NCBI GenBank assembly: GCA_973895155.1
Contig: OZ316894.1
Coordinates: forward strand, 1 to 64,000
Direction: 5' to 3'
DNA from: Marsupella aquatica
Taxonomy: Eukaryota; Plantae; Marchantiophyta
Length of the DNA: 64,000 bases
Shown: positions 1 through 64,000 of the stretch, in pieces
How positions within the stretch are numbered: the stretch's first letter is position 1
How the letters are laid out: every line of letters starts with the position of its first letter
Notes under the pieces: model-generated
Databases searched by the model: none
What the model was told of the DNA's origin: nothing
What the model saw: only the letters and a program-made list of their open reading frames with translations
Translations under genes and position numbers: made by a program

Positions 1-191
1 CACTCATTGGATCCGGTATCTCTCTTGGCTATTGATCATCAAAATATTTATTCACGAGGTGTGGGGAGCATCGGAAGAAAAGACTGACTGTTTCCAGGCC
101 AACAGAGACGGGTGTCTCGGCAAGAGGGCCAACTTAATATCGGAAATTGAATGAAATGAAGTTCAGATAAATTCGTGAGGGGTAAACTTAC

Positions 192-509
192 CTGGCGAGT
201 GACAGTAATCTCACTCGAGTCTTCATAGCCGATAGGACTTCGCTTACGGTTCGAATTGTCAAACAGAATTGAAACTGTTGCTTTTGTAATTCCCGCCTGC
301 CCTTGCTTGTAAACCAGCTCTTGCAAGTTGCTTGCCCTAACTTGCTGCAAATTCGTAATTCCCAGCACGAAGCAAATAGAGTCCAAGATGTTCGACTTCC
401 CTGATCCATTCAGCCCTGTTATTGCGTTGAATTGCTGATCAAAGCCGGAAACCACAGTCCTTTGAGCGTACGACTTGAATCCGTCCAAGGTTATCTCCTT
501 CACATACAT
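192..509 (-). CDS. SMC2: Condensin subunit SMC2, first coding exon (gene continues off the left edge)
   Basis: [15 protein letters not shown]...[51 protein letters not shown] is the SMC2-specific N-terminal ATPase head. Phase-0 donor CAG|GTAAGT at 192/191. Confidence 0.95.
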
Positions 510-1356
510 CGCGCCAGCGTCCCCTGGACGACGACAACCTCTGCGCCAGACACGGAGGTTTGATGGCCACCAACATCTCTACATGATCTAAGGACATCCC
601 GGTGCCTATCCTCGCAAGCTCACAATCCTTGTAGAATTCACAATCTGCTAAGAATTACTTGTCGTACTGGCTTCGGATTGCTCAATTGCTATAGTTGCTT
701 CTCGGGGACTTGGTATCGAGCTTTGCGTAGCTACATGCTCACGAATCCGGTCATCCCTGTTAGGTTCGCGTTACCACTTTTACACGGCCTCTCGTCAAGT
801 CCTTTGGGCACACAATTCCTAGTAAGGGCCCTACCTATATACGTATACTGGATGTTCTTCTGCGTTTCGACCTTACATTGCTGGGCAACTATACTTCTCA
901 CCTCTGAGCGCCCAAGGAAGCGGGACAGAATCTCTTTTTCAGCCCGGGATACTGTCCATCCTGGTTCAAGTCCTGCTCATTTCTTGCATGACGTCTCCTG
1001 CTGCCTGAGCTCCTTTTATTTCCCGTCACAATCTACATCAATTTTGTTGCCACTTGCTCGTTACTTGCTTGTTGCCACTTGTCGTCAATTCTTCGTTTTG
1101 TATGCACGACACTTCAGTTGCAAAGGGTTCTTTCTTGGAGGGCGATAAACAAGAGCACTCGCGCCATAGTTTTTCAGAGGGCAATGTGCGGGTATGACGG
1201 TGGGTTGCTTTGGGGTTTGGATGGAAGATCTTCTCATACTTTTTCTTCTCAGAACTTGTAGTTTTGATTCTCAAGTTTTGATGGCAAAGCTGGGATGATT
1301 CGTAAACGAGTCCAGCAGGAGGAATTTGATCCTGGAGAAGATACCGCTACTGCTAT

Positions 1357-1626
1357 CAAATTCAGAACAAGAGTGTTATTACTTGGACCAGCATGATTGC
1401 GGGATACGCTAGGAGTGATCATGTTCAATCTGCACTCGACATTTTCAATCTAATGCGCCAAGAAGGCGTGAAGCCAAATGAGATCACGTATCTGAGCATC
1501 CTGAATGCATGTGGCAGCCCATTAGCTCTAACATGCGGAAAATAAATTCATGAGCATGTTCGACAGGTCGGCTTTGAATCATCCGTGCGTGTAGGGTCTG
1601 CTCTCGTACTGATGTACGCTAAATAG
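1357..1626 (+). pseudogene. PLS-class pentatricopeptide repeat (PPR) gene fragment
   Basis: Manual translation NKSVITWTSMIAGYARSDHVQSALDIFNLMRQEGVKPNEITYLSILNACGSPLALTCGK / frameshift / IHEHVRQVGFESSVRVGSALVLMYAK*. Typical P and L motifs, no flanking motifs. Confidence 0.85.
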
Positions 1627-1910
1627 TTCGCATTTTGACCCGAAGCTGCCCTGACGAGATGTCAAGGTCTCTCTGGTTTGAGAGTCGAATGACGGATTGT
1701 GAATGAATGAGTTGACAAAGATCCACAAATGATTTTTGACCTGAAACGACTTCACCATCATGTGAGCCTTCCGAATCATAATGAAGTCCTTCCAAAACAT
1801 CAAACACATTAGTCTTCAGGATGTCAAAGTGTTCCCTGAAGAGCTTCTTGGCTTCCTCTTCAAATTTAGTTGCTGCAAACTTCCGAGCGAGTTTGAGCAT
1901 CTGCCGTACA
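1619..1910 (-). pseudogene. Unidentified protein-coding fragment abutting the PPR fragment
   Basis: 93-aa ORF with protein-like composition (KLARKFAATKFEEEAKKLFREHFDILKTNVFDVLEG); family not recognised. Confidence 0.3.
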
Positions 1911-2223
1911 TTATCTACTCCTAATCGTCGGCAAAACTCAGTGTCGATGATTAATTATTTAGCATCTAGAACAAATTGGAAGGGATATCTAGTGAAGGCC
2001 GATCGCGATGTAGCAGTGATGACAAAACAACGTTGTAGGTCCTGTTTGGAGGCCAATTCAACGACGGTGGTTTGTATCAGCCCATCAAAAGTGGAATAAT
2101 GATCAGCGGAGGTCAACTATTTTTGTAAATTTGTAGCGGGTCCTAGTACAGAACCATAGTACTGAAAGTTGCCCTTTCTTTTCCCGAGGGGACATTTATG
2201 GCAGGACGTGATTGTTTCTCACC

Positions 2224-3001
2224 TAGAGATAGCCGATGGCATCACAATCTCTCTGGTGCTCCAGCCAAGCACAGCTCCTTGTTCCCAGAGCTACTGTCCA
2301 GAGTGCTAACTTACGTAGTGGCAGTCCTAGTGTGAATCAAGCTTTATCAGGCCCCAATAAACCTGACAGAGCGGCTACATACTGAGGCTTGATTCCAATC
2401 TTATCTGAGCATGCTTTGTCCCAGAGCGGCTACATACTGAGGCTTGATTCCAAGCTTATCTGAGCATGCTTTGTCCCAGATGGGAAGTCTGACCTCTGGG
2501 TCCCGCCCCGTAGCATCTGCTCGTCCCAGTTGTTTATCGAACTGTCCCCATCGCCCATTTGATCCCTAGGCTGTGTACAGCTGTAGCCCCTTTTCCTCCT
2601 TGCCCCCGCACTTCCGAATTGCAGCTTGAATGAATGTGCACTTTGTAGCCGACTGAGCAGCCAGGTGGATCAAATCAGCTTTAGTATTATGTCAGTCTTT
2701 TCCCTTTGGCCCAGTGTCCAAAGCTGCTGACATGGCTGTTCTAATCACATTGGCTTGCTACAACATTACTCCGACAGCATCTACTCTTAGTGACCCAACA
2801 GCATCGCGATCCCTAACTACTCCGCCGAATTTTCCAAAGCTCAGCACAGTATTGACTTTACACGTGACCTCTTAAGCAAACCATTCATTCCTGTAGACTC
2901 AAGCAAGCGATGCTCAGAGTCTCATCGCCTTTCGCAGATCATTGGGGGGCAACAGACCACCGGCAGCACTTGAGAGATAGAATGCATGTCGACGCGGGAG
3001 C
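2224..3001. repeat. Duplicated block 1, copy A (copy B at ~18943-19847)
   Basis: Shared start TAGAGATAGCCGATGGCATCACAATC and shared end GACGCGGGAGC; collinear with indels. Confidence 0.9.
2345..2680 (-). pseudogene. Thylakoid lumen 29 kDa protein (TL29/APX4-like) fragment, copy A
   Basis: Reverse translation ADLIHLAAQSATKCTFIQAAIRKCGGKEEKGLQLYTA*GSNGRWGQFDKQLGRADATGRDPEVRLPIWDKA matches TL29 (AIRKCGGNEEKG...GQWGLFDRNFGRSDATEADPEGRVPQW). Internal stop and a ~56-bp tandem duplication at ~2366-2478. Confidence 0.85.
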
Positions 3002-3617
3002 TCAATCACCACTGAACAGCCCCGCCTGGCATAAGGTTTCTTTACTCTAAGTACACACCAAACGCTCGTCCGCCGCAATGACATGAAAATCCCCCTCAAA
3101 ACAAAATACATTGACGACATCACTGTTTTGAGAATACAAGGATTACAGCAGTGCAAATATTTCGTCCACTAGGATCTCCACTTCTCCAGTCAATCAGTCC
3201 AAAGTAGGCGTTGAGATTCTCCGAATGATGAAACCTGTCCGGTAGAAGACTTTGGAACGCGCAACACTGCAACATGACCGAGTCACGTCAACGGTGCCCA
3301 CATCTTGCGAACAACTCACTTTTGCATATTGTGTCGAGTTGCAAACGAACAAACCGGGATGCTGCTGTCATCTCTCGCTCTCTAGTCCCCACGGCCGATG
3401 TCGTCATTCTTTCTTGTGAGATGTTTGGTTTTTTCATTTTCAATACCTTTGCGGACCCACTTGTTAGTGAGCACATGGGTCCTATGTTTTGCAGGGCCAC
3501 AGGGATCCGTGTGTTTGAAGGTTGAGCGAATTAGTGAAGCGGCATATTGGGTTTAGGGTTGCATTCTCTGGCTCGTGGGGTCCCGCCTTCATTTCTTCAT
3601 CGTTTTGCTTCTCGTTG

Positions 3618-4714
3618 GACTATCGCAGCTTGAGTTTTTCAACTGGGCTTGTTACCAGTCTTGTCGTTTGAGCTTCATCGAGGAGTCTCTAACATGTGTA
3701 CTTGTCACTCGTCTGGTTAGATCGACTTTGTATCGACTGCTGCTGCCAACAGATCCTTGTGGTGTTCTCCCTTCTCTATTTCGAATGTATCTTCTCTCCA
3801 TATATAGTTAGATCTGATCGGTAATTAGCTATTGCATCTCTCAATTATTTTGCACTTTATTAACTCAGGGTGCAAACATGGGATCATTAATTTGGCACTG
3901 CGAATGTGTTGGAATATATATATTGCGCGTTGTTTTATGGGAGAAAGGTGCGAAAATAGTCCCAGCTAGATAATACACTTGACCTCCCGTGCAAATCTGA
4001 TATTCAGGCCTGTGTTAAGTGCATAATTTCTTTTCGCTTCTAAACACTATTTTCGGTGCTTCATTCGTGCAAAAGAGAAAAGTTTTTGTTGTGATTATGT
4101 TGTGCCTCCCCCTAGAGTCCTGTGGGCAGGATATATAGAGATGGATACTCCGAGCTTGTATAGGAGGAGAGATTGATGGACAATGGTTTAATTACCAAAG
4201 AGGCGATTTGATCGCATGCACAAGTATGCAGAGAATGATGTCATTGTCCCGGCAAAGTTTAAAGAGTTTCTGAACGCAGAGCAAGGTGAAACCGAGGTTG
4301 GGTGATGCCGAGAAGATCATCAATGAGCAGATGGCTCACTAGAATACGATATTGATGAAAGCAAAGCACTCCTTCACATTGGATGCATTCCTCCAGTACC
4401 TTCTCGACCCGATTGTCAACATTGCTTACTTAAACAAGGTGAGACAAAACTAGACGCGTCAATTTTTCCGTTTCTCATGTCTCGAGTAAGGCACGAATTA
4501 GAGTGGAGCCAATCCAGTACTTCACAGTGAATTCTAGCACACTATTGTGGCTGCGGTAGTCGGAAGATTGTATAAAGCTGTGAAGAGGGTCTATATATGG
4601 CGGATCTTTAGAGGTACGGATGGCTCATAGGCAGTTTTGTGACTTTCGTGGTCGGAAGCTGCCTTCAATCTGTCCCTAGATAAGGCTGGGAAATTGGCAT
4701 AGAGACCTTGCCAT
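3618..4714. repeat. Duplicated block 2, copy A (copy B at ~21602-22434)
   Basis: Shared start GACTATCGCAGCTTGAGTTTTTCAA and shared end TAAGGCTGGGAAAT..CTTGCCAT. Copy A has ~300 bp extra at ~3801-4097. Confidence 0.9.
4197..4438 (+). pseudogene. Phosphoinositide phospholipase C (PI-PLC) EF-hand exon fragment, copy A
   Basis: FDRMHKYAENDVIVPAKFKEFLNAEQGETEV..DAEKIINEQ...FTLDAFLQYLLDP resembles plant PLC N-terminus (FEKYSENGVM..HRFLIDVQ...DAQSII...LDAFFKYL). Ends at donor AAG|GTGAG. Frameshift and stop present. Confidence 0.7.
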
Positions 4715-5489
4715 GTATGTTGTATGAGATTGTGGCCGTTTCAGCCAATTCTTTTGATGCTTCAATCAACCGAGTGGTTGTTGCACCTCACTGGTCACGT
4801 CAAGTGAACTACTGTACTAGCTACTGCGTTTATGTCCACTAAGGCCTCTGGTGGCTGGTCGAGTAGAACTCCCACACCAATAATGAACCTGTTAGCCGAA
4901 GCCCGCCACAAAGTTGTTAGGGGATCGGGACCAAAAGGCTGAGGGCAGCGCCCTATTCTACCCAAAACGCCACTTTTGGAACTTTTTTAAGTAGTACACA
5001 TTGCGCCTGTTTTTTTCTCCACTTCCTGCTACAACTTTTTAGGTTTTGTGATTAGACTGCCTCGCCGCCATCAAAGCTTAACATTGGGCCTTGTAGACTG
5101 TTCGAGACTGCCAGCTGATTTCTCCAAAGGGTCGCCGCTATAGCTTCTCCAAGAGAACGAATGCCACTGCAGCTTCCCCAGCAGAGGGTGGTCAAAAATC
5201 TGGATCACGTCCCATAGCCTGTCCACCTTGCTCCAAGCACTCATAGAGTCTTGAGTTTACGTTGTGTGCACATTGTGCTCCCCGTAAAATTTTGTCATTT
5301 CGCGCGCGCGGCAACTTGGACTTGGTTCCTCACAATCGCGCATGCGTGGAACTTGTGATTGCTCTGTTATAAAGACTTTCAACAAAGTTTAACTACAAAA
5401 TCAATTACGTGTCCAAGTTCGTCTGTAACTGCGGGGCTATTGCCTTTACTTCCCACAATACCGTGATCTCCTTGTTAATCTTAACAAGA

Positions 5490-5560
5490 GCATCTACACA
5501 TCTCTTAGCATGTACCCAACTCTTAGCATCTACATAACTCTTAGCATCTACGCAAGTCTT
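5490..5560. repeat. 18-bp minisatellite (TCTTAGCATCTACATAAC-like, ~4 units)
   Basis: Visible tandem units; gives the VDAKS repeats in ORF 5405..5722. Confidence 0.7.
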
Positions 5561-6159
5561 CGTTTCCATTGGCAACCATTTCCACTGTGCAACGACCTGC
5601 CGAGCAGTACCTCCAGGAATTTGGTATAACAATTGTAAGAGAAGGCCAGACATCATAGCCCCTTGAGTGTGCACCTCGGGATCTCCTGGGGGGACATCCA
5701 TAGAAGGAGATCCTTCTTTCAATTGGAGAAGAGGGCGTTGAGTGCGGTTCTCGTTGATCCCTTCCCTTCACTGGGGCGAACGGATGAGGGTCTCTACGAC
5801 AACTCAATGCAGTTCTAAAGATTGTCGACAACCCAACAATTGAAAGAGGAATAGAATCTTGATCTGTGGGAATGAGCCCGTCCTTCCAACTTCTTGACAT
5901 GCCTGGCCAAAGAGCTTGATCGATTAACAGAGTCACTGGCCTGCTATATATCAAAACCTTTCATGGTAGTGATTGTCATTCAATCCAGGCATTCATCCAG
6001 AGCTAGAGACCTTGCAGTGGGCACTACTAGTACATAGTTGGACAGCTACAAGATACGGATGTTACATGCTGTTGCTTGAGCATTTAGACAGTGTTTGGTC
6101 ACTTTAGTCTCTAGAAGATATGAATGGTCTTGTTGCTCGCAGAAAATCTAGTCTCTACT

Positions 6160-6495
6160 TTAGATAGTGATAATACCTAGGTTAGCATGTTCTAAGTTCT
6201 TTGTAGTTATTGGCGGCTTGATCAGGAATTTTCGATAGTGATAATACCTAGGTTAGCATAATTTCTGAATCTTTGTAGTTATTCGGAACTCAGGAATGTT
6301 GGCTCAGTCTTTGGTCTTCAAATGGTATTTCTCTGGTTTTCTCCCCTTTTGTGTGTCTCATTTAGTTGAGATCCTCTGTCTCTTCTCCCCTCTTGTGTGT
6401 CTCATTTAGTTGAGATCCTGTATCAGCTTCTCCCCGTTTTGGGGGGTCATGTAATTGGGATCCTGTCCCTTCTCCCCTTTATTGGGTCTCATCCA
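6160..6495. repeat. Degenerate tandem repeats (GATAGTGATAATACCTAGGTTAGCAT x2; ~45-bp TTCTCCCC..GTCTCATTTAGTTGAGATCC x4), LTR/TE-like
   Basis: Direct repeats at ~6163/6234 and ~6338-6495. Confidence 0.65.
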
Positions 6496-6793
6496 CAGAT
6501 TTGGCTCATTTTGTTCTTTGGTAGAGTGATTCATTTCCATTTGGACCCTCATTAGATGTATGTAAGCTAACGGAACATATTAAACAAATGGGACCTGCCT
6601 GTGGGCAAAAACCTATTGGGACCACATGTGAACCTTGTCCTCTATCTAGTACCCATTGTTGCTTCTTTCTTGCAGTTATTTTTCATCATTTTGTTACTGA
6701 TAACAATTAATAAATTGAGCTCAAAATAATTGATTTAATTAACCTTTGCTGTGTTTGCATTTCCTTTCTAAATCACTTAAGCTGAGGGTAAAG

Positions 6794-6815
6794 TTTAGGG
6801 TTTAGGGTTTAGTTT
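6794..6815 (+). repeat. Short interstitial telomeric repeat (TTTAGGG)2-3; second copy at ~7182-7200
   Basis: GTTTAGGGTTTAGGGTTTAG. Confidence 0.7.
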
Positions 6816-7576
6816 ATCTCTATAATTTGCTTTACTCCATTGTACTTTGTTTGGCCTTTTTCAGGAAATTGGTCCTTAGTTTTCTTAAATGTACTTCTTC
6901 CTCGTTTTCTATTTTAGTAAGGTCTCAATGTGGGGAGAGTTTTGTAGATCAATGAACTTAGAAAGTTTGTCTCTGCTTTGGAGCAATGTCGGCTTAATTT
7001 ACAGCAGGGGAGTGTGAGTTCTTTGACAGTACTGGTCTAAGTATCCTAAATGTTAGATTCCCCTCAACAGACCCTACATGTGATCACACATTGAGACTTC
7101 ACCCCTGGCTGCCTCTCACCAATATGTGCAACGTGCACTATATATATAAATTAACACACTTAGAATCAACTACTGTAGAAAGTTTAGGGTTTAGGGTTTA
7201 CTAATGATTTCTTATTAATTTCTTCTAGTGATGCCCATCTTGCAGTCTTATGTAAACTGTCAGTGAAATAAGTGTCACTCCCCCTATAAAAGAGGGGAGT
7301 AAGCCCATTCCCTTCAATTATCTGAGCTTTGCCTAAATACACACATTGCACTCACCCATGGTGGAATGTAAGTTTATGGCATTCAAAGTCCAAACTCCAG
7401 TTTGACTGCAACCAGCTAAATTGTAGGGTGGACTCCCTTGCCAATTAACTGCTGAACTTATTGTTGTTAGTTTAGCAAATGAGTAGCTAAACTATTCACT
7501 TAGTTTTCTCACTTTGATATCTTTTCCTCACTTTTACTCTTTCTCTCTCCTTGGTATGTTTTCTCATGTCAACATC

Positions 7577-7606
7577 TTTTGTTCAACGCACGGGCATTGG
7601 TCTAGT
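7577..7606 (+). mobile_element. Helitron 3' terminus
   Basis: TTTTGTTCAACGCACGGGCATTGGTCTAG|T resembles the plant Helitron end (CCCGT..CAACGCACGGG..CTAG|T), with the left hairpin arm decayed C->T. Confidence 0.6.
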
Positions 7607-9011
7607 TATAGATATGAATACTCCCTCAAATGCATAGCACAACAGAGTGCCCCAAAAGTGCAGAGATTTTGGTACTCTGGAGCTAGTCTGGATCTAGATA
7701 TATCCTAATAACAAGGAACTGGCACTCCAGCTTGCTTTGATGAAAAAAGTCACAATGCCATTACCTTCTTATAAATTTACCCTTGTACATTTTATGGTTC
7801 AGATTGTTGAACGATTCAAAGTGTAAGCTCATATGGGATCCCATCCGGGTCCCATGCATCTAATCATTAAACTGTTAAACCCTTTCAAGGTATTATAAAC
7901 ACTTAATGAACACTCAACTATTATTTGATTCCTAACCATAACAATCTTTATGGTGCAACCTCTCGCCAAGTAATGAGTATCCACTGATTCCACCAGGCTA
8001 CAAGTAGTCAATTCAGATTGGCGGCAGAAGAATAATCATTTTGCCTTGAGTAACTCTGAAGTGTGATTCATTTATGCCTGGTTTGGCCTTGATTTGTCAT
8101 CCGTCACACCTGGTCATCCCGCCCCTATCCTGACACCGTCCCAACCTCATCCCAACCCTATCCCAACCCCACCCGGTCCCAACCACACCCCGTAGGGCAA
8201 CACGTAAACTTGCCCGTTAACTCAAACCGGGCATTTATCCCACACAAAGATCATCCAACCCCAGGGGCAGGTGAATAATCATTATGCATGGAGTAACTCT
8301 GGAATGTGACTCATTTCTGCCAAGGGAAGATCATCCAAACCCAAGGGAATGCAGCACATTGAACATGGTCAGAACATTGAACTACACAAACAAGGAGGGA
8401 GCTCGACCTGTACTTGCTCTAGGTTGGTCTCCTAGTGGTGTTGGCTATGCTGATGAGGAAGAAGCCTGAAGCACTTGTTGCTGCAAGCTGCCTCTCTCCG
8501 GCCACAATTCCAGGATCCTGAAAATTAAGCTTCACACCCTGACTTGGGCGTATGCCCAGGTTGACATTTTCCCTCCCTATCATTCTTATTGTTCGGAGAA
8601 CATGATTGACAGTGAGTTTTGAAGTAAATTCTGGTGTATTATCCTTTTCCTTTTAATTAGTAGATATTTAAAAAGCAGAAGGGTTTGCAGAATTTATCAC
8701 AAAGGACATGGTTACATTTCATTATATTGAGTTTATGATGGTTTTATTACATTTTGCTTTGAACTTTTTATTGAATACTCCACGTTTCTCAGATTGCACA
8801 AGGGGATCTGGTTGTTGGGATGACTTTGTGAGTGCAAAATCTACTTCCTTTAGTAGTTGGGAAGCTATCGGCCCTCTTTCACAAGATATTGCCTTACACG
8901 TCATTCAAAAGTAAGTTGGCTTCAAGCACTATTGTTGCCAATGATATGAAGCTCTACATGCACTTGGACAAATGAGTTTCAGTTTCAGGTTTCTTGTCAT
9001 TGTTTTTGGTC

Positions 9012-9500
9012 ATCCTCAAGACACTAAATCCTTTTAGTGTTCTGTGCAGTGTCATTCATGCCAACATTGTACAAATATTGAGGCGAGACCAAGGAAAGAA
9101 CTGTACACTCCTTGGGACAAATCAATAGTAGATTTATGAAGGTGAGTACCTCAACATCAAAATTCCCCCTTTCTCCCCACCTACATGTTGAATTATTCAT
9201 AAATCTAATGATAAAAATTACAACTTACGGCATTTCGGTACTCAGATCTGAAATGGTTCGTGTACTATTTGACCGGAATTGTAATATTTACTGAATTGGA
9301 ATTAGAATAAACAAATTCAGTGGATTTGTTTGCTATAGTGTGGGAAAATCTAAAAAAATTGAACACCATAAAATTAAAGTTTACACTTTATTGGATTCTT
9401 TGTTATAAAAACATTCTTGAACTGTTTGTTAGAAAAGTTCTTAAACTAAAGTCCTCAAGGTTTTGAAGGACAGTATTTTTGAATGGCTATGATCACAGAT
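9012..9500 (+). pseudogene. Truncated, decayed 5' part of the TET/JBP-like dioxygenase gene (paralog of 35563-36160)
   Basis: Shares GAAGGTGAGTACC donor, GGTACTCAGATC..AAATGGTTCGTGTACTATTTGACCGGAATT intron sequence and WE.LKKL.T.KLKF.L.WIL coding sequence with the 35.6-36.2 kb gene. Confidence 0.8.
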
Positions 9501-9554
9501 CTCACCTTTTGGACGTGGTTACAATTATCCCTATTTTCATTGCTCCCCATGTGA

Positions 9555-9952
9555 ATGAGGGTACTTTTATCTCCTGAGGGTACCCTTGTGCATGAGGGTA
9601 CTCTTATCAGTGAGGGTACTCTTATCAATGTGGTACATTTATCAACGATGGTACTTAATTAGATCAATGAGGGTACCCTTATCAATGAGGGTACTCTTAT
9701 CTCCTGAGGGTACCCTTGTGCTTGAGGGTACTCTTATCAACGAGGGTACTCTTATCAGCGAGGGACTCTTATCAGCGAGGGTACTCTTATCAATGGGTAC
9801 GCTTATCAACAATGGTACTTTGATCAGTGAGGGTACCCTTATCAATGAGGGTACTCTTATCTCCTGAGGGTACCCTTGCGTATGAGGGTACTCTTAAGTA
9901 TCAATGAGGGTACACTTATCAACAATGGTACTTTGATAATGGGGGTACCCTT
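9555..9952. repeat. Minisatellite of ~20 quasi-palindromic 18-bp units (ATGAGGGTACTCTTATCA)
   Basis: Visible tandem units with GGGTACCC/GGGTACTC core; second array at ~56992-57405. Confidence 0.9.
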
Positions 9953-10444
9953 TGATTTTCCCAACGGCTTAGTGACTCCGAGGTGTCTACTATCCTCTTC
10001 GACTACGTGGGCAGGAATCTGCGGTCAGTGTTGTTTTTGCTTCTCCTACAGGCACTTACCGGCCGCGTGTTCTGCATCACGGCCCCATTATTTTGACAAC
10101 CTGGTAACACAATTCAACATTCGTGAAGCAGGAACTCGACATCCCACACATCAAAAGGAACGGCTGGATTGCGAGGTCCTACAAGTGTGCCAAGGGGTGG
10201 AGTATAAGGCAAGGCAGAAGGCAGCTTTTTGGCAGGCGTAGGATGAGGAGCAGCAACAACGGGAGGAAGCTGAATTACAACACCTGGCATTACGGGCCCA
10301 AGAGTTTGAGGCGGATGGGGCATAGACCCGGGTGTGGATTAGCATTGAGTCTAGAGAGTAAATAATATATCACAACTGTACAGAGTGAATTAGTTCTAAT
10401 CAGGAAGCTTGGTCTTCTTTAATTTGTATCTCATTTCCCACGTC

Positions 10445-12861
10445 CAAAATTGAATGGTGACACATTTGATGCTAACGGAGTTTAAAGGTTTCAACATGAA
10501 AGCTATGGGAGTCTACGGTTTAACCGGAAATGTTATGGGAGCCTCCACTTTAACCGGAAATGTTGTGGGAGTCCATATGCTGAAACTTGGAGACATACCA
10601 TGTATCGCATGTGAGACACAGCCTTTACATAAGAGTGTTGTATGGTGGGTTGGACAGTGAAGGCGATTTGGGTCCTAGGAGTGTCTGAATGGAATTGCAA
10701 CACAAATGGAGGTGAGTAGCAAGGCATGGATACCGCAACCATGGATGTTGTACAGAAGAGAAGCTCCATCACTGCACACTCAGCCTGAAACCACGCCACG
10801 CCACTGCCACCAGTAAGCATAAAAAATGCAACCATTCGGAAATGCCTTCGCTCGAAGACTGCATCCGACAGTGAATGACTCTAATCCATCACTTGCTGCA
10901 ATTATTGACGATGTCAGTACGCCATCCAAGCGATGCAAGATTCAAGATGCAGATTGAAGGGAATTTGGAGGTGGCGAGCACAGTCAGGACCAGATTGAAG
11001 GCCAGCGACAGGAATTCTCGAAGGCCAATGCTTCCCGACCAAAATACCGACCCAACAATAATGCAGAAGGGAATTTGAAGGTGACGAGCACATTAAGGAA
11101 CCAGATTGAAGGCTGGTACAAGAATTCTAGAAGCATTGACCAAGCTTTGTTTCCTTTGTATTTCTCACGAACCCAAATTGAATGGTGACACTTTTGATGC
11201 TAACGGAGTCCAATGGTTTCAACATGAATGTTATAGCTGCAAAAGACATTTATTGGAAATGTTATGGGAGTGCGGGACTACAAGTGAGTCACAATGAATG
11301 CTAGTGGTGTATGAACACTTAAAAAATAATGTTATGGGAGCCTACGGCAACCACCCGTAAGTCACCCTAATCAATACTAGTGGAGTTTAAAGGTTTTAAT
11401 AATAATGTTGTGGGAGTCCAAATAATGAAACGTTGAGACCGTGCACTGCATGTAGGAGACCATGCACCGCGCTCCCTAAATACCCTGAAATGGCCTGAAG
11501 ACCGGCCTCATTGCACGCGCTGTGCAGAGAAGATATATACAGGAGTTGCAGCACAGATGGAGGTGAGTAGCAAGGCATGAATACTGCAACCATGGATGTT
11601 GTACAGAAGAGAAGCTCCATCACTGCACACTCGGCCTGAAACCACGCCACGCCACTGCCACCAGTAAGCATGAAAAACACAACCATTCGGAAATGCCTTC
11701 GCTTTGAAGACTGCATCCGACAACGACTCTAATCCATCACTTGCTGCAATTATTGATAACGTCAGTACGCCATCCAAGCGATGCAAGATTCAAGATGCAG
11801 ATTGAAGGGAATTTGGAGGTGGCGAGCACAGTCAAGGACCAGATTGAAGGCCAGCGACAGGAATTCTCGAAGGCCAATGCTTCCCGACCAAAATACCGAC
11901 CCAACAATAATGCAGAAGGGAATTTGAAGGTGACGAGCACATTAAGGAACCAGATTGAAGGCTAGTACAGGAATTCTAGAAGCATTGACCAAGCTTTGTT
12001 TCCTTTGTATTTCTCACGAACCCAAATTGAATGGTGACACTTTTGATGCTAACGGAGTCCAATGGTTTCAACATGAATGTTATAGCTGCAAAAGACTTTT
12101 ATTGGAAATGTTATGGGAGTGCGGGACTACAAGTGAGTCACAATGAATGCTAGTGGTGTATGAACACTTAAAAAATAATGTTATGGGAGCCTACGACAAC
12201 CACCCGTAAGTCACCCTAATCAATACTAGCGGAGTTTAAAGGTTTTAATAATAATGTTGTGGGAGTCCAAATAATGAAACGTTGAGACCGTGCACTGCAT
12301 GTAGGAGACCATGCACCGCGCTCCCTAAATACCCTGAAATGGCCTGAAGACCGGCCTCATTGCACGCGCTGTGCAGAGAAGATATATACAGGGAATTTGA
12401 AGGTGATGAGCACATTAAAGAACCAGATTGAAGGCTGGTACAGGAATTCTAGAAGCATTGACCAAGCTTTGTTTCCTTTGTATTTCTCACGAACCTAATT
12501 GAATGGTGACACTTTTGATGCTAATGGAGTCCAATGGTTTCAACATGAATGTTATAGCTGCAAAAGACTTTTATTGGAAATGTTATGGGAGTGCGGGACT
12601 ACAAGTGAGTCACAATGAATGCTAGTGGTGTATGAACACTTAAAAATTAATGTTATGGGAGCCTACGATAACCACCCGTAAGTCACCCTAATCAATACTA
12701 GCGGAGTTTAAAGGTTTTGATAATAATGTTGTGGGAGTCCAAATGTTGAAACGTTGAGACCGTGCACTGCATGTAGGAGACCATGCACCGCGCTCCCTAA
12801 ATACCCTGAAATGGCCTGAAGACCGGCCTCATTGCACGCGCTGTGCAGAGAAGATATATAC
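10445..12861 (+). repeat. Head-to-tail array: two ~850-bp units plus a ~470-bp 5'-truncated unit
   Basis: Near-identical ORFs offset by 849 bp (11106 vs 11955). All units end in TGCACGCGCTGTGCAGAGAAGATATATAC (~11540, ~12389, ~12861). Confidence 0.9.
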
Positions 12862-13220
12862 GGAAGGCCACTGGGACGAAAAAGTAAAATCGTTATAAAA
12901 TATGCTGCATGGGAGGGTTATTCACAGGAATCTGTCATCAGCTTGTAAATATAAGGTTTGCCGTCATGTGATAAACATGGTTGTTCTTGTAGCTCAGTGC
13001 TGCTTTTACGATAAATTTTTCCATATGATAAACATGATTGTTGTCTTATATGATATGGAGTGTTATTCCTTCTGAGTATCGGGCTATTACTATAAAGTCT
13101 GCCATGTGCTTGTGACGAGAAGGCTCACCCTAACCTACGAACTCCACGAAAAGTGGATATGGTCGGATTTGTGTCTTTGAGTCAAAGCTCACTCTTCGGG
13201 TGTGTGTAGTGTGTGTCATT

Positions 13221-13500
13221 TGATATCGTGTCAATTCTATACTTGAAACTGAGAACATCACTTTGATCGGGAGACGATTCCTTTCTCACAATAGATTCTG
13301 AAGGCGAAGCTCATTCAGAACCTGTGCTCCGCCAGAAGTGTATCTCGTTGGATTTGCATAGTTTTAAAATTGTTTGCATCATTCTGGTCGTTCGTATTCT
13401 TTGGTCCACTGACATCGTGTCAACTCTAGGTTGGAAAACTGAGAATACCAATTTGATCGGAACACGAGTGCCTTCCTCACAATAGAGTTCGAGGTGCGGG
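13221..13500 (+). repeat. Degenerate ~85-bp direct repeat (13221 and 13411)
   Basis: GA(T/C)ATCGTGTCAA..CTA..TTG(G)AAACTGAGAA..TTTGATCGG..CTCACAATAGA. Confidence 0.6.
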
Positions 13501-13896
13501 ATCTATCTCTATTTAGTCAATTGGAAACTTGATTCTTGTCAGATCCGGAGCTGCTCGGAGCTTCAGATCGTGAGGGATTGGGAATGCTTAGAGCTTCAGA
13601 TAATGTGGATGTATTGCAAGTGGGCTGTAGCTCACACCATTAGTATGGTGAGATCATTTAGATGTGGGGCAAGGATATATACTGCTTTGAGTTGCTAAGA
13701 CATCGTTCAACAGAGATCGTTGTTAGCGAAACTACAATCATGGTGAATGCTTTGTTGAGTTTCTGGGTACTTTCCCTGCCATCAATGAATCAAATTTCTT
13801 GTACTTTCTCTGTAATTTTGATTCATGCTGTTGTTGGACTGCAGAAACGAGTACATGAGGTGATGAACGTCACCGGGAGGCGAGCACGACAACAAC

Positions 13897-15953
13897 ATGA
13901 ATAAATTGCAATCAGGCTCGTGGTCCAATCCAAGCGTCTCGTGGATTCCATCACCACTCCTAACTTTGCAGCAGCATCTTCTCACTGTACCCTTGGCGAT
14001 TGTAGTGGTACACGTGGTGTTCTACTGGCACACATTCAGGCGAAAGGATCGTCATCGGAGACCTCCTGGTCCCCGACCATGGCCAGTCATTGGGAATCTT
14101 GCGGTCATCGGACCTCTTCCTCACAGGGACTTTCAAAAGCTCGCCAAGCAATATGGACCTATCTTCCGCTTGCTTCTGGGTTCAAAAGAAACGATTATCG
14201 TCTCTTCCCCCAAAATTGCTGAGGAGATACTCAAGACACATGACATTGCATTTGCCTCGCGACCAAAGCTCACTCAGTTCACAATCATGAGCTACGGTAG
14301 CCAGACCGTTATCACGGCTCCCTATGGACCATTCTGGCGCCATGCAAGGAAAGTGTTCAGTCTTGAGCTCCTGACCAACAAAAGAATCCAACAATTCCAG
14401 GTTCATAAATTACGCCCTACCAAATCCACAGTTAGCTATATTTTACGGTCGCTTCAATTTGTTTTCGTCATTTGAGAGTACATGTAACCTGATCTGATTT
14501 TATTCTCAAGGCCGGATGGATTTCTACAACGGAAAGAACGATTTATCCGGCCTTTGCAATGAAACGAGATCAGCTGCTTGTCTTGGAAACAACCGAACAA
14601 TTGTGCTAGCTGGGACCGGTTTAATCATATCAAACAGAGTTAATTTATTAGAGACATTACGAATTCCCTGTTTTGCTCCCTGTGTTAAAAGCTTCTTGAG
14701 TACCTTTGATCGAAGTTGTTCTTCGTTGTGATCGTTCATTCAGAACATTAGGAAAGAAGAGGTTTCAAGTGCATTGCACTCCATATTCGAAGAATGTAAA
14801 AGTGGGAAACCAGTTTGCTTGAGCCATTATCTGAAGCAGCTCGCCATGAACATCACTCGAATGATTATGAACAAGAGCTTCCTCGGGCCCAAGTCCTCTG
14901 TAGATCCTGGCGAAGCCACAATGGCAATGGAAACCCTTGAGGAGGTGTTCAAATTAAATGGCAGCTTCATCATCGGAGATTACATTCCAATCCTGAAGCC
15001 CTTCGACCTTCAAGGCTCTCTAAAATGGATGCGAGCCGTGGGTCAAAGAATGACAAGTTCTTCCAGAAAATCATCGATGACCGCCGGCAAACACTTCTTT
15101 CTTCAAAGCAACACACCGAGAACGAAGCCATGGATTTCGTCGATAAGCTGCTCACACGTCCCACCGCAGATGGAGAGAAGCCGTGGATGAACACGCAAAT
15201 TAAAGGAATCTTAATGGTATGCACTAGCCTGTCTCCGGTGTTAATTCACGTCTTCTCCTTTCGTTGTGACATTTTGTTTTCTCCATCTGGCTTGCAAGAA
15301 TGTTTTTGAGTTCCAATATTTCTTAATAGTTACTAAACAATGAGAGACTTGTGTGTACAATGGCGGAGCTCGTCAGACACCCACATGTCCTTAAAAAGGC
15401 TCAAGACGAGGTGGACACTATTGTGGGACAGCACCGACTCGTGGAGGAAACCGACACCCCCAACTTGAAGTATTTGCGTTGCATCCTGATGGAAGCCTTG
15501 CGATTGCACCCTGCTGGCCCGATGCTGTTACCCCACGAGTGCAGGGAGGCACGCGAGGTGGCAGGGTATCACATACCAGAGAAATCTCAAGTTTACGTCA
15601 ATGTTTACGCAATAGGGAGGGACCCTGAAGTCTGGGAGCGTCCCCTTGAATTTTATCCAGAAAGGTTTTTGTCGACTACAATAGATATGCTCGGGCAAGA
15701 TTTCAAGCTCTTGCCCTTTGGATCTGGGAGAAGAATGTGCCCTAAGAAGAATTTGGCACTCACCCTGGTAGACTACATTCTGGCCGCGTTCCTTCGAGCT
15801 TACGATTGGACTCTTCCTCCCGGTGTCAGCCCTGAGGATGTGGACTTAGGGGAGGTACCTGGAGCTGCGGTTTACTGTATGCGGACCCCCATTGAGGTTA
15901 TTGCGTCTCCAAGATTGCCGATGAATGTTTATCGCTCCCTTTCATCAGAATAG
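13897..15953 (+). pseudogene. Cytochrome P450, CYP71 clan, pseudogene (exons ~13897-14400, 14744-15216, ~15359-15953)
   Basis: PPGPRPWPVIGNL, WRHARK, EALR (ExxR), FYPERF and PFGSGRRMCP motifs. Frameshift at ~15052 (RM/DKFFQ). The I-helix AGxDT segment and the exon-3 acceptor are missing. CPG is changed to CPK. Confidence 0.9.
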
Positions 15954-16011
15954 CCAATCGAGACTCGTCTGTGTAAGTATCAGGGTAAATATGGTGCATA
16001 GCATTGTTGAG

Positions 16012-16718
16012 CAGCTAAGGAGGATGGCCGCTTCAGGCTCTTCTACCCTTCCATTTTGAAGACCTTGATACATTATACTACGATTGACAACTGGTCAATA
16101 AATTATCTTTTCAGGCAAGGGTTACGGTCCCAGTGGTGTGGCTTGACAAGAACTTTGCAAGCACTAGATCGAGAAGATTTCATTTGTCTCGAGAGATCGC
16201 TTGTGGTAGAAGATAGATCTGACAACAGGGAGAGAACAAAAACTGAAGTAGTAGTCTGCAGATTGCGAAAGCTGTTGAATTCAACTGGATTTTTCCAAAT
16301 GCGCTAGGATGGGCCAATCTACAATCCCATCCAATGCGCTTTTCAGTCAATAAGTATGCATGTTTCAGCTAAGGAGGCGGGCCGCTTCAGTCTCTTCTAC
16401 CCTTCCACCTTTGAAGACCTTGATACATGAATATATCCTGCAATTGACAGTCAATAAATCATCTTTTCGGGCTTGGGATAAGGGCCCAGTGGTGCGGCTA
16501 GCCACGAACTAGATCGAAAAAGATTTCCTGTGTCTCGAGAGATTGATTATGGTAGAAGACAGATTCGACAGCAGGGAGAGAATGAAAAACTAAAGCAGTA
16601 GTCTGCAGATTGTGAAAGCTCCTCAATTCAACTGATTTATTTTTCCAAATTGGCAAGGATGGGCCAATCTACAGTCCCATTCAATGCGATTGTTTCAGTC
16701 AATAAGTATGTTTCAGCA
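16012..16718 (+). repeat. Tandem duplication of a ~354-bp unit
   Basis: CAGCTAAGGAGG..GGCCGCTTCAG at ~16012 and ~16366; both units end GTCAATAAGTATG..TTTCAGC. Confidence 0.85.
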
Positions 16719-16788
16719 TACCGGTCCAGAGTCAGGGATCAGTCATTCAACTTCATTAAATCTCGTAAATTAAAATGAAAAACTTTTA

Positions 16789-16884
16789 TTACTTGATGGA
16801 CCCCATGAGTGATCCCGTACCCTTGATAGACCTTGTATCAACTGTCCTAAAATCTCAAGGGGCCTCATAGGGTCCATTAAGTAA
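16789..16884. repeat. Inverted repeat/hairpin (21-bp arms), MITE-like
   Basis: TTACTTGATGGACCCCATGAG (16789-16809) pairs with CTCATAGGGTCCATTAAGTAA (16864-16884), 2 mismatches. Confidence 0.65.
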
Positions 16885-17119
16885 CACTTCTCAATTTAGG
16901 GGTCCATCCAGTATCTCTCTCTCTGATTATTTGTGCTGCACTTTGAGCAGATCATGTTTGGAGGGAGGCAGTCCCTAGCTGACACCCACATTCCGTTTTG
17001 AGACGTCTGACTTTGGATAGCTTCATTTGGCCTCTTTGCCACCCTGTATGACTTCTTGCTTCCTAGTGTACTTTGGGTTCTGTTCAAGTTTCCAACAAGG
17101 ATCGTTTTGATTAGTGTGT

Positions 17120-17800
17120 ACACTAAAGTCCTGTTTAGAGGGCATTATTATGGGATATACTGCTGCCCAAGAAAGTCAGAGCTTCAGTGCAGTTTTGAGA
17201 GGCTATTATTGCCCATCATGCTCTGGAAACAGGAATTTGCTACACTTCAGGTCTGAGAGATTTTTATTTTTTCACACTTTTAGTAAAAGTGTAGGAGAAT
17301 TTTCCTACAAAGGTGATCAAGATCTTGACCAGGGCATTATGCGCCCAGAATATTTTCCTACAAAGGTGGTCGAGATCTTGACCAGGGCAAGAATGCCATG
17401 AAAATCTAGAGGCAAAAACTCACAAAGGACATTAAGTTACAGTAAAGTCATCTTTAGAGGACACTATGGGCTAAAATGCCCCCAAAAATACAAACACTAA
17501 AAACGCAGAGGACATTAAGTATAGACAAGGTCTTGTTTAGAGGGCACTATGGGATATAATGCCCCAAAAATGAGAACTTGAGCTGAACTTTTGATGGGCT
17601 ATTATTGCCTATAAGGCTGCAGAAACAATACCTTAATATACCTAAAGGGTAAATTAGAGCAAAATCTTATTAACGAGGTGATACAGATCTTGACTTTATG
17701 TATACAATAAAGTCCTGAAAAATACAAAAGGAAAATTCACAAGTCCTGCAAATACAAAGGGAAAAATCACCAACGGCATTAAGATTAAACAAACATCCTC
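17120..17800. repeat. Degenerate subterminal-type repeats (TTTAGAGGGCACTATGGG, GATCTTGACCAGGGC, GGACATTAAG)
   Basis: Each motif recurs 2-3 times; TE-like. Confidence 0.5.
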
Positions 17801-18942
17801 TAAAGCGGAATCAGCTCTGAGAGTCGCAGGAACGCGTGCCGGTAGTCCTGACCTTAACCGCAGTTAGTGCAAATGACATCGACGGCCATAACAGTGACTT
17901 CCCGGTGCAGTCGACATCGCCACGGTCGATTTGAACCCCCACTGTTAGTGACTGAGCTAAGTCGGAGTTACGGCCCTCAAGGACGGGACGGACCCCGATC
18001 TCGGTCCCACGCAAAGGGTGCCTCGACGCAAAGATCGGAGAACACGCGAAGCATGAAGATCGAGCATGTTCAAGATTCCACCGCAATAAGGTGGAGTGGA
18101 TTCACTCGGAGTGGAGAATCACTGAGTTCTGATCTGGTGTCTGGCCTGACGATGCCTTCGGCAAGGACGCCCTCACAAAAACGTACCCACGTTCGCCTTA
18201 CTTTGAATGTGCATTGTGGAAAGCACAGATTCTGAAAATTCTGCTCCATTAGTTTCATAGTTCTGAGCTTTGAGTCGGGCAATTGACCTTTCGAGTGAAT
18301 TCTATGAGTGATTTTCCTTTTCAGACGAATTAGGTGCGAGAGGCGATTGAGATTCCGAGCTAGAAGAACAATTTGAAGTTCCAGTCCACAATCCTTCAAT
18401 TGCTTTCGGGACTGTTATGGTGATGATGAGGTGAGAAGCGAGTTCGTCGAGAGATGCACAAGGTTGTGGTGGCTGCGGATAGCAATGTACACAGTTAGGA
18501 CGTTCGGAATTTGAAGGAGTCGTACGTGTTCACTTGAACATCTCTCACACAGTCTCCTCTAGTCATTCAATGGTTCATTTGCACGAGAAAGAACCGGGAA
18601 AAGAGTGCACGAGACTACGGTTCTTCTAGTTGGGAGATTTCTCTCGATGATCAATTTGTTGAGTGTGGAGGATACTTCTGTTTGAAGTAGACAGTGAGGG
18701 TGGATGCATGGCTCGAGCAGGTGTGTGGGAGCACTCTACGCCTCCTGTAACTGAAAGAATATGTAGAGCAAGGAATGGGCCCAAGCGCATTTGAAGTTTC
18801 CCTCCTCTTTTGATTTGAATTTGTGACTCTAACAAGCTCTGGAGTAACGACGCTGAAGGTAACGCTGACGTAACAACCCCCGATAGTTGTTGGAGACGAG
18901 TATCCGCTCCTACTCGTTGTTCTTTCTCGTCGCGGGACTTAG

Positions 18943-19847
18943 TAGAGATAGCCGATGGCATCACAATCGCTCTGGTGCTCCAGCCAAGCACAGCTCCTTG
19001 TTCCCAGAGCTACTGTCCAGAGTGCAAACCTACGTCGTGGCAGTCCTAGTGTGAACCAACCTTGATCAGGCCCCAAGAAAGCTGACAGAGCGGCTACATA
19101 CTGAGGCTTGATTCCAAGCTGTGAAAATCCTGCACTTATCTGAGCATGCTTTGTCCCAGATGGGAACTCTGCCCTCTGGGTCCAGCCCCGTAGCATCTGC
19201 TCGTCCCAGCTGTTTATCGAACTGTCCCCATTGCCCATTTGATCCGGCCCCTTTTCCTCCTTGCCCCCGCACTTCCGAATTGCAGCTCGAATGAATGTGC
19301 ACCGACTGAGCAGCCAGGTGGATCAAATCAGCTTTAGTATTATGTCAGTCTTTGTCTGCTGTTGCTCCTTTTGGAGTCTTTGTCTGCTGTTGCTCCCTTT
19401 GGCTCAGCGTCCAAAGCTGTTGACTACCTCGGGCTTGTTTGATAGTAGGTAGGCATGGGGTCGCTGCGAGTTGTTGTACTGTCCTGTATACTTTAGTGGC
19501 GCACCTCCTACCGAAGTATCATGTCTTTCCCCTCCTCAAATCGGCTAAGGTTCTGTACCATAGCATCCGTCTATCATCGGTATCAAGTTCTAATCACATT
19601 GGCTTGCTACAACATTACTCCGACAAGTCTCAGTGACCCAACAGCATCGCGATCCCTAACTACTCCGCCAAATTTTCCAAAGCTCAGCACAGTATTGACT
19701 TTACACGTCACCTCTTAAGCAAACCATTCATTCCTATAGACTCAAGCAACCGATGCTCAGAGTCTCATCGCCTTCGCAGATCATTGGGGGGCAACAGACC
19801 ACCGGCAGCACTTGAGAGATAGATAGGATGCATGCCGACGCGGGAGC
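18943..19847. repeat. Duplicated block 1, copy B, including TL29-like fragment (~19065-19332, minus strand)
   Basis: ORFs 19066..19326 (GSNGQWGQFDKQLGRADATGLDPEGRVPIWDKA) and 18939..19238 (LGIKPQYVAALSAFLGPDQ) match TL29. Confidence 0.85.
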
Positions 19848-19850
19848 CTT

Positions 19851-20192
19851 GAAGATGTGGAGCATAATGGATACGTTATTCCTAAGGGTTGGCGGACTTT
19901 TGTGAGCTACCATTTTCACATGGATCCAAATTTGTATCCAGATCCTCTGAAGTTTGACCCTTCCAGATTTAACGAACCCGTAAAGCCCAGCACTTTCATT
20001 CCATTTGGGAGTGGTGGACACCTGTGTGTTGGATTCGAGTTTGAACTCACGATGATACCCCTGATCATACATCGTGTCGTCACAAATTTCAGTTTCGAGC
20101 TTGACGGAGAGGACGGAGTGATTTTCTGGCCCGCCTACATTCCAAAGAATGGCTACCCACTCAAGATCAGGCGCCTGAACCGACAAGTTTAG
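19851..20192 (+). pseudogene. Cytochrome P450 C-terminal fragment (CYP85-clan-like)
   Basis: EDVEHNGYVIPKGW...YPDPLKFDPSRF...FIPFGSGGHLCVG. No N-terminal part; begins directly at the end of duplicated block 1. Confidence 0.8.
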
Positions 20193-21601
20193 CTAGCGCG
20201 GGAACTTTGCGTGCGGGATATCAAAGCATTGGAGCTACGAAGTTTCGTTGGGTCAGTTGTCCTTCACACTACGGGGTCGGGTTTTTTGCCCCTCACTCGA
20301 CTCCTGCTCGTCAATGGATGATGGTCAATCAGCAACAAATAATCGGACTGTCGCGCTCTGATAGGTGAATTTTTAGTCAGAAGAGTCTTCTTGTGTACAC
20401 TATTATTTAGCTTGGTATTGTAGTTCGCATTGTGGTTGGAAGCTTAGAACTTTGTGGGCATGATTTCCCTTTGGCTTTGGCCATGAATTCGACAGGAATT
20501 CAGATTCGTGTCCTTCGGCATGGCCTTTACCGTACGCAAGTTCATAGACTCAAGTTTTATGACTATATGCTGTGATTTCACAAAAACTTGAGAGATTTGT
20601 TGGACCAGTACTGTGCTTCAATTCTTCTTCTGCCAAAAGTTGACAGAATGCTGCCTAATTGTACATGTTATCTTGATTGCACAAACTTGAATTGGTTCCA
20701 TGATTCCATAACTAGGGAGGATCTCAAGGCTGGATCGAAATGGGAGCTTCGAGAAGGATTGGGATACGTTGATCAGATTTCAGCGTCAAATGTTGTGTAC
20801 TATAGGTAGAGAATGGAGTCCCATTGAATGTTGTCAAACTCTTTCTCTGATGGGATGAATGTGTCTGGAAGGTGACGCCAATTGAGTGGATTCGCCCCCG
20901 GCGTGAGGCCTACAATTTATTCATTTTGGCGGATCGCGACTGAAGTTGAAGCCCAGATGGAACCTCGGCCTTGAACCTCATATATCTCTCGGATGACAGT
21001 CAGATTGAGAGACTCAAAAAATCTGCACTGCCTCCTAAATCCACACTCGTATATACTTCGACTCATGCAAGGTTAGCTCAGATTTTCCCTGGTTAGAAGA
21101 GGGGAGTCAGTCCTTCTAGGAGGCCACCAACGACCACGCTTCCACTAGAATCGACAGCATTCGTCTGTCGAACACCAATAAGCTGCAGTTAATAGATGAG
21201 GTAAAGCAACGAGGTCTGCCGTGTCAGTACATTGAACCCGCCGCGAATAGATTTGGGTACGTTTTACACATTGACATTTCAGATCGCAAACCAGGAATTC
21301 TATTCGGTTTTGCAAGCAGATAAAAAAATTCAGAGCGGATTGTTCAGGACTTGGCATGCGAAGTTTCACAAATTTTCTTGACTAATTTCTAAGCTTTTGG
21401 ATTGACGGTAATCTCTAGAACACTTTTTTGGAACTGGAGCAATCGAGAAGACTTATCAGTGGGTTTTAGCAAGGTCCAGAGAATTGGTTTACAGTTATGG
21501 ATCACTTTGACTTATTTGGTACTCATTCGAGTTGTAAATCAATTCACATTTCCAGGCTTGCTAACGATGAGGAGAGCTCACGGAGAGCACAGATAGTGCA
21601 G

Positions 21602-22434
21602 CGACTATCGCAGCTTGAGTTTTTCAATTGGGCTTGTTACCAGTCTTGTCGTCTTGAGCTTCATCGAGGAGTCTCTAACATGTGTACTGTCGCTCGTCTG
21701 GTTAGATCGACTTTGTATCGACTGCTGCTGCCAACAGATCCTTGTGGTGAGTTCTCCCTTCTCTATTTCGAATGTATCTTCCCTCCATTCTGTTGTGCCT
21801 CCCCCTAGAGTCCTGTGGGCAGGATAGAGATGGATCCTCCGAGCTTGTATAGGAGGAGAGATTAATGGACAATGGTTTAATTAGCAAAGAGGCAATTTGA
21901 TCGCATGCGCAAGTATGCAGAGAATGATGTCATTGTCCCGGCGAAGTAACAGAGTTTCTGAACGCAGAGCAAGGTGAAACCGAGGTTACATTGGGTGATG
22001 CCGAGAAGATCATCAATGAGCAGATGGCTCACGAGAATACGATATTGATGAAAGCGAAGCACTCCTTCACGTTGGATGCATTCCTCCAGTACCTTCTCGA
22101 CCCGGTTGTCAACATTGCTTACTTAAACAAGGTGAGACGAAACTAGACGCGTCAATTTTTCCGTTTCTCATGTTTCGAGTAAGGCACGAATTAGAGTGGA
22201 GCCAATCCAGTACTTCACGGTGAATTCTAGCACACTATTGTGGCGGCCGTAGTCGGCAGATCGGTGCAGATTGACTTGTGTGTTCCGACAATGCGTGATT
22301 CTATAAAGCTGTGAAGAGGGTCTATATATGGCGGATCTTTACAGGTACGGATGGCTCATAGGCAGTTTTGTGACTTTCGTGGTCGGAAGCTGCCTTCAAT
22401 CTGTCCTGAGATAAGGCTGGGAAATGCTTGCCAT
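21602..22434. repeat. Duplicated block 2, copy B, including PI-PLC fragment (~21886-22131)
   Basis: Collinear with 3618-4714; carries different lesions from copy A. Confidence 0.85.
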
Positions 22435-23132
22435 CAAGGGAAACTAGGTTCTCATTGTGTGTAAATTAAGGCTTCAAGAAAAAATGACTAGTCTTGAGGG
22501 CTATAGTTCAATTTTTATTGATCATTTATCTGAGGTTTTGTCCTTCTTCTAGATTGCAGGATGTTGTGTATCTATAGTGAGAAATAATTATATCTCGTCA
22601 TTGAGTTTGATGACCTGGACTTCAAGAGGCATGGACTTCTCCCCACTTTTGAAATTAGATTCTGGTGGGTGCAATAGGTCCAATTTATATGTGTGGTGCA
22701 ACGTTACATTGAAAAACCTAAATTGGTGCTTCTACTACTAGAGCAAGGTTGAGGTGAGTCGGGGAGTTGGAGTTTGTATCTAATCTTTGCAATTCATATT
22801 TCAATGAGATATGTGTAGACACATCCACCGTGTATTTTCTAAAAGTTTTATTCTTCAAAAATCCAAAAAATGACATTTCCACAACCCACTCAAGTAAGTA
22901 ACATAATTTCTATTTTTTTCAATAATTTTTTTAAAAATTATTAATATAATAGACATTGTGGATTTAAGTAATTAAAAAATATTATATTATTACAAGTTTA
23001 TATTAATTTTTAATTAAAATTACTATTGATAATAAATATTTACTATATTTAATAGTGTAACAGTTTTATTTAAAAAGTTTGGAAAACAATTTGATTAGTA
23101 CTGACACAAAAATGAAATTGACAATTTTGCAG

Positions 23133-24509
23133 ATGCTCCATAAACGAAGGGAGAGGAGAAAAAATGAAAATAAATTTCATGAATATGGCGCCGAATTTTC
23201 TATCATAACATTTTGTTCAATATGGGATTATCTAAGCAAATTATGTGAATCTAAACAACAATTTATTTTATATTGGATTTTAAAAAATGAAAATATTTTT
23301 GTATATTTTGTTACACACATTTTACAAATAAATGTGTCCAATTTTTCAAGAGCTAAATTTTTGAATGGGTATAACAACTGCAGAAGTGCAATTCCACCAA
23401 TTCTCCCTCTTCAAACACTTCAACAAACCGAGAAAATCTTTCATCATCATCAACAGAGACAAAAATTGCCTCCACTATTGAAAAAATTCATGGGAAAATT
23501 TCACATCCTTAACCTATCCCAACTCCGTACCTTACAAGTAGAGAGGGTAGCTTCTTGTAAAGTTGACAATACATTCTCTTCAACACAAGTAGAAGTGCAA
23601 CAAATATCAAAATCACAACTGAAAAAATTGACTGGAGTGATAATGGGAAATTGGAAGGAAGACATGACTAAAACCAATCATAGTAATCTTACATTCACAT
23701 TTGAGCGTTATCCATCAAATTTTCTAGTGATAGAGAAATCTGAAAATATTGTTTACTTTTACGACAAGTCAGGGAAAAAGCCTTGGCTTGTAGCAATGCT
23801 CATGCACCAACAAATATTGGGAGTGACAACATTACAATTCATTCGAAAACTTTTGAGTGCATTGTTTGTTGCTCATTCTCCATTTCAAAGAGGCGAGGGG
23901 AAAAAAGCTTTTGACAGCTTCATGACAGGATATGGTCCTTGGAATAGCAGTTACATGGGTGGCCGTTTGACTTATTACACACACCAGAAGAAGATGAATA
24001 CCATTTTCGATGATTGCCTTGATGTCAAAGATTTTGAGAAGTGGATCGATAAATATTCACATATTGAACTTATGGATATTATATTGGGCCTTTATATGTG
24101 GTGGTGCCCAGAGATGATAGAGTGTTTTTTGGAATACTCTCATCCATACTTACTATCATCTGATCGTGACAAACATCATGGAAGTGAAGAGCAGATAGGG
24201 GAGAATGTTAGACCTAGTACTTACCAATTATATATAAGTGAGGATTATTGTGTGCAAACACATGCTGATGATGATGCAACTGACTTCACCTTAGCGTATG
24301 CTAGTCATCCTGACCATTTCCTTTCAGCAATCGATTTTGTAATTCCAGAGTATGGAATTAGATTGCCAATTAGAGATGGAAATCTATTTGCATTTCGGAG
24401 CGATGTAGTTCATGGTACAGGCTTTAGGATGAAAACATCGAATCCTGCATATGTTGGAGCTATTACCGTGAATAAAAACCTCAGCAGACTGATGCAAAAA
24501 TTACATTAA
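23133..24509 (+). CDS. TET/JBP-like Fe(II)-dependent dioxygenase (458 aa from ATG 23133), apparently intact
   Basis: DSBH motifs: FMTGYGPW...YY; THADDD (HxD); FVIPEYGIRLPIRDGNLFAFRSDVVHGTG (distal His). A TTTTGCAG acceptor lies immediately before the ATG. Confidence 0.7.
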   Translation: MLHKRRERRKNENKFHEYGAEFSIITFCSIWDYLSKLCESKQQFILYWILKNENIFVYFVTHILQINVSNFSRAKFLNGYNNCRSAIPPILPLQTLQQTEKIFHHHQQRQKLPPLLKKFMGKFHILNLSQLRTLQVERVASCKVDNTFSSTQVEVQQISKSQLKKLTGVIMGNWKEDMTKTNHSNLTFTFERYPSNFLVIEKSENIVYFYDKSGKKPWLVAMLMHQQILGVTTLQFIRKLLSALFVAHSPFQRGEGKKAFDSFMTGYGPWNSSYMGGRLTYYTHQKKMNTIFDDCLDVKDFEKWIDKYSHIELMDIILGLYMWWCPEMIECFLEYSHPYLLSSDRDKHHGSEEQIGENVRPSTYQLYISEDYCVQTHADDDATDFTLAYASHPDHFLSAIDFVIPEYGIRLPIRDGNLFAFRSDVVHGTGFRMKTSNPAYVGAITVNKNLSRLMQKLH

Positions 24510-25409
24510 AATTATTGTGTAGATGTGCTCTCCCGGGGCAAGCTGAGAGCGCTTGGAGGGGCTACTCAAAGTGGTGAGTGCTCGTAGGGTGGAGATGACA
24601 CCATGGTCATTTTGGATTTAGCCTGGTCATCATTATATTTGGTATTGAAATTCAGATTCTGACGTCATTTTAGCGATTCTTTCAAGAAGAGTAGGGGTTT
24701 GGCATAATCTCGTTGAAAAATGGAATGTTGTCATCATGACTTTGCAATATTGGGCATGTTGAGGTGTGAAAGGTAACGCATGTTACTTGTTATGGGGGTG
24801 ATATATTGAAATGGGGAGGTTTTGCAAGATAGAAGAACTCAAATAAATCAACTCAAAGGTGGAATTGATATGATCAGCACACGTACCCTTGAGAGTAACA
24901 AACACTTTGATGATGAGGCACCAACCACAAGTTGAAAACCCCAAAGGACAAGGGTGGGTGTGGATGTCCGGAAAATGGTCTTATTCTTGTGGGGTTAGTG
25001 GTATGCATTTTATTGTATGACTTTGTAGAAGAAACATACAGGCAACTTCACCTTGTTTAGTAAATCACCCTTATACTCATTGGGCTCGTTACTTGCTTCC
25101 CATGGGCTGAAGATACAACTGTAGAGATTCTAGGTGGGCATCCAAACTCATCAAGGGCATAGTTACACTTGATTTGCGTGAACACCTCCAGTCATCAAAT
25201 TATTGAATGTTGTCCAAACTAATCTTCTAAGCCATTTTGGTTTGCCATGACACAACCCATGCAGACCATTGAAATAAGCACATGTCAAACTGATTTTTTT
25301 GAATACCCTGTCTGATTCTTGTAGGCCCGCTTGTAGATCCATTACAAGGAGTCAGAGTGAATTGCAGAATTGGCCATTGTTTGTAACGCGTCTGGAAGGC
25401 TTGACAAGG

Positions 25410-26060
25410 TTAGTACATCTTAACACTTGCATTTTATGATTGACATGAGGGCATTCCAGCACTCATGTTGCAAGGCAGGGGGCTGTTTCACCTGGATTCA
25501 ATTATGATAAGAATTACATATAAAAGTAGAAAGGAAGAATTAAATTCACATCCTTTATTGCCTCCTATTATTTTCACCTTCCCATGTACTTGTTTCGTCT
25601 ATGGTATCACATTGTTTCTGGGGGCGGTGGTGGTTGGAAAAGGTTGGCACATTTTGACACTTGCATTTAACAATTGAGATAAGGGCATTCCGGCACTCAT
25701 GTTGCAAGGCAGGGGGCTGTTTGACCCGGAGTCAATCATACAAAAATTATATATAAAAGTAGAAAAAAAAACCAAATTCACATCCTACATTTCCTCCTAC
25801 TGTTTTCCCTCTCCTGCTTGTTTCTATTAAGGTATCATATTATTTCTAAAGAAGGAGGGGGGCAGCTCAAAAATGTTAATATATCTTGACACTTACATTT
25901 AATGATTGAGATGAGGGCATTCCGGCACTCATGTTGCAAGGCAGGGGGCTGTTTGACCCGGACTCAATCATACAAGAATTACATATAAAAGTAGAAAAGA
26001 AAAACCAAATTCACATTCTACATTTCCTCCTACTATTTTCACTTTCTTACATATTTCTAT
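25410..26060 (+). repeat. Three tandem ~235-bp units
   Basis: AGGGCATTCC(A/G)GCACTCATGTTGCAAGGCAGGGGGCTGTTT at ~25448, ~25682, ~25914. Confidence 0.9.
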
Positions 26061-28256
26061 TATAGTTGTAGTTTGCCAGAGAGAACCAAAAGCACACTTT
26101 TATGTCTCTAAACTTTTATGAACCCTAAAGTTCCACTGACCATTTGTCTTATGAATCTATACAACACAGCGGAGTTATATGAATTCACATGGTCCGAGAA
26201 TTCCCAAGATTACAGGGATTTATGAAAATATACATTTTGACTGGGATGACAAAGATTTAGAGTAAAGATCTCTTTATTTTCACACAAAGTGCATTTTGGA
26301 ATGACATGGGAGTTTGAAAGTTTAGATGGATATCCTCTACGAATGCATGATTCTTTCAACATCCCATCCGAGCTTACAACTCTTTTTGGTCTTTCTCCGT
26401 GGTTTAAAAAGCAAAAGCCAACGCCCGCTGAATGGCTCCCTTTTTGCTAAAAGGCGTTAAAACAGAAGCTCAATTTAGTCAATTGACACATTAGCTGTCC
26501 GCTATAAAGTTGGATTGCACGACATCACAAGTGACGTGTTTACCATGTTTTGGGAGCTACTCCTTCGCAGTAGCTGTCACCTTCTCCCAAGCCTGGTGGG
26601 TTGTGTTGTTGAGAGATCGCTACTACTACAGTACTCGTTCTGTTGACGGACGATCAGCTGGGCAGGAAAGCAAGGAGCGATACAAATCAGACTTCGAGAT
26701 TTGTAACTCGATTCTGACTTCTGTGTCAATTAGTAACATTTGGCAGTACTATCTGCGGGTTTCCTTCTCAAGCTATCACCAATGGAGAAATCGAGTCGTT
26801 GGTCAGTCTGTTTTACTGGACCATTGCACCTTCATTCGCCGGTGCCCCATGATCAGAAACCAGCGTCAATTGTATCAGAATTTGTGAAATCAAGATCTAA
26901 AGTGCCTTGGTCCTCTTAAAGCGACAGGTTGCCAACCAGCTTTCATAGCAGATCGGAAGGAAAAATTGAACTAAGTCTGCCTCACTGAAGGTGCATGTTT
27001 ACGGATTTTACACATCTTGCCTCTACCACTTCTGTTGACATTTTGTCCTAGCTCAGTGACTAAGGTCGACTTGCAATGATATCCAAAACGTACTCTATGT
27101 TAAGTGTATGCGGAAAAGAGATAGTCCTATGAATATCTTAAGAACATCCTTGAACTAAAGGACATGAGGGGCAATTTGACTAAAACTTTGTACAGATCGT
27201 TTAGAGTAGGTCCATATCAGTAGACATAATTTTACGGCTGGAGTTAGTAGCCACTTGGATTAATACAACACGGCACCTTAGGCATACTCCAAATCCCACC
27301 TTGTAATTTTACTGGAGACCCCAGTTTTGATCAGGTTGACGGCATCTTGTCTACTCAATTGATTCAGAGCCCTACACCAGCTTGCCAATTTGTGATGGCA
27401 TAAACGAAGGAATTTTGCGTCCTCATCGGCCGCTGCAGTCTAGCTCGTCTACCAGCAAGACAAGCGCGAACCATACTTACACCAATAGGTTCAGATCCAT
27501 GATTTAGGAAAATAACCTTTTTGGGGAAGCGTTCGCGGAACCAGATGGGACCCGGCCCCGTGCCTATCAATCTCATGAGTGCCTCTGTAATTATTTGCCT
27601 TGTTTTGAGCAGTCACTTACATAATCGTACTGTCTGGAGTCTCCAGACAAGAAGGTTTGTTTGATTTTTGTCATCGCTGATCCACATCGTGGGTCGTCTC
27701 CTCGATTTAGTCGCGTTTTTGTTATATCTGATTGGCATGTACGTTCCATTTGTGAGTACGTTCTAGTGAGAATCCTCCTTGTTACTACCTGCTCCAACCA
27801 CCCTGGATTGCTATGCGTGGGTGAGCAGAGTCTTTCTTGTTGCCTAAAAAAAACCAAAAGAGCTCCATTAAATTAGTCAGCATACAGAAAGGCGGAGCCC
27901 CAGAAAAGAGCGCCAACCCAGGTGGACCGAAGGTCGATGTGCCGGGACCTGTGAAGCAGAGTCTCTTTCAAGCTTCTCCTGTCGGTGGAAAATTCCGAGT
28001 CCCAAATCCCAAGGGTGTAGCCCAGGTCTCTCCTCCAACCTTACTCAACCCCAAAAGTAGATTATCTGGAACAGTGGGATCGCCTCAGTGGATGGGAGGG
28101 GTGGGGGGCTCCAAGATTCCCCACTGTAGCCTCCCATGGGAGTCTGGGCCATGTCTCAGTCCCAATGCAGGGGCTGATAAAGAAGGCTCCAAGAGGGTTG
28201 GTTTTCTAGAGTTAGAAAGTCCGTAGCCCCTTGTGTATCCTCAATCAGCCAGCATA

Positions 28257-28815
28257 TTGTCAGATTATTATCAATATATTTCTTTGACCTATCTGCCTGT
28301 CCAATTGCCATTTTAGTTATTGTAATGCTTGATCACATTGGGAGTTGAGCTACAGACAAAAGAATGGAGGCTTCAAGTTGCCCAAAGGGCAACGTGACTC
28401 ACTGCCCAAAGAAATAGATTTCCTTTAATTTGGTCGGATTGTGGCTTTGTTACTTTTTGTCTTCCCACACTTTGCATCCTTTTTTAGTAAAATTGTTGAT
28501 TTTTGTCAAATTTTGAAGAGAGAGTGGGTGAGAGAGAAAGAAACAGACGTGGGATTGCGTTGCAACACTGGACAAGCAGATAGGCCAAAGGAATTGACAA
28601 TAATCTGACAACCCTGGATCACCAATGCCTTGCAACTGGCGCAGAATGAGGCATTGGCACCGATGCCTTGGAACTAGCGCACTGGAGAGGCAGATAGGCC
28701 AAAGGAATTGACAATAATTTGACAACCCTGGATCACCGATGCCTTGGAACTAGCGCAGAATGAGGCATTGGCACCGATGCCTTAGAACTAGCGCAGAATG
28801 AAGCATTGGCAGCTA
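28257..28815. repeat. Inverted plus direct repeat cluster
   Basis: 28257-28302 is the reverse complement of ~28570-28611 (GCAGATAGGCCAAAGGAATTGACAATAAT), which recurs at ~28690. GATGCCTTGGAACTAGCGCAGAATGAGGCATTGGCACC subrepeats. Confidence 0.75.
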
Positions 28816-29527
28816 CCTCTGCGTAGCCCCACCCATGCTCCAAGAAATCTCAATTGCCCTTTCCCTCATACGATGAGCTGGATGTCACGACTCCAAGGTT
28901 CCACTACATCTGACACAGCATCTTTAGTGTCATTACCACTACATCTGTGTTCCTTGGGGTGATCAAATCTAGTGTCTTGAGTCAAGCGTTTTCCGCCTGT
29001 TGTTGATAGTGGGACTTAACAAAGCTCGATCTTACTTAGAATATCCAGAATCATCTCCACCATTACCTCCCTGTGGCACACCTTATTAAAGCTGCTCTAA
29101 CCGATCCAGGACTATGACCTTCACATTTGTCATTTTGAGAAAGCAGCAACTGGCAATATATAGTTGTTTGCAGCACCTGTGATATCTGTGGGGGCCAATG
29201 AGAAAGAAATCAAAGTTACAACACATTTGTACATGACCAAGGGGGGCAGAGTCTAGACTTGTCACAAGCTCGGACAACGGGAGGTCACTCATGGTTTGGG
29301 AGATCATTTAAGATTTGCAATGTTTTAAGATTTGCAATGCAAGACTTTCAGTGCAATGGACAATAGATGTTAAATTAGATGTGGCCTTTGTGATACATTC
29401 TTGCCTCTGTGAAAGTATATCATGCTTATTGTCTGGAGATTGTCTCACAAATGTATATCCTTCCTTTTGTCTTTTGCTGTGCCAAAGACTTTTACTGTGC
29501 CGAAAACGAAGACCCAAGCTGTACCGA

Positions 29528-29935
29528 AGACCAAACTGTGCTGAATTCAAGTTCGACAACAAATTTCCAGGAGACCAAACTGTGCTGAATTCAAGTTCGA
29601 CAACAAATTTCCAAGAGGTAAGTACACCATGTCACAAATTGTAACCACTAGAACATAAATGTGAAGTACACGGCTTATATAATGAACAAGTCTGCATCGC
29701 GACAGTGCTTGTAAACGTTTTTCATGAGTATTACGCACCGTCATGGCTACATGCCATTGCATTTATGCCCCGGCCCAGATGCACGTAGTCTGGTTGATCT
29801 AGTAATGCACGACAGTGCTTGTAGACGTTTTTCACGAGTATTGCGCACCCTAATGGCTGGATGCCATTGCATTTATGCCCCGGCCCAGATGCACGCAGTC
29901 TGGTTGATCCAGTGATGCATTTACGCCCCGGCCTA
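29528..29935 (+). repeat. Local tandem duplications (~44 bp at 29528/29572; ~120 bp at ~29700/29810)
   Basis: AGACCAAACTGTGCTGAATTCAAGTTCGACAACAAATTTCCA x2; TGCATTTATGCCCCGGCCCAGATGCACG x2-3. Confidence 0.8.
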
Positions 29936-32900
29936 GACTCCACTATAGCCAGCAGCCCATGTTCAACCATAACTATGACATCTGGTCAGCTTGGTTAAGC
30001 TTTATTCACTATGATCCAGACCTGTGGATTTTCTTTCCACACCAAGGCGAATTTAAGCAAGTGGACATTTCAATATCACCCACATCCCTAGCCAACCACA
30101 TTTTCTCTACTGCTTTCCTGAATGCATGGCCGAGAATAAAAGGAACGTAGACGTCGCATGGTATCTAAACTTTAGTGTGCACGAGTTTTAGAGTGACGTT
30201 TTGGCTTACTGTCATATTCTAGATGGGATGTGCAAGCTACTGTAGTTTCGGAGTTGTTCTGCAATGATATAACGCTATCATGTGGACAACTTTCTGGAAA
30301 TTCTAAAGTATTGGAAGTTAGCATCCTTCTGGTTTTCTATGGTTTCTCCCCGTTGCGCCGAATGTTCAGTTGAAGCTGATGAACATTTTATCCTCTCTCC
30401 CTGCGTAGCTAATTTTTGGGTGTTGTCGAGGAAGTGCTTCATCTGGAAAAGAAGTCTTGCAAATCTTGATTGACTACTTTAGTGTCTGCTACGACCCATT
30501 ATCGATCCCATGGTTGGCGAAAGCCTGTCTGAAATCATGCGTAATTAATGAAGCCAATCGGATTGGCACTGAGCAATCGAATACTCCAATTTGGGCAGAG
30601 TTCGGCTTTGAGACTGTACCCAAACTAGCTTGCTGAGCTAGATGCTGAACTACTCCACGCCCAATCAAACTCGGCCCCGGTGCCAATAGTACTACACATG
30701 CTATCGCATCATACCTAGCATGAAGTCTACACATGCTATCGCATCATACCTAGCATGAAGTCAGCTGATCAGATTGTACACACTACACTGCTGGTCAGGG
30801 CTCAAATGCGAAAGCGTTATCCCTGCTACTGGGGCCTACAGCAGCCTTAGCTCCTGCAGCAGATTAACAAAATATGCAGCAGCCGGGGCTGGGGCCAGAG
30901 CTGCAGGTCCAACCGCTCCAGTTGTTGAGGCGCCTACAGATCCTGGTTCATTGGGGTCATTCGGCCCATTACTCCCTTTGTTGCAAATCGACAGGCGCTT
31001 CAATATTTTGTTAATCATACCTCAGCGCCTACCCTTGCCCCATCGCCTCTATCTTAAAGCAAGATGAGCACCCGCATACGACTAATGTCTACCCAACACT
31101 CCCTCTTTCTATTTGGCCGCGCCAGCAGCCAGCCATGCATTTGCAGCAAGGTGCAAATTGGCATGACCAACACGACACAACAGTATGAAGTATTTCGAGA
31201 TCAAAATTCTTCTCGAATCTCCAATGTGTAAATGCGCACTGTATACGGGGCGAAATACTTCTCCTTCAATGTCTGTCTAGGTTGTTTCGAGCTGCTGCAG
31301 TTGTACTCTTCCCTATAAGCGAGTTCTTGTCATTGGAAATGGAATGTGATTTAGTGAATGCCTTCTGCATATCAGGGCTAGGGACATCTACGATATTTTC
31401 TGTAGATGGCAATAGGAAAACATAGGAAATGATGGTGGATATGTGCTCCTGTGTCGTAATTGTTTTTGTTTAGCTACAAAATAATGTTCTGGACCTAATT
31501 CCGACTTTCTATCTAGTTGACTTGGTTTAGAAGATGCTACTGGCTTGGTGGTGCATAAGGATCAACGCAATAAACTATCTTCTGCTACAGTTTAGTTCCT
31601 GGCCATATCATGATTGTTTATTAAGATTAGTGGAGTCCCTTACCATGTGAGAAAATCAGTCGGTGCTTTCATCTCCACAACACTATACTGCCATAGCAGC
31701 CCACTTATCATCCAAGGTTTCAGATTTCAAGCTGCCTGATTTTGAGGATTACTACTCATTGTGAATAAGAGACTCGACGTTTCAGATTAGGTCGATCGTG
31801 GTCTGCAGAATGCGGTGAAAACTACTTCTCTCCTCGTCTATAACGTTTGTAATCTAAGTTGAATCATTATTACTGGAACTCGGTCACTAGCCAATTTCAG
31901 AACAACCTTTCGTGGGCGACTTCTTGCAATATTATTGATGGACCTATATCTACTCTTCATTGAAATTAAGATGTGGGTACGATTCTTGCCTCCTTGAGAA
32001 CAGATGATATTGCAGGCATTGTGAGAAGTATTGTCTAGATTGAATGAATATCTACTACTCCCCTAATTCGATTATGCTGGAGGAGGTGCTGCATTCCACA
32101 GAGAAGTGTTGATGAATACTGTTATTACTGCGCTTGAATAAATGCTTGCTCTCTCCATTCCCAACGGCAAGGTTTATAATTATCAGATATTGTCGGCCTT
32201 GGTAAAGTCATTGACCTTCCCCCATTGTGAAGAGAAGATGATAAATTCTATCCCCACGCTAGCTATGTCCTTATGCTCCCCGCTCCTCCACTACTTAGAC
32301 TGCTACGCAAGTCTTACAAAGCCAGGCCGATGCTGAACAGGGGAATATTTCCCATGCCATAAGGTCAGCTGCGCCACCACGAACACCTCCCGGAGCCTCC
32401 TTCCTCCGACTTCCAATCCCCGAATAAGCACATGCCCTGCCCTGCCTAGGACTTCACTCTCGTGTCTCAATCGCAGTCATGAGTTCAGCATCATTGGTAA
32501 TACCTACGGTGGTCCCCTGTGGCGCTGCTCTCCTTTGTATTGCGCGTGGGAAGACCAAAATCTAGCGACATTTTCAAACCATGTATTGTGCAACCGTTAT
32601 GAGCAACTCGCATCCTTTGCTCACAAATTAACTGTCTTTCTCTGTCACGCCCACGGTTTTGCTGCTGAACTTTGCAATTTCAAACACTTCAACGTAGGCC
32701 TCTTTAACTTTCTCTGGGCGCTTCAAGGAGATGGATTCCAAACAGCCCTCCACCGGGATATAATCACTGAGACTACACTTCAATGCCTACAACGTCACTA
32801 CGCGCGCCACGAAGCGAAGGAAAGGAATGACGGAAAAAATGTGGCAGAGGCTTGCCTTCAGCTCGGAAGCTCTTCACCAACAGCTCAGTCGCACCGACAA

Positions 32901-33799
32901 ATCAAGTGCGAAACCTCTAAGTTGGCCTACATTGAAGTACCTAGGACTTCTGATTGCTGGTCTCATAGCTCGCAAGGTGCACTGTCAAATTCCCATAACG
33001 CCACGTTCGACTGGCTCAGCTCCGCTGTCAAGAACGATGGGCTTAGCCTTCTTAAGGTCGATCCACTTACGGTGACAATTCTCCGAGGAGAGCTCCTGGT
33101 CAAACTCTTGAGTGTCGTCCACCTTGAATGAACCGGAGCTAACTCCTTTCCAGCTTCCTTTCTTCAACTGCGCATGGCCAGCCTGCTCTACTTTCAGCTT
33201 TCCAGATGCTACTGCGCGTCAGGGAGAGCACTATGGGTTGTGGGTTGGGCAAAGCCTTCCCTCCAATCCACAATAGTTTTGAATCCCTTTCCACCAGCCG
33301 GCTTAGCCCTGCCTCACTGATGTCCCCACCTTGCCAGAAAGCCACATTTTCATCCTTGTAAAGGGATCGTGCACTTTTGGAAGACCGAAGCCTGACGGGT
33401 GCAAGATTGGGGATATCAGCGGAACTAGGGATTCCCCGGAAAACCAGCATCCAGGCAAGGCATTCTTCAGTTTCAGCATCCTTTCCTGAGCTTCCAATCC
33501 TTGCTGAGAATCAAAGGGCAAGAGGGATTCCAGAGCCCACTCTAGTGTTTGATGCTATGGAATGACATCTAATTTTAGGGTCCCTAAACCCTAGTGACAT
33601 CTATTTGTAGGAAAGAAGTCTTCATTGTTTACAAACTTGATTCATGCTTGTTTCATACAAGTCCTTGTATTAATTAAAACATCAATGTGCTCTTAGTTAA
33701 GAAAACTACTATTGGGGAATAAATGACCTTGCCATGAGTACTCTATTTGGATGGCAGTTTTTACTGCAAAAGTGAGGAGGTCTGGCTGGGATGGGACAT

Positions 33800-34041
33800 C
33801 ATTGGGTTTGCGCATTCTTAAGCCATGAATTGCTGACTATTTTGTTCAAGATGACTCCAAAATTCAATGAATCCAGTATATACTAGATGGACTAGGTCTA
33901 TGCAACTAGGATGGGAGACCTTTTAATATTCATTGGGTTTGCACATTCTTAAGCTATGAATTGCTGACTAGTTTGTTCAAGATGACTCCAAAATTCAATG
34001 AATCTAGTATATACTAGATGGACTAGGTCTATGCAACTAGG
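33800..34041 (+). repeat. Tandem duplication, ~131-bp period
   Basis: CATTGGGTTTGC.CATTCTTAAGC...GGTCTATGCAACTAGG twice. Confidence 0.85.
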
Positions 34042-34536
34042 TTAGGTTTTCTCTTCTGACCATGTTGTCATTATTATAACAAAAATTAACAATCTTTATT
34101 TAGTCCAATTTTAACTCACAAATTTCCAACCATACTTTAATAACCTATAATTAATTTTTATAGATAATTTTTGGTTACATGCATGAATGATCTTAGTGTA
34201 CACATGATATATGACATTGAAATCTACAATTTATTATGTAACCCTAAGGATTATCATTGCAATGACAATAATTCTTTTGAATCCTTTGTATTTTATCTCA
34301 TTCGTATCCTTGTTTGAAATGGTGTTGCAGAGTTCCTTTGGCTCTTCATGTCAACATAGAATCAAGGTGTAGGGTGAGCAATTGTAGTAGTGGATCAGAT
34401 CTCTGCGTGGGCTCACGAACCTGAAGGTAGGGCTGGTGTCCATCCTATACACAGTGACACTTCCAATTCATTCCAATTACAGCAAATATCTTTCCAGCAT
34501 GTCAACTAAATTGCAATGTCTTATTGATTTGTAGGC

Positions 34537-35217
34537 ATGGCATGTAACAAGCAGAAGGCCAAGAAGCCTAAGACGGAGGTGAGCAACACACAGGTGTCTT
34601 GCACAGATTGTGAGAATTTCTCCAAGAGTCAAGTGTACCAGAAGGCAGCTCATTGTTGTGCCATTTGTGATGATGGTGGGGGCTTGGTTATCTGTGATGG
34701 CCCATGCACGAGACATTTCCACCTAAACCCTGAGTCTAACCTTGCTGTAGAGAACAATTGTCCAGGGGTGGGGCTCCCCTCTGCACACAAGGGAGCCTGG
34801 ATGTGCACTGATTGTGTAGAGAAGCAAGCTAAGTGTGCACAGTGTGGAAAGTTGGGGTCTTATGAGACCTTTGCTGATGCCGGACTAGTTGTTAGGAAAT
34901 GCCCTGACAGATTTTGCATAAGATTTTATTGTTTGTCATGTTTGCCTACTCATGCCACAGTCTGCCCACTTCATACATGCAAGGCATGTGGTGAGCATGA
35001 TGATGAGTATTGGACAGACATAGTCCATTGTGTTAGATGTCCCACAATGTGGCATTTTCATTGTTTGAAGGACCTTCAAGCAGAAGGCTATGCTTGTGAC
35101 AGAGAAATCTATGATCACTCTGCACATGGCGTTGATCGATGGATCTTTTACTGTCATCGCCATCCGATTGATCCTACTTTGCATACTCCTGTCAGAGATC
35201 ACATATCTTGGCTTTGA
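34537..35217 (+). CDS. Stand-alone EDM2-type multi-PHD zinc-finger protein (226 aa)
   Basis: CAICDDGG.L..CDGPC.RHFH...C.DC....CAQCGKLGS...C..RFYC..C...CPLHTCKAC...CVRCPT.WH.HCL...IFYCHRHPID..L.TPVRDH matches the EDM2 PHD module, including its TPVRDH tail. Acceptor TTTGTAG just before the ATG. Confidence 0.85.
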   Translation: MACNKQKAKKPKTEVSNTQVSCTDCENFSKSQVYQKAAHCCAICDDGGGLVICDGPCTRHFHLNPESNLAVENNCPGVGLPSAHKGAWMCTDCVEKQAKCAQCGKLGSYETFADAGLVVRKCPDRFCIRFYCLSCLPTHATVCPLHTCKACGEHDDEYWTDIVHCVRCPTMWHFHCLKDLQAEGYACDREIYDHSAHGVDRWIFYCHRHPIDPTLHTPVRDHISWL

Positions 35218-35613
35218 AGCTGAACGAAGTGGGTTGGTACAGTGCCCCTAATGTGGATGTATTGTTTGGAGATTACAGAGAGTTCATTTTTGATGAGAAG
35301 GGCCATTGAAATATTAGGCAACAGTTATCTTGTGCTTACATGTGGCTAGGTACATGCCACTAAAAACTTACCTTAAGCCTTCCATGATCTCTTCAGACTG
35401 AGCAATCATTTTGAAAATTAATAAAATTATAAACTTATTGTTATGTGTCTATGAAGTATAAGGCTTTCGGATGACAAATTCTTAGTTTGTATAAATTCTT
35501 GATTCTGATTCAATGGGTAGTCCTTCATTTATAACATACTTTATATGTATTATCACAAAACAATACTCAAGACACTATCTCCTTTTTGTATTCTGTGCAG
35601 TATCATTCATATC

Positions 35614-35727
35614 AACATTTGTACAATATTGAAGCCAGACCCAAGAAAAGAAGTGACAACTGCTTTCGACAACATTTGTACAATATTGAAGCCAGACCCA
35701 AGAAAAGAAGTGACAACTGCTTTCGAC
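35614..35727 (+). repeat. 57-bp exact tandem duplication in the upstream exon of the second dioxygenase gene
   Basis: AACATTTGTACAATATTGAAGCCAGACCCAAGAAAAGAAGTGACAACTGCTTTCGAC x2. Confidence 0.9.
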
Positions 35728-35922
35728 AAATCAGTACTTTGGGAAGGTGAGTACCTAAACATCAAATTTATTTCTTTTTGTCCTCCTAAATCTTAAATGG
35801 TTCATAAATCCAATGACAAAAGTTACTTACGGCATTTTGGTACTCAGATCTTAAATGGTTCGTGTACTATTTGACCGGAATTGTAATTTTTACTAAATAA
35901 ATTATTTGTTCTTACATGGCAG

Positions 35923-37286
35923 ATGGGAAAAAGAAAGCGTAATACTTTAAGAAAAAAAGAATTGGGGGAAGATTTTTCTGTGGATGTATTTGCTACAGTG
36001 TGGGAAGACCTCAAAAAATTAGATACCGTAAAATTGAAGTTTGCACTTCATTGGATTCTATGTCATGACAACATTCTTGAACTTTTTGTTAAAAAAGTTC
36101 TTAAACTAGAGTCTTCAAGATTTTCAAGAACACTATTCTTGAATGGGTATCAAAATTGTAGAAGCCATATCATTCAGATCTTTCCTCCTGAGGTGTTCAT
36201 TGAAATTGATGATATCTATTTTCATCATGGTTTCAGACTAAAATTACCTCAACCTTTGAAAAAATCAATTACTATGTTTTCTAATCTTGACATTAGAAAG
36301 CTTAAACTTTTCAAAAAGAAAGAGATAATCTTTGTAGAAATGGAGGAACTTATGCTAAAGTTGAAGTAGACGTTCAACGTATTTCCTCTTCAAAACTAAA
36401 AACACTTACTGGTGTAATTTTAGGTGATTGGGATCAAACTACAACAACATTTACCTCTGATCCAAACTTTATTTTCTTAAAATTTCCATCAGACCTCATT
36501 ATCGTAGAAGAAAAGAAAGGATTTACCTATCTTTTTGATAGGTCTGGAGTCAAACCATATTTGATAGCAATGATATTCCATCAAGATATCCTATCACCTG
36601 ATTCAATGGTCTTCATTCGAAGATTATTAGAATAATTACATGCTGCCCATCATGTTATCCAAAGAGGGAAAGGAAAAAGATCATGGGAAAGTAAGATGAC
36701 AGGGTTTGGTCCTTTTCATAATCCTTACAAAAAAGATCAAAGTTGTGTATCTTTTTATACTCATGAACAAAAGATAAAGACATTCTTCAATCAAGATTAT
36801 CCCGATGCAGCCAATTTTGAAGACATGGTAGATAAATATTCTCATCGAGAGTTAATCGACATTATTCTTGGACTCTACATGTGGTTATGTCCACAAATGT
36901 TAGACAGCTTTTTAGATTATTCTCATCCTTACTTATGTTCAAATGATTATAAGATGAACATATTTGAGAAAGCACTAAAATGTAAAGGTCCTAGTGCTTA
37001 TCAATTATATATTAGTAAAGATTATTGTGTAGAAACTCATGCTGATCATGATACAGCAGAATTTACTTTATGTTATGTTAGTCATCCTGATGCCAAGATT
37101 TCTCCTGGAAACTTTGTTATTCCAGAGTATGGAATATTATTACCTATTAGAGATGGTAATTTATTTTCATTTCGTAGTGACATTATCCATGGCACAGGAT
37201 ATAGAATTCCAACATCAAATTCTATATATGTAGGAGCTGTTACCATAAACAAAAAATTAGATAGACTTTTACAAAGAAAACATTAA
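35923..37286 (+). pseudogene. Second TET/JBP-like dioxygenase, disrupted
   Basis: Clear paralog of 23133-24509 (DKYSH.EL.DIILGLYMW.CP; THADHD; FVIPEYGILLPIRDGNLFSFRSDIIHGTG). Frameshift at ~36330 and in-frame TAA at 36633-36635. Confidence 0.8.
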
Positions 37287-38008
37287 TAAAAAAGTAAATA
37301 TATTATTTGTATTTATCATTATTTTTTATTACTTTGGACAAGTTAAAGTATGGATTCTTTAATTTAAGGAATATAGGATCATAGGAAAATGTGTAAGAGT
37401 AGGAATCATGGCATCTTATGCTAGGAGTGGAAAAACCAGAGGGTTAAGAGGAGATGATGGTCCAACAAAGAAAAGCTTCTTCAAGAGGAGGAGGTGAAAA
37501 GGACCTAGACAGTAGTGAAAGTAAGAATCTCAATATCAAGTGGATAATTTTCCTCAACATATCATACATCTCCCTTAAGTTCTTACAGAACCTTGAAAGG
37601 CCTATAAATACATCATCCATTTTGACACTCCCATCCACTACTAGGTGATTTATCTTGGAGAATAGAATGGGAGTGGTATTCTTGACCAAGTATTCATCAT
37701 GTTGGACCCTAGATATATCATTCATTTCATTTCATGACAATGAGCTTCAGAACCAATTTTCTAGAGGCAACTCAAAGGCTAGTTAGGACCTGATAGGCAC
37801 AGTACCAATCCTAATATTTCTTCAAACCAAGTAAATAGTTTTTTTTTCTTTCAAAAAAACCATAGAAACCCATGGGAAGGGGGGCCCAACAGGGCAATAA
37901 AAACCGAAGCAGCAAAATGCAAACTTGGTGAGACCAAAGGAGTCCAAAGGTGCGAGGGCTCAAAAGGAGGGAACAAGGTAGGAAAAAACACTAGTCAAAG
38001 GAAAATCC

Positions 38009-39447
38009 TGTAAGCTATAATTGTTTCAACTAGAAAGCCATGCATCCGAACGAGTAATCCACCTAAGACGTTCCTTACTCACCAACTCTTTAACTCTTAA
38101 TAATCTAGTATGTTTTCTACTAGGACCCGAGGCCTCATAAAGGCCATGCAAGGCATCCAATATTTCTGAAAGGAGGAGATTCAAGTTGAACCTTCTACTT
38201 GTCGTATAGCAATAAGTATCAAAAGTGTAATTTCTCACTTAAAACCGAGATTCTGATCCCTTAAAGAACGTATTTTGGTATGAATTGACTAACTTTCATC
38301 ATTCTGAGTGATATAGAACTCATAGCTCTACACTTTCTTTACTTCTCAACAAAATAAAGTAAACAAAACATAAAAGTAACTTAACTTCAGATTTACAGAC
38401 TAGAAAGGAAATGATTCCAGTTTTGGAGACTCTAGTAAATTATTGCCACACCTTAAGAAAGGACTTGGTCTCAATATAAGCACGCCTAAAGTCTCTCAAC
38501 TCATCAATCTTTCTACTGAAGATACAAAATTGAACAGAGATGAAGTTCTAAATCTGATAAACAAAGCAGCTTTTTGGTTGCAAATATAATGATATGCCTT
38601 AAAATGCCATCAACACGGTTTGACATCAGTGTCACACAATTCAGTCAAACTCTAAGTCATATTCCGGAACAAAGTAACTGTACTGAAAGCTCTGAGAATC
38701 AAATTTATTTCTCATTCATCAACAACTACTCTTGAATTGGCTAGCGAATCTTGACTCTACAAGCAAGCCTAGCAGTGAATTCAATACGAGTCTCAGAAGT
38801 CTGTAACTGAATTCAATCACCACAGGAATTCCTGAGTTTCAATCACAACTTCAAACAAATGTTGTTTCATTTCCATACAACGCACTCTCAACATGCCTTG
38901 TTACAATGGGAGGAGGGACTATTCAAAAGATCCAATTCTGAATAAAGTGTTGTCTCTGACTCTCTCTCTCCCTCTCTGGTTCAAATGAGCATCCTACTAT
39001 GTCTTATAAGTGCTAAGGTCCTAAAATGAAGGAAATATGAAAAGCTATACCTGTTGAACTTGAACTAAGTATGAGGAAAGTATAGCATAAGTACTTAGAG
39101 GTCGAAAAATACTACTATATGGGTAATCTATTTTGAAAGTTAAATCTAAGTACCGGAAAATAAGGGACGCTTCTAAAAGCGTCTGGTGTGGATGGACGCT
39201 TCTGAGCGTCAAGTCAGAGTGGACGCTTTTAGAAGCGTCATGAGTTAAAGTACTTGGGAATAGTCGACGCTGCTGAAAGCGTCGGGAGTGAATCATTGGA
39301 TAAGACCGGACATTTTTGGAAGCGTCGGTCAAAAAATGGTCGATGAGGGTAGACATTTCTGTTTAGCGTCCAGAATAGAACAAATGCTTGAAAAATGTTG
39401 AAAATAAACTGTCTTCCAAGAGGAATGGTAGAGATCATCATTCCACA
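38009..39447 (-). mobile_element. Probable 3' LTR of the Ty3/gypsy element
   Basis: On the minus strand a PPT-like TTTCAGTGGAGGGC is followed by TA then TG at 39447. Candidate end GCTTACA at 38009. No second LTR copy is visible, so the left end is uncertain. Confidence 0.45.
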
Positions 39448-39845
39448 TAGCCCTCCACTGAAATTTTGCCGTGTCCACACAAGACAACCACGCTTTGATT
39501 AAAGACCAGTGCTAGATTCTTCATCAAAAATCTTCTGGCTTGGGAATCCAAGTGATAAAAATCAAGGTCATAAAATTCTTCTCCAATTTGTAATGGCACT
39601 TGTTTTACTCTTCCCCAAAGTGAAATTAATCGTCCATCGATTGAGATTTGAGCACATATGGGCTGAACGTGTTGGCGAACTAATTGATGAAACAGTCTGT
39701 GGGACAGTAAATTTATTCCAGAGCCTGGGTCAATAACAAAGTGCTGAATAGTGTGTCCTTCCAATTTAATCTCCCCTTCAAGAGAATACTGAAATGCGTG
39801 GGAGAGAAAATCACAGCAATCCATAGTAGCTTTTACGGTCCACAT
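39438..39845 (-). CDS. Retroviral-type aspartic protease-like ORF located 3' of integrase
   Basis: FVIDPGSGINLLS (D-x-G-S motif)...IDGRLISLWGRVKQVPLQIGEEFYDLDFY. Confidence 0.6.
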   Translation of the reverse strand: MWTVKATMDCCDFLSHAFQYSLEGEIKLEGHTIQHFVIDPGSGINLLSHRLFHQLVRQHVQPICAQISIDGRLISLWGRVKQVPLQIGEEFYDLDFYHLDSQARRFLMKNLALVFNQSVVVLCGHGKISVEGYVE

Positions 39846-39954
39846 GATGACTCAAACAGAATAAGTGCTCCTCAGTGCTTCAATCAGGTCCATTCATACT
39901 CCAGGGAATAAACGCCCCTTCAAATCTTATATACATGAAGACGTTGCAAATCTG

Positions 39955-42363
39955 CTATCTACTCAACAACCCTTGAGTGACAACGTCCGGCCACGAAGGA
40001 GGAGTAGGTAACCTTACTAGTCTCCTAAGTGATTTATACCCTTGAGCAGAAGAGTTCATAGCCTTATTCCGTATCAACTGTTCTCGTAGCTTAACAAGCT
40101 CTTTCTCGTACTTATGCGGAACAACATACCCTTCATGGCAGACCCAAACAGAGTATTGGTATGGCCAAGGAAACTCTGGAGTTATTGGCGGAAAAGGAGC
40201 TTCAGCACGTCGGAGGACATATACCCAACACCAAATTTCATATTCCGAAAATTTATATCTTCTACCCTTATCAATGGGAGGAATAGCCTTACCCGGCTTA
40301 TAAGTGGGAATCAACATTCGAATACTCGGTAGATACGTACCAGGTAAAATCTGTTGTTGTTGATGTATACTCTCCATTTCCAGATGTCCGAAAGCTATCT
40401 GAAAATCATTCTTCTCCCACTTATGAATTGAAGCAAGGTTAGGTATAGGAATTAGGGATGGTAGTACCACTGTGTGCCGAAGTTTGGGAGGTACTCTGAT
40501 AATACGAGGATCTTCGTCTTCCTCTCCATCACTTGGAGCTCCTTTCCAACGAAAAATAATGTATGGGTTTGAAGAAGGTATCACCGACTCCTTAGTAGGC
40601 CAACGTGATAGTACAACAGGAGATGAAGATGCAGGAGGTGGAGAAGAATTCCCCATTGTCGTGTTGATGGGCTTCAGCTGCTCAAAATCTGGTGAATTTG
40701 CTTCATGAAAGATCTGTTGATTTCTTACACGACGCAACCTTTTCCCAGGTCTTCGAGTATATGTCACTTGAAATTGCTCCGTAATAAGTGAACTCTCATC
40801 TCCAAGTGATATCCGAGTACCCTTATCTTTGCTTGAATCCAGTAAGATAGAAGCTGATGCAGAGCTAAATGCCAAATCAGGTGTTCCAGACAAAGGTATG
40901 GGTGGAGATACACTCTTGGTCTCAGGTAGCCCTAAATTGCTTGAAGGTCCAAGAGATGGAGTGGTTTGTAGACTGTGTTGAGACTCAAGTAATCTCTCTT
41001 CTGGAAGGTAAGCTGGAGAAACCCAATCAATAGATGGGTGTGGAGGAGGCCCTTTTCTTGCCAATGCTTCTGCTAACTCCTCAGACATAATCAGCGCAAC
41101 TGTTATTCTGGTTTCAGGGGTCGGCCACATAGGAAATGGCATGACAAAATTAGGTGAAGTTGGTTGTCCAGCTACTCCTTCTACATCTACTATTTTGTCC
41201 TCTGAATCAGCCTTAAACAACTTTACAAGCTCCCGGCATGATACCGCCGGAGGTTCCATTGATTGTTGTACAAGAGGAACCACATCTAGGTTTGGGGAGG
41301 GACTACGAGAATCTTCCAAATTATACTCCTGTAAAGCTTTTAAAGCATTATTACTCACTTCCATGGGTGGTGAAGCAGGGTTCTGTGAAGTTTTATCATA
41401 CCCATCCGCTGCAGTAGTATATTGTTGAGGAGGTTCTCCTGGTAAGCTTTCTTCATCCACATCCATCCTGTCTTCATCATTCGCTCTGAAAGCAAAATTG
41501 TCCTGATCAAGATCTTGATCCTCTGATGGGTGGGAAAGAATTGGCTCGTCTCTCCCGCCAACTGGTTCTCTTGTCTCTTTCAGTCTCCGAACTTCATTTA
41601 CCAGCTCAGATTCTTCGCAAGTGAGTAGTTTGCATAACGCCACCAGTGTTGAACTGGATCGGACTTCTCGTACTTCCGGCAACTCATTTGCTTCACAGGT
41701 AGATGCGCTCCAATGGGTACGATAGAAGACTTTCTCTGAAAGGAGCAGACATTTATGCTTGTGATAAATGTGAGCTAGATAGGGAGTCAAGTTGGTAAAT
41801 CTTAACTTTCCAGCTTGCAACCTGCTACAAAAGTTCTTTACCTGGGTATGAATTACCCTATATAAGATCTTCGTCCAATTGATGGTCTGCTTCTGTTCTA
41901 ATGAAGAGATAACGGTGGCAGCAAAAGAAAGAGTAATACGTGTCTGACTCTCTGGATAGAAAATTGGTGACAGAAATCGAAAAACATGCTGCAAAGAGGT
42001 AACTAAACAGTCCGTGGTTACCCAATCATTTCGCCTCTTAAAGGATTCAGGAGCAAAGAAAGACTCTATATAAGCTCGGGGCTCTCCATCAATCTTCTGC
42101 AAATCCTCGCCCGTTGTCGGCGTCGAGTAGACTCCCGCTATGAGCGCTTCAGTCCAAACACTTGGATGCGAGCGGACACCGATTCCTTCCTCAGCGTCCC
42201 ACACACCTTGGTCGATGAGGCTGAACTCGCACATCCTCCAAGGGAAACGAAGTAATTTCTTCAAGCCCATCAATGCAAGATTCGTCCTCAATTGTCGGCG
42301 GTCCACCATATTCGACGGGATAATTGCGAGTATTGGTCGCGTCGTAAGTTTGGACTCCACCAT
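39955..42363 (-). CDS. Gypsy accessory ORF (plant-mobile/transposon-protein-like N-terminus plus Pro/Ser-rich tail)
   Basis: RSHPSVWTEALIAGVY...DC...VFRFLSPIFYPE...ITLSFAATV...INW..LTPYLAHIY resembles extra ORFs of bryophyte gypsy elements. Lies between integrase and LTR. ORF track starts at TTG 42432; first ATG is 42363. Confidence 0.65.
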   Translation of the reverse strand: MVESKLTTRPILAIIPSNMVDRRQLRTNLALMGLKKLLRFPWRMCEFSLIDQGVWDAEEGIGVRSHPSVWTEALIAGVYSTPTTGEDLQKIDGEPRAYIESFFAPESFKRRNDWVTTDCLVTSLQHVFRFLSPIFYPESQTRITLSFAATVISSLEQKQTINWTKILYRVIHTQVKNFCSRLQAGKLRFTNLTPYLAHIYHKHKCLLLSEKVFYRTHWSASTCEANELPEVREVRSSSTLVALCKLLTCEESELVNEVRRLKETREPVGGRDEPILSHPSEDQDLDQDNFAFRANDEDRMDVDEESLPGEPPQQYTTAADGYDKTSQNPASPPMEVSNNALKALQEYNLEDSRSPSPNLDVVPLVQQSMEPPAVSCRELVKLFKADSEDKIVDVEGVAGQPTSPNFVMPFPMWPTPETRITVALIMSEELAEALARKGPPPHPSIDWVSPAYLPEERLLESQHSLQTTPSLGPSSNLGLPETKSVSPPIPLSGTPDLAFSSASASILLDSSKDKGTRISLGDESSLITEQFQVTYTRRPGKRLRRVRNQQIFHEANSPDFEQLKPINTTMGNSSPPPASSSPVVLSRWPTKESVIPSSNPYIIFRWKGAPSDGEEDEDPRIIRVPPKLRHTVVLPSLIPIPNLASIHKWEKNDFQIAFGHLEMESIHQQQQILPGTYLPSIRMLIPTYKPGKAIPPIDKGRRYKFSEYEIWCWVYVLRRAEAPFPPITPEFPWPYQYSVWVCHEGYVVPHKYEKELVKLREQLIRNKAMNSSAQGYKSLRRLVRLPTPPSWPDVVTQGLLSR

Positions 42364-42603
42364 CGCATCAATCGTAAAGGACACTTCTCTTGCCGTTCCT
42401 AGAAGTGGACGCTTCTCGTAGCGTCCCGTCAAGACTAAGTTTTAGGGTGGACGCTTCTCTCAGCGTCCAGTGCAAAAACTAAAATTCCGAACACTTGTGA
42501 AGGGGGAGGGAATGCTGATTCTAATAAAGTACAAACTACCTACCGCCCTCCACTGAAACTATGACCTGTCCCAGGTGAAACACTAAATAGGAGACTCATG
42601 ATA

Positions 42604-43920
42604 TCACTTAACCCAGAATCCATTGATTCGGGTGTCAAGTGGGTGACCGTCTAAGGTAGTCAAGGAAACCGAACCGTTAGCCCAGATTTGGGTAACTCGA
42701 TAAGGACCAATCCAATGGGTATGGAGTTTCCCAGGAAATAACATATAACGGGAATCAAAGACTAATGCTAAATCACCAACATCTAAATTCACGACTCACA
42801 GCTTTTGATCATAAACAAGCTTACGCTTGTTCTGAATTGTAGCTGTATGGTCTAACGCTAAAAGTCTAACTTCTTCTAATTTGACAATATCAAAAAACCT
42901 ATGTGGGAGACTAGCCGCTGGAGAGAGACGGTTGGATACCAAGAGTCATTCTGTTGGGAAGGAGAATTCAATAGGAATGATACTGTCCAGGCCATAAGTC
43001 AGGTAGAAGGGAGTGTGAAGGGTTGTAATTTTCTTGGCAGTACGGTAAGCCCATAATGCAGAATGTAACTTCACATCCCAGTCTGTCTTGTGAGACTCTA
43101 CTATCTTATTCAGGATCTTGCCCACAATGCCATTAGCTCTTTCCGTTAAGCCATTAGCTCTGGGGTTGTAAGGAGTAGTTTTGCGATGCTTGATAAGATA
43201 TGTGTTAGTAATTAACTCAATAGTTGAGTTAAGAAAATGCAAACCCCTATCGCTTACCAACTCCAAAGGACACCCGAACCGAGTAATAATGTGCTCAAAG
43301 AGAAATGCAGCCGCTGTTGTAGCATCATTCTTGCGAGTGGCTTTAGCCTCCACCCATTTGGTGGCATAATCAGTGGCCAGAATAATGTATTTACTTTGGC
43401 TTTTTCGAGCTGCTGGTGAAATTGGGCCAATAAAATCAATACCCCATTTCTCAAATGGTGTCAAAGGCAGGATGGGCGTAAGAGGCCATTTGGAACTAGC
43501 AGTGGGTTTCCCTATTCTTTGACAGGGGTCACACGTCTTAATAAAGTTGTAAGTATCTCTATGCATGGTAGGCCACCAGTACCCAGCATCCAAAATTTTC
43601 TTTACAGTAGTATTGACAGCATAATGGCCACGTGTTTCTCCATAATGTAAAGCTTCAATTACTTGTGGGAGTTCCCTGTTCTCCAGACATCGTCGCATCT
43701 TCTGATCAGGACCTTGTTTAAACAAAGTGCCCTGAAGGATAGTATAAGGTCCCACCTTATGTGCAAAAACAACTCGTTCTTCCGCATTAAGGCCTTCAGG
43801 AAAACTACCATGAATCAACATGTGCACAATATCGAAATACGGTGAAGACTATCCTTCAATGTGCCACAAATGCTCATCTGGGAATTCATCAGAAAGATTA
43901 TGCTGATTCTCTGGCCCAGG
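42604..43920 (-). mobile_element. Ty3/gypsy (non-chromovirus) integrase, 5'-truncated, with premature stops
   Basis: HHCC (H..GHYA..YWWPTM..CDPCQR), DDE core (WGIDFIGP, SDRG, NGLTER), GPY motif (HWIGPYRV). No RT/RNaseH upstream. Confidence 0.92.
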
Positions 43921-44531
43921 TAAGATGCACGGGCATTGGGCAGGGTGAATCTTGTCAGAAGTTCACATTTGTTAGACTAGAACCATTGGGATGCACAAGC
44001 TTTGAGGTCTCCTAAGCAATCACCAGTGCCTTTGATTTTGTCCCTAAACTAAGCAAAGTTCTCTTGTAGCATGTTAAGGGGAGCCCTCTACCTCTAAACA
44101 ATGAGATCCTAAACTAATTTCACTTGAGACATCTCTAGGTACGTAAATAGACAAACACTCATCAGGGAGGTCCAATTCTCAATTTCAGAGACAGTAGACA
44201 TAGAAGTAGGCCCTATGGAGATAGATGAAATCAATAGAACTGAGAAACTAGTAGGGAGCAGGAAAACTACTCATACACAAATAGTCGCTTCCAAGTTGAA
44301 ATTCCAAGTTTTAGAATAGAAAGAAAAGTGACTCTTCTATGGTAATGATGGATAGAAACCAAACAGAGATAAATAATAAGAAAAAAAACAACTAATGCAA
44401 AGATAAATTGAATTTAGGGTGAAATGAATACAATGGGCATCATCATATATACGGGCATATATATCTCACAGCTTTGTTCATTAGAATCCCCTGGGAACTC
44501 CACATGTAGAGATTTTGACTTTGATTCTTAT

Positions 44532-47500
44532 CTAACTGTAATTGTAATCAGTAAACATATCAAAGTGAATTCGCTCCGAGGTCGTGTTGTCCCTTTGATC
44601 AAGTGCAGCATATCGAGCTTCCCGGTCTTCATCTACTTGCTCTTGTCTTGCATGACACTGAGCCCATCTTCTCTTACTCATGTCATTCCTAAATGCCATT
44701 TGTCTCTCCTCTCTCTGTCCGGGGGTTTCCTCGACCATAATACCTTCCTCATTGTACAGTTTACACACACCAGGTCCTCGCTTGTCTGAAAGTTGTAATT
44801 CATCATCAATGTCCCCTTCTTCTAGGGATTGAGTAATGAGGTAGGACTTACTGACACCTGCAGCACTTCCCCATCTTAACATAGGCAGCTCACCTTTCAG
44901 AAACCCAGCTGCCACCATCAAATTGTACATCCTAGCAGCCAAAGGCCTTGCTCGACTAAATAATTTCCACAAATCTAGACCACCATCCTCCATCTCTCCA
45001 GTAACTGAGATGCGGACATCTGCTTTCTTGCCTGACCTTCCCACAACTTCGTATAATGTTCTTGTGAAGCAGTACCATTTGAAATACCGAAGATCCTTGA
45101 GCATGTTGTTGTATGTTTCAATGTGATGGACACTCCACAACCATTTCTCGATCTGCTCCAAAAAACTTATCTGCTGATTTGTCCTGTAACTAGGTGTCAT
45201 TAGTATCCGGATACTTGGATGGTGCTGCCAGATAGAAAAGTAAGTGGGGGTCGCTTCGTACATAACAGCTATTCCATCCTGTCCTTCTATTTGATCTCCC
45301 TCTTGCACTTGGTAATCCTGTGGTGGATCATGATATCCCCAAAGCAAAGCGGGACCAAAGTACTTCCCAATATTATAATTATACACACCTAGCTCTAACC
45401 GTGTAATAACTACTTCCGTGGGAGTCACTGCTTCCCAATAACTACTTTTCTCCAAGTGAACCAAAGATACATCTTCGGGGTTAAAGGGGTATACATCATT
45501 TCTAAAGTAACCCCCTTGACGAGCCACCACCGCTGGGTCACGCCTCAATTCATAAAAGAACCTCATTGCCAAGTGACTAAGCTCAGGTGCAATTGGTAGA
45601 TTGAAACTCATCCAATCATCAGATACTACTATGTCAGAGGTGAAAAATGGGTTGAATGCGACAGTAACCCCGTCCCTCTCCATCTTCTTCCACTGGGCAG
45701 CCTCCAAAAATGTGATGAGTCGGGGAAGTGTATACTTCCCACAATTGATCCGTACTTCCAGAGCAGCCCACGTTTTCAATATCAAGGGCAACAACTCATA
45801 TAACTTACTATAAACATCTAGACAACATTTTCTCTGGTTATCCCTCTGTGCTAATCCCTCATGAACCATATTAGCCATTGCTTTAAGTGCAATAAAAGTT
45901 TCATTTTGAGGATGCTCCCTTTCTAATTCCGACAACATGAATTGAGCTATTCGACTGTTAGCCCGACCTCCTAATCTATAAGACAAATCCTCAGGTAATT
46001 GTACATTAATATGTCCAGACCACTCAAAAAAAGGCAGCATGAATCTAATCCTTATAGGGACTTCATCCCAAATCTGATCCCAATCTCCAGGTCTGATATC
46101 CCTTTTATTTACCTCTGCACTGGCCAAAATTATCCGAAGGGTTTCTAGTCCGAGGGCTTCATCAACCTCAATCGGATGCCAACCATCACTCTGCTCTCCA
46201 GACATTGTGGTCCAGTGGTTGATGCTGATCTTTTTCAGGATCTCAACTCGTTGTTTGTTTATTGGGTCTTTCAAAGCCCCATCCAATAACTTGGTGGCTT
46301 TCTTTGCTTCATCTCTCAACTCTTGCACTCGAAGTTCCCAAGCATCATAAGCATGTCGTGGTATCCGAACATCCTTAGAATTACATTGCACCAACTCTCG
46401 CTGGGCTATTTCACCCAACCACTTCTTTCTCTCCTTCTCTCTTTGCTTGGCACTTAATTCTAATGTTCGGATATACTCCACCCTCTCCAGGTTTTGCTGC
46501 TCCAACTTTTGTAACGCTTCAAAAGTCAGTGTGAGCTGCTGGGTAGTTTCTTTTAGCGACTTCTCTATCACTGTTATCATCTGAGAGGTATGACCTGCAC
46601 ATTGAGAGTGAGTATAGCGCACTTTAGCAAATTCATCTTCTAATTGCAGCCACTTCTCCTTTTCTTCTTCATATTGGCCTGAAGCCTCCTTGCTCGCTTT
46701 TTGGGCCTCCTTCAATTGTGCATTCAACTCTCTGCCCTCTTCTTCAAAGGCAGCTACATACCGACTCAATTCTTCTGCCTTTGTGGTATTCTGAGCGTGT
46801 TGCTTCTCTGCTTCCTTCCGGACAGTTGTCACTTCCTCTATCAGCAAAGTAATCCTTGCCTCTCTTTCTTGGGACTTCATCTCCTGCTCATGCAACATTT
46901 GTTCTCGTATCTCCACCTTCTCATTGAGGAGTCTCACCATCTCCTTGTTTTCCTTCAGCAAACTCTCCAACTTCTCAATCCTCTCTTGGAGCTTAAGGTT
47001 GGTGTTGGCGCTTCTGAACAGATCTTCTTCCTGCTGCTTTGCCTTTTCTCTCTCTCTTACCCCAGTTTCTGCTTCGAGTGCACAAATGTGGGCCAACCCG
47101 CACACTTCCTTGGCTTGATGTAACCACAAACGCTTGTCACTTCCTACAGGGAAGGGTCGATTAATAAACTTCATCCTCTGCTCAAAGGAGGTGAGCTCAG
47201 ACAGAACAACATTTGATAACAACTCTGTCAACACTGGTTGATGGTATACATAATCAGATTGGGCAGTGGATGTCATAGCTTCTTCTTCCTCTTCGACCGG
47301 GATTATCACTCTCCTTTTCTTTCTTTTCAAGGACTTAACACACACATTCCCCTTTATCCTCAATGTACGTAATCCTTGTGCGCCTTCTTCATCAGAATTG
47401 TCCACTTCATCTGCACTGCTTGAGACCAGGCCCGAGACCAGGGATCCCTTTGGGGCATAGAGTCTCGGATTATCTTCTTCCCCATCCTCGCTCTCCGACT

Positions 47501-48271
47501 CCTCCTTTTCTTCTTCCTCCTGGTTTGCCTCCTCTCGCTCCTCTGAATCGCTGTCCTGCAAGGAGATTATTGTGACCGCGGTTGTGATCCTATCGGCAGT
47601 GAGGGCGTGGTCCATCACTACGCTTAATACATATGCACAAATTGACGGAAACAATGGTAGCCCCTTCCTGGTTATAACACTTGCAAGGTTGCGCTTCCAT
47701 ATCAGCAATGGGTGAAGAGTTCCATCTAATACTCTCTTGGCAACTGATAGTTGCTCTGGCGTTACATAATGGTACCCACTCTTGAGGATTACCCATTTAG
47801 TAAAGAACTCCACATACTTGCGGACCTCTTGGTTTGTCATAACGCGCCATATTGGACCTTCTTCTCATGCTGGAGCTCTCCTCCTTGTTTTAGGAAGGCA
47901 CTCATCTCTCTTCCCGTAAGTGCCTCAATTGGATAGTCAGCTGGTAGGCTGTCTGGGGCAAAAATCCCAAACAAAGTCGCTAATTCCTTGTTGGGGATGC
48001 GGTAGGCTTGTGCTCTGTATGTGATAAACACTCCAGTATCTGCAAAATTGACATCCACAATATCTTTGTAAAGCTGACAAGCACGATCAATTGATACAAA
48101 CCTATCAATTCGGACAAGCCCATAGCATCGAGCCCTTTCAAATATCTCTCTGTATTCTTCAATGAAAGCCACCTCAGAGATTGAGTTCCTCAATCTTTCT
48201 TCTGGAGTTGATCGAGGTTGTTTATTTTTGGCTGGAGGGACCTCTACTCGGGTTTGATTTGGAGATGTCAT
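44532..48271 (-). CDS. Retroelement-type accessory protein: 144-aa and 1102-aa ORFs overlapping by ATGA (probable frameshifted single gene) with acidic tract and long coiled coil
   Basis: Long intronless ORFs adjacent to gypsy integrase; E/K/Q-rich heptads; no catalytic motif recognised. Confidence 0.55.
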
Positions 48272-50737
48272 TGTGAAATCTTTACAAATGAAGGTAGTTC
48301 AGTCAACTTATCCACTTCGCAAACATTCGGAACATCCTTCCTTCCTAAAGATTTCAATGGGGCGCTCGCACTGTGAAAACTCTAATATACTTGGCAAACA
48401 TGTTGGTCTCATAGATTGAAGTGGTTTCAATGATGGCACGGTCAATTGAATAGCGGACGGTGGTCTTAGTGTCTTAGTGCCTTTCCTTTTATGGTGTTTG
48501 AATCCTCTTCCTCCTACAACTTGGAGCAATAGCTTCCCTCGTTCCACTTCCTTTTGTATCCAAACAATGATGACTCTTCTTCTCTTGAATGGAGACTGAG
48601 GGTACAATCCCTCTTGTGATGATATTCGCTTGAATGGAGAGGGTACAATCCTGACACTGTTCATTTTCTTGTCGGCCACCCTTTTGTCCTATATCTCATG
48701 AAGTTGGGTACACCCCACACAACATACAAACCGTTAAAAGTTTCTGACAATTAACCTAGTTGTACTTAGACAATACTTTAATATATAAATCATGACTTGT
48801 TAATCATTAATTATGCTTTATTATCTCTCTTTGCAACACTATTAGGGGGTCACACATTACACACAACTTATAAAAAAGGAGATTGAACTAAAAAAGAACA
48901 AACTATATGACCAAAGGATAGACTCTCAATCTAGGGGATCTTTCCGCAAGCCACCTAATCTAGAATAGTTTTCATTACTTAGATAGTTTGCACTACTATA
49001 TATTATTCACAACTATATTATATCTCAAATATATGTTTCTTGAAGAAGTGTGTTATAATTCCACTCCTCTCAATTAGTTGTTTATTTTAATATATGTACT
49101 AGAAAGCTTAATTTCTACTCAATTAGTAGTTTAATGTATGCTAGTAGAACATTATGGACCATATTAGACTCTCAAAACTCAAGCTAAAAGCCCTTATTTT
49201 CCTGGTCATATATTATGCAGAAGATTGCAAAAATCACATCACTTTGGATGAGGTAATTAATTTCTCCTATATTTTCACTAAAATTTGTAAAATTATCTTA
49301 TCATAACAATCTACGATACCATCAAAATTTTGACCATAAATAATAGCCTTTGACAACTTGAGTTAGAGTTAATATTACATACATTAATTATACTCAAACA
49401 AGGCCTAAAAAATGTAACTAGGGGGCCCACGAACTAATTCCAAATACTCTTTTAGCTCCAATGCACTATCTTTAAAATTTGAAATATTATGGTATCTCCT
49501 CAAAACAACAAGCTGTAAGACTCTAATGCATATACTGAAATCTCTTGTTTAGACTCTATTAGGGCATCAAAGCCCAGCCGTAACTCAGTTATAGCTTAGG
49601 ACATAAATCACTTTTATGGCCTGGAAGTAACTTCTTATGGGGTACCTACAAAGGTGCCCCGCAAGTCTCATACATCATAAAGTTTTATGTCCGTAGGGTG
49701 AAGACCATATGTTTTAAGAGAAGTCGCCCCGGCACTAGTCACTAGTGCAAAGCCTGCCCGGCACAAGTGGCCCCTACGATGATCCCAGTGATGGAATGAG
49801 GGGTGAACTGAGTGTATTTTCCCCACTCACGAATTTGGGCAGCTCCTCTGAAATCCTTGATGAAATCCATCTGGGCATCACACTTAGGTCCACATTCATC
49901 AATATCGTTGTTGTTTGTCCTGAATTCGTAGTCAATGCACTATTGGGGTGAGGAAGAGATTCCCTCCAATCTTATTTAATGATGAGAGCCGCATAGGTGA
50001 CGGTGAGCAAGCTCACCGACATGGCTGCTACGTCGAGCTGTGAATTGTGGTGATGGATGGTTGTCTCCCAAAATTGTTCTACAGGCACTCTCGAGCAAGG
50101 AATTCTTCTAATTGTTTGCTACTTGTTCTTCCATATTACATGAATTTAGTTTTGACAAAGAACAAACAGTTCTGAAACCGAGATTCTACGGGGAATAGAA
50201 ATTGTTTGCTCTTGGATGTCCTTTGCTCATTTTAACAGACTTTCAAACAATGGATTTGATTTTAGACGTATGTTGGTGACAAATCCCCACATGTAACAAT
50301 CTATTGCACATCACATGAAACTAAAATGCTAATCTCTGTGCAAGCGCAATTGAACAACTACTGTTTTTTACTCATCTCTACTTCAATGTTGGTGTCTCTA
50401 TTAGCTTTGAGTGCTTAATTTCAGAGTCTCTCTTAGCTTTGAGTGCAGAATTGTGACTACGCCTGTCGAAATAGTTTCGAGGCGCTCAATTGTCTCAGAA
50501 GTTATTAAATTCCTAGGTTCAACATAGTGGCAAAAGTTACAACGATGCGCCGTCCAAATTTCTGTTGTTCTGATTCTGGCCAACGCTTTCTATTCTGGAT
50601 TTGATTGCCACTACATTTACTTTGTTGCTAAGACCAAAAATCTCTCTTGAAGACTCATTGACAGCCTACGATGGTGATGACACCTGCAACTTTGTCACCA
50701 TCCTTAAGATTCTTTTCTACCCCATAACTAGTTCTTA

Positions 50738-50859
50738 CAGGACGTGTCAAAGTACCTGATCAACTTCTGCCCTTAAAATTCCCGTAACTTTGTTTTACGG
50801 CTATTTGAAAGAGGGACTGACAGTGGACAGGGCTTATGGCTGTGTTTTGACACGCCCTA
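50738..50859. mobile_element. MITE-like element with (T/C)AGG(G/A)CGTGTCAAA termini; related element at 56218-56371
   Basis: CAGGACGTGTCAAA...TTTGACACGCCCTA and TAGGGCGTGTCAAA...TTTAACACTCCCTA. No convincing TSD. Confidence 0.4.
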
Positions 50860-51518
50860 TTGGCACTCTTGTTTGGTACTCTCATCCGAAGAGATCTAGT
50901 ACAAAAGTTTATGGCTTTCTATGTCACTTCCCGATCAAATTTGTTCATTGCTCTGACTTGCATCGTTCAATTTAAACTGTGTATTCAACTTAACTGAACA
51001 TCAGGACATGGAACACATTATTTACAATAATTATGCACAAGCACACAACCAAGAATGTGTGTCCAGACCAACTTATAACACTAAGTTCTCTCAAAGATCA
51101 GCCAAAAATCTTCAAATGAATGTAATTAATCTCCAAAATGTAGTTCAATAGCTCTCCTCTAGACTAACAGGCCCTTTCTTAATCTTGGCCAGTTGGACCT
51201 CTCTCTCTCAGTCTCTCTCTCTCTCTTGGATGAAGCCATTGTCGACAACTTAACTAGAAGGAAGAGATTTTTGTCCACTTATCAGTCATTTGCAAGCCAA
51301 TCTCTTCATCACTAACGATGAAGGTAGGGATTTTCTGATTGCTCAATGAATGAATGAGGGGGTCTCAACCTTCCTTTGACCCTAAATGCATGCTCCCTTC
51401 CTCCTCTTCCACAAACTTTGCTTTCATCTCCCTCATCCATCCGTACTTGCACGACCATGAGAAATTTCACTCCTTGGTGGCATTCACTCATTCGAGGCTT
51501 GACACAGGGTATGGTCCT

Positions 51519-54500
51519 TTAATCCTTTAAATCTTTTGTTTGAAGGTTTCGCCACTTGTCTTTCAGATCAATCTGTGTCAAAGTCAATAAAACATGATAG
51601 ATGAGCATGCAATTTGTCTTGTGTGCAAGGGTAAATACAGTAATACAAAAAGCAGGATATAACCATAGAAGACTTACTTCAGACCGGTCAATGAAGTGTG
51701 CACCCTCGGCAGCAAGAATTCGACTCCACTTGCCTGGTCCAAACCTGAAATTAACCTTGGCTTAGAAAACCTCTTGTTCTTAGAGAAAAACACCAATTAA
51801 TACCAGCTAGGTAAGATATTACGTCAATGCATTTTGATTGATAAGTCATAGGTTCACTACTTGCCTACGGACTGCCTGTTTGAGACAATTTGTTTCCTCT
51901 TTAGACCACCTTTTAGTTGCCCTACGAACACGTATTAGACCATTGGGGCCTTCTTTCATGACTGCCCGGGTGATCAATTTGGAATTTTGTATTCCAATAC
52001 ACCCTTGATGCAGCCTCAACCTCTTAGATGACGGGCTGGACGTATCCTCCTTCCCTGTGCCCTGCAAAGACATCCAATTTGTAATACTCCAGCAAGGATT
52101 GCAAACATTACAAAATACAGTACATCTTCCATACTGTACAAGATAGATGTTGTTGTCACCAATGATTAAAAACAAGAAGTTTCCTACGGACCACCTCACC
52201 TTGGCACTCGAAGTTGCTAGATTGCCCTCCTCTGCTTTGTCTTTGGATTGGAACGGGGTGATTAGGGACCGAGAAGGAGGATTTAGCAAATCTATAATTC
52301 GTTTTCTCCCTAAGTTCTTCCCCATATCACAAATGCCTTTGTAATTCTCACTCTGTGGGGCTGGAAGCTCAACTAATCTCTGTTCTTCCGGATGAATTAG
52401 GTGTTGGACTTCATTTGATGATTGTTGCATTTTGCTAGTAGTAATTCCTCTGTTGAGCATATTAACCTCTGTGCTCACCTCTGTCACAAAAAAAACACCA
52501 CATTAGAGACTTCAATTCTCCATCAACAGCACATACAAAGACCTAGGAGTCTGAAACTACTCTATACACTATCAATCTGAACTAATCAATGCTAGTTCTA
52601 GTGCAATTTTGGTCAAACTGTAAGACTACATATGAGTTGAACTATGACATTGGTGAGCACTACATACCATACACTGGTTGGGAGGATGCCTGCTTTGGCA
52701 ACAATACAGGCGCCATGATCTGCTGGTTGGCCACCTCCAAAGGAGCTCCTTCATTCTCATCTATCAAATTCTCTTTACCTGTTCCAATCTCCACCCGCCT
52801 TTTTCTATAGTGATTCAATTTAGACTGCAAATACAACCATCCAATTAACGGAAATGATATTTCTCCACCACAATATGTATATTCACAATGACTTGCAGCA
52901 AACAACAAATCAGTCCCACCTTTTACCAAATCTGATAGCTAGTGAGAGAAGACAAGGCCCAAACATTGTTAAAACAATGCATCTGTCTCCTAGCCTGTGA
53001 GTGCGGGACAAAACCAATGGAAAAATCCCAAAAATTTTGTGCACCACTCCATCGAGCGGTGCAAATTAAACCAACTATTTAATAAGACATTTAAGAAAAC
53101 AATCCTTTGGAGGAGGAGGGGAAGGGAGAGAATCATGAGCTAAGTTACCCAAGGTTGATCCAAATAAATACCTGAAGCTCAACTCGGACTTCCTCGGCAA
53201 CACTTTCATACTTGTCTTTCAAAGTATCCACATCCCTACGAACTGCGGCCAAGGTGGTCACCATCATTTCATTCCTCTGTAGGAGTAGCTCCAACTTGAC
53301 ACCTATTGTGTTGTTTGCCTCTACTTGCATCCTCAAGTTGGTCAGTATTGTTTCGTTCCTCTCTGTCTGTAACTCCAAGGTGGTTGTCATCTTCTCATTC
53401 CAGTCTCTCTGGCGCTCTTTCTCTATTTTCAACTCACCTACAACCTCCATCAAGCACAGGCATGATGTACAACAAGATCTGACTGTTTTTGAAGCTTCTG
53501 AAATGCTCAAGGGGAATACATTGTTTAGTGTGAATATGTCAGAGTGCTCCAGCAACTCCGTACCAGTTGTTGTCAACTCGATACCAAATTTTGTCTTCAA
53601 TTTTCCCTGTTCTCTATCCTCTGTTCCAGCCGTTGCTTCCGCTTCGCCCAATGTCTTCCCTGATATTTCATGTTCTTTACCCCCCGACAGAGGTTTTGTC
53701 TCTTGAAGACTCAATGTCTTCATGGACGTTGCATGATCTTCATGGATTATCCCAACCTTTGTCACCATCTCATTGTCACAAGCTCGATTGAACAAAGAAC
53801 CATCTTGGTGTCCGTTCACAAAAGAACCATCTTGCTGACCTTGCGGCTCTGCTCCACTAGTTGAGAATAGCCTGAGAAGTCCTCCACTGCTACATGGATC
53901 ACCCTCATGCACACTAGAAACAACAGTTCCTTTGGCATGTCCTGACATTGCATCATCGTCGTTCACAATTTGCAGATGCATTGTGAGATGTTTTTGTCCT
54001 GTGCAGTTCTCCTCCATCCCGTGGTTTTCCACTCCATGATGCTCCACACCCACTTGAGTAGATGTTTTCCAATGGAATACTTGTGGCCTTGGCAAAGACA
54101 CAATTGAAGGGGACTTCTCACTCAACAGAATTTGCAGATGGGATCCAAAATTGTAAGTGCAAGTCATGTTACCTTCGGAGATTTGTTTCCGGGCTCTGCA
54201 GAGGAGGTCGATCAGTCTCCCGCCAAGATATTCTCCCCAATTCTTCCTACTACTTGTTTCTTCAACTTGCTTTATCTGGCACAAAGACACATCGGCCTTG
54301 CTCCCCTTAAAGTGAAGAGCCCCCAATTGAAACTCTAGCCTCTCTCTGATTAGGGAATCTTTGCAATATTGCAATGAGTAAGAACCATTGCTGTTCCTTT
54401 TAATCCCTGCGAATGACCTTGGATTATATCGAACTGCTTTTTGCTCAAATGGCTCCCCTGACCCTTGCAACTTGAATGTCTTCTTGATAGAATCCAAACT

Positions 54501-54632
54501 CAAGTCTATTCTTCCCCCACAAACCCATGTTTCAGATTGTTCACTGTCAAAGTTCCAGATGAAATCTATCATGTCAGACTTAGAATGACTTAGTGTCCCA
54601 ACGAACTCCCAAAACAAAATCTGCAAGCCCAT
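51519..54632 (-). CDS. Spliced TRF-like (telobox) Myb protein with N-terminal retroelement-accessory-like domain and coiled coil
   Basis: Exons 54632-53172, 52824-52668, 52480-52200, 52061-51865 (GC donor), 51744-51678 and 51572-51519 join in frame. They give ...RWSKEETNCLKQAVRRFGPGKWSRILAAEGAHFIDRSEIDLKDKWRNLQ, where LKDKWRNL is the telobox. Confidence 0.8.
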
Positions 54633-54896
54633 TGTGCTGAAGATATTCTGAATGTCGCGCTTGACACAATGTCGTCACCACAAGTGGTGGGATAAAATAG
54701 AATGTTGGCATCGCCATAGGCTTGGAAGACATCGTTGTCCCTTCTTCCCACTAGTAGGCATGTACACCAAACCTCTGGTGGCACACTATCTTGGTTTGAT
54801 ATCAGTTTGATATGTAGACAAATGTCATGCTAGACTGTGGTGACAATGAGAATGGTCGTGCTCCCCAGGTTCTTACAATAGTCTACGAGCCCATTA

Positions 54897-55360
54897 CAAT
54901 AGTGTCAATAACACCAAGTAATTAACATTCATCACCAAGAATGCTAAAATGCATTTGAGTCAGGATATTCGGGTGCTATGGTGATTGGCGTGAATGAAAT
55001 CCGCCACTTCCCCGGGAAAATTCACAATGTCTATGCACACATGAACCCACTGTCCCTACTTGTCAACCTTGGGTTCAACTAGAAAGAATTGTAGGGAACT
55101 AGATCCAGAGGCACATAGACATGTACAGTAATAAATCTGGTGTACAGTGTCAATAACACCAAGTAATTAACATCCATTGCTCAAAATGCTAAAATGCATT
55201 TGAGTCCAGATATCCGGTTACTATGGTGATAGGCACAAATGAAATCCACCACTTCGAGGAAGATCCACAAAGTCTATGCACGCAGGAACCCATGTACTGT
55301 CCCTACCCATCAACCTTGGTTCAACTAAAAACAATTGTAGGGGAACTAGATCTAGAGACA
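54897..55360 (+). repeat. Tandem duplication, ~245-bp period, upstream of the Myb gene
   Basis: AGTGTCAATAACACCAAGTAATTAACAT...AATGCTAAAATGCATTTGAGTC...TTGTAGGG(G)AACTAGATC twice. Confidence 0.8.
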
Positions 55361-56498
55361 CGTAGCTATGTTTTGCAATAAATCTAGTGTGATTCAATCC
55401 GCACAATTATGTTTAACTATTCAATCTGTACAATTATGTTTAACTACAGTATAATATTCACGCTTATTCTATGATCCAAGCCGTCACCAAAGATTTGCTC
55501 TAGAGGGATAATAATGTGGATTCCTATGAATCACCTAACAAGAAGCGGGCACTAACTAAGTACAAGTGTCCCTAATTAAGGCTTCCATGCTTGAATTGGT
55601 CTTAGCCAATAGGAAGCAAGACCAAATTAACAATACTTTTTGTGTCCTCATGAATACATATATTCGAAGCTCTTAATCTACCACCAATGCTCTCTCCCCT
55701 TGCACCAGCCTAGGTACTTACATTCTTGAGGAGACCCATCCAGTGTGTCTAGAATGTTATACACAAGCCCAGGGAGAAGGAATTTTTTGCCCATTCCCTT
55801 TCTTTCAGTACACCTCTGTATGACATAAATTCCCATTGCGACATTTTCCTTTCTAGCATAGAGTGGGAGCCACACAAGGAGCCACGGCTCCACCCTTTCC
55901 CATTCTTTCAGTGTGCCTTTGGTGTAGAGCAGGAGCCAAATATTGGAACTGTGTAATCCTGCACACCTCTAAGCTTGAACTCAGGCAGGCTAATTTCATA
56001 GTGTGTCGGATTGGGATATGACAAAAAGCTAAAATCTCAGCCCACAAGATGCAGGTAATTAAGATTCCTAGTTAGAGAACCCCTCCCTAACCCTAGTACT
56101 TCCGGAATGACATACAAACGGGCATACAAAGGCCCAAAGGAAAATGAATTTTTACCCTTTCCCAATCTTTCAGTTCTTTTAGTGCACCTTTAGCGTAGAG
56201 CAATCCAAAAGGATGAATAGGGCGTGTCAAAGTGTTACAGTCCAAAAAAATAAATCAAAGTGTTATGGGATTTGTATTTTGGTAGCCCATAGTGATTTTG
56301 TCTTGACTGTAATAGTGTTTTATGACCTGAGCAATAATTGAGTTACATCTATGCAGCTTTAACACTCCCTAATGGAATCTTGGAACTATGTAATCATGCA
56401 CCTCAGAGCTTGAACTTAGGTGGGCTAACTTCATGGTATGTACCTTTAGTATAAGGCAAACAAATAAAATTCCAGCAGACAGGATCATCCTAATTCAC

Positions 56499-56930
56499 CA
56501 TGTACAAATATTGAGGCGAGACCAAGGAAAGAACTGTACACTCCTTGGGACAAATCAATAGTAGATTTATGAAGGTGAGTACCTTAACATCAAAATTCCC
56601 CCTTTCTTCCCACCTAGTACATGTAAAATATTCATAAATCTAATGATAAAAATTACAACTTACAACTGCATTTCGGTACTCAGATCTGAAATGGTTCGTG
56701 TACTATTTGACCGGAATTATAATTTTTACTGAATTAGAATTAAAATCTTGAAAAAATTTATGTGGATTTGTTTGCTACAGTGTGGGAAGATCTAAAAAAA
56801 TTGACACCATAAAATTGAAGTTTACACTTTATTGGATTCTTTATTATGAAATATTCTTGAACTTTTTGTTAGAAAAGTTCTTAAACTAAAGTCCTCAAGG
56901 TTTTGAAGGACACTGTTTTTGAATGGCTAT
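56499..56930 (+). pseudogene. Second truncated, decayed 5' fragment of the dioxygenase gene
   Basis: Highly similar to ~9066-9500 (TGTACAAATATTGAGGCGAGACCAAGGAAAGAACTGTACACTCCTTGGGAC...) and homologous to 35620-36160. Confidence 0.8.
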
Positions 56931-56991
56931 CAAAGATGTCACCTTTTGGATGTGGTTACAATTATCCCTATTTTCATTGCTCCCCGTGTGA

Positions 56992-57405
56992 ATGAGGGTA
57001 CTCTTATCTCCTGAGGGTACCCTTGTGCTTGAGGGTACTCTTATCAGTGAGGGTACTCTTATCAGCGAGGGTACTCTTATCAATGGGTACGCTTATCAAT
57101 AATGGTACTTTGATCAATAAGGGTACCCTTATCAATGAGGATACTCTTATCTCCTGAGGGTACCCTTGCGTATGAGGGTACTCTTATCAATGAGGGTACT
57201 CTTATATCAGCAAGAGTACTCTTATCAATGAGGATACTCTTATATCAGCAAGAGTACTCTTATCAATTAATGGGTACACTTATCAACAATGGTACTTTGA
57301 TAATGAGGGTACCCTTATCAGTGAGGGTATTCTTATCTCCTAAGGGTACCCTTGTGTTGGGCCTTGTGCATGAGGGTACTCTTATTAATGAGGGTAATTT
57401 TATTA
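56992..57405. repeat. Second array of quasi-palindromic 18-bp units
   Basis: Same consensus as 9555-9952; contains the perfect palindrome ATAAGGGTACCCTTAT at ~57117-57132. Confidence 0.9.
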
Positions 57406-57853
57406 GTCATAGCAAGCAACAAAGCAGGCAGGGAACCCCATGAAGGCGCCCCGCACCGGCAGAAGGACTCCGAACATACTGAAAAGACCCTAAACCTCAC
57501 TAGACCAACATTTTGGGTATTGCATGGACAAATACTAGCCGAAGTACATGCCTAAATTTACCTGCTCTGTATTAGTTCCCTAAACCAGGGGTGATTTTTT
57601 TCATCAAATCCATACATTGTATCCTAGTTTTTTTCACACATGATGTAAACCTACATAATGTGAAAGTGGGAGAGAAGACTTATGATTTGATACAATCTTC
57701 ATTTAACTATAGTACAATATTCACTAATCATCAGTATATATGGTAAGCTCCAATTCCTCCATATAGTATGTAGACAAAAATTGAAGCAATCGATGAAATA
57801 ATTAACAATTTCATTACACTTGATATTAATTACAGTGCTTCCTTACTTCTTCC

Positions 57854-60800
57854 TCACCAGTACTCAGGATATTTTGTTTTCACAATAGCCGCAGCAAACA
57901 AAACAAAGTTATTCACTACTTTCCCTGTACCTATCTGCATGAACCAAGTAGCAAGTTCTTCATCACTTTTCTCTCGAATTTCCGGAAATTCCTTGAACAA
58001 TTCTGTTTGTATCCAAGAAACCCTCCAGCCTTGCCACACAAAATGTCGAAGACGCTCGCCTGTTCTATCATTGCACTGATCACCATATGGTCCTTTATGA
58101 ATACACATTCCAGTGACAACTACAGTATGTTGAAAGTGACACTTAAAACAAGTCCATGCATTTTGAGGGAATGTGTTCTTGCAGGTCCGGGCCTGGTGAG
58201 ATCCTAGACATCTAAAACACAATGACCGCAATATAGGACAGTTGACAGCATTGTGTACTTCTTGCTCCCTTGATTCAGGACACTGACAAATTAAGCATTG
58301 ACTTCCATCACCCGCAAAAGTTCTGATGATACGAAGATCCCTTTTATCACTCTCAAAAGATTGGCTGTGTGCCATAGCCCTTAGCCTTGCAACCACAGGC
58401 TCTGCTTCATGTACCCCTTGTATAATTGGGGTCATCGGCAAGGTGTTTCCTTGTCGTCTTGGCATGGGAGTGGCTGGGGGTTGCGTAGGAGTTTCATATG
58501 TTGACTCATCCGAACCCCCTCTTCCTGGAATTCCCATTGAAGATGATGCTACCTCATGTGGTGGAATTGAGGCTGTTCTACAAGGAATGTCTTGTGTGAA
58601 CACCTCAAAGTCGACTATGTCCACACCTGGGCTGCACATCACAGATGCTTGGGAACACAAGTCACACAAACTAGAGAATGGAATAAGATGACATACTTGA
58701 GGTTTTCCATCGACCTGGTCATGGAGCCCAAACCGACGACATGATGTCTTGTTCTCTATCCATTTGTGTGAAGCCGCTGTGGTTGAATCAGTGCGTTCGG
58801 CCATCTTGCGATAAGCAAGGTTGGTCACCACATAACTCATCGCCGGGAGCCCATCACGTCCACCTCGTCCAGATTCTTGGTGGAAGTGTTCCAGAGACCT
58901 GAAACTACCACGATGAATGACAAGCTTAACCCATTTATAATTGTATCCACTACTAATCACTCCGGTGGCCACCATGATCTTACAAGCACCTGACGTCCAA
59001 GAACTCAATGAAGCCCTCTTCACCGCTATGTCCAGATGCGCATGCACATACACACATGACATTTCTTTCCCTTGGAGGATTCTTGTAGTTGATTCCACCT
59101 CCTCGCGGGTTAGACAAAATACTAGGGCCCTCTCTTCTGGCAAAGAATATGCTCTCCAATCACGCAGAAGACTCACTATTTCTTGATCCATCATGTTATG
59201 GCCAACCTCAACAACGGCATACCTGATGTTGGGTCTCACAGTAGGACAACGAATCCACACCATCTCTGTAGCTAACATCCGCTCAATATCAACTTGATTC
59301 TTGGGTGCTAGGGATGCAGTTAACCCTATGATTTGGCAATTAATTTCCATGAGGCCAACCAACTTTTTCATTGACGGTCGAAAGTCAGATAACAGGAGGT
59401 GCACCTCGTCGTAGACAATGGAATGCAAGGAACCATTGCATTTCAACTGCTTTGCCAAGATAATGAATAGTTTGGATTCTGCAGCAATCTCCACAGCCAC
59501 AAAAATGATTGAAGGAGGTCTTGCCACTTCGACTGCACCATCCTTATACACAACACAACTAATATTTGCTTGTTTGCATTCCTCTACGTGGCCCTCTACT
59601 AGGATAGTGAGTGGAACGATCACAATCACCGTCCTATTCTGTCCCATGGTGGAAGGTGCCATGAACACCAATGATTTTCCAGACCCAGTGGGTAGTATGG
59701 CAACAAAGTCCACCACATTATCTATGGATAGAGCAACTGCTGTTGCTTGTTCCGACGATTTCCACTGTTGATGACCAAGCCTTCTTAAGGCTTGACAAGC
59801 TCCAGTAGTCCTATTGAGACAAACTTGTAGCAGGGGATCACTTTCTCCACTTGCCAATAATGTCTGATGGATGTTTGAGTGGAAAACTGTAAACCGCCTC
59901 CTTTTGGGAATTTGCCTCACCTCATATTCAACACCTCCAACGGGTCCCAAAAAGTCAAAAGGTGCAGTCGACATTACCTCGGGCCTCTGTGACCCACCGA
60001 GGCCAACCAACTTGTGCCACAATCGTGACACCAATACACACCCTCTTAAAATATGTCCATCCATGCCTCTAGGATCCTTTGTACTACGAGCATAGTGATG
60101 GCCGACCGTAGCTGTTTCATGACCACCTGCTACATCCACAAGGTCTTCTTGTAAATGGGCCTTACAAGCTCGTATATTCTCACTCCAATGTGCTGCCACA
60201 TGCCGGTACTTTGCAATCCCAAATGGAATGCCACAGTGCTTTTGGAAAGCATCTAATACACTGGCAGAAAGGTCTACTCCCGTCAGCCTCTTGTCCATGG
60301 CCACAAACCAACAATCCAGGTACATTGCTGCAACTTCCGGACCCCACAAAATATTCGCCACGAAAGATTGTACTGGGCGAACTAGACATAACAATTTCAC
60401 AAATAGGTGGCTTTGATTGTCAGGAATGAACCGAGCAGTGAAGTTTATAGGTTTCCCAGCATTTGCACATTTGTGGTAGGATTGATAAACCATCAGCGTA
60501 TCAGATAACCAAATGAATGCTCTATCCCCAGTGGCAGTGTTGCGAATCAATAGGCTCGAGTATTCTTCCCCTCTTGCAGGTAATCCAGAACAGAAATGCA
60601 GAAGTAGGTTCAATAGCCTCTGTAGCTTGGAACATGCAACCATCCACCTGTGGAGTGCAGGAATGTTCCAAATAACTCCATTTACATTGTCCACTCGTAG
60701 GATGAAATGTGCCATCATCATAGTATTACTGAACATGTGGTTCAATAGATCCTTTCCATGTTGTTGGAACTCTGGATTTCGGGCGTCTATGAGAAAAGAA

Positions 60801-62812
60801 TAATGCACTTCGTCTGTCTGGACAGCATCATGAATGCAGCCCTTGGTACTCACCAAATTGAGTATCCATTCAGATTTGAGACCGAGAAGAACATCATGGT
60901 TGAGTGTTGTTGTCGCTTCTTCAACAATGGCACGGATCATATCCCTGAACGCATTCAATGTGATAATATCACCGTCAATTGAGCATGTTGTTTGTGTATC
61001 GTCCATGTGTATGAGATTTGGTCGAGCATGGGTGCCTCGATTAATTGTTTTTGCCAGTCGCATGTACTGCCGAACTTGAGTAATCGGCGTGTCCAATGCC
61101 ACATCGCTCACGTATTTCTCCAGGATGTTTACTTCATTCCCAGGTAGGCCACGTGGGTTTGGATGCCAAAGAGCTTGTGAGAGTTCCATCAGGATTGTAC
61201 ATCTTGCCCAGTAGTGAAGTATTGCCAATATTTTGGTGATTTTCCCAATTTTGCAAAATGCATACCCTGTGGATTGGGAACCCAGCCCGTCACTCTTTAG
61301 AGAGTGGAGGATAAAGAACCGAGTGAGCAAACAATCCGCCGGTGAACGAGCATACAACAGCTCCGGAATTTTTGGAGTCCAGAGAAGAAGTAGTACTCGA
61401 TGGATATTTGTGAGATCAATATCACCTTCTTCTGCAGGCCGCGCCTCACTTGGTTGGCCTAATTGTGCCAATAATTGTTGCAGGGCACCTTTTAGATCCG
61501 GCCTATCTGTGTATATAACACAATGTTGAGGCCGAGAATCATAAGTACAAGAACGAACGAGGCAAAGAAGAAGGGAAACCATTCCAGCACAGTATTGTGG
61601 AACAGTGTTTTTCTCTTGTAGTCCACCCAATCCCCTTGTGACATCGGCATTTGGAGTCGGCTTCATCACCATTCTTTGCACCCTATAATCTAAATTTCCA
61701 CTAAGAATATTTCTTGTGCATGTCATGTACGCACGGACCACAGTGCCCAAGTACGATAGTGAAGACCTAGGGTCGGCGGGCCTTGGGGGTTCCATCTCAG
61801 ATTGCACTTCAACAAATGGCACACCTTCAGGCATGAACTGGGATGCAATCTCATGCCACCTTGATACCCTTAGCCACGGCGACAATTCCCTCACTGGAGG
61901 TGCAAGATCTGTCTTTAATGACTGTAGATGAGCTTGAAAAACTTTTGCGACTGCACCTCTCGTACTCTGAGCTACTGCATCGTCCGCAAGGTACACATTG
62001 CCATGGTCCACTCCATAGAATTTGCGGCCGACTCCCTTGAAGAGGGCTTGCACTTGACATGGAGTAGCAATGTCCTTGAAACCAAGGTGGTTGTGTTTCA
62101 TACATCGGTGATTTGCCATCGTCCGCTGTGATCTACAAAAGAAGATACATCTCGAGCAAGAGAATCCCCAATGAATGAGGACGCCCGGAACTGGAGACAA
62201 CAATTCTGCAATTGGATTGATTGTGTATGGTAGTAGGGACGCATCATTTGTACGTGTGAACAACACACCCTGCAACAAAACCGACAATTGCTCTGGTGTT
62301 GGATTCGTGATTGAATTTTGTGTTGCAACTCTCACCCTGCCCATGTTCCTTCGATGACTTCCAACATGATGGATAATGCTACTTCCTTCCGTGTGCTGAA
62401 GGGCTATATGGCATTGCAAGCATACTAGAAGAACAAGGTTGTTGTGGTGAACAATGCAAAGCTTTGCATTTCTCAACATGTCTGGTGTTGCTAACAGGTC
62501 ATGATCTAGGATAGTGGTGGGGACTTGGTTGACAATTGGATCGTCTACATCCATGAACGGGTCAACTCCTACTGCTTCATTGTGTTTCCTTTTGTAGTGA
62601 AGACGTAAACTATCACTACGGGGATAGGACGAGGAACATGTGGCCACAGGGCAATGGAATCGACCATCCTCTTCTTTCTCAATGATCTGGGTTGTGCCAT
62701 TGTTGAGCTGCAATTGGTAAGTAGAACGGTGAACTGAGCGGGAATGGGAACTGCGAGAGTTTGCTGACTGAAATTCTTCCCCACACTGACTACATCCAAA
62801 TACTGTCACCAT
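57854..62812 (-). CDS. Fungal-type telomere-linked-helicase-like protein: C2H2 fingers, DUF3505-like Zn domain, tyrosine-recombinase-like domain, RecQ helicase and C-terminal Zn knuckles (1652 aa, intronless)
   Basis: CSQC..HSRSVH and CPVATC..HYKRKH; LVCLQC/CSRC..NH..KH/CQVQALF; SGLPARGEE..YRH..AGGH..HYA; ILPTGSGKS, DEVH, TAS, RPNIRY, QESGRGGRDG, CRR..L..CDLC. Confidence 0.85.
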   Translation of the reverse strand: MVTVFGCSQCGEEFQSANSRSSHSRSVHRSTYQLQLNNGTTQIIEKEEDGRFHCPVATCSSSYPRSDSLRLHYKRKHNEAVGVDPFMDVDDPIVNQVPTTILDHDLLATPDMLRNAKLCIVHHNNLVLLVCLQCHIALQHTEGSSIIHHVGSHRRNMGRVRVATQNSITNPTPEQLSVLLQGVLFTRTNDASLLPYTINPIAELLSPVPGVLIHWGFSCSRCIFFCRSQRTMANHRCMKHNHLGFKDIATPCQVQALFKGVGRKFYGVDHGNVYLADDAVAQSTRGAVAKVFQAHLQSLKTDLAPPVRELSPWLRVSRWHEIASQFMPEGVPFVEVQSEMEPPRPADPRSSLSYLGTVVRAYMTCTRNILSGNLDYRVQRMVMKPTPNADVTRGLGGLQEKNTVPQYCAGMVSLLLCLVRSCTYDSRPQHCVIYTDRPDLKGALQQLLAQLGQPSEARPAEEGDIDLTNIHRVLLLLWTPKIPELLYARSPADCLLTRFFILHSLKSDGLGSQSTGYAFCKIGKITKILAILHYWARCTILMELSQALWHPNPRGLPGNEVNILEKYVSDVALDTPITQVRQYMRLAKTINRGTHARPNLIHMDDTQTTCSIDGDIITLNAFRDMIRAIVEEATTTLNHDVLLGLKSEWILNLVSTKGCIHDAVQTDEVHYSFLIDARNPEFQQHGKDLLNHMFSNTMMMAHFILRVDNVNGVIWNIPALHRWMVACSKLQRLLNLLLHFCSGLPARGEEYSSLLIRNTATGDRAFIWLSDTLMVYQSYHKCANAGKPINFTARFIPDNQSHLFVKLLCLVRPVQSFVANILWGPEVAAMYLDCWFVAMDKRLTGVDLSASVLDAFQKHCGIPFGIAKYRHVAAHWSENIRACKAHLQEDLVDVAGGHETATVGHHYARSTKDPRGMDGHILRGCVLVSRLWHKLVGLGGSQRPEVMSTAPFDFLGPVGGVEYEVRQIPKRRRFTVFHSNIHQTLLASGESDPLLQVCLNRTTGACQALRRLGHQQWKSSEQATAVALSIDNVVDFVAILPTGSGKSLVFMAPSTMGQNRTVIVIVPLTILVEGHVEECKQANISCVVYKDGAVEVARPPSIIFVAVEIAAESKLFIILAKQLKCNGSLHSIVYDEVHLLLSDFRPSMKKLVGLMEINCQIIGLTASLAPKNQVDIERMLATEMVWIRCPTVRPNIRYAVVEVGHNMMDQEIVSLLRDWRAYSLPEERALVFCLTREEVESTTRILQGKEMSCVYVHAHLDIAVKRASLSSWTSGACKIMVATGVISSGYNYKWVKLVIHRGSFRSLEHFHQESGRGGRDGLPAMSYVVTNLAYRKMAERTDSTTAASHKWIENKTSCRRFGLHDQVDGKPQVCHLIPFSSLCDLCSQASVMCSPGVDIVDFEVFTQDIPCRTASIPPHEVASSSMGIPGRGGSDESTYETPTQPPATPMPRRQGNTLPMTPIIQGVHEAEPVVARLRAMAHSQSFESDKRDLRIIRTFAGDGSQCLICQCPESREQEVHNAVNCPILRSLCFRCLGSHQARTCKNTFPQNAWTCFKCHFQHTVVVTGMCIHKGPYGDQCNDRTGERLRHFVWQGWRVSWIQTELFKEFPEIREKSDEELATWFMQIGTGKVVNNFVLFAAAIVKTKYPEYW

Positions 62813-63228
62813 CCTGCATGAAAAACAACAAAATTAGCTGATGCCATATTTTGCTCTGAAATTATATAGAGCTCTTCACATCAGATTTTCCCGTGGAGCT
62901 CCACAATGGACTCTAAAGTCAATCTCAATTGGCCAACTATCGGACTAGTATTTTTCATTTTCCATTACCTATGTCCCAAGCTTGATCTGCACCATGAATG
63001 TGCAATCTAACCCAAAGCTTCACTGACATAGAAGTTGGTTGAGCATGTTCACACATTCAACGTACTTTGTGAGCACAGACACAAATTAAACGAATTCAAT
63101 CCGAATCTTCTCCAAAACCTGGTCAGTTGGATCATATTTTCACTATCTTGGGAAGTGAACTTGTACCATGCACTCTCTCGATGCCCTTGGGGCTAATAAT
63201 TACTCCAATGCCTCTAAAGCCACCAAAC

Positions 63229-63398
63229 TGTTGTAACCCAGGTTAAACCTACTTACCATAGTTCTACTTGCCTAACTAGAGTTCTACCTAACTCAGTTAG
63301 GATAACTGCCTCAGGGCAACGGCCTTCAAGCCGCATGTACTTATTCTTCTCCTTGGGAGTATACACGAGATCTTTTTCCATCTTGTCATGGTCCAACA
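63229..63398 (+). mobile_element. 5' LTR of a Ty1/copia (Bianca-type) element
   Basis: TGTTG...CAACA termini (170 bp) immediately followed by the PBS. Confidence 0.7.
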
Positions 63399-63412
63399 CG
63401 TTATCAGCACGA
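63399..63412 (+). promoter_or_regulatory. Primer-binding site CGTTATCAGCACGA (internal initiator tRNA-Met type)
   Basis: Motif characteristic of Bianca-lineage copia elements. Confidence 0.75.
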
Positions 63413-63747
63413 GTAGTGCTCTGGTTTTTTTCCTTAAATTTTTTTTCCTCCGCCCTTGAACGTCCAACGCGCACGCAATACACTCACCGCGTGAAGTTTT
63501 CAAGACTACGAACAGAGGCAAGGCGAGCGTGCAAGCAGCCGTGCACAACGCGATCGGACAATCAGACAAAGCGAGAGGCTGGAGTGCAGCAACCAACGCA
63601 AATTACAATCGACCACTCCAGCTAACACCTCCAATTATGAAAGCTCTTCACATTCCATTTATTCATGTCATCAATTTGTGAATTCATCAATCTAGACAAA
63701 TTGTATTTCCGCCACTGAAACGCATACTACATATAATCATAGTAATC

Positions 63748-64000
63748 ATGCCTCCGGCAACCATGGAAAAGTTATATTTCCAGCCATTAAGTATTGATGG
63801 CGCCAACTATCTTTCTTGGCAATTGGACATAGAGGCACACTTGACATCCAAAGACATTGCAGACACGATCACCTCCGACACAGGATCTACTTTACAGGAG
63901 CGAGCTCAAGCACTGATCTTAATCAGGCGACATTTGACTGAACCACTAAAGCTTCAATATCTAAACGAGCTCAACCCACGCCGATTGTGGGAAGCACTCC
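63748..64000 (+). CDS. Copia (Bianca-type) gag, N-terminal part (runs off the right edge)
   Basis: MPPATMEKLYFQPLSIDGANYLSWQLDIEAHL...ERAQALILIRRHL..PLKLQYL...P..LW matches Bianca gag (F..L.I.G.NYLSW.LD.E.HL...RAKAMIF.RHHL). Confidence 0.85.
   Translation, partial: MPPATMEKLYFQPLSIDGANYLSWQLDIEAHLTSKDIADTITSDTGSTLQERAQALILIRRHLTEPLKLQYLNELNPRRLWEAL

What the first reader, a model, noticed from the sequence alone, without database searches (positions are those of the whole stretch)
22435..63228. Candidate giant mobile element led by a recombinase-helicase and carrying an epigenetic anti-silencing kit
Seen: within ~40 kb lie a YR-like/RecQ gene, a telobox Myb gene, an EDM2-type PHD gene and two TET/JBP-like genes. 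No housekeeping gene lies among them; they are separated by tandem repeats, decayed ORFs and nested LTR elements. Established: TET/JBP enzymes modify 5mC or T and travel with transposons in fungi; EDM2 PHDs read H3K9me-containing marks and act in anti-silencing; telobox Mybs bind telomeric repeats; tyrosine recombinases mobilise Cryptons and fungal Starships, where the recombinase is the first gene and cargo lies downstream. Inference: this is a Starship-like plant element whose lead gene (62812->57854) points into cargo that removes or reads silencing marks and may target telomeric repeats. I could not identify its termini or target site.
Basis: partly seen in the sequence, partly recalled or inferred. 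Interest (0 to 1): 0.92.

Follow-up and report, generated by a model that had tools for sequence, protein, structure and literature searches.

The report
Plant recombinase-helicase beside anti-silencing-like genes
This repeat-rich stretch of a likely moss- or liverwort-type plant holds an unbroken gene built like the chromosome-end helicases of fungi, whose middle part is predicted to be a DNA cut-and-rejoin enzyme, beside genes that resemble erasers and readers of silencing marks, but these likely arrived separately rather than as one giant jumping element.

Summary
The genes are real; one giant element is not shown. The 1652-aa ORF is built like a telomere-linked helicase (C2H2, OrsD/DUF3505, RecQ). 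Its middle domain is predicted to fold like Xer/Cre (pLDDT 89, Z up to 10.6), with R-K-R-H-Y kept in 102-109 of 110 aligned sequences. It is not a DUF3435 Starship captain. The scan noted this fusion before on other DNA, including mosses. The two TET/JBP-like genes are old paralogues; one is broken, and the family lacks the usual 2-oxoglutarate arginine. The PHD gene is an isolated module. The six-exon Myb gene is intact and its N-terminus resembles DUF1985/PMD anti-silencing domains (a lead). Against a recombinase-led element: a TET-derived piece with an 18-bp array recurs 13 kb outside the proposed boundary, host-gene fragments lie inside and outside, and nothing upstream of the recombinase recurs. 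Two similarly aged repeat pairs frame 18.9-57.4 kb and 2.2-10 kb, both excluding the recombinase. No genome or reads were available, so linkage and empty sites are untested. Odds of any single large cargo element: about 0.3.

The parts
57854..62812 (-). Intact intronless ORF, 1652 aa: C2H2 fingers, OrsD/DUF3505 (aa 122-241), tyrosine-recombinase-type domain, RecQ helicase, Cys/His-rich tail. Telomere-linked-helicase (TLH) architecture. A splice-acceptor-like tract sits just before the ATG, so a 5' exon may lie upstream.
59993..61150 (-). Tyrosine-recombinase-type domain (aa ~555-940); candidate catalytic R747, K781, R870, H898, Y907
   Evidence: AlphaFold2 pLDDT 89.2, pTM 0.87; best matches Xer/Cre, Z 10.6, rmsd 3.0, 162 aligned; residues kept in 108, 109, 107, 102, 104 of 110 rows
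58613..59779 (-). RecQ-type helicase core with intact Walker A (aa 1041), DEVH (aa 1135) and motif VI (aa 1312)
   Evidence: RecQ structures E 3.5e-24; motifs
56501..57410 (+). TET-derived 5' piece followed by an array of ~18-bp near-palindromic units; 444 bp beyond the recombinase stop, opposite strand
9012..9955 (+). Second copy of the TET-derived piece plus array, outside the proposed element; 25 mismatches in 472 aligned bases to the 56.5-kb copy
51519..54632 (-). Six-exon gene, 738 aa, open frame (four GT-AG introns, one GC-AG): DUF1985/PMD-like N-terminus (lead), coiled coil, C-terminal single Myb ending in the telobox-type motif LKDKWRN (label recalled)
   Evidence: gene model; Atlas look-alikes DUF1985 (13% of members, score 0.93) and PMD (20%, 0.91); no Pfam hit
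39955..48298 (-). Gypsy-type remnant: integrase 42946-43848 and long unassigned ORFs (828, 1110, 153 aa); no RT and no LTR pair found
35923..37286 (+). TET/JBP-like gene 2, broken by one frameshift and one stop; its upstream intron region is shared with the two derived pieces
34537..35217 (+). Intronless stand-alone PHD cassette, 226 aa, NSD/EDM2-type; CpG observed/expected 0.19
   Evidence: three NSD-type PHD Pfam hits below cut-off, E 6e-5 to 1e-3; NSD2 E 2.3e-5
23112..24509 (+). TET/JBP-like gene 1, open frame of 465 aa, HxD...H, 35% GC
18943..22425 (+). Mosaic block with phospholipase-C and P450 fragments; duplicated at 2224-4694
   Evidence: 53 mismatches in 1447 aligned bases
2224..4694 (+). 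Second copy of the mosaic block
63229..64000 (+). Copia-type insertion 416 bp upstream of the recombinase ATG: TG...CA LTR-like stretch 63229-63398, primer-site-like motif, gag-like frame from ~63750 (labels recalled; no Pfam hit on the 90-aa piece)
   Evidence: sequence

Best explanation
The block is likely a patchwork of separately arrived mobile DNA: an unbroken telomere-linked-helicase-type gene, whose middle domain is predicted to be a tyrosine recombinase, sits beside TET-like, PHD and Myb genes that likely came on other elements and were then locally duplicated. Shown: architecture, conserved R-K-R-H-Y residues, repeats and breaks. Predicted: the Xer/Cre fold. Inferred: Y907 would nick and rejoin DNA through a phosphotyrosine link, the RecQ motor would move the junction, and the zinc fingers would pick the site, so a unit of roughly 5.5-7 kb would excise or copy itself like a Crypton. 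Also inferred: the TET-like, PHD and DUF1985/PMD-Myb genes are transposon-borne counter-silencing factors gathered in one silenced, gene-poor region.
For: Fold and residues: (the 21 best entries and the 25 chains at Z>=5 are recombinases, topoisomerase IB or their relatives). Family: 1346 representatives at E<=0.001; 31 of 33 fetched proteins of >=1100 aa also carry the RecQ region; named ones are from the liverwort Calypogeia fissa (two divergent members) and from fungi. Separate history: TET-family DNA occurs four times in the window, once 13 kb outside the boundary; the two full genes are old paralogues under purifying selection (dS ~2.0, dN 0.31, 213 codons); host fragments (PPR, topoisomerase II, phospholipase C, P450, NAD kinase, VSR) lie on both sides of the boundary; DNA upstream of the recombinase has no repeat elsewhere; repeat pairs at 3.7% and 5.3% divergence frame units without the recombinase. 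In fungi TET/JBP genes ride 11 DNA-transposon lineages, and that paper names no Crypton or Starship (PMC12730594).
Against: Four copies of a rare TET-like family (3 database homologues) in 48 kb fit local amplification inside one large unit as well as dispersal. Five chromatin-related genes side by side is a notable concentration. No other transposase was found among the 142 + 20 ORFs scanned that could have carried the TET genes. Recombinase-type elements leave only short end repeats, so failing to see termini in one copy is weak. Mobility of the recombinase-helicase unit itself is not shown.
Confidence: 0.55

Rival explanations
1. One giant element led by the recombinase-helicase, pointing into cargo that counters silencing, with its 5' end hidden by the Copia insertion at 63229 and its far end perhaps further left than 22435.
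For: Intact recombinase gene at one edge pointing inward; no intact housekeeping gene found between it and the SMC2 start at 510; TET-like look-alikes are fungal clusters, as are many recombinase relatives; Myb gene co-oriented with it.
Against: No DUF3435; no termini; TET-derived repeat outside the boundary; the short sister unit at 2.2-10 kb shares nothing with the recombinase or its upstream DNA; the only related locus fetched was 2.7 kb, too short to show cargo.
Confidence: 0.2
2. The chromatin genes are cargo of a different large unit, 18,943 to ~57,430 (38 kb), which has a short sister copy at 2,224 to ~9,955; it would be a gene-capturing (Helitron- or Pack-like) element moved in trans, with the 18-bp array as a subterminal protein-binding site.
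For: Both copies start with the same mosaic block and end with the same TET-piece-plus-array, same order and strand, similar divergence (53/1447 and 25/472 mismatches); captured host fragments inside; TET genes ride Helitron and EnSpm elements in fungi (PMC12730594).
Against: Interiors share no sequence; no terminal inverted repeat or target duplication of 7 bp or more at matching positions; two independent repeats could fall in this order and orientation by chance (about 1 in 12, my estimate); an old local duplication explains it too.
Confidence: 0.15
3. The intact genes are static, domesticated host genes in a locally duplicated region; the recombinase-helicase serves DNA repair or chromosome-end upkeep and does not move.
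For: The Myb gene has regular introns and an open frame; TET paralogues show purifying selection; TLH genes are described in print as telomere-maintenance helicases (bioRxiv 2024.02.27.582403).
Against: Broken and truncated TET copies, gene fragments, CpG depletion (0.19-0.52 in these genes against 0.87 in the SMC2 exon); a fully conserved recombinase active-site set; fragmentary divergent homologues in Calypogeia.
Confidence: 0.1

Closest known systems
Telomere-linked helicases (TLH) of fungi and a choanoflagellate (bioRxiv 2024.02.27.582403; bioRxiv 2023.02.05.527183; passages read)
   Same: N-terminal C2H2 fingers, OrsD/DUF3505, a conserved domain before a RecQ helicase, 1400-1700 aa
   Different: Plant-type host, no telomere array in the window; the conserved domain is here assigned to the tyrosine-recombinase fold, a word absent from the Fusarium TLH preprint
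Starships (PMC10104507, passages read)
   Same: Tyrosine recombinase with Cre-like predicted fold at the edge of a gene-bearing, repeat-rich block
   Different: No DUF3435; RecQ fusion; no direct or inverted end repeats or empty site shown; not a Pezizomycotina host
Cryptons (recalled) and Academ elements with RecQ (PMC3627910, passage read)
   Same: Single-gene recombinase element; RecQ as a transposon accessory enzyme
   Different: Cryptons lack a helicase; Academ uses another transposase type
TET/JBP-carrying DNA transposons of fungi (PMC12730594, first seventh of text plus passages) and algal CMD1 (PMC7854593, passages)
   Same: HxD...H dioxygenase resembling the phage gp2 TET/JBP family, in transposon-rich DNA
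   Different: Land-plant-type host; no linked DDE or HUH transposase found; the 2-oxoglutarate-binding arginine position is not conserved in the alignment
VANC (DUF1985) and plant mobile domain proteins (bioRxiv 2024.09.27.615353, passages); Arabidopsis EDM2 (PMC7529245, PMC3632883, passages)
   Same: DUF1985/PMD-like N-terminus (lead only); atypical PHD repeats
   Different: Fused here to a telobox-type Myb; the PHD cassette lacks EDM2's methyltransferase-like and other domains

Membership tests
Tyrosine recombinase superfamily | Catalytic fold of Xer/Cre/lambda Int | tested here: met
   Predicted model pLDDT 89; Xer 4a8e Z 10.6, rmsd 3.0, 162 aligned; Foldseek alone gave no E<=0.001 though lambda Int ranked first
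Tyrosine recombinase superfamily | Conserved R, K, R, H/W, Y catalytic set | tested here: met
   R747 108, K781 109, R870 107, H898 102, Y907 104 of 110 rows; the position of the HxxR histidine is not conserved
Tyrosine recombinase superfamily | Strand cleavage and recombination activity | not testable with these tools
   Needs an assay
Starship | Captain with DUF3435 | tested here: not met
   No DUF3435 hit for the protein (E<=0.1) or for its domain and 17 homologues (E<=0.05)
Starship | Recombinase is the first gene inside defined ends with short direct repeat and TIR | tested here: inconclusive
   No shared termini in one copy; Copia insertion 416 bp upstream
Starship | Presence/absence against empty sites | not testable with these tools
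   No genome, no reads
Telomere-linked helicase (TLH) | N-terminal C2H2 fingers and RecQ helicase | tested here: met
   Four C2H2-like patterns and intact helicase motifs; RecQ E 3.5e-24; OrsD as in Fusarium subtelomeric helicases
Telomere-linked helicase (TLH) | TLH domain homologous to named TLH proteins | tested here: inconclusive
   None of the 30 proteins looked up was named TLH; assignment rests on architecture
Telomere-linked helicase (TLH) | Adjacent to a telomere, multi-copy | tested here: inconclusive
   Only two 2-unit TTTAGGG stretches, at 6794 and 7183; window ends 1.2 kb upstream of the gene
TET/JBP dioxygenase | HxD...H triad in a TET/JBP-type domain | tested here: met
   Triad in 5 of 5 rows; these five rank 1-5 of 484 sequences with a phage gp2 profile, hhalign 36.6 against 21.8 best of 100 shuffles; Atlas look-alikes 2OG-FeII_Oxy_6 (15% of members) and Tet_JBP (16%), recognition low; no direct Pfam hit
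TET/JBP dioxygenase | Arginine that binds 2-oxoglutarate on the last strand (PMC7854593) | tested here: not met
   Aligned position is V, M or preceded by Y without R in 5 of 5; a conserved R five residues after the distal His might substitute (alignment)
TET/JBP dioxygenase | Oxidises 5mC or T in DNA | not testable with these tools
   Needs an assay
EDM2 | Repeats of atypical PHD fingers | tested here: inconclusive
   NSD-type PHD hits; likeness to EDM2 itself is recalled, no EDM2 sequence was compared
EDM2 | ELP methyltransferase-like and other domains in one protein (PMC7529245) | tested here: not met
   226-aa frame ends right after the PHD cassette; no such domain in neighbouring ORFs
Telobox Myb (TRB/TRFL) | Single Myb with LKDKWRN motif (recalled) | tested here: met
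   Spliced model; DNA binding untested
DUF1985/PMD (VANC-like) | Profile match of the N-terminal domain | tested here: inconclusive
   Atlas look-alikes only; no Pfam hit

The most novel reading that the evidence does not exclude
A land plant carries a giant cargo-bearing element of 38-60 kb, mobilised by a tyrosine-recombinase-RecQ fusion of the telomere-linked-helicase family, that brings its own counter-silencing kit: a new TET/JBP branch with altered co-substrate chemistry, an EDM2-type histone reader, and a VANC/PMD-telobox-Myb protein acting on the element's 18-bp array.
Probability: 0.3. Interest if true: 0.9.

Novelty: new variant of a known kind. Interest (0 to 1): 0.6.

Why it matters
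Telomere-linked helicases have had no assigned function for their signature domain; an unbroken plant copy with a full recombinase residue set is a ready test case for whether they are self-moving elements. A TET/JBP-like family in a land plant would be a new route to DNA base modification in plants, and its missing arginine hints at other chemistry. If the neighbours are cargo, plants would have a counterpart to fungal Starships.

Tried and rejected
No whole genome is held and the sequencing-run search gave no answer, so copy number, linkage, expression and empty sites are open. Single-sequence fold failed (pLDDT 34). Foldseek found nothing at E<=0.001. Related-locus scans: metagenomes gave 1 locus of 2.7 kb from 150 pattern matches; viral contigs gave 0 of 68 for the TET-like family and 0 of 76 for the recombinase. 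TET-like proteins had no significant Pfam, PHROGs, PDB-sequence or phage tblastn hit; no fold was made for them. A telomere-resolvase reading of the palindromic array has little support: TelK scored Z 3.7 against 10.6 for Xer, though a weak match does not exclude it. A tblastx hint of homology between 7.2 and 55.7 kb fell to control level at DNA level (24 against a control maximum of 24). The Myb N-terminus and the Gypsy 828-aa ORF look alike by eye but BLASTP is not significant (E>=0.57). The tree (108 of 110 rows, 2 dropped as too short, quick method) pairs the window protein with one Calypogeia protein but most rows are unnamed, so no transfer direction is claimed. Literature: 0 papers held both 'telomere-linked helicase' and 'tyrosine recombinase'; searches listed none that describe the fusion or a plant Starship by title or abstract start; 0 papers held all five TET/bryophyte terms. 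The library lacks most subscription papers; the 2014 PNAS TET/JBP paper was not held under two ids tried. No supplements were read; Repbase entries in them could bear on novelty.

Full report
Setting. The window starts with the first exon of SMC2 (minus strand, start at 510). The rest is gene-poor and repeat-rich. A PPR fragment, P450 genes, a telobox-type Myb and a closest homologue in the liverwort Calypogeia fissa (49-51% identity) point to a non-seed land plant; this is inference. No genome and no reads were available.

The 1652-aa gene. The frame 62812->57854 is open. Pfam gives OrsD/DUF3505, DEAD and Helicase_C, the PDB gives RecQ at E 3.5e-24, and four C2H2-like patterns and the helicase motifs are intact. 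The middle region has 1346 representative homologues at E<=0.001. Of 33 fetched proteins of 1100 aa or more, 31 also carry the RecQ region. With a 110-row alignment, aa 555-971 fold at pLDDT 89, pTM 0.87. Foldseek gave no significant hit, but structural alignment against 48,161 chains put Xer, Cre, integrases and topoisomerase IB on top (best Z 10.6, rmsd 3.0, 162 residues; same pattern). R747, K781, R870, H898 and Y907 are kept in 108, 109, 107, 102 and 104 of 110 rows. No DUF3435 was hit in this protein or 17 homologues. The architecture matches that described for telomere-linked helicases (bioRxiv 2024.02.27.582403, passages; bioRxiv 2023.02.05.527183, passages); I could not compare with a named TLH sequence. 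The scan's own notes report this fusion on other DNA, including broken moss copies; I tested the fold and residues here independently.

TET-like genes. Gene 1 (23112-24509) is open; gene 2 (35923-37286) has a frameshift and a stop. They have three database homologues, all unnamed, and no Pfam, PHROGs or PDB hit. A profile of 11 phage proteins of the Cooper gp2 family, which PMC12730594 lists as TET/JBP and Pfam hits weakly, ranks the five family members first among 484 sequences; the profile-profile score is 36.6 against at most 21.8 in 100 column shuffles. The Atlas returns fungal 2OG-FeII_Oxy_6 and Tet_JBP clusters as look-alikes, with a low recognition value. The HxD...H triad is present. 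The arginine that binds 2-oxoglutarate in TET2 and NgTET1 (PMC7854593, passages) is absent at the aligned position in 5 of 5, so 5mC oxidation cannot be assumed. The paralogues are old and were under purifying selection (dS ~2.0, dN 0.31).

PHD and Myb. The PHD gene is an intronless 226-aa module with NSD-type fingers. EDM2 has such fingers plus other domains (PMC7529245, PMC3632883, passages); the others are missing here, and likeness to EDM2 itself is recalled. The Myb gene has six exons and an open 738-aa frame. Its first 185 residues resemble DUF1985 and PMD clusters in the Atlas (lead only). DUF1985 is the domain of the transposon anti-silencing protein VANC, and PMD proteins oppose Polycomb at telobox-bearing promoters (bioRxiv 2024.09.27.615353, passages).

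Is it one element? The 5' part of TET gene 2 recurs, joined to an array of ~18-bp units, at 56501-57410 and at 9012-9955, the latter 13 kb outside the proposed boundary. A mosaic block at 18943-22425 recurs at 2224-4694. The two pairs have the same order and strand and similar divergence (25/472 and 53/1447 mismatches), framing a 38-kb unit with TET, PHD, Gypsy and Myb genes and a 7.7-kb unit; their interiors share nothing and neither holds the recombinase. DNA upstream of the recombinase has no counterpart elsewhere, and a Copia-type LTR begins 416 bp before its ATG (labels recalled). Host fragments lie inside (NAD kinase, VSR) and outside (PPR, topoisomerase II, phospholipase C, P450). No telomere array is present. 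Against my reading: four copies of a rare family in 48 kb fit growth inside one large unit, no other transposase was found, recombinase elements leave short ends that one copy cannot reveal, and no homologous locus long enough to test linkage was obtained.

Mechanism. Most likely (0.55) a patchwork. The recombinase-helicase would act as a small self-moving unit: tyrosine attack and rejoining, helicase-driven junction movement, zinc-finger targeting (all inferred from fold and family knowledge). The chromatin genes would be counter-silencing cargo of other elements; in fungi TET/JBP genes ride 11 transposon lineages (PMC12730594, first seventh and passages). Rivals: one recombinase-led giant element (0.2), a separate 38-kb capture element (0.15), static host genes (0.1).

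Novelty. Starships are defined by DUF3435 captains and end repeats (PMC10104507, passages); membership is not met. The recombinase nature of the TLH domain and a TET/JBP-like family in a land plant were not found in print by my searches (listings only unless stated), within a library that lacks most subscription journals. Verdict: new variant of a known kind, interest 0.6; the giant-element reading has probability about 0.3 and would merit 0.9.

Noticed in passing
window 48-510 (-): First exon of SMC2, the only intact housekeeping gene seen; an anchor for synteny tests.
   Followed up: partly
window 13900-15953 (+): Cytochrome P450 gene with an apparent frameshift near 15050 and a missing I-helix stretch; likely a pseudogene. 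A second P450 fragment at 19827-20192.
   Followed up: partly
window 1330-1815: PPR fragment (+) directly followed by a topoisomerase II fragment (-), just upstream of SMC2.
   Followed up: partly
window 10433-12861: Nested tandem duplications of ~850 and ~472 bp, about 2% diverged, with no Pfam hit.
   Followed up: no
window 9546-9955 and 56983-57410: Arrays of near-palindromic ~18-bp units found nowhere else in the window; may be a protein-binding array like those of VANDAL elements (recalled).
   Followed up: partly
window 44532-48298 (-): Long ORFs of 1110 and 153 aa next to the Gypsy integrase with no Pfam family; the 1110-aa one has an acidic tract and coiled coil.
   Followed up: no
window 39166-39239: 35-bp inverted repeat whose motif recurs near 39280-39370 and 42400-42470, flanking the 828-aa ORF.
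   Followed up: no
window 6794-6807 and 7183-7196: Two short interstitial telomere-type repeats of two units each.
   Followed up: partly
window 8790-8911 (+): Exon-like stretch with splice signals just before the TET-derived piece; unassigned.
   Followed up: no

Follow-up and report, generated by a model that had tools for sequence, protein, structure and literature searches.

A predicted TET/JBP-fold dioxygenase without the canonical 2-oxoglutarate-binding arginine in the genome of the land plant Marsupella aquatica

Removal of 5mC from DNA relies on ROS1/DME glycosylases in plants, which have a fold unrelated to the TET enzymes and act by excision and repair, and on TET oxidation in animals (PMC11065753). 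Three 2-oxoglutarate-dependent 5mC oxidases, TET2, NgTET1 and CcTet, carry an Arg on the last strand (Arg1896, Arg289 and Arg385, respectively) and a stacking aromatic residue (Tyr1902, Phe295 and Phe391). CMD1 of Chlamydomonas reinhardtii (PDB 7cy4-7cy8) depends instead on vitamin C and forms 5gmC. As reported in PMC7854593, CMD1 keeps the corresponding Arg410, but this residue faces elsewhere and the site is occupied by Trp358, which excludes 2-oxoglutarate; activity requires Trp358, His249, Thr337, Thr399 and Arg244. In fungi, many DNA transposons carry TET/JBP genes, and PU, AG and PE types of these genes are described in PMC12730594.

For land plants, no description of a TET/JBP protein was found in the literature searched, a search that did not reach the TET/JBP surveys of the Aravind group. 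A moss member may be among the proteins given in those surveys. Physcomitrella is included in the figure of PMC4738411 on phyletic distribution. While the family itself is known, what appears to be new here is the presence in a land-plant genome of a clade of predicted TET/JBP fold whose co-substrate pocket seems to have been rebuilt.

The window analyzed, a stretch of 64,000 nucleotides from Marsupella aquatica (GCA_973895155.1, contig OZ316894.1, positions 1 to 64,000), contains a TET/JBP-like gene at 23133..24509 on the forward strand. The preliminary description of this DNA, which was made from the sequence alone, had claimed an intact frame at this position, and the frame indeed encodes 458 amino acids from the ATG at 23133, within a stop-free stretch that spans 23061-24509. 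The longest open frame reaches 482 codons; when the 3.3 kb around it were shuffled 1000 times, the longest frames averaged 92 codons and never exceeded 202, which excludes a chance origin of the frame. The predicted protein has a pI of 8.9 and consists of a helical N-terminal part (about residues 20-140) without a fold match, followed by a TET/JBP-type double-stranded beta-helix domain in the predicted structure (about residues 190-458). Directly 5' of the ATG ends a predicted GT-AG intron (22894-23132, forward strand), preceded by a short predicted in-frame exon (22870-22893, forward strand), and the CAG that stands directly 5' of the ATG is also present in the paralog described below. In public sequencing runs X1 and X2, which belong to two studies, the gene is covered by a single contig of 3336 letters that differs from the window at 47 and 50 letters, respectively. 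The indels listed for X1/X2, which account for 17/30 gap positions, all lie outside the 23-kb frame.

Assignment to the TET/JBP family depends on structure and relatives, as the sequences fall below Pfam cut-offs. A search with the Pfam Tet_JBP model had been proposed as a check, and neither window protein matches Tet_JBP (PF12851) or PF20515; among the 56 alignment members, 3 and 6, respectively, do so, all below the cut-off. A PDB sequence search with the single protein returned nothing useful. Three relatives of near full length, at 35-42% identity, were recovered, and a profile built from five rows yielded 66 proteins at E <= 0.001 among 1.84 billion representatives. Among 23 relatives looked up, an organism could be assigned for only P0057, from the chytrid Geranomyces variabilis (KAJ3183836.1), and the Atlas neighbours comprise fungal-rich clusters without names together with one cluster in which 16% are Tet_JBP. 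Searched against the PDB, the family profile matches CMD1 as the sole dioxygenase (E 0.0056); a match to USP16 was set aside, as it falls outside the core, in a stretch that is helical and charged. No relatives were recovered from two metagenome scans, one viral scan or a phage tblastn, and P0046 alone came up when the broad alignment was used in a word-based search. Examination of 3717 candidates yielded no fused forms of 803-2290 aa, although this speaks only weakly for their absence.

A structure model of residues 145-458, built from the 56-row alignment, has a pLDDT of 81 and a pTM of 0.81 and replaces an earlier model from 5 sequences that was discarded (pLDDT 37). The model contains the double-stranded beta-helix together with TET/JBP-type N-terminal strands and helices. 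In Foldseek, the top ten matches are entries of CMD1, CcTet and TET2 (E 1e-7 to 1e-5). In VIA-align, the order is CMD1 (Z 14.7, rmsd 3.8, 237 aligned), TET2 (Z 14.6, rmsd 4.2, 240 aligned), NgTET1 (Z 13.5, rmsd 3.6, 204 aligned), AlkB (Z 12.4, rmsd 3.2, 171 aligned), OsALKBH1 (Z 12.1) and CcTet (Z 12.0), so that TET leads AlkB by no more than about 2 Z units. The named top viral matches in the fold comparison are JBP1/TET domains. TET/JBP entries thus rank first in the comparison with NgTET1, CcTET and CMD1 that had been suggested at the outset, and the best matches are not the non-nucleic-acid dioxygenases that the preliminary description had named as the outcome against its claim. A structural search with the earlier model reached a Z of 5.7 at best, so that no fold is assigned to the N-terminal part, and an Atlas search with this part yielded no usable match; it is an addition in comparison to TET2, NgTET1 and CcTet. 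On the model and its relatives, the window protein is assigned as a TET/JBP-fold dioxygenase.

The fold and the iron triad are common to the window protein and TET2, NgTET1 and CcTet. The HxD motif (THADDD, codons from 24258) provides two of the iron ligands, His377 and Asp379, with Asp381 next to them (24261..24269, forward strand), and aligns with the HLD of CMD1; His377 is conserved in 37 of 38 rows, Asp379 in 37 of 39 and Asp381 in 36 of 39. The distal ligand His427 (24411..24413, forward strand), within VHGTG (codons from 24408), is present in 32/32 rows and aligns with the VHGT of CMD1. Both motifs had been noted in the two paralogs, and the second copy does carry them as ETHADHD and IHGTG. 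A further residue, Arg253 of the QRGEG motif (23889..23891, forward strand), is Arg in 25 of the 26 rows covering the column; from its motif position it is likely the counterpart of TET2 Arg1261 and CMD1 Arg244, and a first-shell Arg may also be shared with the 2-oxoglutarate-dependent enzymes. The triad and Arg253 are nearly invariant over the 66 relatives and across long branches.

The residues expected to read the base differ from those of solved TETs. Thr445 and Asn447 (24465..24473, forward strand) occupy the positions of the stacking aromatic (R+6) and of the base-reading residue (R+8), in a register deduced through P0046 and P0057. No aromatic residue is found at position 445 in any of the 21 clade rows defined below, nor in the Arg-keeping relatives. 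The neighbouring strand carries a conserved Tyr or Phe at position 367 (33/37 rows) that might take over base stacking. Thr386 aligns with CMD1 Thr354, which contacts 5mC. The Asp that binds the N4 of 5mC (H+5 in CMD1 and NgTET1) aligns with Ala382, one residue away from the conserved Asp381.

The last strand of the protein, PAYVGAITVNK (codons from 24444), lacks an Arg, as previously observed, and so does SIYVGAVTINK in the paralog. In a profile alignment that is ungapped from the HxD motif to the last strand (hhalign probability 97, E 1e-10), the canonical 2-oxoglutarate-binding Arg of the chytrid protein P0057 is matched by Ala439 (24447..24449, forward strand). A tree was built from those 27 A3 rows in which His377 and position 439 are both present, with 29 of the 56 rows dropped as fragments. 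In this tree, 21 rows group with the window proteins with support of 95/93 (midpoint root, with long branches flagged), and Arg is missing at position 439 from all 21. Arg is kept in P0046, P0057 and P0059, in contrast to the window clade, and is absent in the three other rows outside it. Judged on these aligned rows, the loss of Arg is clade-wide rather than a private decay. A second loss possibly occurred in P0064, P0065 and P0067. These form a TET/JBP-like group of their own, distant from the others, in which the last-strand Arg is likewise missing and a Lys is conserved five positions further on.

A candidate replacement is Arg432 (24426..24428, forward strand), located in the loop before the last strand. 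It is found in 17 of the 21 clade rows, is absent in the remaining 4, and occurs in none of the 6 rows outside; in the model it lies at that end of the barrel where the lost Arg would have been. Arg432 may replace that residue as the anchor of 2-oxoglutarate. The inward-facing positions 388, 390, 439, 441 and 443 are small apolar residues.

CMD1 is the best or tied-best fold match, with an identity of 16% over the structural alignment. The two proteins align without gaps from the HxD motif to the distal His and share Ser/Thr at H-8, Thr at H+9, a Phe on strand IV and a Thr after the distal His. Among the vitamin C contacts of CMD1, Thr337, Phe371 and Thr399 are matched by Ser369, Phe402 and Thr429. 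The pocket otherwise differs, with Ala439 for Arg410, Ala390 for Trp358, Ala443 for Ser414, Thr445 for Phe416, Asn447 for Arg418 and Tyr367 for Ser335. Of the CMD1 residues His249, Thr337, Trp358, Thr399 and Ser414, which define the CMD1-type pocket, Thr337 and Thr399 are matched, the Trp358 and Ser414 positions are both Ala, and His249 found no alignable position in the window protein. Given that CMD1 keeps its Arg and uses a Trp358 that is absent here, the analogy with vitamin C dependence is weak, and the window protein, to go by its pocket residues, is not of the CMD1 type. Of the earlier reading, the TET/JBP-like fold, the iron triad and the loss of the last-strand Arg were borne out, and the step to another co-substrate in the manner of CMD1 has less behind it than was proposed.

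The nearest outgroups by sequence are P0057 and the fungal transposon-borne TET/JBP genes described in PMC12730594 (PF20515), with which the window family has in common compact genes, several copies, damaged derivatives and Thr/Ser at the stacking position. Two full-length copies and two 5' fragments are present in the window. The paralog, at 35923..37286 on the forward strand, has 50% identity over 426 codons, but in the window its reading frame shifts near 36307 and meets a TAA stop at 36633-36635; two paralogs, implicitly both intact, had been described, and this holds for the 23-kb copy but not for the second as it stands in the window. Contigs from public runs X1-X4 contain an extra base at 36307/36308, and a C is found at 36633 in 3 contigs of X1, 2 of X2 and 3 of X3. 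Two X2 contigs are identical to the window apart from exactly these two differences. As the run contigs are open at both sites, the breaks represent an allele or an assembly error. Further, more divergent copies of the gene are also found in the public runs. Between the two paralogs, dN/dS is about 0.28 (dN 0.43, with a dS of 1.53 that is near saturation), and purifying selection acts between them.

The two decayed fragments, both on the forward strand, derive from the 5' end of the paralog. The first (9012..9520) comprises the upstream exon, the intron and the first codons and is followed by an 18-bp minisatellite to 9952, and the second (56501..56972) runs into the same minisatellite to about 57403; the two are 85.5% identical over 912 nt. 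Both repeats (9012-9952 and 56501-57403) thus combine the paralog 5' end, an internal deletion and the minisatellite, and their deletion joint recurs in contigs of X1 and X2; they are possibly a non-autonomous element. The presence of several copies and deletion derivatives suggests past mobility. The TET-like gene is also AT-rich (GC 0.35, GC3 0.30) in comparison to the three P450 frames of the window (GC 0.48-0.52, GC3 0.50-0.55). Low GC, scattered copies, fungal outgroups and the carriage of such genes by fungal transposons reported in PMC12730594 together point to arrival on a DNA transposon. No transposase or terminal inverted repeats were recognised near either copy between 20 and 39 kb.

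Several other features surround the two copies. Host genes include the first exon of an SMC protein (48-578, reverse strand) and a P450 in three frames with apparent breaks (13867-15953, forward strand), with a C-terminal P450 fragment at 19827-20192 (forward strand). The four best PDB matches of the P450 frame at 15360-15950 are plant enzymes, which supports the land-plant host that had been proposed. A stand-alone frame at 34537-35217 (forward strand), 0.7 kb upstream of the TET paralog, encodes three NSD-type PHD fingers (Pfam matches below cut-off) and presumably resembles plant EDM2. It is strongly depleted in CpG (o/e 0.19) and occurs in four runs as many variant contigs with a very high summed depth, which is not taken as copy number; this depletion and these deep variants indicate that the frame likely represents a cassette for reading histones, carried by a repeated element. 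The possibility that the PHD frame is fused to the paralog was rejected, as the frame has its own stop, nothing like it accompanies the 23-kb gene, and upstream of the donor at 35747 there is no ATG in frame. On the reverse strand, a retrotransposon-like region (39955-48298) includes an integrase (rve, H2C2) at 42946-43848 and long frames of 828 and 1110 aa without a Pfam match, and 51846-54674 contains one frame of 509 aa and another of 218 aa with a weak Myb-like match at its end. Adjoining a TET 5' fragment, an open frame of 1659 aa (57854-62833, reverse strand) combines OrsD (PF12013) with DEAD/Helicase_C and looks like an intact fungal-type mobile element. Its middle region shows what we take to be tyrosine-recombinase-like motifs.

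Taken together, the gene is proposed, with moderate confidence, to code for a TET/JBP dioxygenase that lacks the canonical Arg, oxidises the methyl group of 5mC in DNA and likely derives from a transposon. In the proposed mechanism, His377, Asp379 and His427 would hold the Fe(II) that activates O2. The base, flipped into the pocket, would lie against Arg253, and Asp381, Thr386 and Asn447 would read it, as alignment to CMD1, TET2, NgTET1 and CcTet suggests. The co-substrate pocket would have been rebuilt across the clade, and the single likeliest arrangement, at a little under an even chance if the enzyme is active, is that 2-oxoglutarate is still used and is held by Arg432. A DNA transposon, such as those that carry the family in fungi, would have brought it into the plant, with the present copy devoid of a transposase. 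Several findings weigh against this reading: the Arg-to-Ala change seen here is reported to abolish activity in CcTet (PMC11040006), the stacking aromatic is replaced by Thr445, the N4-binding Asp aligns with Ala382, Arg432 is missing from 4 of the 21 clade rows, AlkB trails TET by little in Z, and neither a Pfam match nor a transposase or terminal repeat was found. Use of another co-substrate by an active enzyme is itself a serious prospect; that this would be ascorbate or a 2-oxo acid with an uncharged tail, perhaps yielding a non-standard base through a switch independent of CMD1, is possible but doubtful. Such a switch would account for a clade without a single Arg at position 439, the small apolar lining and the retained iron triad, and it gains from the first or tied-first rank of CMD1 in three comparisons and from the matched vitamin C contacts. 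However, the essential Trp358 is replaced here, along with Ser414 and Ser335, CMD1 and TET2 are practically tied in Z, CMD1 itself retains its Arg (PMC7854593), and Arg432 could restore the 2-oxoglutarate anchor.

The joint absence of the co-substrate Arg and of the stacking aromatic, together with the basic pI, would also suit a relative that still binds metal but has little or no catalytic activity and attaches to (methylated) DNA, perhaps serving as a reader or in anti-silencing, particularly as the equivalent Arg-to-Ala change in CcTet is reported to abolish activity (PMC11040006). This is improbable in view of the near invariance of the three iron ligands and Arg253 over long branches. 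Dead enzymes seldom retain their iron ligands in this way. Activity on thymine, 6mA or RNA instead of 5mC in DNA is held to be quite improbable: members of the family act on thymine (JBP), on 6mA (CcTet) and possibly on RNA, the base-reading residues (Ala382, Thr445, Asn447) are unlike those of solved TETs and enzymes of the AlkB type come close behind when folds are ranked, yet the top fold matches are all 5mC enzymes, and Thr386 and Asp381 suit the reading of a pyrimidine N4. Finally, the AT-richness relative to host genes and the damage to the paralog and fragments in the window might indicate a contaminant or a decaying foreign insert that is functionless in the plant. Very little probability is given to this explanation, as the window also holds intron-bearing plant genes, the 3336-letter contig recurs in two studies, selection between the paralogs is purifying and both paralog breaks are absent from the contigs that cover them.

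An intact and constrained TET/JBP gene in a land plant, with a short and intron-free coding sequence, makes enzymatic 5mC oxidation in plants directly testable; such an enzyme would act on the same mark as the DEMETER/ROS1 glycosylases. A clade of at least 21 proteins in which the triad is kept and the Arg is gone would imply either a new way of holding 2-oxoglutarate or a new chemistry, and the previous TET homologue with a changed pocket, CMD1, yielded a new base. It is conceivable, though rather unlikely, that a land-plant lineage has kept a TET-derived DNA-modifying family whose co-substrate switched independently of CMD1 and which may write an undescribed base on methylated DNA.

Follow-up and report, generated by a model that had tools for sequence, protein, structure and literature searches.

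A standalone PHD gene and a TET/JBP-like dioxygenase gene in tandem in Marsupella aquatica: possible cargo of a mobile element

The stretch of DNA analyzed here (the window, 64,000 nucleotides of a Marsupella aquatica contig) is eukaryotic, spliced and rich in repeats. It holds an intronless gene for a PHD-finger protein, a gene for a TET/JBP-like dioxygenase downstream of it (dioxygenase 2), and an intact paralogue of that dioxygenase (dioxygenase 1). Their coordinates, with those of associated features, are given in Table 1. The original prediction had described an intronless 226-aa PHD module about 700 bp upstream of a TET-like gene on the same strand. This tandem was mostly confirmed, the distance from the PHD stop to the ATG of dioxygenase 2 being 705 nt. 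The downstream gene is indeed TET-like, but the copy at this locus is interrupted by a frameshift and a TAA codon. To our knowledge, TET enzymes are generally regarded as absent from land plants.

Table 1. Features of the PHD-dioxygenase locus and related segments of the window.
Feature	Position	Strand	Basis
Decayed dispersed copy of the dioxygenase 2 exon, intron and 5' coding part, then minisatellite	9012..9490	+	sequence comparison
Dioxygenase 1, intact paralogue, 458 aa from AG/ATG	23133..24509	+	alignment, fold
PTP-NADK domain fragment (plant NAD-kinase type), apparently frameshifted	33139..33510	-	Pfam E 6.8e-8
Acceptor-like pyrimidine tract and AG, two bases 5' of the PHD ATG	34525..34534	+	sequence
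Standalone intronless PHD gene, 226 aa	34537..35217	+	ATG 34537, TGA 35217; sequence, profile matches, homologues
Sole AATAAA/ATTAAA within 380 nt 3' of the PHD stop	35420..35425	+	sequence
Exon-like segment, 146 nt	35601..35746	+	splice-site and repeat analysis
Intron-like GT...AG, ending right at the dioxygenase ATG	35747..35922	+	AG/ATG, as in the paralogue at 23133
Dioxygenase 2, TET/JBP-like, interrupted	35923..37286	+	sequence, paralogue alignment
Second decayed dispersed copy of the dioxygenase 2 5' part, then the same minisatellite	56501..56934	+	sequence comparison

Several other features were observed in the window. The first exon of an SMC gene lies at 48-578 (minus strand), short interstitial TTTAGGG telomere-type repeats occur at 6794 and 7183, and plant P450 gene(s) were found at 13867-15953 and 19827-20192 (plus strand), one apparently frameshifted and the second a fragment. 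Dispersed and tandem duplications of 82-97% identity are present (2224-4694 versus 18943-22425; 10691-12861; 25403-26062). An LTR-retrotransposon-like block (39438-48688, minus strand) carries an integrase together with a pair of long accessory ORFs, 828 and 1110 aa in length, that have no Pfam match; two further intact ORFs, of 509 aa (53145-54674, minus strand) and 218 aa (51846-52502, minus strand), likewise had none. Adjoining the second dioxygenase 5' fragment is an intronless ORF of 1659 aa (57854-62833, minus strand) with a C2H2-like N-terminus, an OrsD domain and a RecQ-type helicase. Between these domains, residues ~751-914 carry motifs that we take, by eye, to resemble a tyrosine recombinase active site. 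The ORF may thus represent a fungal-type mobile element that combines recombinase and helicase.

The PHD protein contains a C4HC3 finger (C41, C44, C53, C57, H62, C75, C90, C93) and, at its C-terminus, a C4HC2H finger (C148, C151, C165, C168, H173, C176, C206, H209), with a partial finger between the two. In its Cys/His layout it therefore has the two and a half atypical PHD repeats, the last unit being C4HC2H, that are described for EDM2 and NSD1 in the available text of PMC7529245 and PMC3776765. Its Pfam matches were to PHD-1st_NSD, PHD_NSD and PHDvar_NSD (E 5.5e-5 to 1e-3, all below the curated cut-offs), and it matched residues 639-839 of NSD2 with E 2.3e-5 as a single sequence and 6e-11 with a five-sequence profile. 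As predicted, the other EDM2 domains are lacking: Pfam identified no ELP methyltransferase-like, PGR, acidic or proline-rich region in the PHD ORF or in the flanking ORFs scanned (30 of the 102 ORFs of at least 50 aa around the pair). Among the ORFs scanned upstream of the PHD gene, Pfam matched nothing but the PTP-NADK fragment; EDM2 domains are thus missing on that side. This fragment belongs to a decayed NAD-kinase gene piece (~32000-33510, minus strand) that stands head to head with the PHD gene. The PHD ORF is closed at both ends, and its closest homologue, P0001, starts at the same ATG. The acceptor-like tract before the ATG is probably the end of a 5' UTR intron of the PHD gene, and the AATAAA/ATTAAA hexamer beyond the stop is a possible polyadenylation signal.

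Four PHD homologues were identified among 31 candidates (220-245 aa; 79, 74, 58 and 44% identity). Three of the four share the W-L-stop end, and the remaining one ends 8 residues later. Of 231 pattern matches one, the metagenome locus L001, holds another intronless PHD copy with the same end, and a weak search for a longer PHD relative returned none among 1985 candidates. Because the homologues have the same length, the end is conserved and no EDM2 exons lie upstream, the PHD ORF is, as judged from these sequences, a member of a standalone EDM2/NSD-type gene family. The competing idea that it is one exon of a full-length EDM2 gene is rejected on the same grounds. The assignment to EDM2 in particular held only in part: the module is of the standalone NSD/EDM2 type, but the tools used did not separate an EDM2 origin from an NSD-type one. 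The homologue search of the PHD ORF returned no EDM2 sequence, and the nearest Atlas clusters were streptophyte (0.91) and chordate (0.90). At L001, the distant (44%) standalone PHD homologue (529-1200) has one in-frame stop at codon 22, so decayed copies occur elsewhere too.

Our statements on genome-wide copy number are based on contigs from four public runs (X1 to X4) mapped over 33500-38500; X4 is from a related organism (organism B). These contigs cover the flanks and the intron without splice joints and are therefore read as DNA, and they show that the locus is common to both organisms. We considered fungal or bacterial contamination; this is unlikely given the even depth of gene and flanks in X1, the nearby P450 that matches plant enzymes best, and the TTTAGGG repeats.

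In all four runs, contig depth was 100-540 in the flanks and climbed into the thousands or higher over the PHD ORF, with peaks of 20-500x; by the tool's own warning, such summed depth is not a copy number. Relative to each run's near-identical contigs, PHD depth at two positions was 33-45x in X1, 23-130x in X2, 216-502x in X3 and 386-437x in X4. As a rough check, a segment present three times in the window had a depth of 499-549 in X1 compared to ~100. Different parts of the ORF differ in depth (79 at 34886 in X1), which points to diverged subfamilies, matching conserved stretches only, as the source of the excess. From these depths we infer that the PHD family has tens to hundreds of copies. 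Eight of ten PHD codon variants were synonymous (among 40 of 428 rows listed), and the family is apparently old, under purifying selection and high-copy. Neither a poly(A) tail nor the TSD of a processed retrocopy was seen around the intronless ORF. The view of the PHD gene as a single captured retrocopy is not supported, since the ORF belongs to this apparently high-copy, purifying-selected family.

Two lesions break dioxygenase 2: the frame shifts within a T run near 36303-36307, and a TAA stands in frame at 36633-36635. Its HxD motif lies at 37038-37046 and its distal His at 37188. Contigs carry an extra T at 36303-36307 (79.5 of 89.6 depth in X1, 589 of 589 in X2, 364 of 381 in X4), X3 does not list this T, and the protein P0006, 73-79% identical, is open across the site. 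The frameshift is thus peculiar to the window and may be either a homopolymer assembly error or a private allele. At the position of the TAA, six homologues and the paralogue carry a residue (Gln in the closest). Dioxygenase 2 is probably dead or dying at this locus while the PHD gene is intact.

Parts of dioxygenase 2 also occur elsewhere in the window. A composite repeat (9012-9952 and 56501-57406) comprises exon, intron and 5' coding part of dioxygenase 2 but lacks the region around the start codon, which is deleted; an array of an 18-19 nt minisatellite follows. Depth in X1 suggests more copies. This arrangement looks like Helitron-type fragment capture.

The two dioxygenases are 51% identical over the C-terminal 329 aa (dN 0.31; dS ~2.0, near saturation; dN/dS ~0.16). 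There is no PHD gene beside dioxygenase 1, and the regions upstream of the two dioxygenases showed no similarity (score 55; shuffles mean 43, maximum 70). HMMER returned 12 homologues with a profile of the N-terminal 249 positions only, which places relatives with the catalytic domain alone out of its reach. One of them, P0008, is full-length and open (449 aa). All ten dioxygenase homologues that were looked up, and all 14 homologue clusters checked in total, were singletons without a family name. A word-index search with dioxygenase 1 yielded 0 of 4678 candidates; among viral contigs, 0 of 34 stretches matched the PHD protein and 0 of 33 the dioxygenase, and among prokaryote genomes the count was 0 of 105.

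Residues H378, D380, D382, H428, R433, Y441 and G443 are invariant in the four dioxygenases that cover those sites, as is R254 in all eight sequences that cover it. All four thus possess an HxD...H iron triad (H378, D380, H428). Its D-to-H spacing of 48 is that of CcTet (D328/H376), as given in the accessible part of PMC11040006. This paper and the accessible part of PMC7854593 describe a last-strand Arg that binds 2OG (R289 in NgTET1, R385 in CcTet). This canonical Arg is absent here: Tyr takes its place in 4/4 dioxygenases, and there is no Arg in either plausible register. The invariant R433 could substitute for it. In CMD1, the Arg points away (PMC7854593, in the text available). Table S1 of PMC12730594 contains ten PU-type TET domains whose motif order, by eye, is that of the dioxygenases, and 5 of these 10 rows also lack the last-strand Arg (three His, two Gln).

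We used an alignment-based model of the dioxygenase with a pLDDT of 47; a single-sequence fold (pLDDT 35) was left unused. Searched against 48161 chains, this weak model returned 2OG/Fe dioxygenases. NgTET1 (Z 8.5, 187 aligned, rmsd 4.9), TET2 (Z 8.4, 211, 4.8), CMD1 (Z 7.5, 230, 6.4) and CcTet (Z 7.4, 222, 6.0) were all in the top ten and had the longest alignments of those ten, while a prolyl hydroxylase shared first place (Z 8.7). With Foldseek the model gave nothing at E ≤ 0.001 and weak DSBH matches only. Searches of Pfam, NCBIfam and PDB sequences gave no dioxygenase match, and neither the window copies nor the 12 homologues matched Pfam Tet_JBP or 2OG-FeII_Oxy_6 at the curated cut-off. 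Members of the PE type of fungal TETs were likewise found by structure only, according to the part of PMC12730594 available. The Atlas neighbors, with scores of 0.92-0.96, comprised fungal clusters as well as clusters in which 15% of the members have 2OG-FeII_Oxy_6 or 16% have Tet_JBP; the recognition value of 1713 is under the tool's trust mark. On fold and motifs, the dioxygenases are very probably of TET/JBP ancestry; that they act on 5mC is less sure.

The 146-nt segment between the two genes holds an exact 57-nt tandem duplication (35613-35669/35670-35726) and is probably a 5' UTR exon of dioxygenase 2. Both dioxygenases start at an AG/ATG junction, which fits such an exon. An acceptor near 35600 and a donor at 35747/8 had been predicted. 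Both are present (AG ending at 35600; donor at 35747, 9/9 consensus) and are kept in the second copy at 9049/9143. The fusion that was proposed to run through this exon is not supported: the only frame running into the ATG at 35923 has four stops, and splicing into the segment from any GT of the PHD ORF leaves no open fusion. Fourteen GT sites would fuse in frame by skipping the exon. The two best (7/9), at codons 14 and 19, lose the fingers, and the site at codon 218 scores 5/9. A PHD-dioxygenase fusion protein is thus not supported by the sequence, and read-through transcripts across the pair are possible.

Is the pair one unit? In X4, 12 depth values between 35295 and 37162 were 337-665; a contig of 1275 nt that runs into the downstream flank had 51, so that these values are 6.6-13x higher. 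In X3, nine values across the pair were 4-14 times that of its flank contig. A contig joint from 35574 to 35738 had a depth of 426 in X4 and 1291 in X3, and depth dropped directly after the dioxygenase 2 stop. Six of nine rows of dioxygenase variants in the amplified copies were synonymous (among 40 of 428 rows listed), and the genes are AT-rich (GC 0.31-0.35 vs 0.43). Contig depth thus suggests, indirectly, that the PHD 3' end, the spacer and the dioxygenase were amplified together to some ten copies in organism B, an estimate of ~10x depth that rests on X4 and X3. No contig spans the pair. The depth of dioxygenase 2 in X1 (73-138) equals that of the flanks, and by this measure X1 has a single pair. 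The concern that the pairing is unique is weakened by the depth evidence from the related organism.

Because the locus is common to both organisms, a recent insertion is excluded. In X4, the PHD gene has ~40-fold the depth of the dioxygenase, which means that most PHD copies are unpaired; at L001 there is no dioxygenase in the 667 nt downstream of the PHD copy. In X4 the depth is elevated over the upstream flank as well (194-467 at 33500-34330). What was amplified thus extends beyond the pair, and its 5' boundary lies outside or at the edge of 33500-38500. No transposase or Rep/helicase was found in the 30 of 102 ORFs scanned around the pair or in 14 long ORFs of the window, and no convincing TIR or TSD in 33000-38600 or 22300-25400. 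One joint in X4 skips 34174-37840 and with it both genes. We do not take it for an empty site, because it has a depth of 3, covers 21 letters and falls at the edge of a low-complexity repeat.

The genes are real, and their pairing is suggestive. The reading that we favor, with a probability of about one half, is that a DNA transposon or Helitron-like element of the plant carries the pair as cargo and would use it as a two-part anti-silencing kit. Within this reading, membership of the dioxygenases in TET/JBP, drawn from the low-confidence model fold and motifs compared by eye, is likely, and so is a mobile origin, given the analogy to fungal and Chlamydomonas TETs of this kind, almost all of which are carried by transposons. 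Eleven fungal transposon lineages contain TET/JBP genes, for which a role in undoing silencing is proposed (available text of PMC12730594). In Chlamydomonas, 10 of 11 TET homologues are reported as transposon cargo (bioRxiv 10.64898/2026.10.09.758095, in the part accessible).

If the pair is such cargo, the PHD protein and the dioxygenase would be separate proteins made from separate or read-through transcripts. The dioxygenase would oxidize or otherwise modify 5-methylcytosine on element DNA. The PHD protein would bind H3 tails at heterochromatin, where it would guide the enzyme or compete with host readers, in line with the recruitment to H3K9me2 or decoy action that had been proposed; a free histone reader may thus guide the enzyme or shield the element. 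Dioxygenase 1 and the PHD protein, modeled together without alignments, scored 0.00, which gave no verdict on a complex. A bolder version, which we regard as doubtful, has a land-plant transposon lineage carry a chromatin-hijacking kit of two genes: a TET of the fungal PU type whose co-substrate site is altered, and an EDM2-type reader, free of it, that would target it to silenced chromatin. The kit would restore in trans an architecture of reader plus TET and would provide these plants with an oxidative route for 5mC, the PHD gene alone having spread to hundreds of copies.

Among the other explanations, the one that comes closest, though it is still somewhat unlikely, is that two independently mobile multicopy families came to lie 705 nt apart by chance in a repeat-rich region and were later duplicated passively in the related organism, by segmental duplication or Helitron capture, with no functional link. 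The vast excess of PHD copies over paired ones, the absence of a partner at dioxygenase 1 and at L001, the captured fragments that fill the window (the NADK piece and the dioxygenase 5' fragments) and the raised upstream flank in X4, which makes the amplified segment wider than the pair, would all fit. The compact same-strand layout, the drop in depth right after the dioxygenase stop and the mostly synonymous variation in both genes of the amplified copies argue against it. It could also be speculated that these are domesticated host genes, small PHD readers and dioxygenases of the plant lineage expanded in arrays for the host, of which the dioxygenase copy is a recent pseudogene. Although the shared locus, long purifying selection, the spliced 5' UTR layout common to both dioxygenases and the failure to find a transposase are compatible with this, it is quite unlikely in view of the very high and uneven depth of the PHD subfamilies, the 14 of 14 looked-up homologue clusters that are singletons without a family name, the scattered decayed fragments and the AT-richness of the genes.

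More improbable again is an enzyme of another 2OG/Fe subfamily, or with another co-substrate or substrate (a protein hydroxylase or a CMD1-like ascorbate enzyme), for which the link to DNA demethylation fails. Prolyl hydroxylases do tie with TETs in the structure search, the last strand has no Arg and Pfam gave no match, but the longest alignments are to TET-family chains, the Atlas neighbors agree with these, and the PU-type motif series is present, half of whose examined rows also lack that Arg. The form first proposed, a retrocopy of the PHD exons of host EDM2 spliced into a PHD-TET fusion protein, is the least probable by far. It would account for the intronless ORF and the good splice sites in the spacer, but in-frame routes through the exon number zero, skip routes are weak or lose the fingers, the stop position is conserved in homologues, and no poly(A) tail or TSD was seen.

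If the cargo reading is true, a high-copy standalone histone reader with a paired enzyme would be a new form of plant transposon anti-silencing. The broken state of the paired enzyme copy is a caveat on a functional link between PHD protein and dioxygenase. The intact TET/JBP-like paralogue, together with 12 relatives in unnamed records, is a directly testable candidate enzyme. In the literature found, neither a land-plant TET family nor a PHD-TET pair is described. Papers by Iyer may already include a remnant of a TET/JBP gene from a moss, and the present finding would then be less novel.

The PU-type TETs of fungal transposons (PMC12730594, as far as its available text goes) are alike, by eye, in HxDxD...H and in motif order: a helix, M-x-G-x-G, a strand with H-x-D-x-D-F/W-T-L, F-x-F/I-x-D/E-Y/F, F-R-S...H-x-T, an x-x-G strand and a terminal helix. 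Both groups are multicopy with decayed copies. In contrast to the PU type, the dioxygenases here have a land-plant host, an extra helical N-terminal region of 150 aa and Tyr, rather than Arg, His or Gln, at the head of the last strand; dioxygenase 2 has a PHD neighbor, and no transposase is shown for them. The term "PHD" is absent from the main text of that paper, and of its three matches in the supplement the two examined are letters inside sequences. CMD1 and the Helitron and DNA-transposon TETs of Chlamydomonas reinhardtii (PMC7854593; bioRxiv 10.64898/2026.10.09.758095) are TET homologues of the green lineage, with a structural match of Z 7.5, and CMD1 also departs from canonical 2OG binding, like the dioxygenase here. 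Unlike the present proteins they are algal rather than from a land plant; there is no sequence match to CMD1, and the available text of these sources mentions no PHD partner.

The PHD protein resembles the PHD cassettes of Arabidopsis EDM2 and animal NSD1/2/3 (PMC7529245, PMC3776765, in the parts available) in its two and a half atypical PHD units and C-terminal C4HC2H finger. It differs in that the module stands alone, without the ELP methyltransferase-like, PGR, acidic and proline-rich parts, and is intronless and apparently high-copy. The VANDAL/VANC proteins, which plant MuDR transposons use against silencing (cited in the accessible text of PMC12730594), have the same proposed role, escape of the element from silencing. 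VANC and the proteins described here are unrelated. VANC is reportedly a sequence-specific DNA binder with no known catalytic activity.

Follow-up and report, generated by a model that had tools for sequence, protein, structure and literature searches.

On balance, the gene described here is best read as an intact plant member of the telomere-linked helicase (TLH) family, in which zinc fingers, a tyrosine recombinase (YR) predicted to be complete and a RecQ helicase are joined, and as the likely engine of an undescribed, self-moving DNA element. It lies in a stretch of 64,000 nucleotides from Marsupella aquatica (contig OZ316894.1), which we call the window. The frame is open, the helicase motifs are present, the residues R-E-K-R-H-Y are invariant and the fusion is family-wide; the middle region is predicted to adopt a recombinase fold. 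All motifs pointed out by an earlier sequence-only reading fall within one ORF, with the following features in and around it.

57854..62812, minus strand: intronless ORF of 1652 aa, with the order C2H2/OrsD, tyrosine recombinase (core-binding, CB, plus catalytic, CAT), RecQ helicase, Cys-rich tail
62582..62794, minus strand: two N-terminal C2H2 zinc-finger motifs (aa 7-28, 54-77), by pattern match
62090..62449, minus strand: OrsD/DUF3505 domain, aa 122-241 (PF12013, E 6.7e-7)
within 62090..62449, minus strand: two further C2H2 motifs inside OrsD (aa 131-153, 219-240), by pattern match
61028..61765, minus strand: predicted YR core-binding-like helical domain with insertions, ~aa 350-595 (model, pLDDT 91.3, and weak fold matches)
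59996..61024, minus strand: predicted YR catalytic domain, ~aa 597-939, including the "TLH domain" region (model, pLDDT 90.5)
60563..60574, minus strand: box I, R747-x-x-E750 (alignment conservation)
60470..60472, minus strand: K781, after a predicted beta hairpin (conservation and model)
60203..60214, minus strand: A867-x-x-R870, the HxxR position (alignment)
60092..60121, minus strand: H898 and predicted nucleophile Y907 (conservation), 9 residues apart like H333/Y342 of lambda Int
58655..59749, minus strand: RecQ-type SF2 helicase (aa 1022-1321) and RecQ-type Zn motif (aa 1358-1386), by Pfam and motifs
57857..58297, minus strand: C-terminal region rich in Cys and His, with a motif resembling a zinc knuckle, common to homologues (motif pattern and homologue comparison)
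56501..57678, strand not assigned: high-copy repeat that adjoins the gene on its downstream side and contains an 18-nt tandem array (repeat comparison)
63229..64000, plus strand: start of a copia LTR retrotransposon, ~417 bp upstream of the ATG and outside the gene (weak gag matches)

Pfam recognised only OrsD/DUF3505 (122-241), DEAD (1022-1173) and Helicase_C (1224-1321) in the protein, and aa 242-1021 had no Pfam match. Walker A, DEVH, motif VI and the RecQ-type zinc motif were all intact, and the family helicase profile matched RECQL5, BLM and RecQ with E-values of about 1e-46, which identifies the helicase as RecQ-type.

The sequence-only reading had proposed an ordered set of R, K, RH, GH and Y upstream of the helicase, and the residues were found exactly where it had placed them: R747 at 60572-74, K781 at 60470-72, R870 at 60203-05, H898 at 60119-21 and Y907 at 60092-94. 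A phmmer search with aa 290-950 (E<=0.001) gave 1352 representatives (50% identity clusters), the best 150 of which were aligned by HMM; they were chosen by likeness to the whole region and not to the catalytic columns, and the counts refer to rows having a residue in the column. R747 was kept in 138/140, E750 in 141/141, K781 in 138/139, R870 in 118/119, H898 in 111/114 and Y907 in 112/113 of these homologues. These six residues were thus 97-100% invariant. For comparison, the median column conservation in the same alignment was 32%, and only 12 of 372 columns reached at least 90%. The R-K-R-H-Y spacing was 34/89/28/9, vs 23/76/22/9 in lambda Int, whose box I (R212/D215) is comparable to the RxxE of the window protein. 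The pattern R..E-K-R[HQ]-[GA]H-x8-Y, which was composed after seeing the protein, matched none of 5000 shuffled sequences. The first His of HxxR is indeed replaced by alanine, with A867 at that position. Since this column was variable among the best 150 of the 1352 homologues (the commonest residue, N, reached 24%), the missing His is a family trait. E750 and the likely core-binding domain at ~aa 350-595 are additions to the earlier reading.

An AlphaFold2 model of aa 560-950 had a pLDDT of 90.5 and a pTM of 0.89, the segment around Y907 being less certain (pLDDT 56). When the model was compared with 48,161 PDB representatives, the best match was XerA (Z 11.6, rmsd 3.0, 172 residues aligned). 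Ranks 1 to 29 (Z 11.6 to 5.0) were occupied by XerA/D/H, integrases, Cre, Flp, topoisomerase IB, Ndc10, SroF and protelomerases, and the first unrelated structure appeared at Z 4.6; Ndc10 and SroF are proteins that we take to have the YR fold. A second model, of aa 285-605, had a pLDDT of 91.3, and N-terminal domains of YR-fold proteins made up 10 of its 12 top matches, with Z of only 3.8-5.2, the range of common helical arrangements. Together, the models suggest that a core-binding domain likely precedes the CAT domain.

Searches other than the structural comparison returned much less. Foldseek against the PDB gave nothing at E<=0.001, with YRs at ranks 1, 3, 4, 6, 8 and 10, and against BFVD it likewise gave nothing at that cut-off, the best match being a Feldmannia virus protein (E 6.6e-3), followed by integrases. 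The fold expected by the sequence-only reading was therefore recovered by structural comparison, but not by Foldseek at this threshold. No YR family was present among the Pfam (25 of 45) and PHROG families reported for 71 members; phmmer of the region against the PDB found no YR, and hhalign to lambda Int gave only 6%. With the Calypogeia homologue as query, an Atlas feature search ranked unnamed eukaryotic clusters highest and also gave an integrase cluster, at 0.87, which we treat as a lead only. Because the fold and the residues are clear while the sequence searches were blank, the domain is cryptic by sequence. Fold and conservation support the fusion of a YR domain to a RecQ helicase; the fusion gene is real and its assignment as a recombinase-RecQ protein well supported, with the YR part and its activity predicted.

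By sequence comparison, the predicted YR-fold region is the "TLH domain" of the fungal telomere-linked helicases. TLH proteins have been defined by C2H2 motifs, a ~250-residue TLH domain before the helicase and RecQ motifs in the available text of 10.1101/2024.02.27.582403. The window protein has four C2H2 motifs that fit the published patterns, an intact RecQ helicase and, at aa 690-945, the ~250-aa conserved region just upstream of the helicase, the comparison being made through homologue P0098 rather than the reference TLH1. P0098 is named "ATP-dependent DNA helicase tlh1" and aligns over aa 305-938 (E 6e-27). Magnaporthe TLH1, fission-yeast tlh1/2, Fusarium TLHcr and the Monosiga protein have the same order of parts (C2H2, TLH domain, RecQ) and a similar ORF length. 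However, the window gene is in a plant, is interstitial and is not adjoined by telomere repeats: the 64 kb contain no telomere array, and they carry an SMC exon, P450 exons, a Ty3 integrase and the start of a copia element. With host genes present and no array, the gene is TLH-like by sequence and not telomere-linked.

In many fungi, TLH genes lie at most chromosome ends and aid the recovery of telomerase-less fission yeast, and the parts available of both sources describe their function as elusive (10.1101/2024.02.27.582403; PMC1635262). The Fusarium units are single or arrayed with telomere repeats on both sides, with the function left open in the accessible text of the first. The consulted part of PMC1635262 gives the function as unknown and reports no members outside fungi, the choanoflagellate being a later addition, and the word "recombinase" is absent from it. 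In the accessible portions of both sources, the TLH domain has no assigned function and is not called a recombinase. A link between TLH and recombinases was likewise absent from the portions consulted of PMC5576322, PMC3627910, PMC13465315, PMC9940879, PMC10799480 and 10.1101/2025.11.13.688278. No paper connecting TLH or DUF3505 helicases with a recombinase was found in a search that covered mainly open-access articles and the main texts of preprints.

Family members with names came from Calypogeia, Sphagnum and several mushrooms, and most relatives were fungal. Among the 37 long homologues scanned, the helicase was present in 32 and OrsD in 15, and a Walker A pattern was found in 47 of 54 homologues with at least 200 residues after the YR part. 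The closest relative is a protein of the liverwort Calypogeia (P0001, 49-52% identity), whose N-terminus is missing and whose Walker A is altered. The two were grouped with a support of 99 in a FastTree tree in which few rows carry names and the deep forks are weakly supported; a fungus-to-plant transfer could not be demonstrated from this tree. Searches of viral contigs and prokaryote genomes with short patterns of low sensitivity gave no confirmed relatives. The metagenome loci L001 and L002 hold an apparently intron-bearing relative on a probably fungal contig. At L002:7821-12985 it has the full architecture, apparent short introns and a contig GC of 0.36, with a presumably Crinkler-like ORF in the flank. 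Over the YR part, its identity to the plant protein is 48%, which offers a lead towards transfer between fungi and bryophytes.

Scanning of metagenomes yielded 70 loci, some of which are one place seen twice. Most belong to one family, and up to 60 cross-match over the YR part. Locus L006 encodes P0170, which groups at support 100 with a cluster containing Sphagnum-named proteins, so these copies are likely from moss. The sequence they share is restricted to the gene and its near flanks and drops off within a few kb. In-frame stops were present in 67 of the 70 loci, and the catalytic arginines were often Cys or His. The median dN/dS between copies over aa 690-940 was 0.59 and 0.51 at dS <0.2 and 0.33, 0.25 and 0.18 above it, from 1541 non-independent pairs. 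Judged from these sequences, dozens of dispersed moss-type copies show past purifying selection followed by decay, as expected of a mobile element. Such a pattern is left by an element that depended on its own protein as it spread and whose copies later decayed where they lay. Three different 3' tails occur in the flanks. Copies L004, L027 and L039/L040 lose similarity at a near-identical point ~820 nt past the coding end, which is a possible right end. The 400-750 bp tandem duplications upstream of L016, L043 and L048 recall the helicase-associated repeats of Magnaporthe. An 820-bp repeat frequent inside moss copies was rejected as part of the element, as its TG...CA ends give it the look of a solo LTR.

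Neither a second copy of the gene within the window nor long terminal repeats, ends or target sites near it were found, the upstream side being interrupted by copia, and no empty site was observed. Contigs from X1 and X5 diverge from the window at 63229 and 63212, and copia is absent from both; since it is missing from the organism A contig, its insertion is likely recent and polymorphic. The high-copy repeat downstream of the gene also occurs at 9062-9952; both copies share their start with 35670-36154 and carry 18-nt tandem arrays. Two related ORFs at 23061-24509 and 35887-37286 (+), one of them preceded by a PHD-finger ORF at 34528-35217 (+), have an HxD...H pattern and no Pfam match, and presumably resemble TET/JBP dioxygenases. 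Genes of this type travel on DNA transposons in fungi, and the repeat has the appearance of a non-autonomous element derived from the TET-like unit. A Ty3-type element (39955-48298, minus strand; integrase 42946-43848) has two accessory ORFs (828 and 1110 aa) without Pfam match. Co-oriented with the YR-RecQ gene is a spliced gene at 51519-54632 (-) with a GC-AG intron and a C-terminal Myb domain (GPGKW, LKDKWRNL), which we take to be of the telomere-repeat-binding type; its 495-aa ORF had two homologues only, and its split exons had no significant database match.

Read depth was like that of a single-copy gene. A single contig of run X1 (organism A) spanned 57758-63229 at a depth of 107, vs about 107-170 in neighbouring non-repeat bins, and in run X5 (organism B, a second species) one contig covered most of the gene at a depth of 68, vs 50-63 for its neighbours. 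X2 and X3, with uneven depths within the gene, were left out, and X6 consisted of short low-depth pieces. Since the depths in X1 and X5 are like those of the flanks, there is no sign of current spread. The X5 copy differed at 161 of 4551 nt (3.5%), vs 5-11% in six neighbouring pieces. All five indels in the ORF part were of 3 nt, covering all 15 gap letters and keeping the frame, and the four ORF substitutions listed among the 161 differences were synonymous. CpG depletion was not distinguishing (0.52 for the ORF vs 0.39-0.67 in neighbours). The window gene is thus intact and apparently under selection, without visible spreading; this copy is quiet, judging by its single-copy depth, but looks competent.

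These properties would also suit a domesticated copy, that is, an immobile, element-derived gene fixed as a single-copy host gene that would cut, rejoin and unwind host DNA in repair, at repeats or at chromosome ends. The single-copy-like depth, the low divergence and the preserved frame favour it, as does the presence of the neighbouring Myb gene in X5, at 89-95% identity and a similar depth. However, no X5 contig joins the gene to the Myb gene or any other neighbour, and similarity with species B ends at 57676, ~180 bp downstream; three loose-end 30-mers from the reads were absent from the window (best 18, 19 and 22 of 30). Furthermore, the defects of the Calypogeia protein and the decay of the moss copies argue against a fixed host function, and purifying selection is also seen in low-copy active elements. 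We hold domestication of this copy to be the chief alternative, though rather unlikely.

Comparison with known systems bears on what the protein might do. The Helitron RepHel also joins a strand-transfer enzyme to a helicase, but it combines HUH Rep with PIF1 (SF1), as opposed to YR with RecQ (SF2) here. A YR cleaves through its tyrosine, holds the 3' end as 3'-phosphotyrosine and frees a 5'-OH, so that, unlike with HUH Rep, no 3'-OH is available as a rolling-circle primer. The Helitron likeness suggested by the sequence-only reading is thus architectural only and does not extend to the chemistry. Academ elements likewise pair a transposase with RecQ, with DDE rather than YR chemistry (PMC3627910, available part). 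Cryptons, including the DUF3504 CryptonA/Glomhopper group, are small eukaryotic YR elements with R-K-R-H-Y and known domestication (PMC13465315, available part). The window protein differs from them in the absence of the HxxR His and in its fused RecQ, OrsD and zinc fingers; DUF3504 was found neither in it by Pfam nor among the 25 of 45 families listed for the 71 members, and no short terminal direct repeats of the Crypton type were found at the gene, whose upstream side copia interrupts. Starship captains (DUF3435) share the CB and CAT architecture, and clades 1 and 3 have YxxR, without the HxxR His (PMC11162782, available part). The His is therefore not required for the YR superfamily. No match to the captain domain (PF11917) was found in the window protein at E<=0.1, nor was DUF3435 among the 25 of 45 Pfam families listed for the 71 members, and, in contrast to Starships, the family has a fused helicase and occurs in bryophytes and several fungal phyla. 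The fusion gene is not filed under Crypton, Starship or Helitron, the Crypton comparison being made without a reference profile.

Topoisomerase IB and the protelomerases TelA/TelK share the catalytic fold at lower scores than XerA (Z 7-9 and 5.0 vs 11.6), and both lack the HxxR His; to our knowledge, neither family has a fused RecQ. A topoisomerase-IB-like swivel fused to RecQ would nick and reseal a single DNA strand to relieve torsion in front of the helicase or dissolve junctions, comparable to the Sgs1-Top3 pairing, and the gene would be spread by host recombination. Topoisomerase IB chains with Z of 9.0, 8.6, 7.8 and 7.3 and the missing His are consistent with such an enzyme. However, Xer and integrase chains rank above them, box I has the RxxE arrangement seen in lambda Int, and the N-terminal part matches YR core-binding domains (Z <=5.2), which makes a swivel unlikely.

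The sequence-only reading had also considered a telomere-resolvase-like enzyme, which would make or open hairpin ends or resolve fused telomeres. The chromosome-end position of fungal relatives, the shared protelomerase fold and the adjoining Myb gene of the type noted above favour it. However, protelomerases are the lowest-ranked branch of the fold matches (ranks 28-29), this copy lies away from any telomere among SMC and P450 host genes, and telomere repeats were nearly absent from the moss loci (a short doublet in 2/70), and we regard this weakened proposal as very improbable. Just as improbable is a dead recombinase fold that only binds DNA, like Ndc10 and QRICH1 among the fold matches, or a fungal contaminant joined into the assembly, as the mostly fungal relatives might suggest, because no columns are more invariant than those of the catalytic residues, domesticated DUF3504 proteins lose theirs (PMC13465315, available part), the gene depth equals that of the plant flanks in two runs and the nearest relative is a liverwort protein.

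We return to the reading of the gene as the engine of a self-moving element. Since the middle region is predicted to be a tyrosine recombinase and retains the catalytic residues, the TLH-type family likely moves or copies itself. In YRs, four subunits exchange strands via a Holliday junction. The zinc fingers and the CB domain would bind sites at the ends of the unit, and Y907 would attack the backbone to form the 3'-phosphotyrosine. By paired strand exchanges via a Holliday junction, the unit would then leave as a circle and integrate again, a route proposed for Cryptons and Starships, and the fused RecQ would open the duplex or migrate the junction and may assist copying of the circle. In fungi, telomere repeats would be the target sites and chromosome-end arrays the outcome; in bryophytes the copies are dispersed.

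More tentatively, TLH genes may form an unrecognised superfamily of eukaryotic DNA elements in fungi, a choanoflagellate and bryophytes, in which one recombinase-RecQ polypeptide excises, copies and reinserts its unit. This plant lineage might then keep a working copy under selection beside a gene of the telomere-binding Myb type, be it an element with cargo or the first YR-helicase to be domesticated in a land plant; we consider this wider proposal possible rather than probable.

If the TLH domain carries a recombinase active site, the elusive function of TLH could be put to a concrete test with a single tyrosine mutant. If correct, a YR-plus-RecQ class would be added to the eukaryotic DNA transposons, and the TLH family would extend to land plants. 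Most of the copies seen are decayed, which makes an intact one, kept in frame in two species, directly usable for biochemistry. As a candidate live element or domesticated recombinase, the Marsupella copy makes the mobility of the family testable.

Follow-up and report, generated by a model that had tools for sequence, protein, structure and literature searches.

An intact, apparently multicopy gene for a predicted tyrosine-recombinase and RecQ-type helicase fusion in the plant Marsupella aquatica

The window analysed here is a stretch of 64,000 nucleotides of DNA from Marsupella aquatica (GCA_973895155.1 OZ316894.1:1-64000). It is of plant type, with a P450 exon closest to plant enzymes and with pieces of SMC and NAD-kinase genes and of Gypsy and Copia retroelements. 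A stop-free frame on the minus strand (57854..62833, -) contains an ATG at 62812, which defines an intact ORF of 1652 amino acids (57854..62812, -). From the N- to the C-terminus the protein comprises zinc fingers, an OrsD domain, a tyrosine-recombinase-like module, a RecQ-type helicase and a Cys/His-rich C-terminus. An earlier note on this DNA had reported an uninterrupted ORF of 4.96 kb, which is confirmed by its 1652 stop-free codons; when the bases of the window were shuffled 30 times, no stop-free frame exceeded 202 amino acids. The description of the gene as intronless holds in that the frame is stop-free and appears fully colinear with its relatives, and its meaning is limited to that. 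The neighbours were described as heavily decayed, which is overstated, as the window contains open frames of 1110, 828, 509 and 482 amino acids.

The two N-terminal C2H2 motifs (62582..62794, -), recognized by reading the sequence, are formed by C7/C10/H23/H28 and C54/C59/H72/H77 and have the patterns Cx2Cx12Hx4H and Cx4Cx12Hx4H. They are followed by the zinc-binding OrsD domain (PF12013, residues 122–241; 62090..62449, -), which is matched in Pfam with an E-value of 6.7e-7, over the curated cut-off, and which we take to be the DUF3505-type family. Pfam also recognizes a DEAD domain (residues 1022–1173) and a Helicase_C domain (residues 1224–1321), and the best PDB sequence matches of the ORF are RecQ helicases (E 3.5e-24), ending at about residue 1330. 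The RecQ-type SF2 helicase core (58850..59779, -), identified from Pfam, PDB sequences and motif reading, contains all the motifs from 0 to VI, among them Walker A at residues 1040–1047, DEVH, and motif VI at residues 1312–1321; the motif names are our assignment from those of RecQ. Four cysteines, C1358, C1374, C1383 and C1386 (58655..58741, -), have the spacing of the RecQ zinc-binding subdomain, to which they presumably correspond, and downstream of them Pfam gives no match to RQC or HRDC in the ORF. The Cys/His-rich C-terminal region (57857..58297, -) contains a CCHC knuckle-like motif and is matched by 19 of the 170 relatives compared. The DUF3505-like plus RecQ architecture noted earlier is thus borne out by the OrsD, DEAD, Helicase_C and PDB matches; that picture was incomplete in missing the tyrosine-recombinase domain in the middle.

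The approximately 780 residues between OrsD and the helicase carry no Pfam annotation. A model of residues 290–950, built from 89 sequences (pLDDT 87.4, pTM 0.86), was compared by full alignment with 48,161 chains. Tyrosine recombinases, together with proteins that share their fold (topoisomerase IB, Ndc10, SroF), occupy the top 25 of the 50 rows listed. The best match is the archaeal Xer 4a8e (Z 10.6, rmsd 3.1, 163 residues aligned), XerD and Cre score Z 9.3 and 8.1, and the row that follows the recombinase-fold block has a Z of 4.8. XerH (5jjv) spans both domains (model residues 59–661, Z 9.3, 279 residues, rmsd 7.0), and the integrase N-domain 3nrw on its own matches model residues 66–295 weakly (Z 4.7). 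The structure match of the model predicts a core-binding, N-terminal helical domain at residues ~355–584 (61061..61750, -), while the model and the conserved residues predict a catalytic domain at residues 716–945 (59978..60667, -). The catalytic part modelled alone (pLDDT 88.4) also has 4a8e as its best match (Z 11.2, rmsd 3.2, 145 aligned), followed by Xer, Cre, IntI and integrases, with the first clearly unrelated row at rank 30 (Z 3.5). Z-scores of 9–11 are moderate, and the fold is also used by topoisomerase IB, protelomerases and the non-catalytic Ndc10.

Other searches with the module were less informative. At E<=0.001, Foldseek against the PDB gave no match with either of the two models, and for the catalytic part it listed Cre weakly (probability 0.33, TMq 0.36). 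No PDB sequence was matched by a profile built from 39 relatives, and an alignment-based profile search over the PDB recovered helicases alone. As a lead, the Atlas named match for the module is PF00589 at 0.85. The best row from a viral structure library is an uncharacterised Feldmannia virus protein with a probability of 0.98 but an E-value of 0.033, which is not used as evidence; its phaeovirus homologue is presumably an integrase.

Residue conservation was assessed in a 136-row alignment of residues 590–945, in which 135 relatives were scored and rows with coverage below 72% were dropped. The predicted catalytic-type residues, all encoded on the minus strand, are R747 (60572–60574; conserved in 133 of 135), K781 (60470–60472; 132 of 134), R870 (60203–60205; 131 of 132), H898 (60119–60121; 121 of 126) and Y907 (60092–60094; 124 of 125), together with E750 (134 of 135). 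Their roles are our assignment, from an order and spacing as in Cre and Xer. The R-K-R-H-Y set is intact in the query and in 117 of the 124 relatives, out of 135 rows, that have letters at all five positions; in the same alignment the remaining K columns reach at most 0.21 and the remaining H columns at most 0.78. The first histidine of the H-x-x-R motif is absent, being replaced by A867 in a variable column, and an invariant-like H/Q follows R870. The module thus resembles Xer, Cre and phage integrases (4a8e, 5jjv, 1a0p, 1kbu) in its predicted core-binding and catalytic fold, its residue order and the 9-residue spacing from H to Y, but differs from them in sequence (8–18% identity), in its large insertions, in the missing H-x-x-R histidine and in the domains fused to it. 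As modelled, it is very probably a catalytically competent enzyme of the recombinase fold.

On its own strand the ORF heads an apparently multicopy block, which on the left meets low-depth host DNA near 21600–22430. About 450 bp past the stop codon is an 18-bp minisatellite array (56993..57405, unstranded; second copy at 9554–9952), and a broken N-terminal relic of a TET/JBP-like gene (56750..56954, +; another N-terminal relic at 9317–9526) faces the ORF. The unit of relic and minisatellite recurs alone, 85% identical, at 9068–9952 in the host-gene region. Several genes of the block are possible cargo. An open frame of 509 residues (53145..54674, -) has no Pfam match. Some 6 kb downstream of the ORF, a C-terminal single Myb domain in three exons (51520..51925, -), with predicted GC-AG and GT-AG introns, is weakly matched by Pfam Myb (E 0.11) and is multicopy by depth; its exons searched singly against the PDB gave no match. 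It ends in LKDKWR, the telobox motif as given in PMC4924339. An NSD-type PHD finger array (34528..35217, +) is matched with E 5.7e-5, under the curated cut-off. A TET/JBP-like dioxygenase paralog lies in two frames (35887..37286, +) and is 56% identical to the intact paralog, an open 482-residue frame with the HxD motif (23061..24509, +). The latter has an Atlas feature score of 0.93, taken as a lead, and in the Atlas cluster matched PF12851 is found in 16% of members; searches of Pfam and of PDB sequences returned no match for it. A further 36 short frames of the block have no Pfam match, and homologues of the candidate cargo are absent from the 20 related loci and 197 relative proteins described below.

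Upstream of the ORF, a Copia LTR retrotransposon (63229..64000, +; DUF4219/gag, weak) is inserted about 420 bp before the ATG, and the upstream end of the presumed element is therefore hidden. A decayed piece of plant NAD kinase 2 type (32200–33510, -; PF22741, E 6.8e-8) is possibly a captured host fragment. A Gypsy-type retroelement (39400–48700, -) contains an integrase at 42946–43848 and frames of 828 and 1110 amino acids without a Pfam match. Positions 27667 and 31992 are joined on opposite strands in contigs of three runs, which implies a different arrangement at this point in other copies of the block. A repeat family is split around the last P450 exon (18943–22425 and 2224–4694), and tandem repeats of ~850 and 472 bp, 97% identical, occupy 10691–12861.

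Contig coverage was examined in four sequencing runs over 48.5–64 kb and in four over 12.6–32.5 kb. In run X1 one contig of 5,814 nt covers 57758–63229 with 21 differences and 3 gaps at a depth of 107; at 63229 it leaves the window sequence and continues with 345 other letters without Copia. Depth in this run is 129–168 over 49.5–55.7 kb and 127 over 22378–25711, and is 15 and 31 over the host P450 pieces. In run X3 the bins of the ORF range from 3,286 to 11,119, compared to 31–118 for P450 contigs, with uneven depth along the block. These values hint that X1 contains some seven nearly identical copies and X3 a larger number, bearing in mind that contig depth is not equal to copy number and that segmental duplication could equally raise it.

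The ORF is probably the self-encoded engine of an old tyrosine-recombinase/RecQ DNA element resident in plant genomes, and the spread of the gene is proposed to result from the predicted tyrosine-recombinase domain, which is likely to mobilise its own element. The zinc fingers and the core-binding domain would bind the ends of the element, and Y907, becoming covalently linked to the DNA, would cleave and religate it, so that the element would be excised and then reinserted. The intermediate is probably a circle by analogy with Starships, for which a circular intermediate is reported (PMC10104507). The helicase would act on this intermediate by unwinding or branch migration, or else would serve to copy the element. 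The TET/JBP-like, PHD and telobox-Myb genes of the apparently multicopy block may be cargo; that the recombinase moves the whole 40-kb block together with them is doubtful. As no cargo homologue is seen in the 20 related loci and depth in X3 varies along the block, one giant element is no more than a possibility. Element ends, terminal direct repeats or an empty site were not found in the repeats of the window or in the related loci L003–L019.

Starship captains and the Crypton tyrosine-recombinase DNA transposons, which have short terminal direct repeats and no inverted repeats, are eukaryotic parallels to such a Cre/Xer-fold recombinase with R-K-R-H-Y type residues, which in the ORF are predicted. 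Terminal inverted repeats are likewise not seen, and the ORF is possibly the first gene of a cargo block, as in Starships; in the captains, a histidine position is reported to be variable (PMC10104507). Unlike them, the ORF is fused to OrsD and a RecQ helicase. Pfam gives no match in the ORF at E<=1 to DUF3435, the captain family, or to DUF3504 or GCR1_C, which go with Cryptons. AcademH and KolobokH are DNA transposons with DDE transposases and inverted repeats. They also carry a RecQ/SF2 helicase (PMC10799480 and PMC3627910), whereas the helicase of the ORF shares its chain with a putative tyrosine-recombinase transposase.

The ORF is related to the fungal telomere-linked helicases (TLH). TLH genes are described in fungi (M. 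oryzae TLH1, S. pombe tlh, F. oxysporum, B. cinerea) and in the choanoflagellate Monosiga, and the accessible parts of the three reports state no function for the “TLH domain” (10.1101/2024.02.27.582403, PMC1635262, 10.1101/2022.03.07.483234). In the available text of the Fusarium preprint (10.1101/2024.02.27.582403) the words recombinase and integrase are absent. Like the TLH genes, the ORF is a single frame of the ~1,600-residue class, is apparently multicopy with broken copies and is adjoined by tandem repeats. It has RecQ helicase motifs, and its two C2H2 motifs fit both TLH patterns given in 10.1101/2024.02.27.582403. A conserved region of ~250 residues before the RecQ core is shared with a Suillus protein, and the predicted catalytic domain may correspond, by its position, to the “TLH domain”. 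Unlike TLH, the ORF lies in a plant host, in a clade apart from the Suillus match. Within the window, the 57 kb on its 3' side hold host genes and no telomere array, with at most two adjacent TTTAGGG units, and the ORF is therefore classed as TLH-like rather than as TLH.

One alternative is that the gene is a non-transposing factor of telomere or subtelomere maintenance, in which a topoisomerase-IB-like or telomere-resolvase-like module is joined to a helicase and copies spread passively by repeat recombination. Topoisomerase IB (Z 7.9, 7.0) and protelomerases (Z 4.0–4.6) indeed match the models of the module, and the loss of the H-x-x-R histidine is in line with such a role, as are the telobox Myb gene and the minisatellite near the ORF. 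The fungal relatives are telomere-linked and are induced in telomere crisis (10.1101/2024.02.27.582403 and PMC1635262); in Magnaporthe 11 of 11 TLH copies are subtelomeric (PMC1635262), for which transposition is not needed. Xer/Cre-type recombinases, however, score higher and align over both the core-binding and the catalytic domains. The telomere in Magnaporthe lies within ~5.5 kb of the 3' end of the gene (PMC1635262), as opposed to the 57 kb free of telomere arrays here. In the second host described below, moreover, the copies have unlike flanks, one being beside a plant-type gene. A maintenance gene is thus unlikely, and a mobile element is preferred.

More broadly, the ORF could belong to a eukaryote-wide, undescribed class of DNA transposons with a tyrosine-recombinase/RecQ fusion. 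It would be an intact, recently multiplied member, heading a Starship-like element of >40 kb with TET/JBP-like, PHD and telobox-Myb cargo, and the fungal telomere-linked helicases would form a telomere-targeted branch. This wider reading is put forward tentatively and is less probable than not in its full extent.

Relatives of the ORF were collected with a HMMER scan using residues 121–960, which gave 1,393 proteins, of which the best 150 were used. A profile search recovered a single protein, compared to the 1,393 of the full scan, and a word-based protein search with residues 300–960 found no match. Among 30 of the best 150 matches, those labelled with an organism are three Calypogeia fissa proteins (51%, 37% and 35% identity) and one Suillus protein (27%). 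A search with the helicase gave 23 proteins. These include a further copy from Calypogeia, whose contig is 3.8 Mb long, as well as a protein of the red alga Gracilaria domingensis (P0186), which has the whole order of OrsD, recombinase and helicase. One relative of 2480 residues (P0130) shows an additional weak SET match (E 0.003).

In metagenome contigs, 20 of the 125 pattern matches are relatives of the ORF (loci L001–L020), while none of the 29 pattern matches in viral contigs is. Loci L003–L019 form one diverged and mostly broken family, with distinct copies 72–93% identical, differing flanks, nested insertions and stops. dN/dS among copies, a calculation suggested in the earlier note, is 0.18–0.30 in 6 of 7 pairs of this family and 0.73 in the closest pair; together with the stops and insertions this is as expected if the copies spread under selection and decayed afterwards. 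The host of the family is likely a second plant, and one flank resembles, in our reading, a plant gene. In locus L007, frames at 2357–4464 flank a recombinase-only fragment of the family; they have no Pfam match and we take them to resemble the plant RING ligase SDIR1. L001/L002 represent a near-complete copy, located in L002 at 8613–13822 with apparent short introns. It adjoins a gene with a Crinkler N-terminal domain (15670–16107, E 1.8e-17), a neighbour which suggests that the plant-containing clade includes a copy from an oomycete or an early fungus.

The helicase-domain phylogeny that had been proposed was run on 68 rows, with 12 bacterial-type RecQ rows as outgroup and no plant RecQ. All 56 fusion-type rows are on one side and the bacterial-type rows on the other, and the query shares a 16-row clade with L002, Calypogeia and the L003 family (SH-aLRT 100). 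The recombinase tree of 136 rows shows a 27-row plant-containing clade (SH-aLRT 99), which includes a second Calypogeia lineage and the L003 family, and the query is sister to a Calypogeia fissa sequence (support 100/99). In AU tests on a 32-row subset, grouping of the query with the Suillus group was rejected (p-AU 0.000113), while the plant rows as a single clade were compatible with the data (p-AU 0.143); most rows across the trees carry no taxon label. Silent sites between the query and L002 or the L003 family are saturated (pS ~0.8).

These relationships bear on the second alternative, namely that the plant lineage acquired a fungal telomere-linked helicase gene by a horizontal transfer that is recent or can be traced. 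The earlier note had proposed either a fungal-plant transfer or an old mobile family retained in bryophytes. Fungi are the group from which the architecture is best known, the Atlas neighbours are fungal clusters, no angiosperm is present among the organism-labelled matches, and L002, beside its Crinkler gene, falls inside the plant-containing clade. The nearest protein is nevertheless from a liverwort, at 51% identity compared to 27% for the named fungal match, and the family is also present in a red alga and in a choanoflagellate (for the latter, 10.1101/2024.02.27.582403). The Calypogeia sister, the rejected Suillus grouping and the saturated silent sites therefore argue against a recent fungal transfer; among the sequences compared a recent fungal donor is excluded. 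The transfer is quite unlikely and is not demonstrable from these data. The retained mobile family, on the other hand, fits the Calypogeia sister, the second Calypogeia lineage and the dispersed family in a likely plant host. That the gene was exchanged in ancient times, where the plant-containing clade has its base, is a serious possibility, if short of being probable, and given the position of L002 beside the Crinkler gene an old exchange between plants and microbial eukaryotes is possible in either direction.

A third alternative is contamination or a chimeric assembly, in which a fungal contig was joined to plant sequence. Among the listed contigs of the runs examined, no contig or read links the ORF to a host gene. 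The stretch is, however, present in six sequencing runs with three organism codes from four studies (the best runs, X1 and X2, possibly derive from the source sample itself). The CpG observed/expected ratio of the ORF, 0.52 overall and 0.36 across codon boundaries, is like that of the retroelements in the window, and its GC content is also that of the window. The repeat flanking the ORF is common to the host-gene region at 9068–9952, and relatives are found on liverwort contigs of 3.8 and 46.8 Mb. The several organism codes, the CpG depletion and the presence of diverged copies in another host, itself likely a plant, thus argue that the ORF is no contaminant, and the contaminant or chimeric join envisaged in the earlier note is highly improbable. 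Finally, that the gene is a cellular RecQ of plants inherited vertically, whether retroposed or intronless, has a negligible probability. The helicase core is RecQ-like but, unlike cellular RecQ, the protein has no match to the RQC winged helix or HRDC and carries the 780-residue recombinase-type module and OrsD in front, and the fusion-type rows are apart from the bacterial-type RecQ rows in a set without plant RecQ.

The function of TLH genes has been open since their first description, and it can be tested directly through the predicted recombinase fold, whose catalytic residues are intact. The literature search, which lay outside most subscription papers, Repbase and supplements, returned no paper joining “telomere-linked helicase” with “tyrosine recombinase”. 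Among the titles and beginnings of abstracts there was none on a recombinase-RecQ fusion and none on TET/JBP cargo in bryophytes. The ORF is whole and apparently recently amplified and can be expressed and assayed as it is. Should it mobilise DNA, it would represent a new class of tyrosine-recombinase transposons in land plants, possibly with large cargo that includes enzymes which could counter silencing by methylation, as well as a new scaffold for site-specific recombinases. The plant-encoded TET-like genes merit a study of their own. Of the four TET/JBP-like copies in the window, the first is an open frame, another lies in two frames and the remaining two are N-terminal relics abutting the minisatellite; dN/dS between the two long paralogs (23061–24509 and 35887–37286) is ~0.16.
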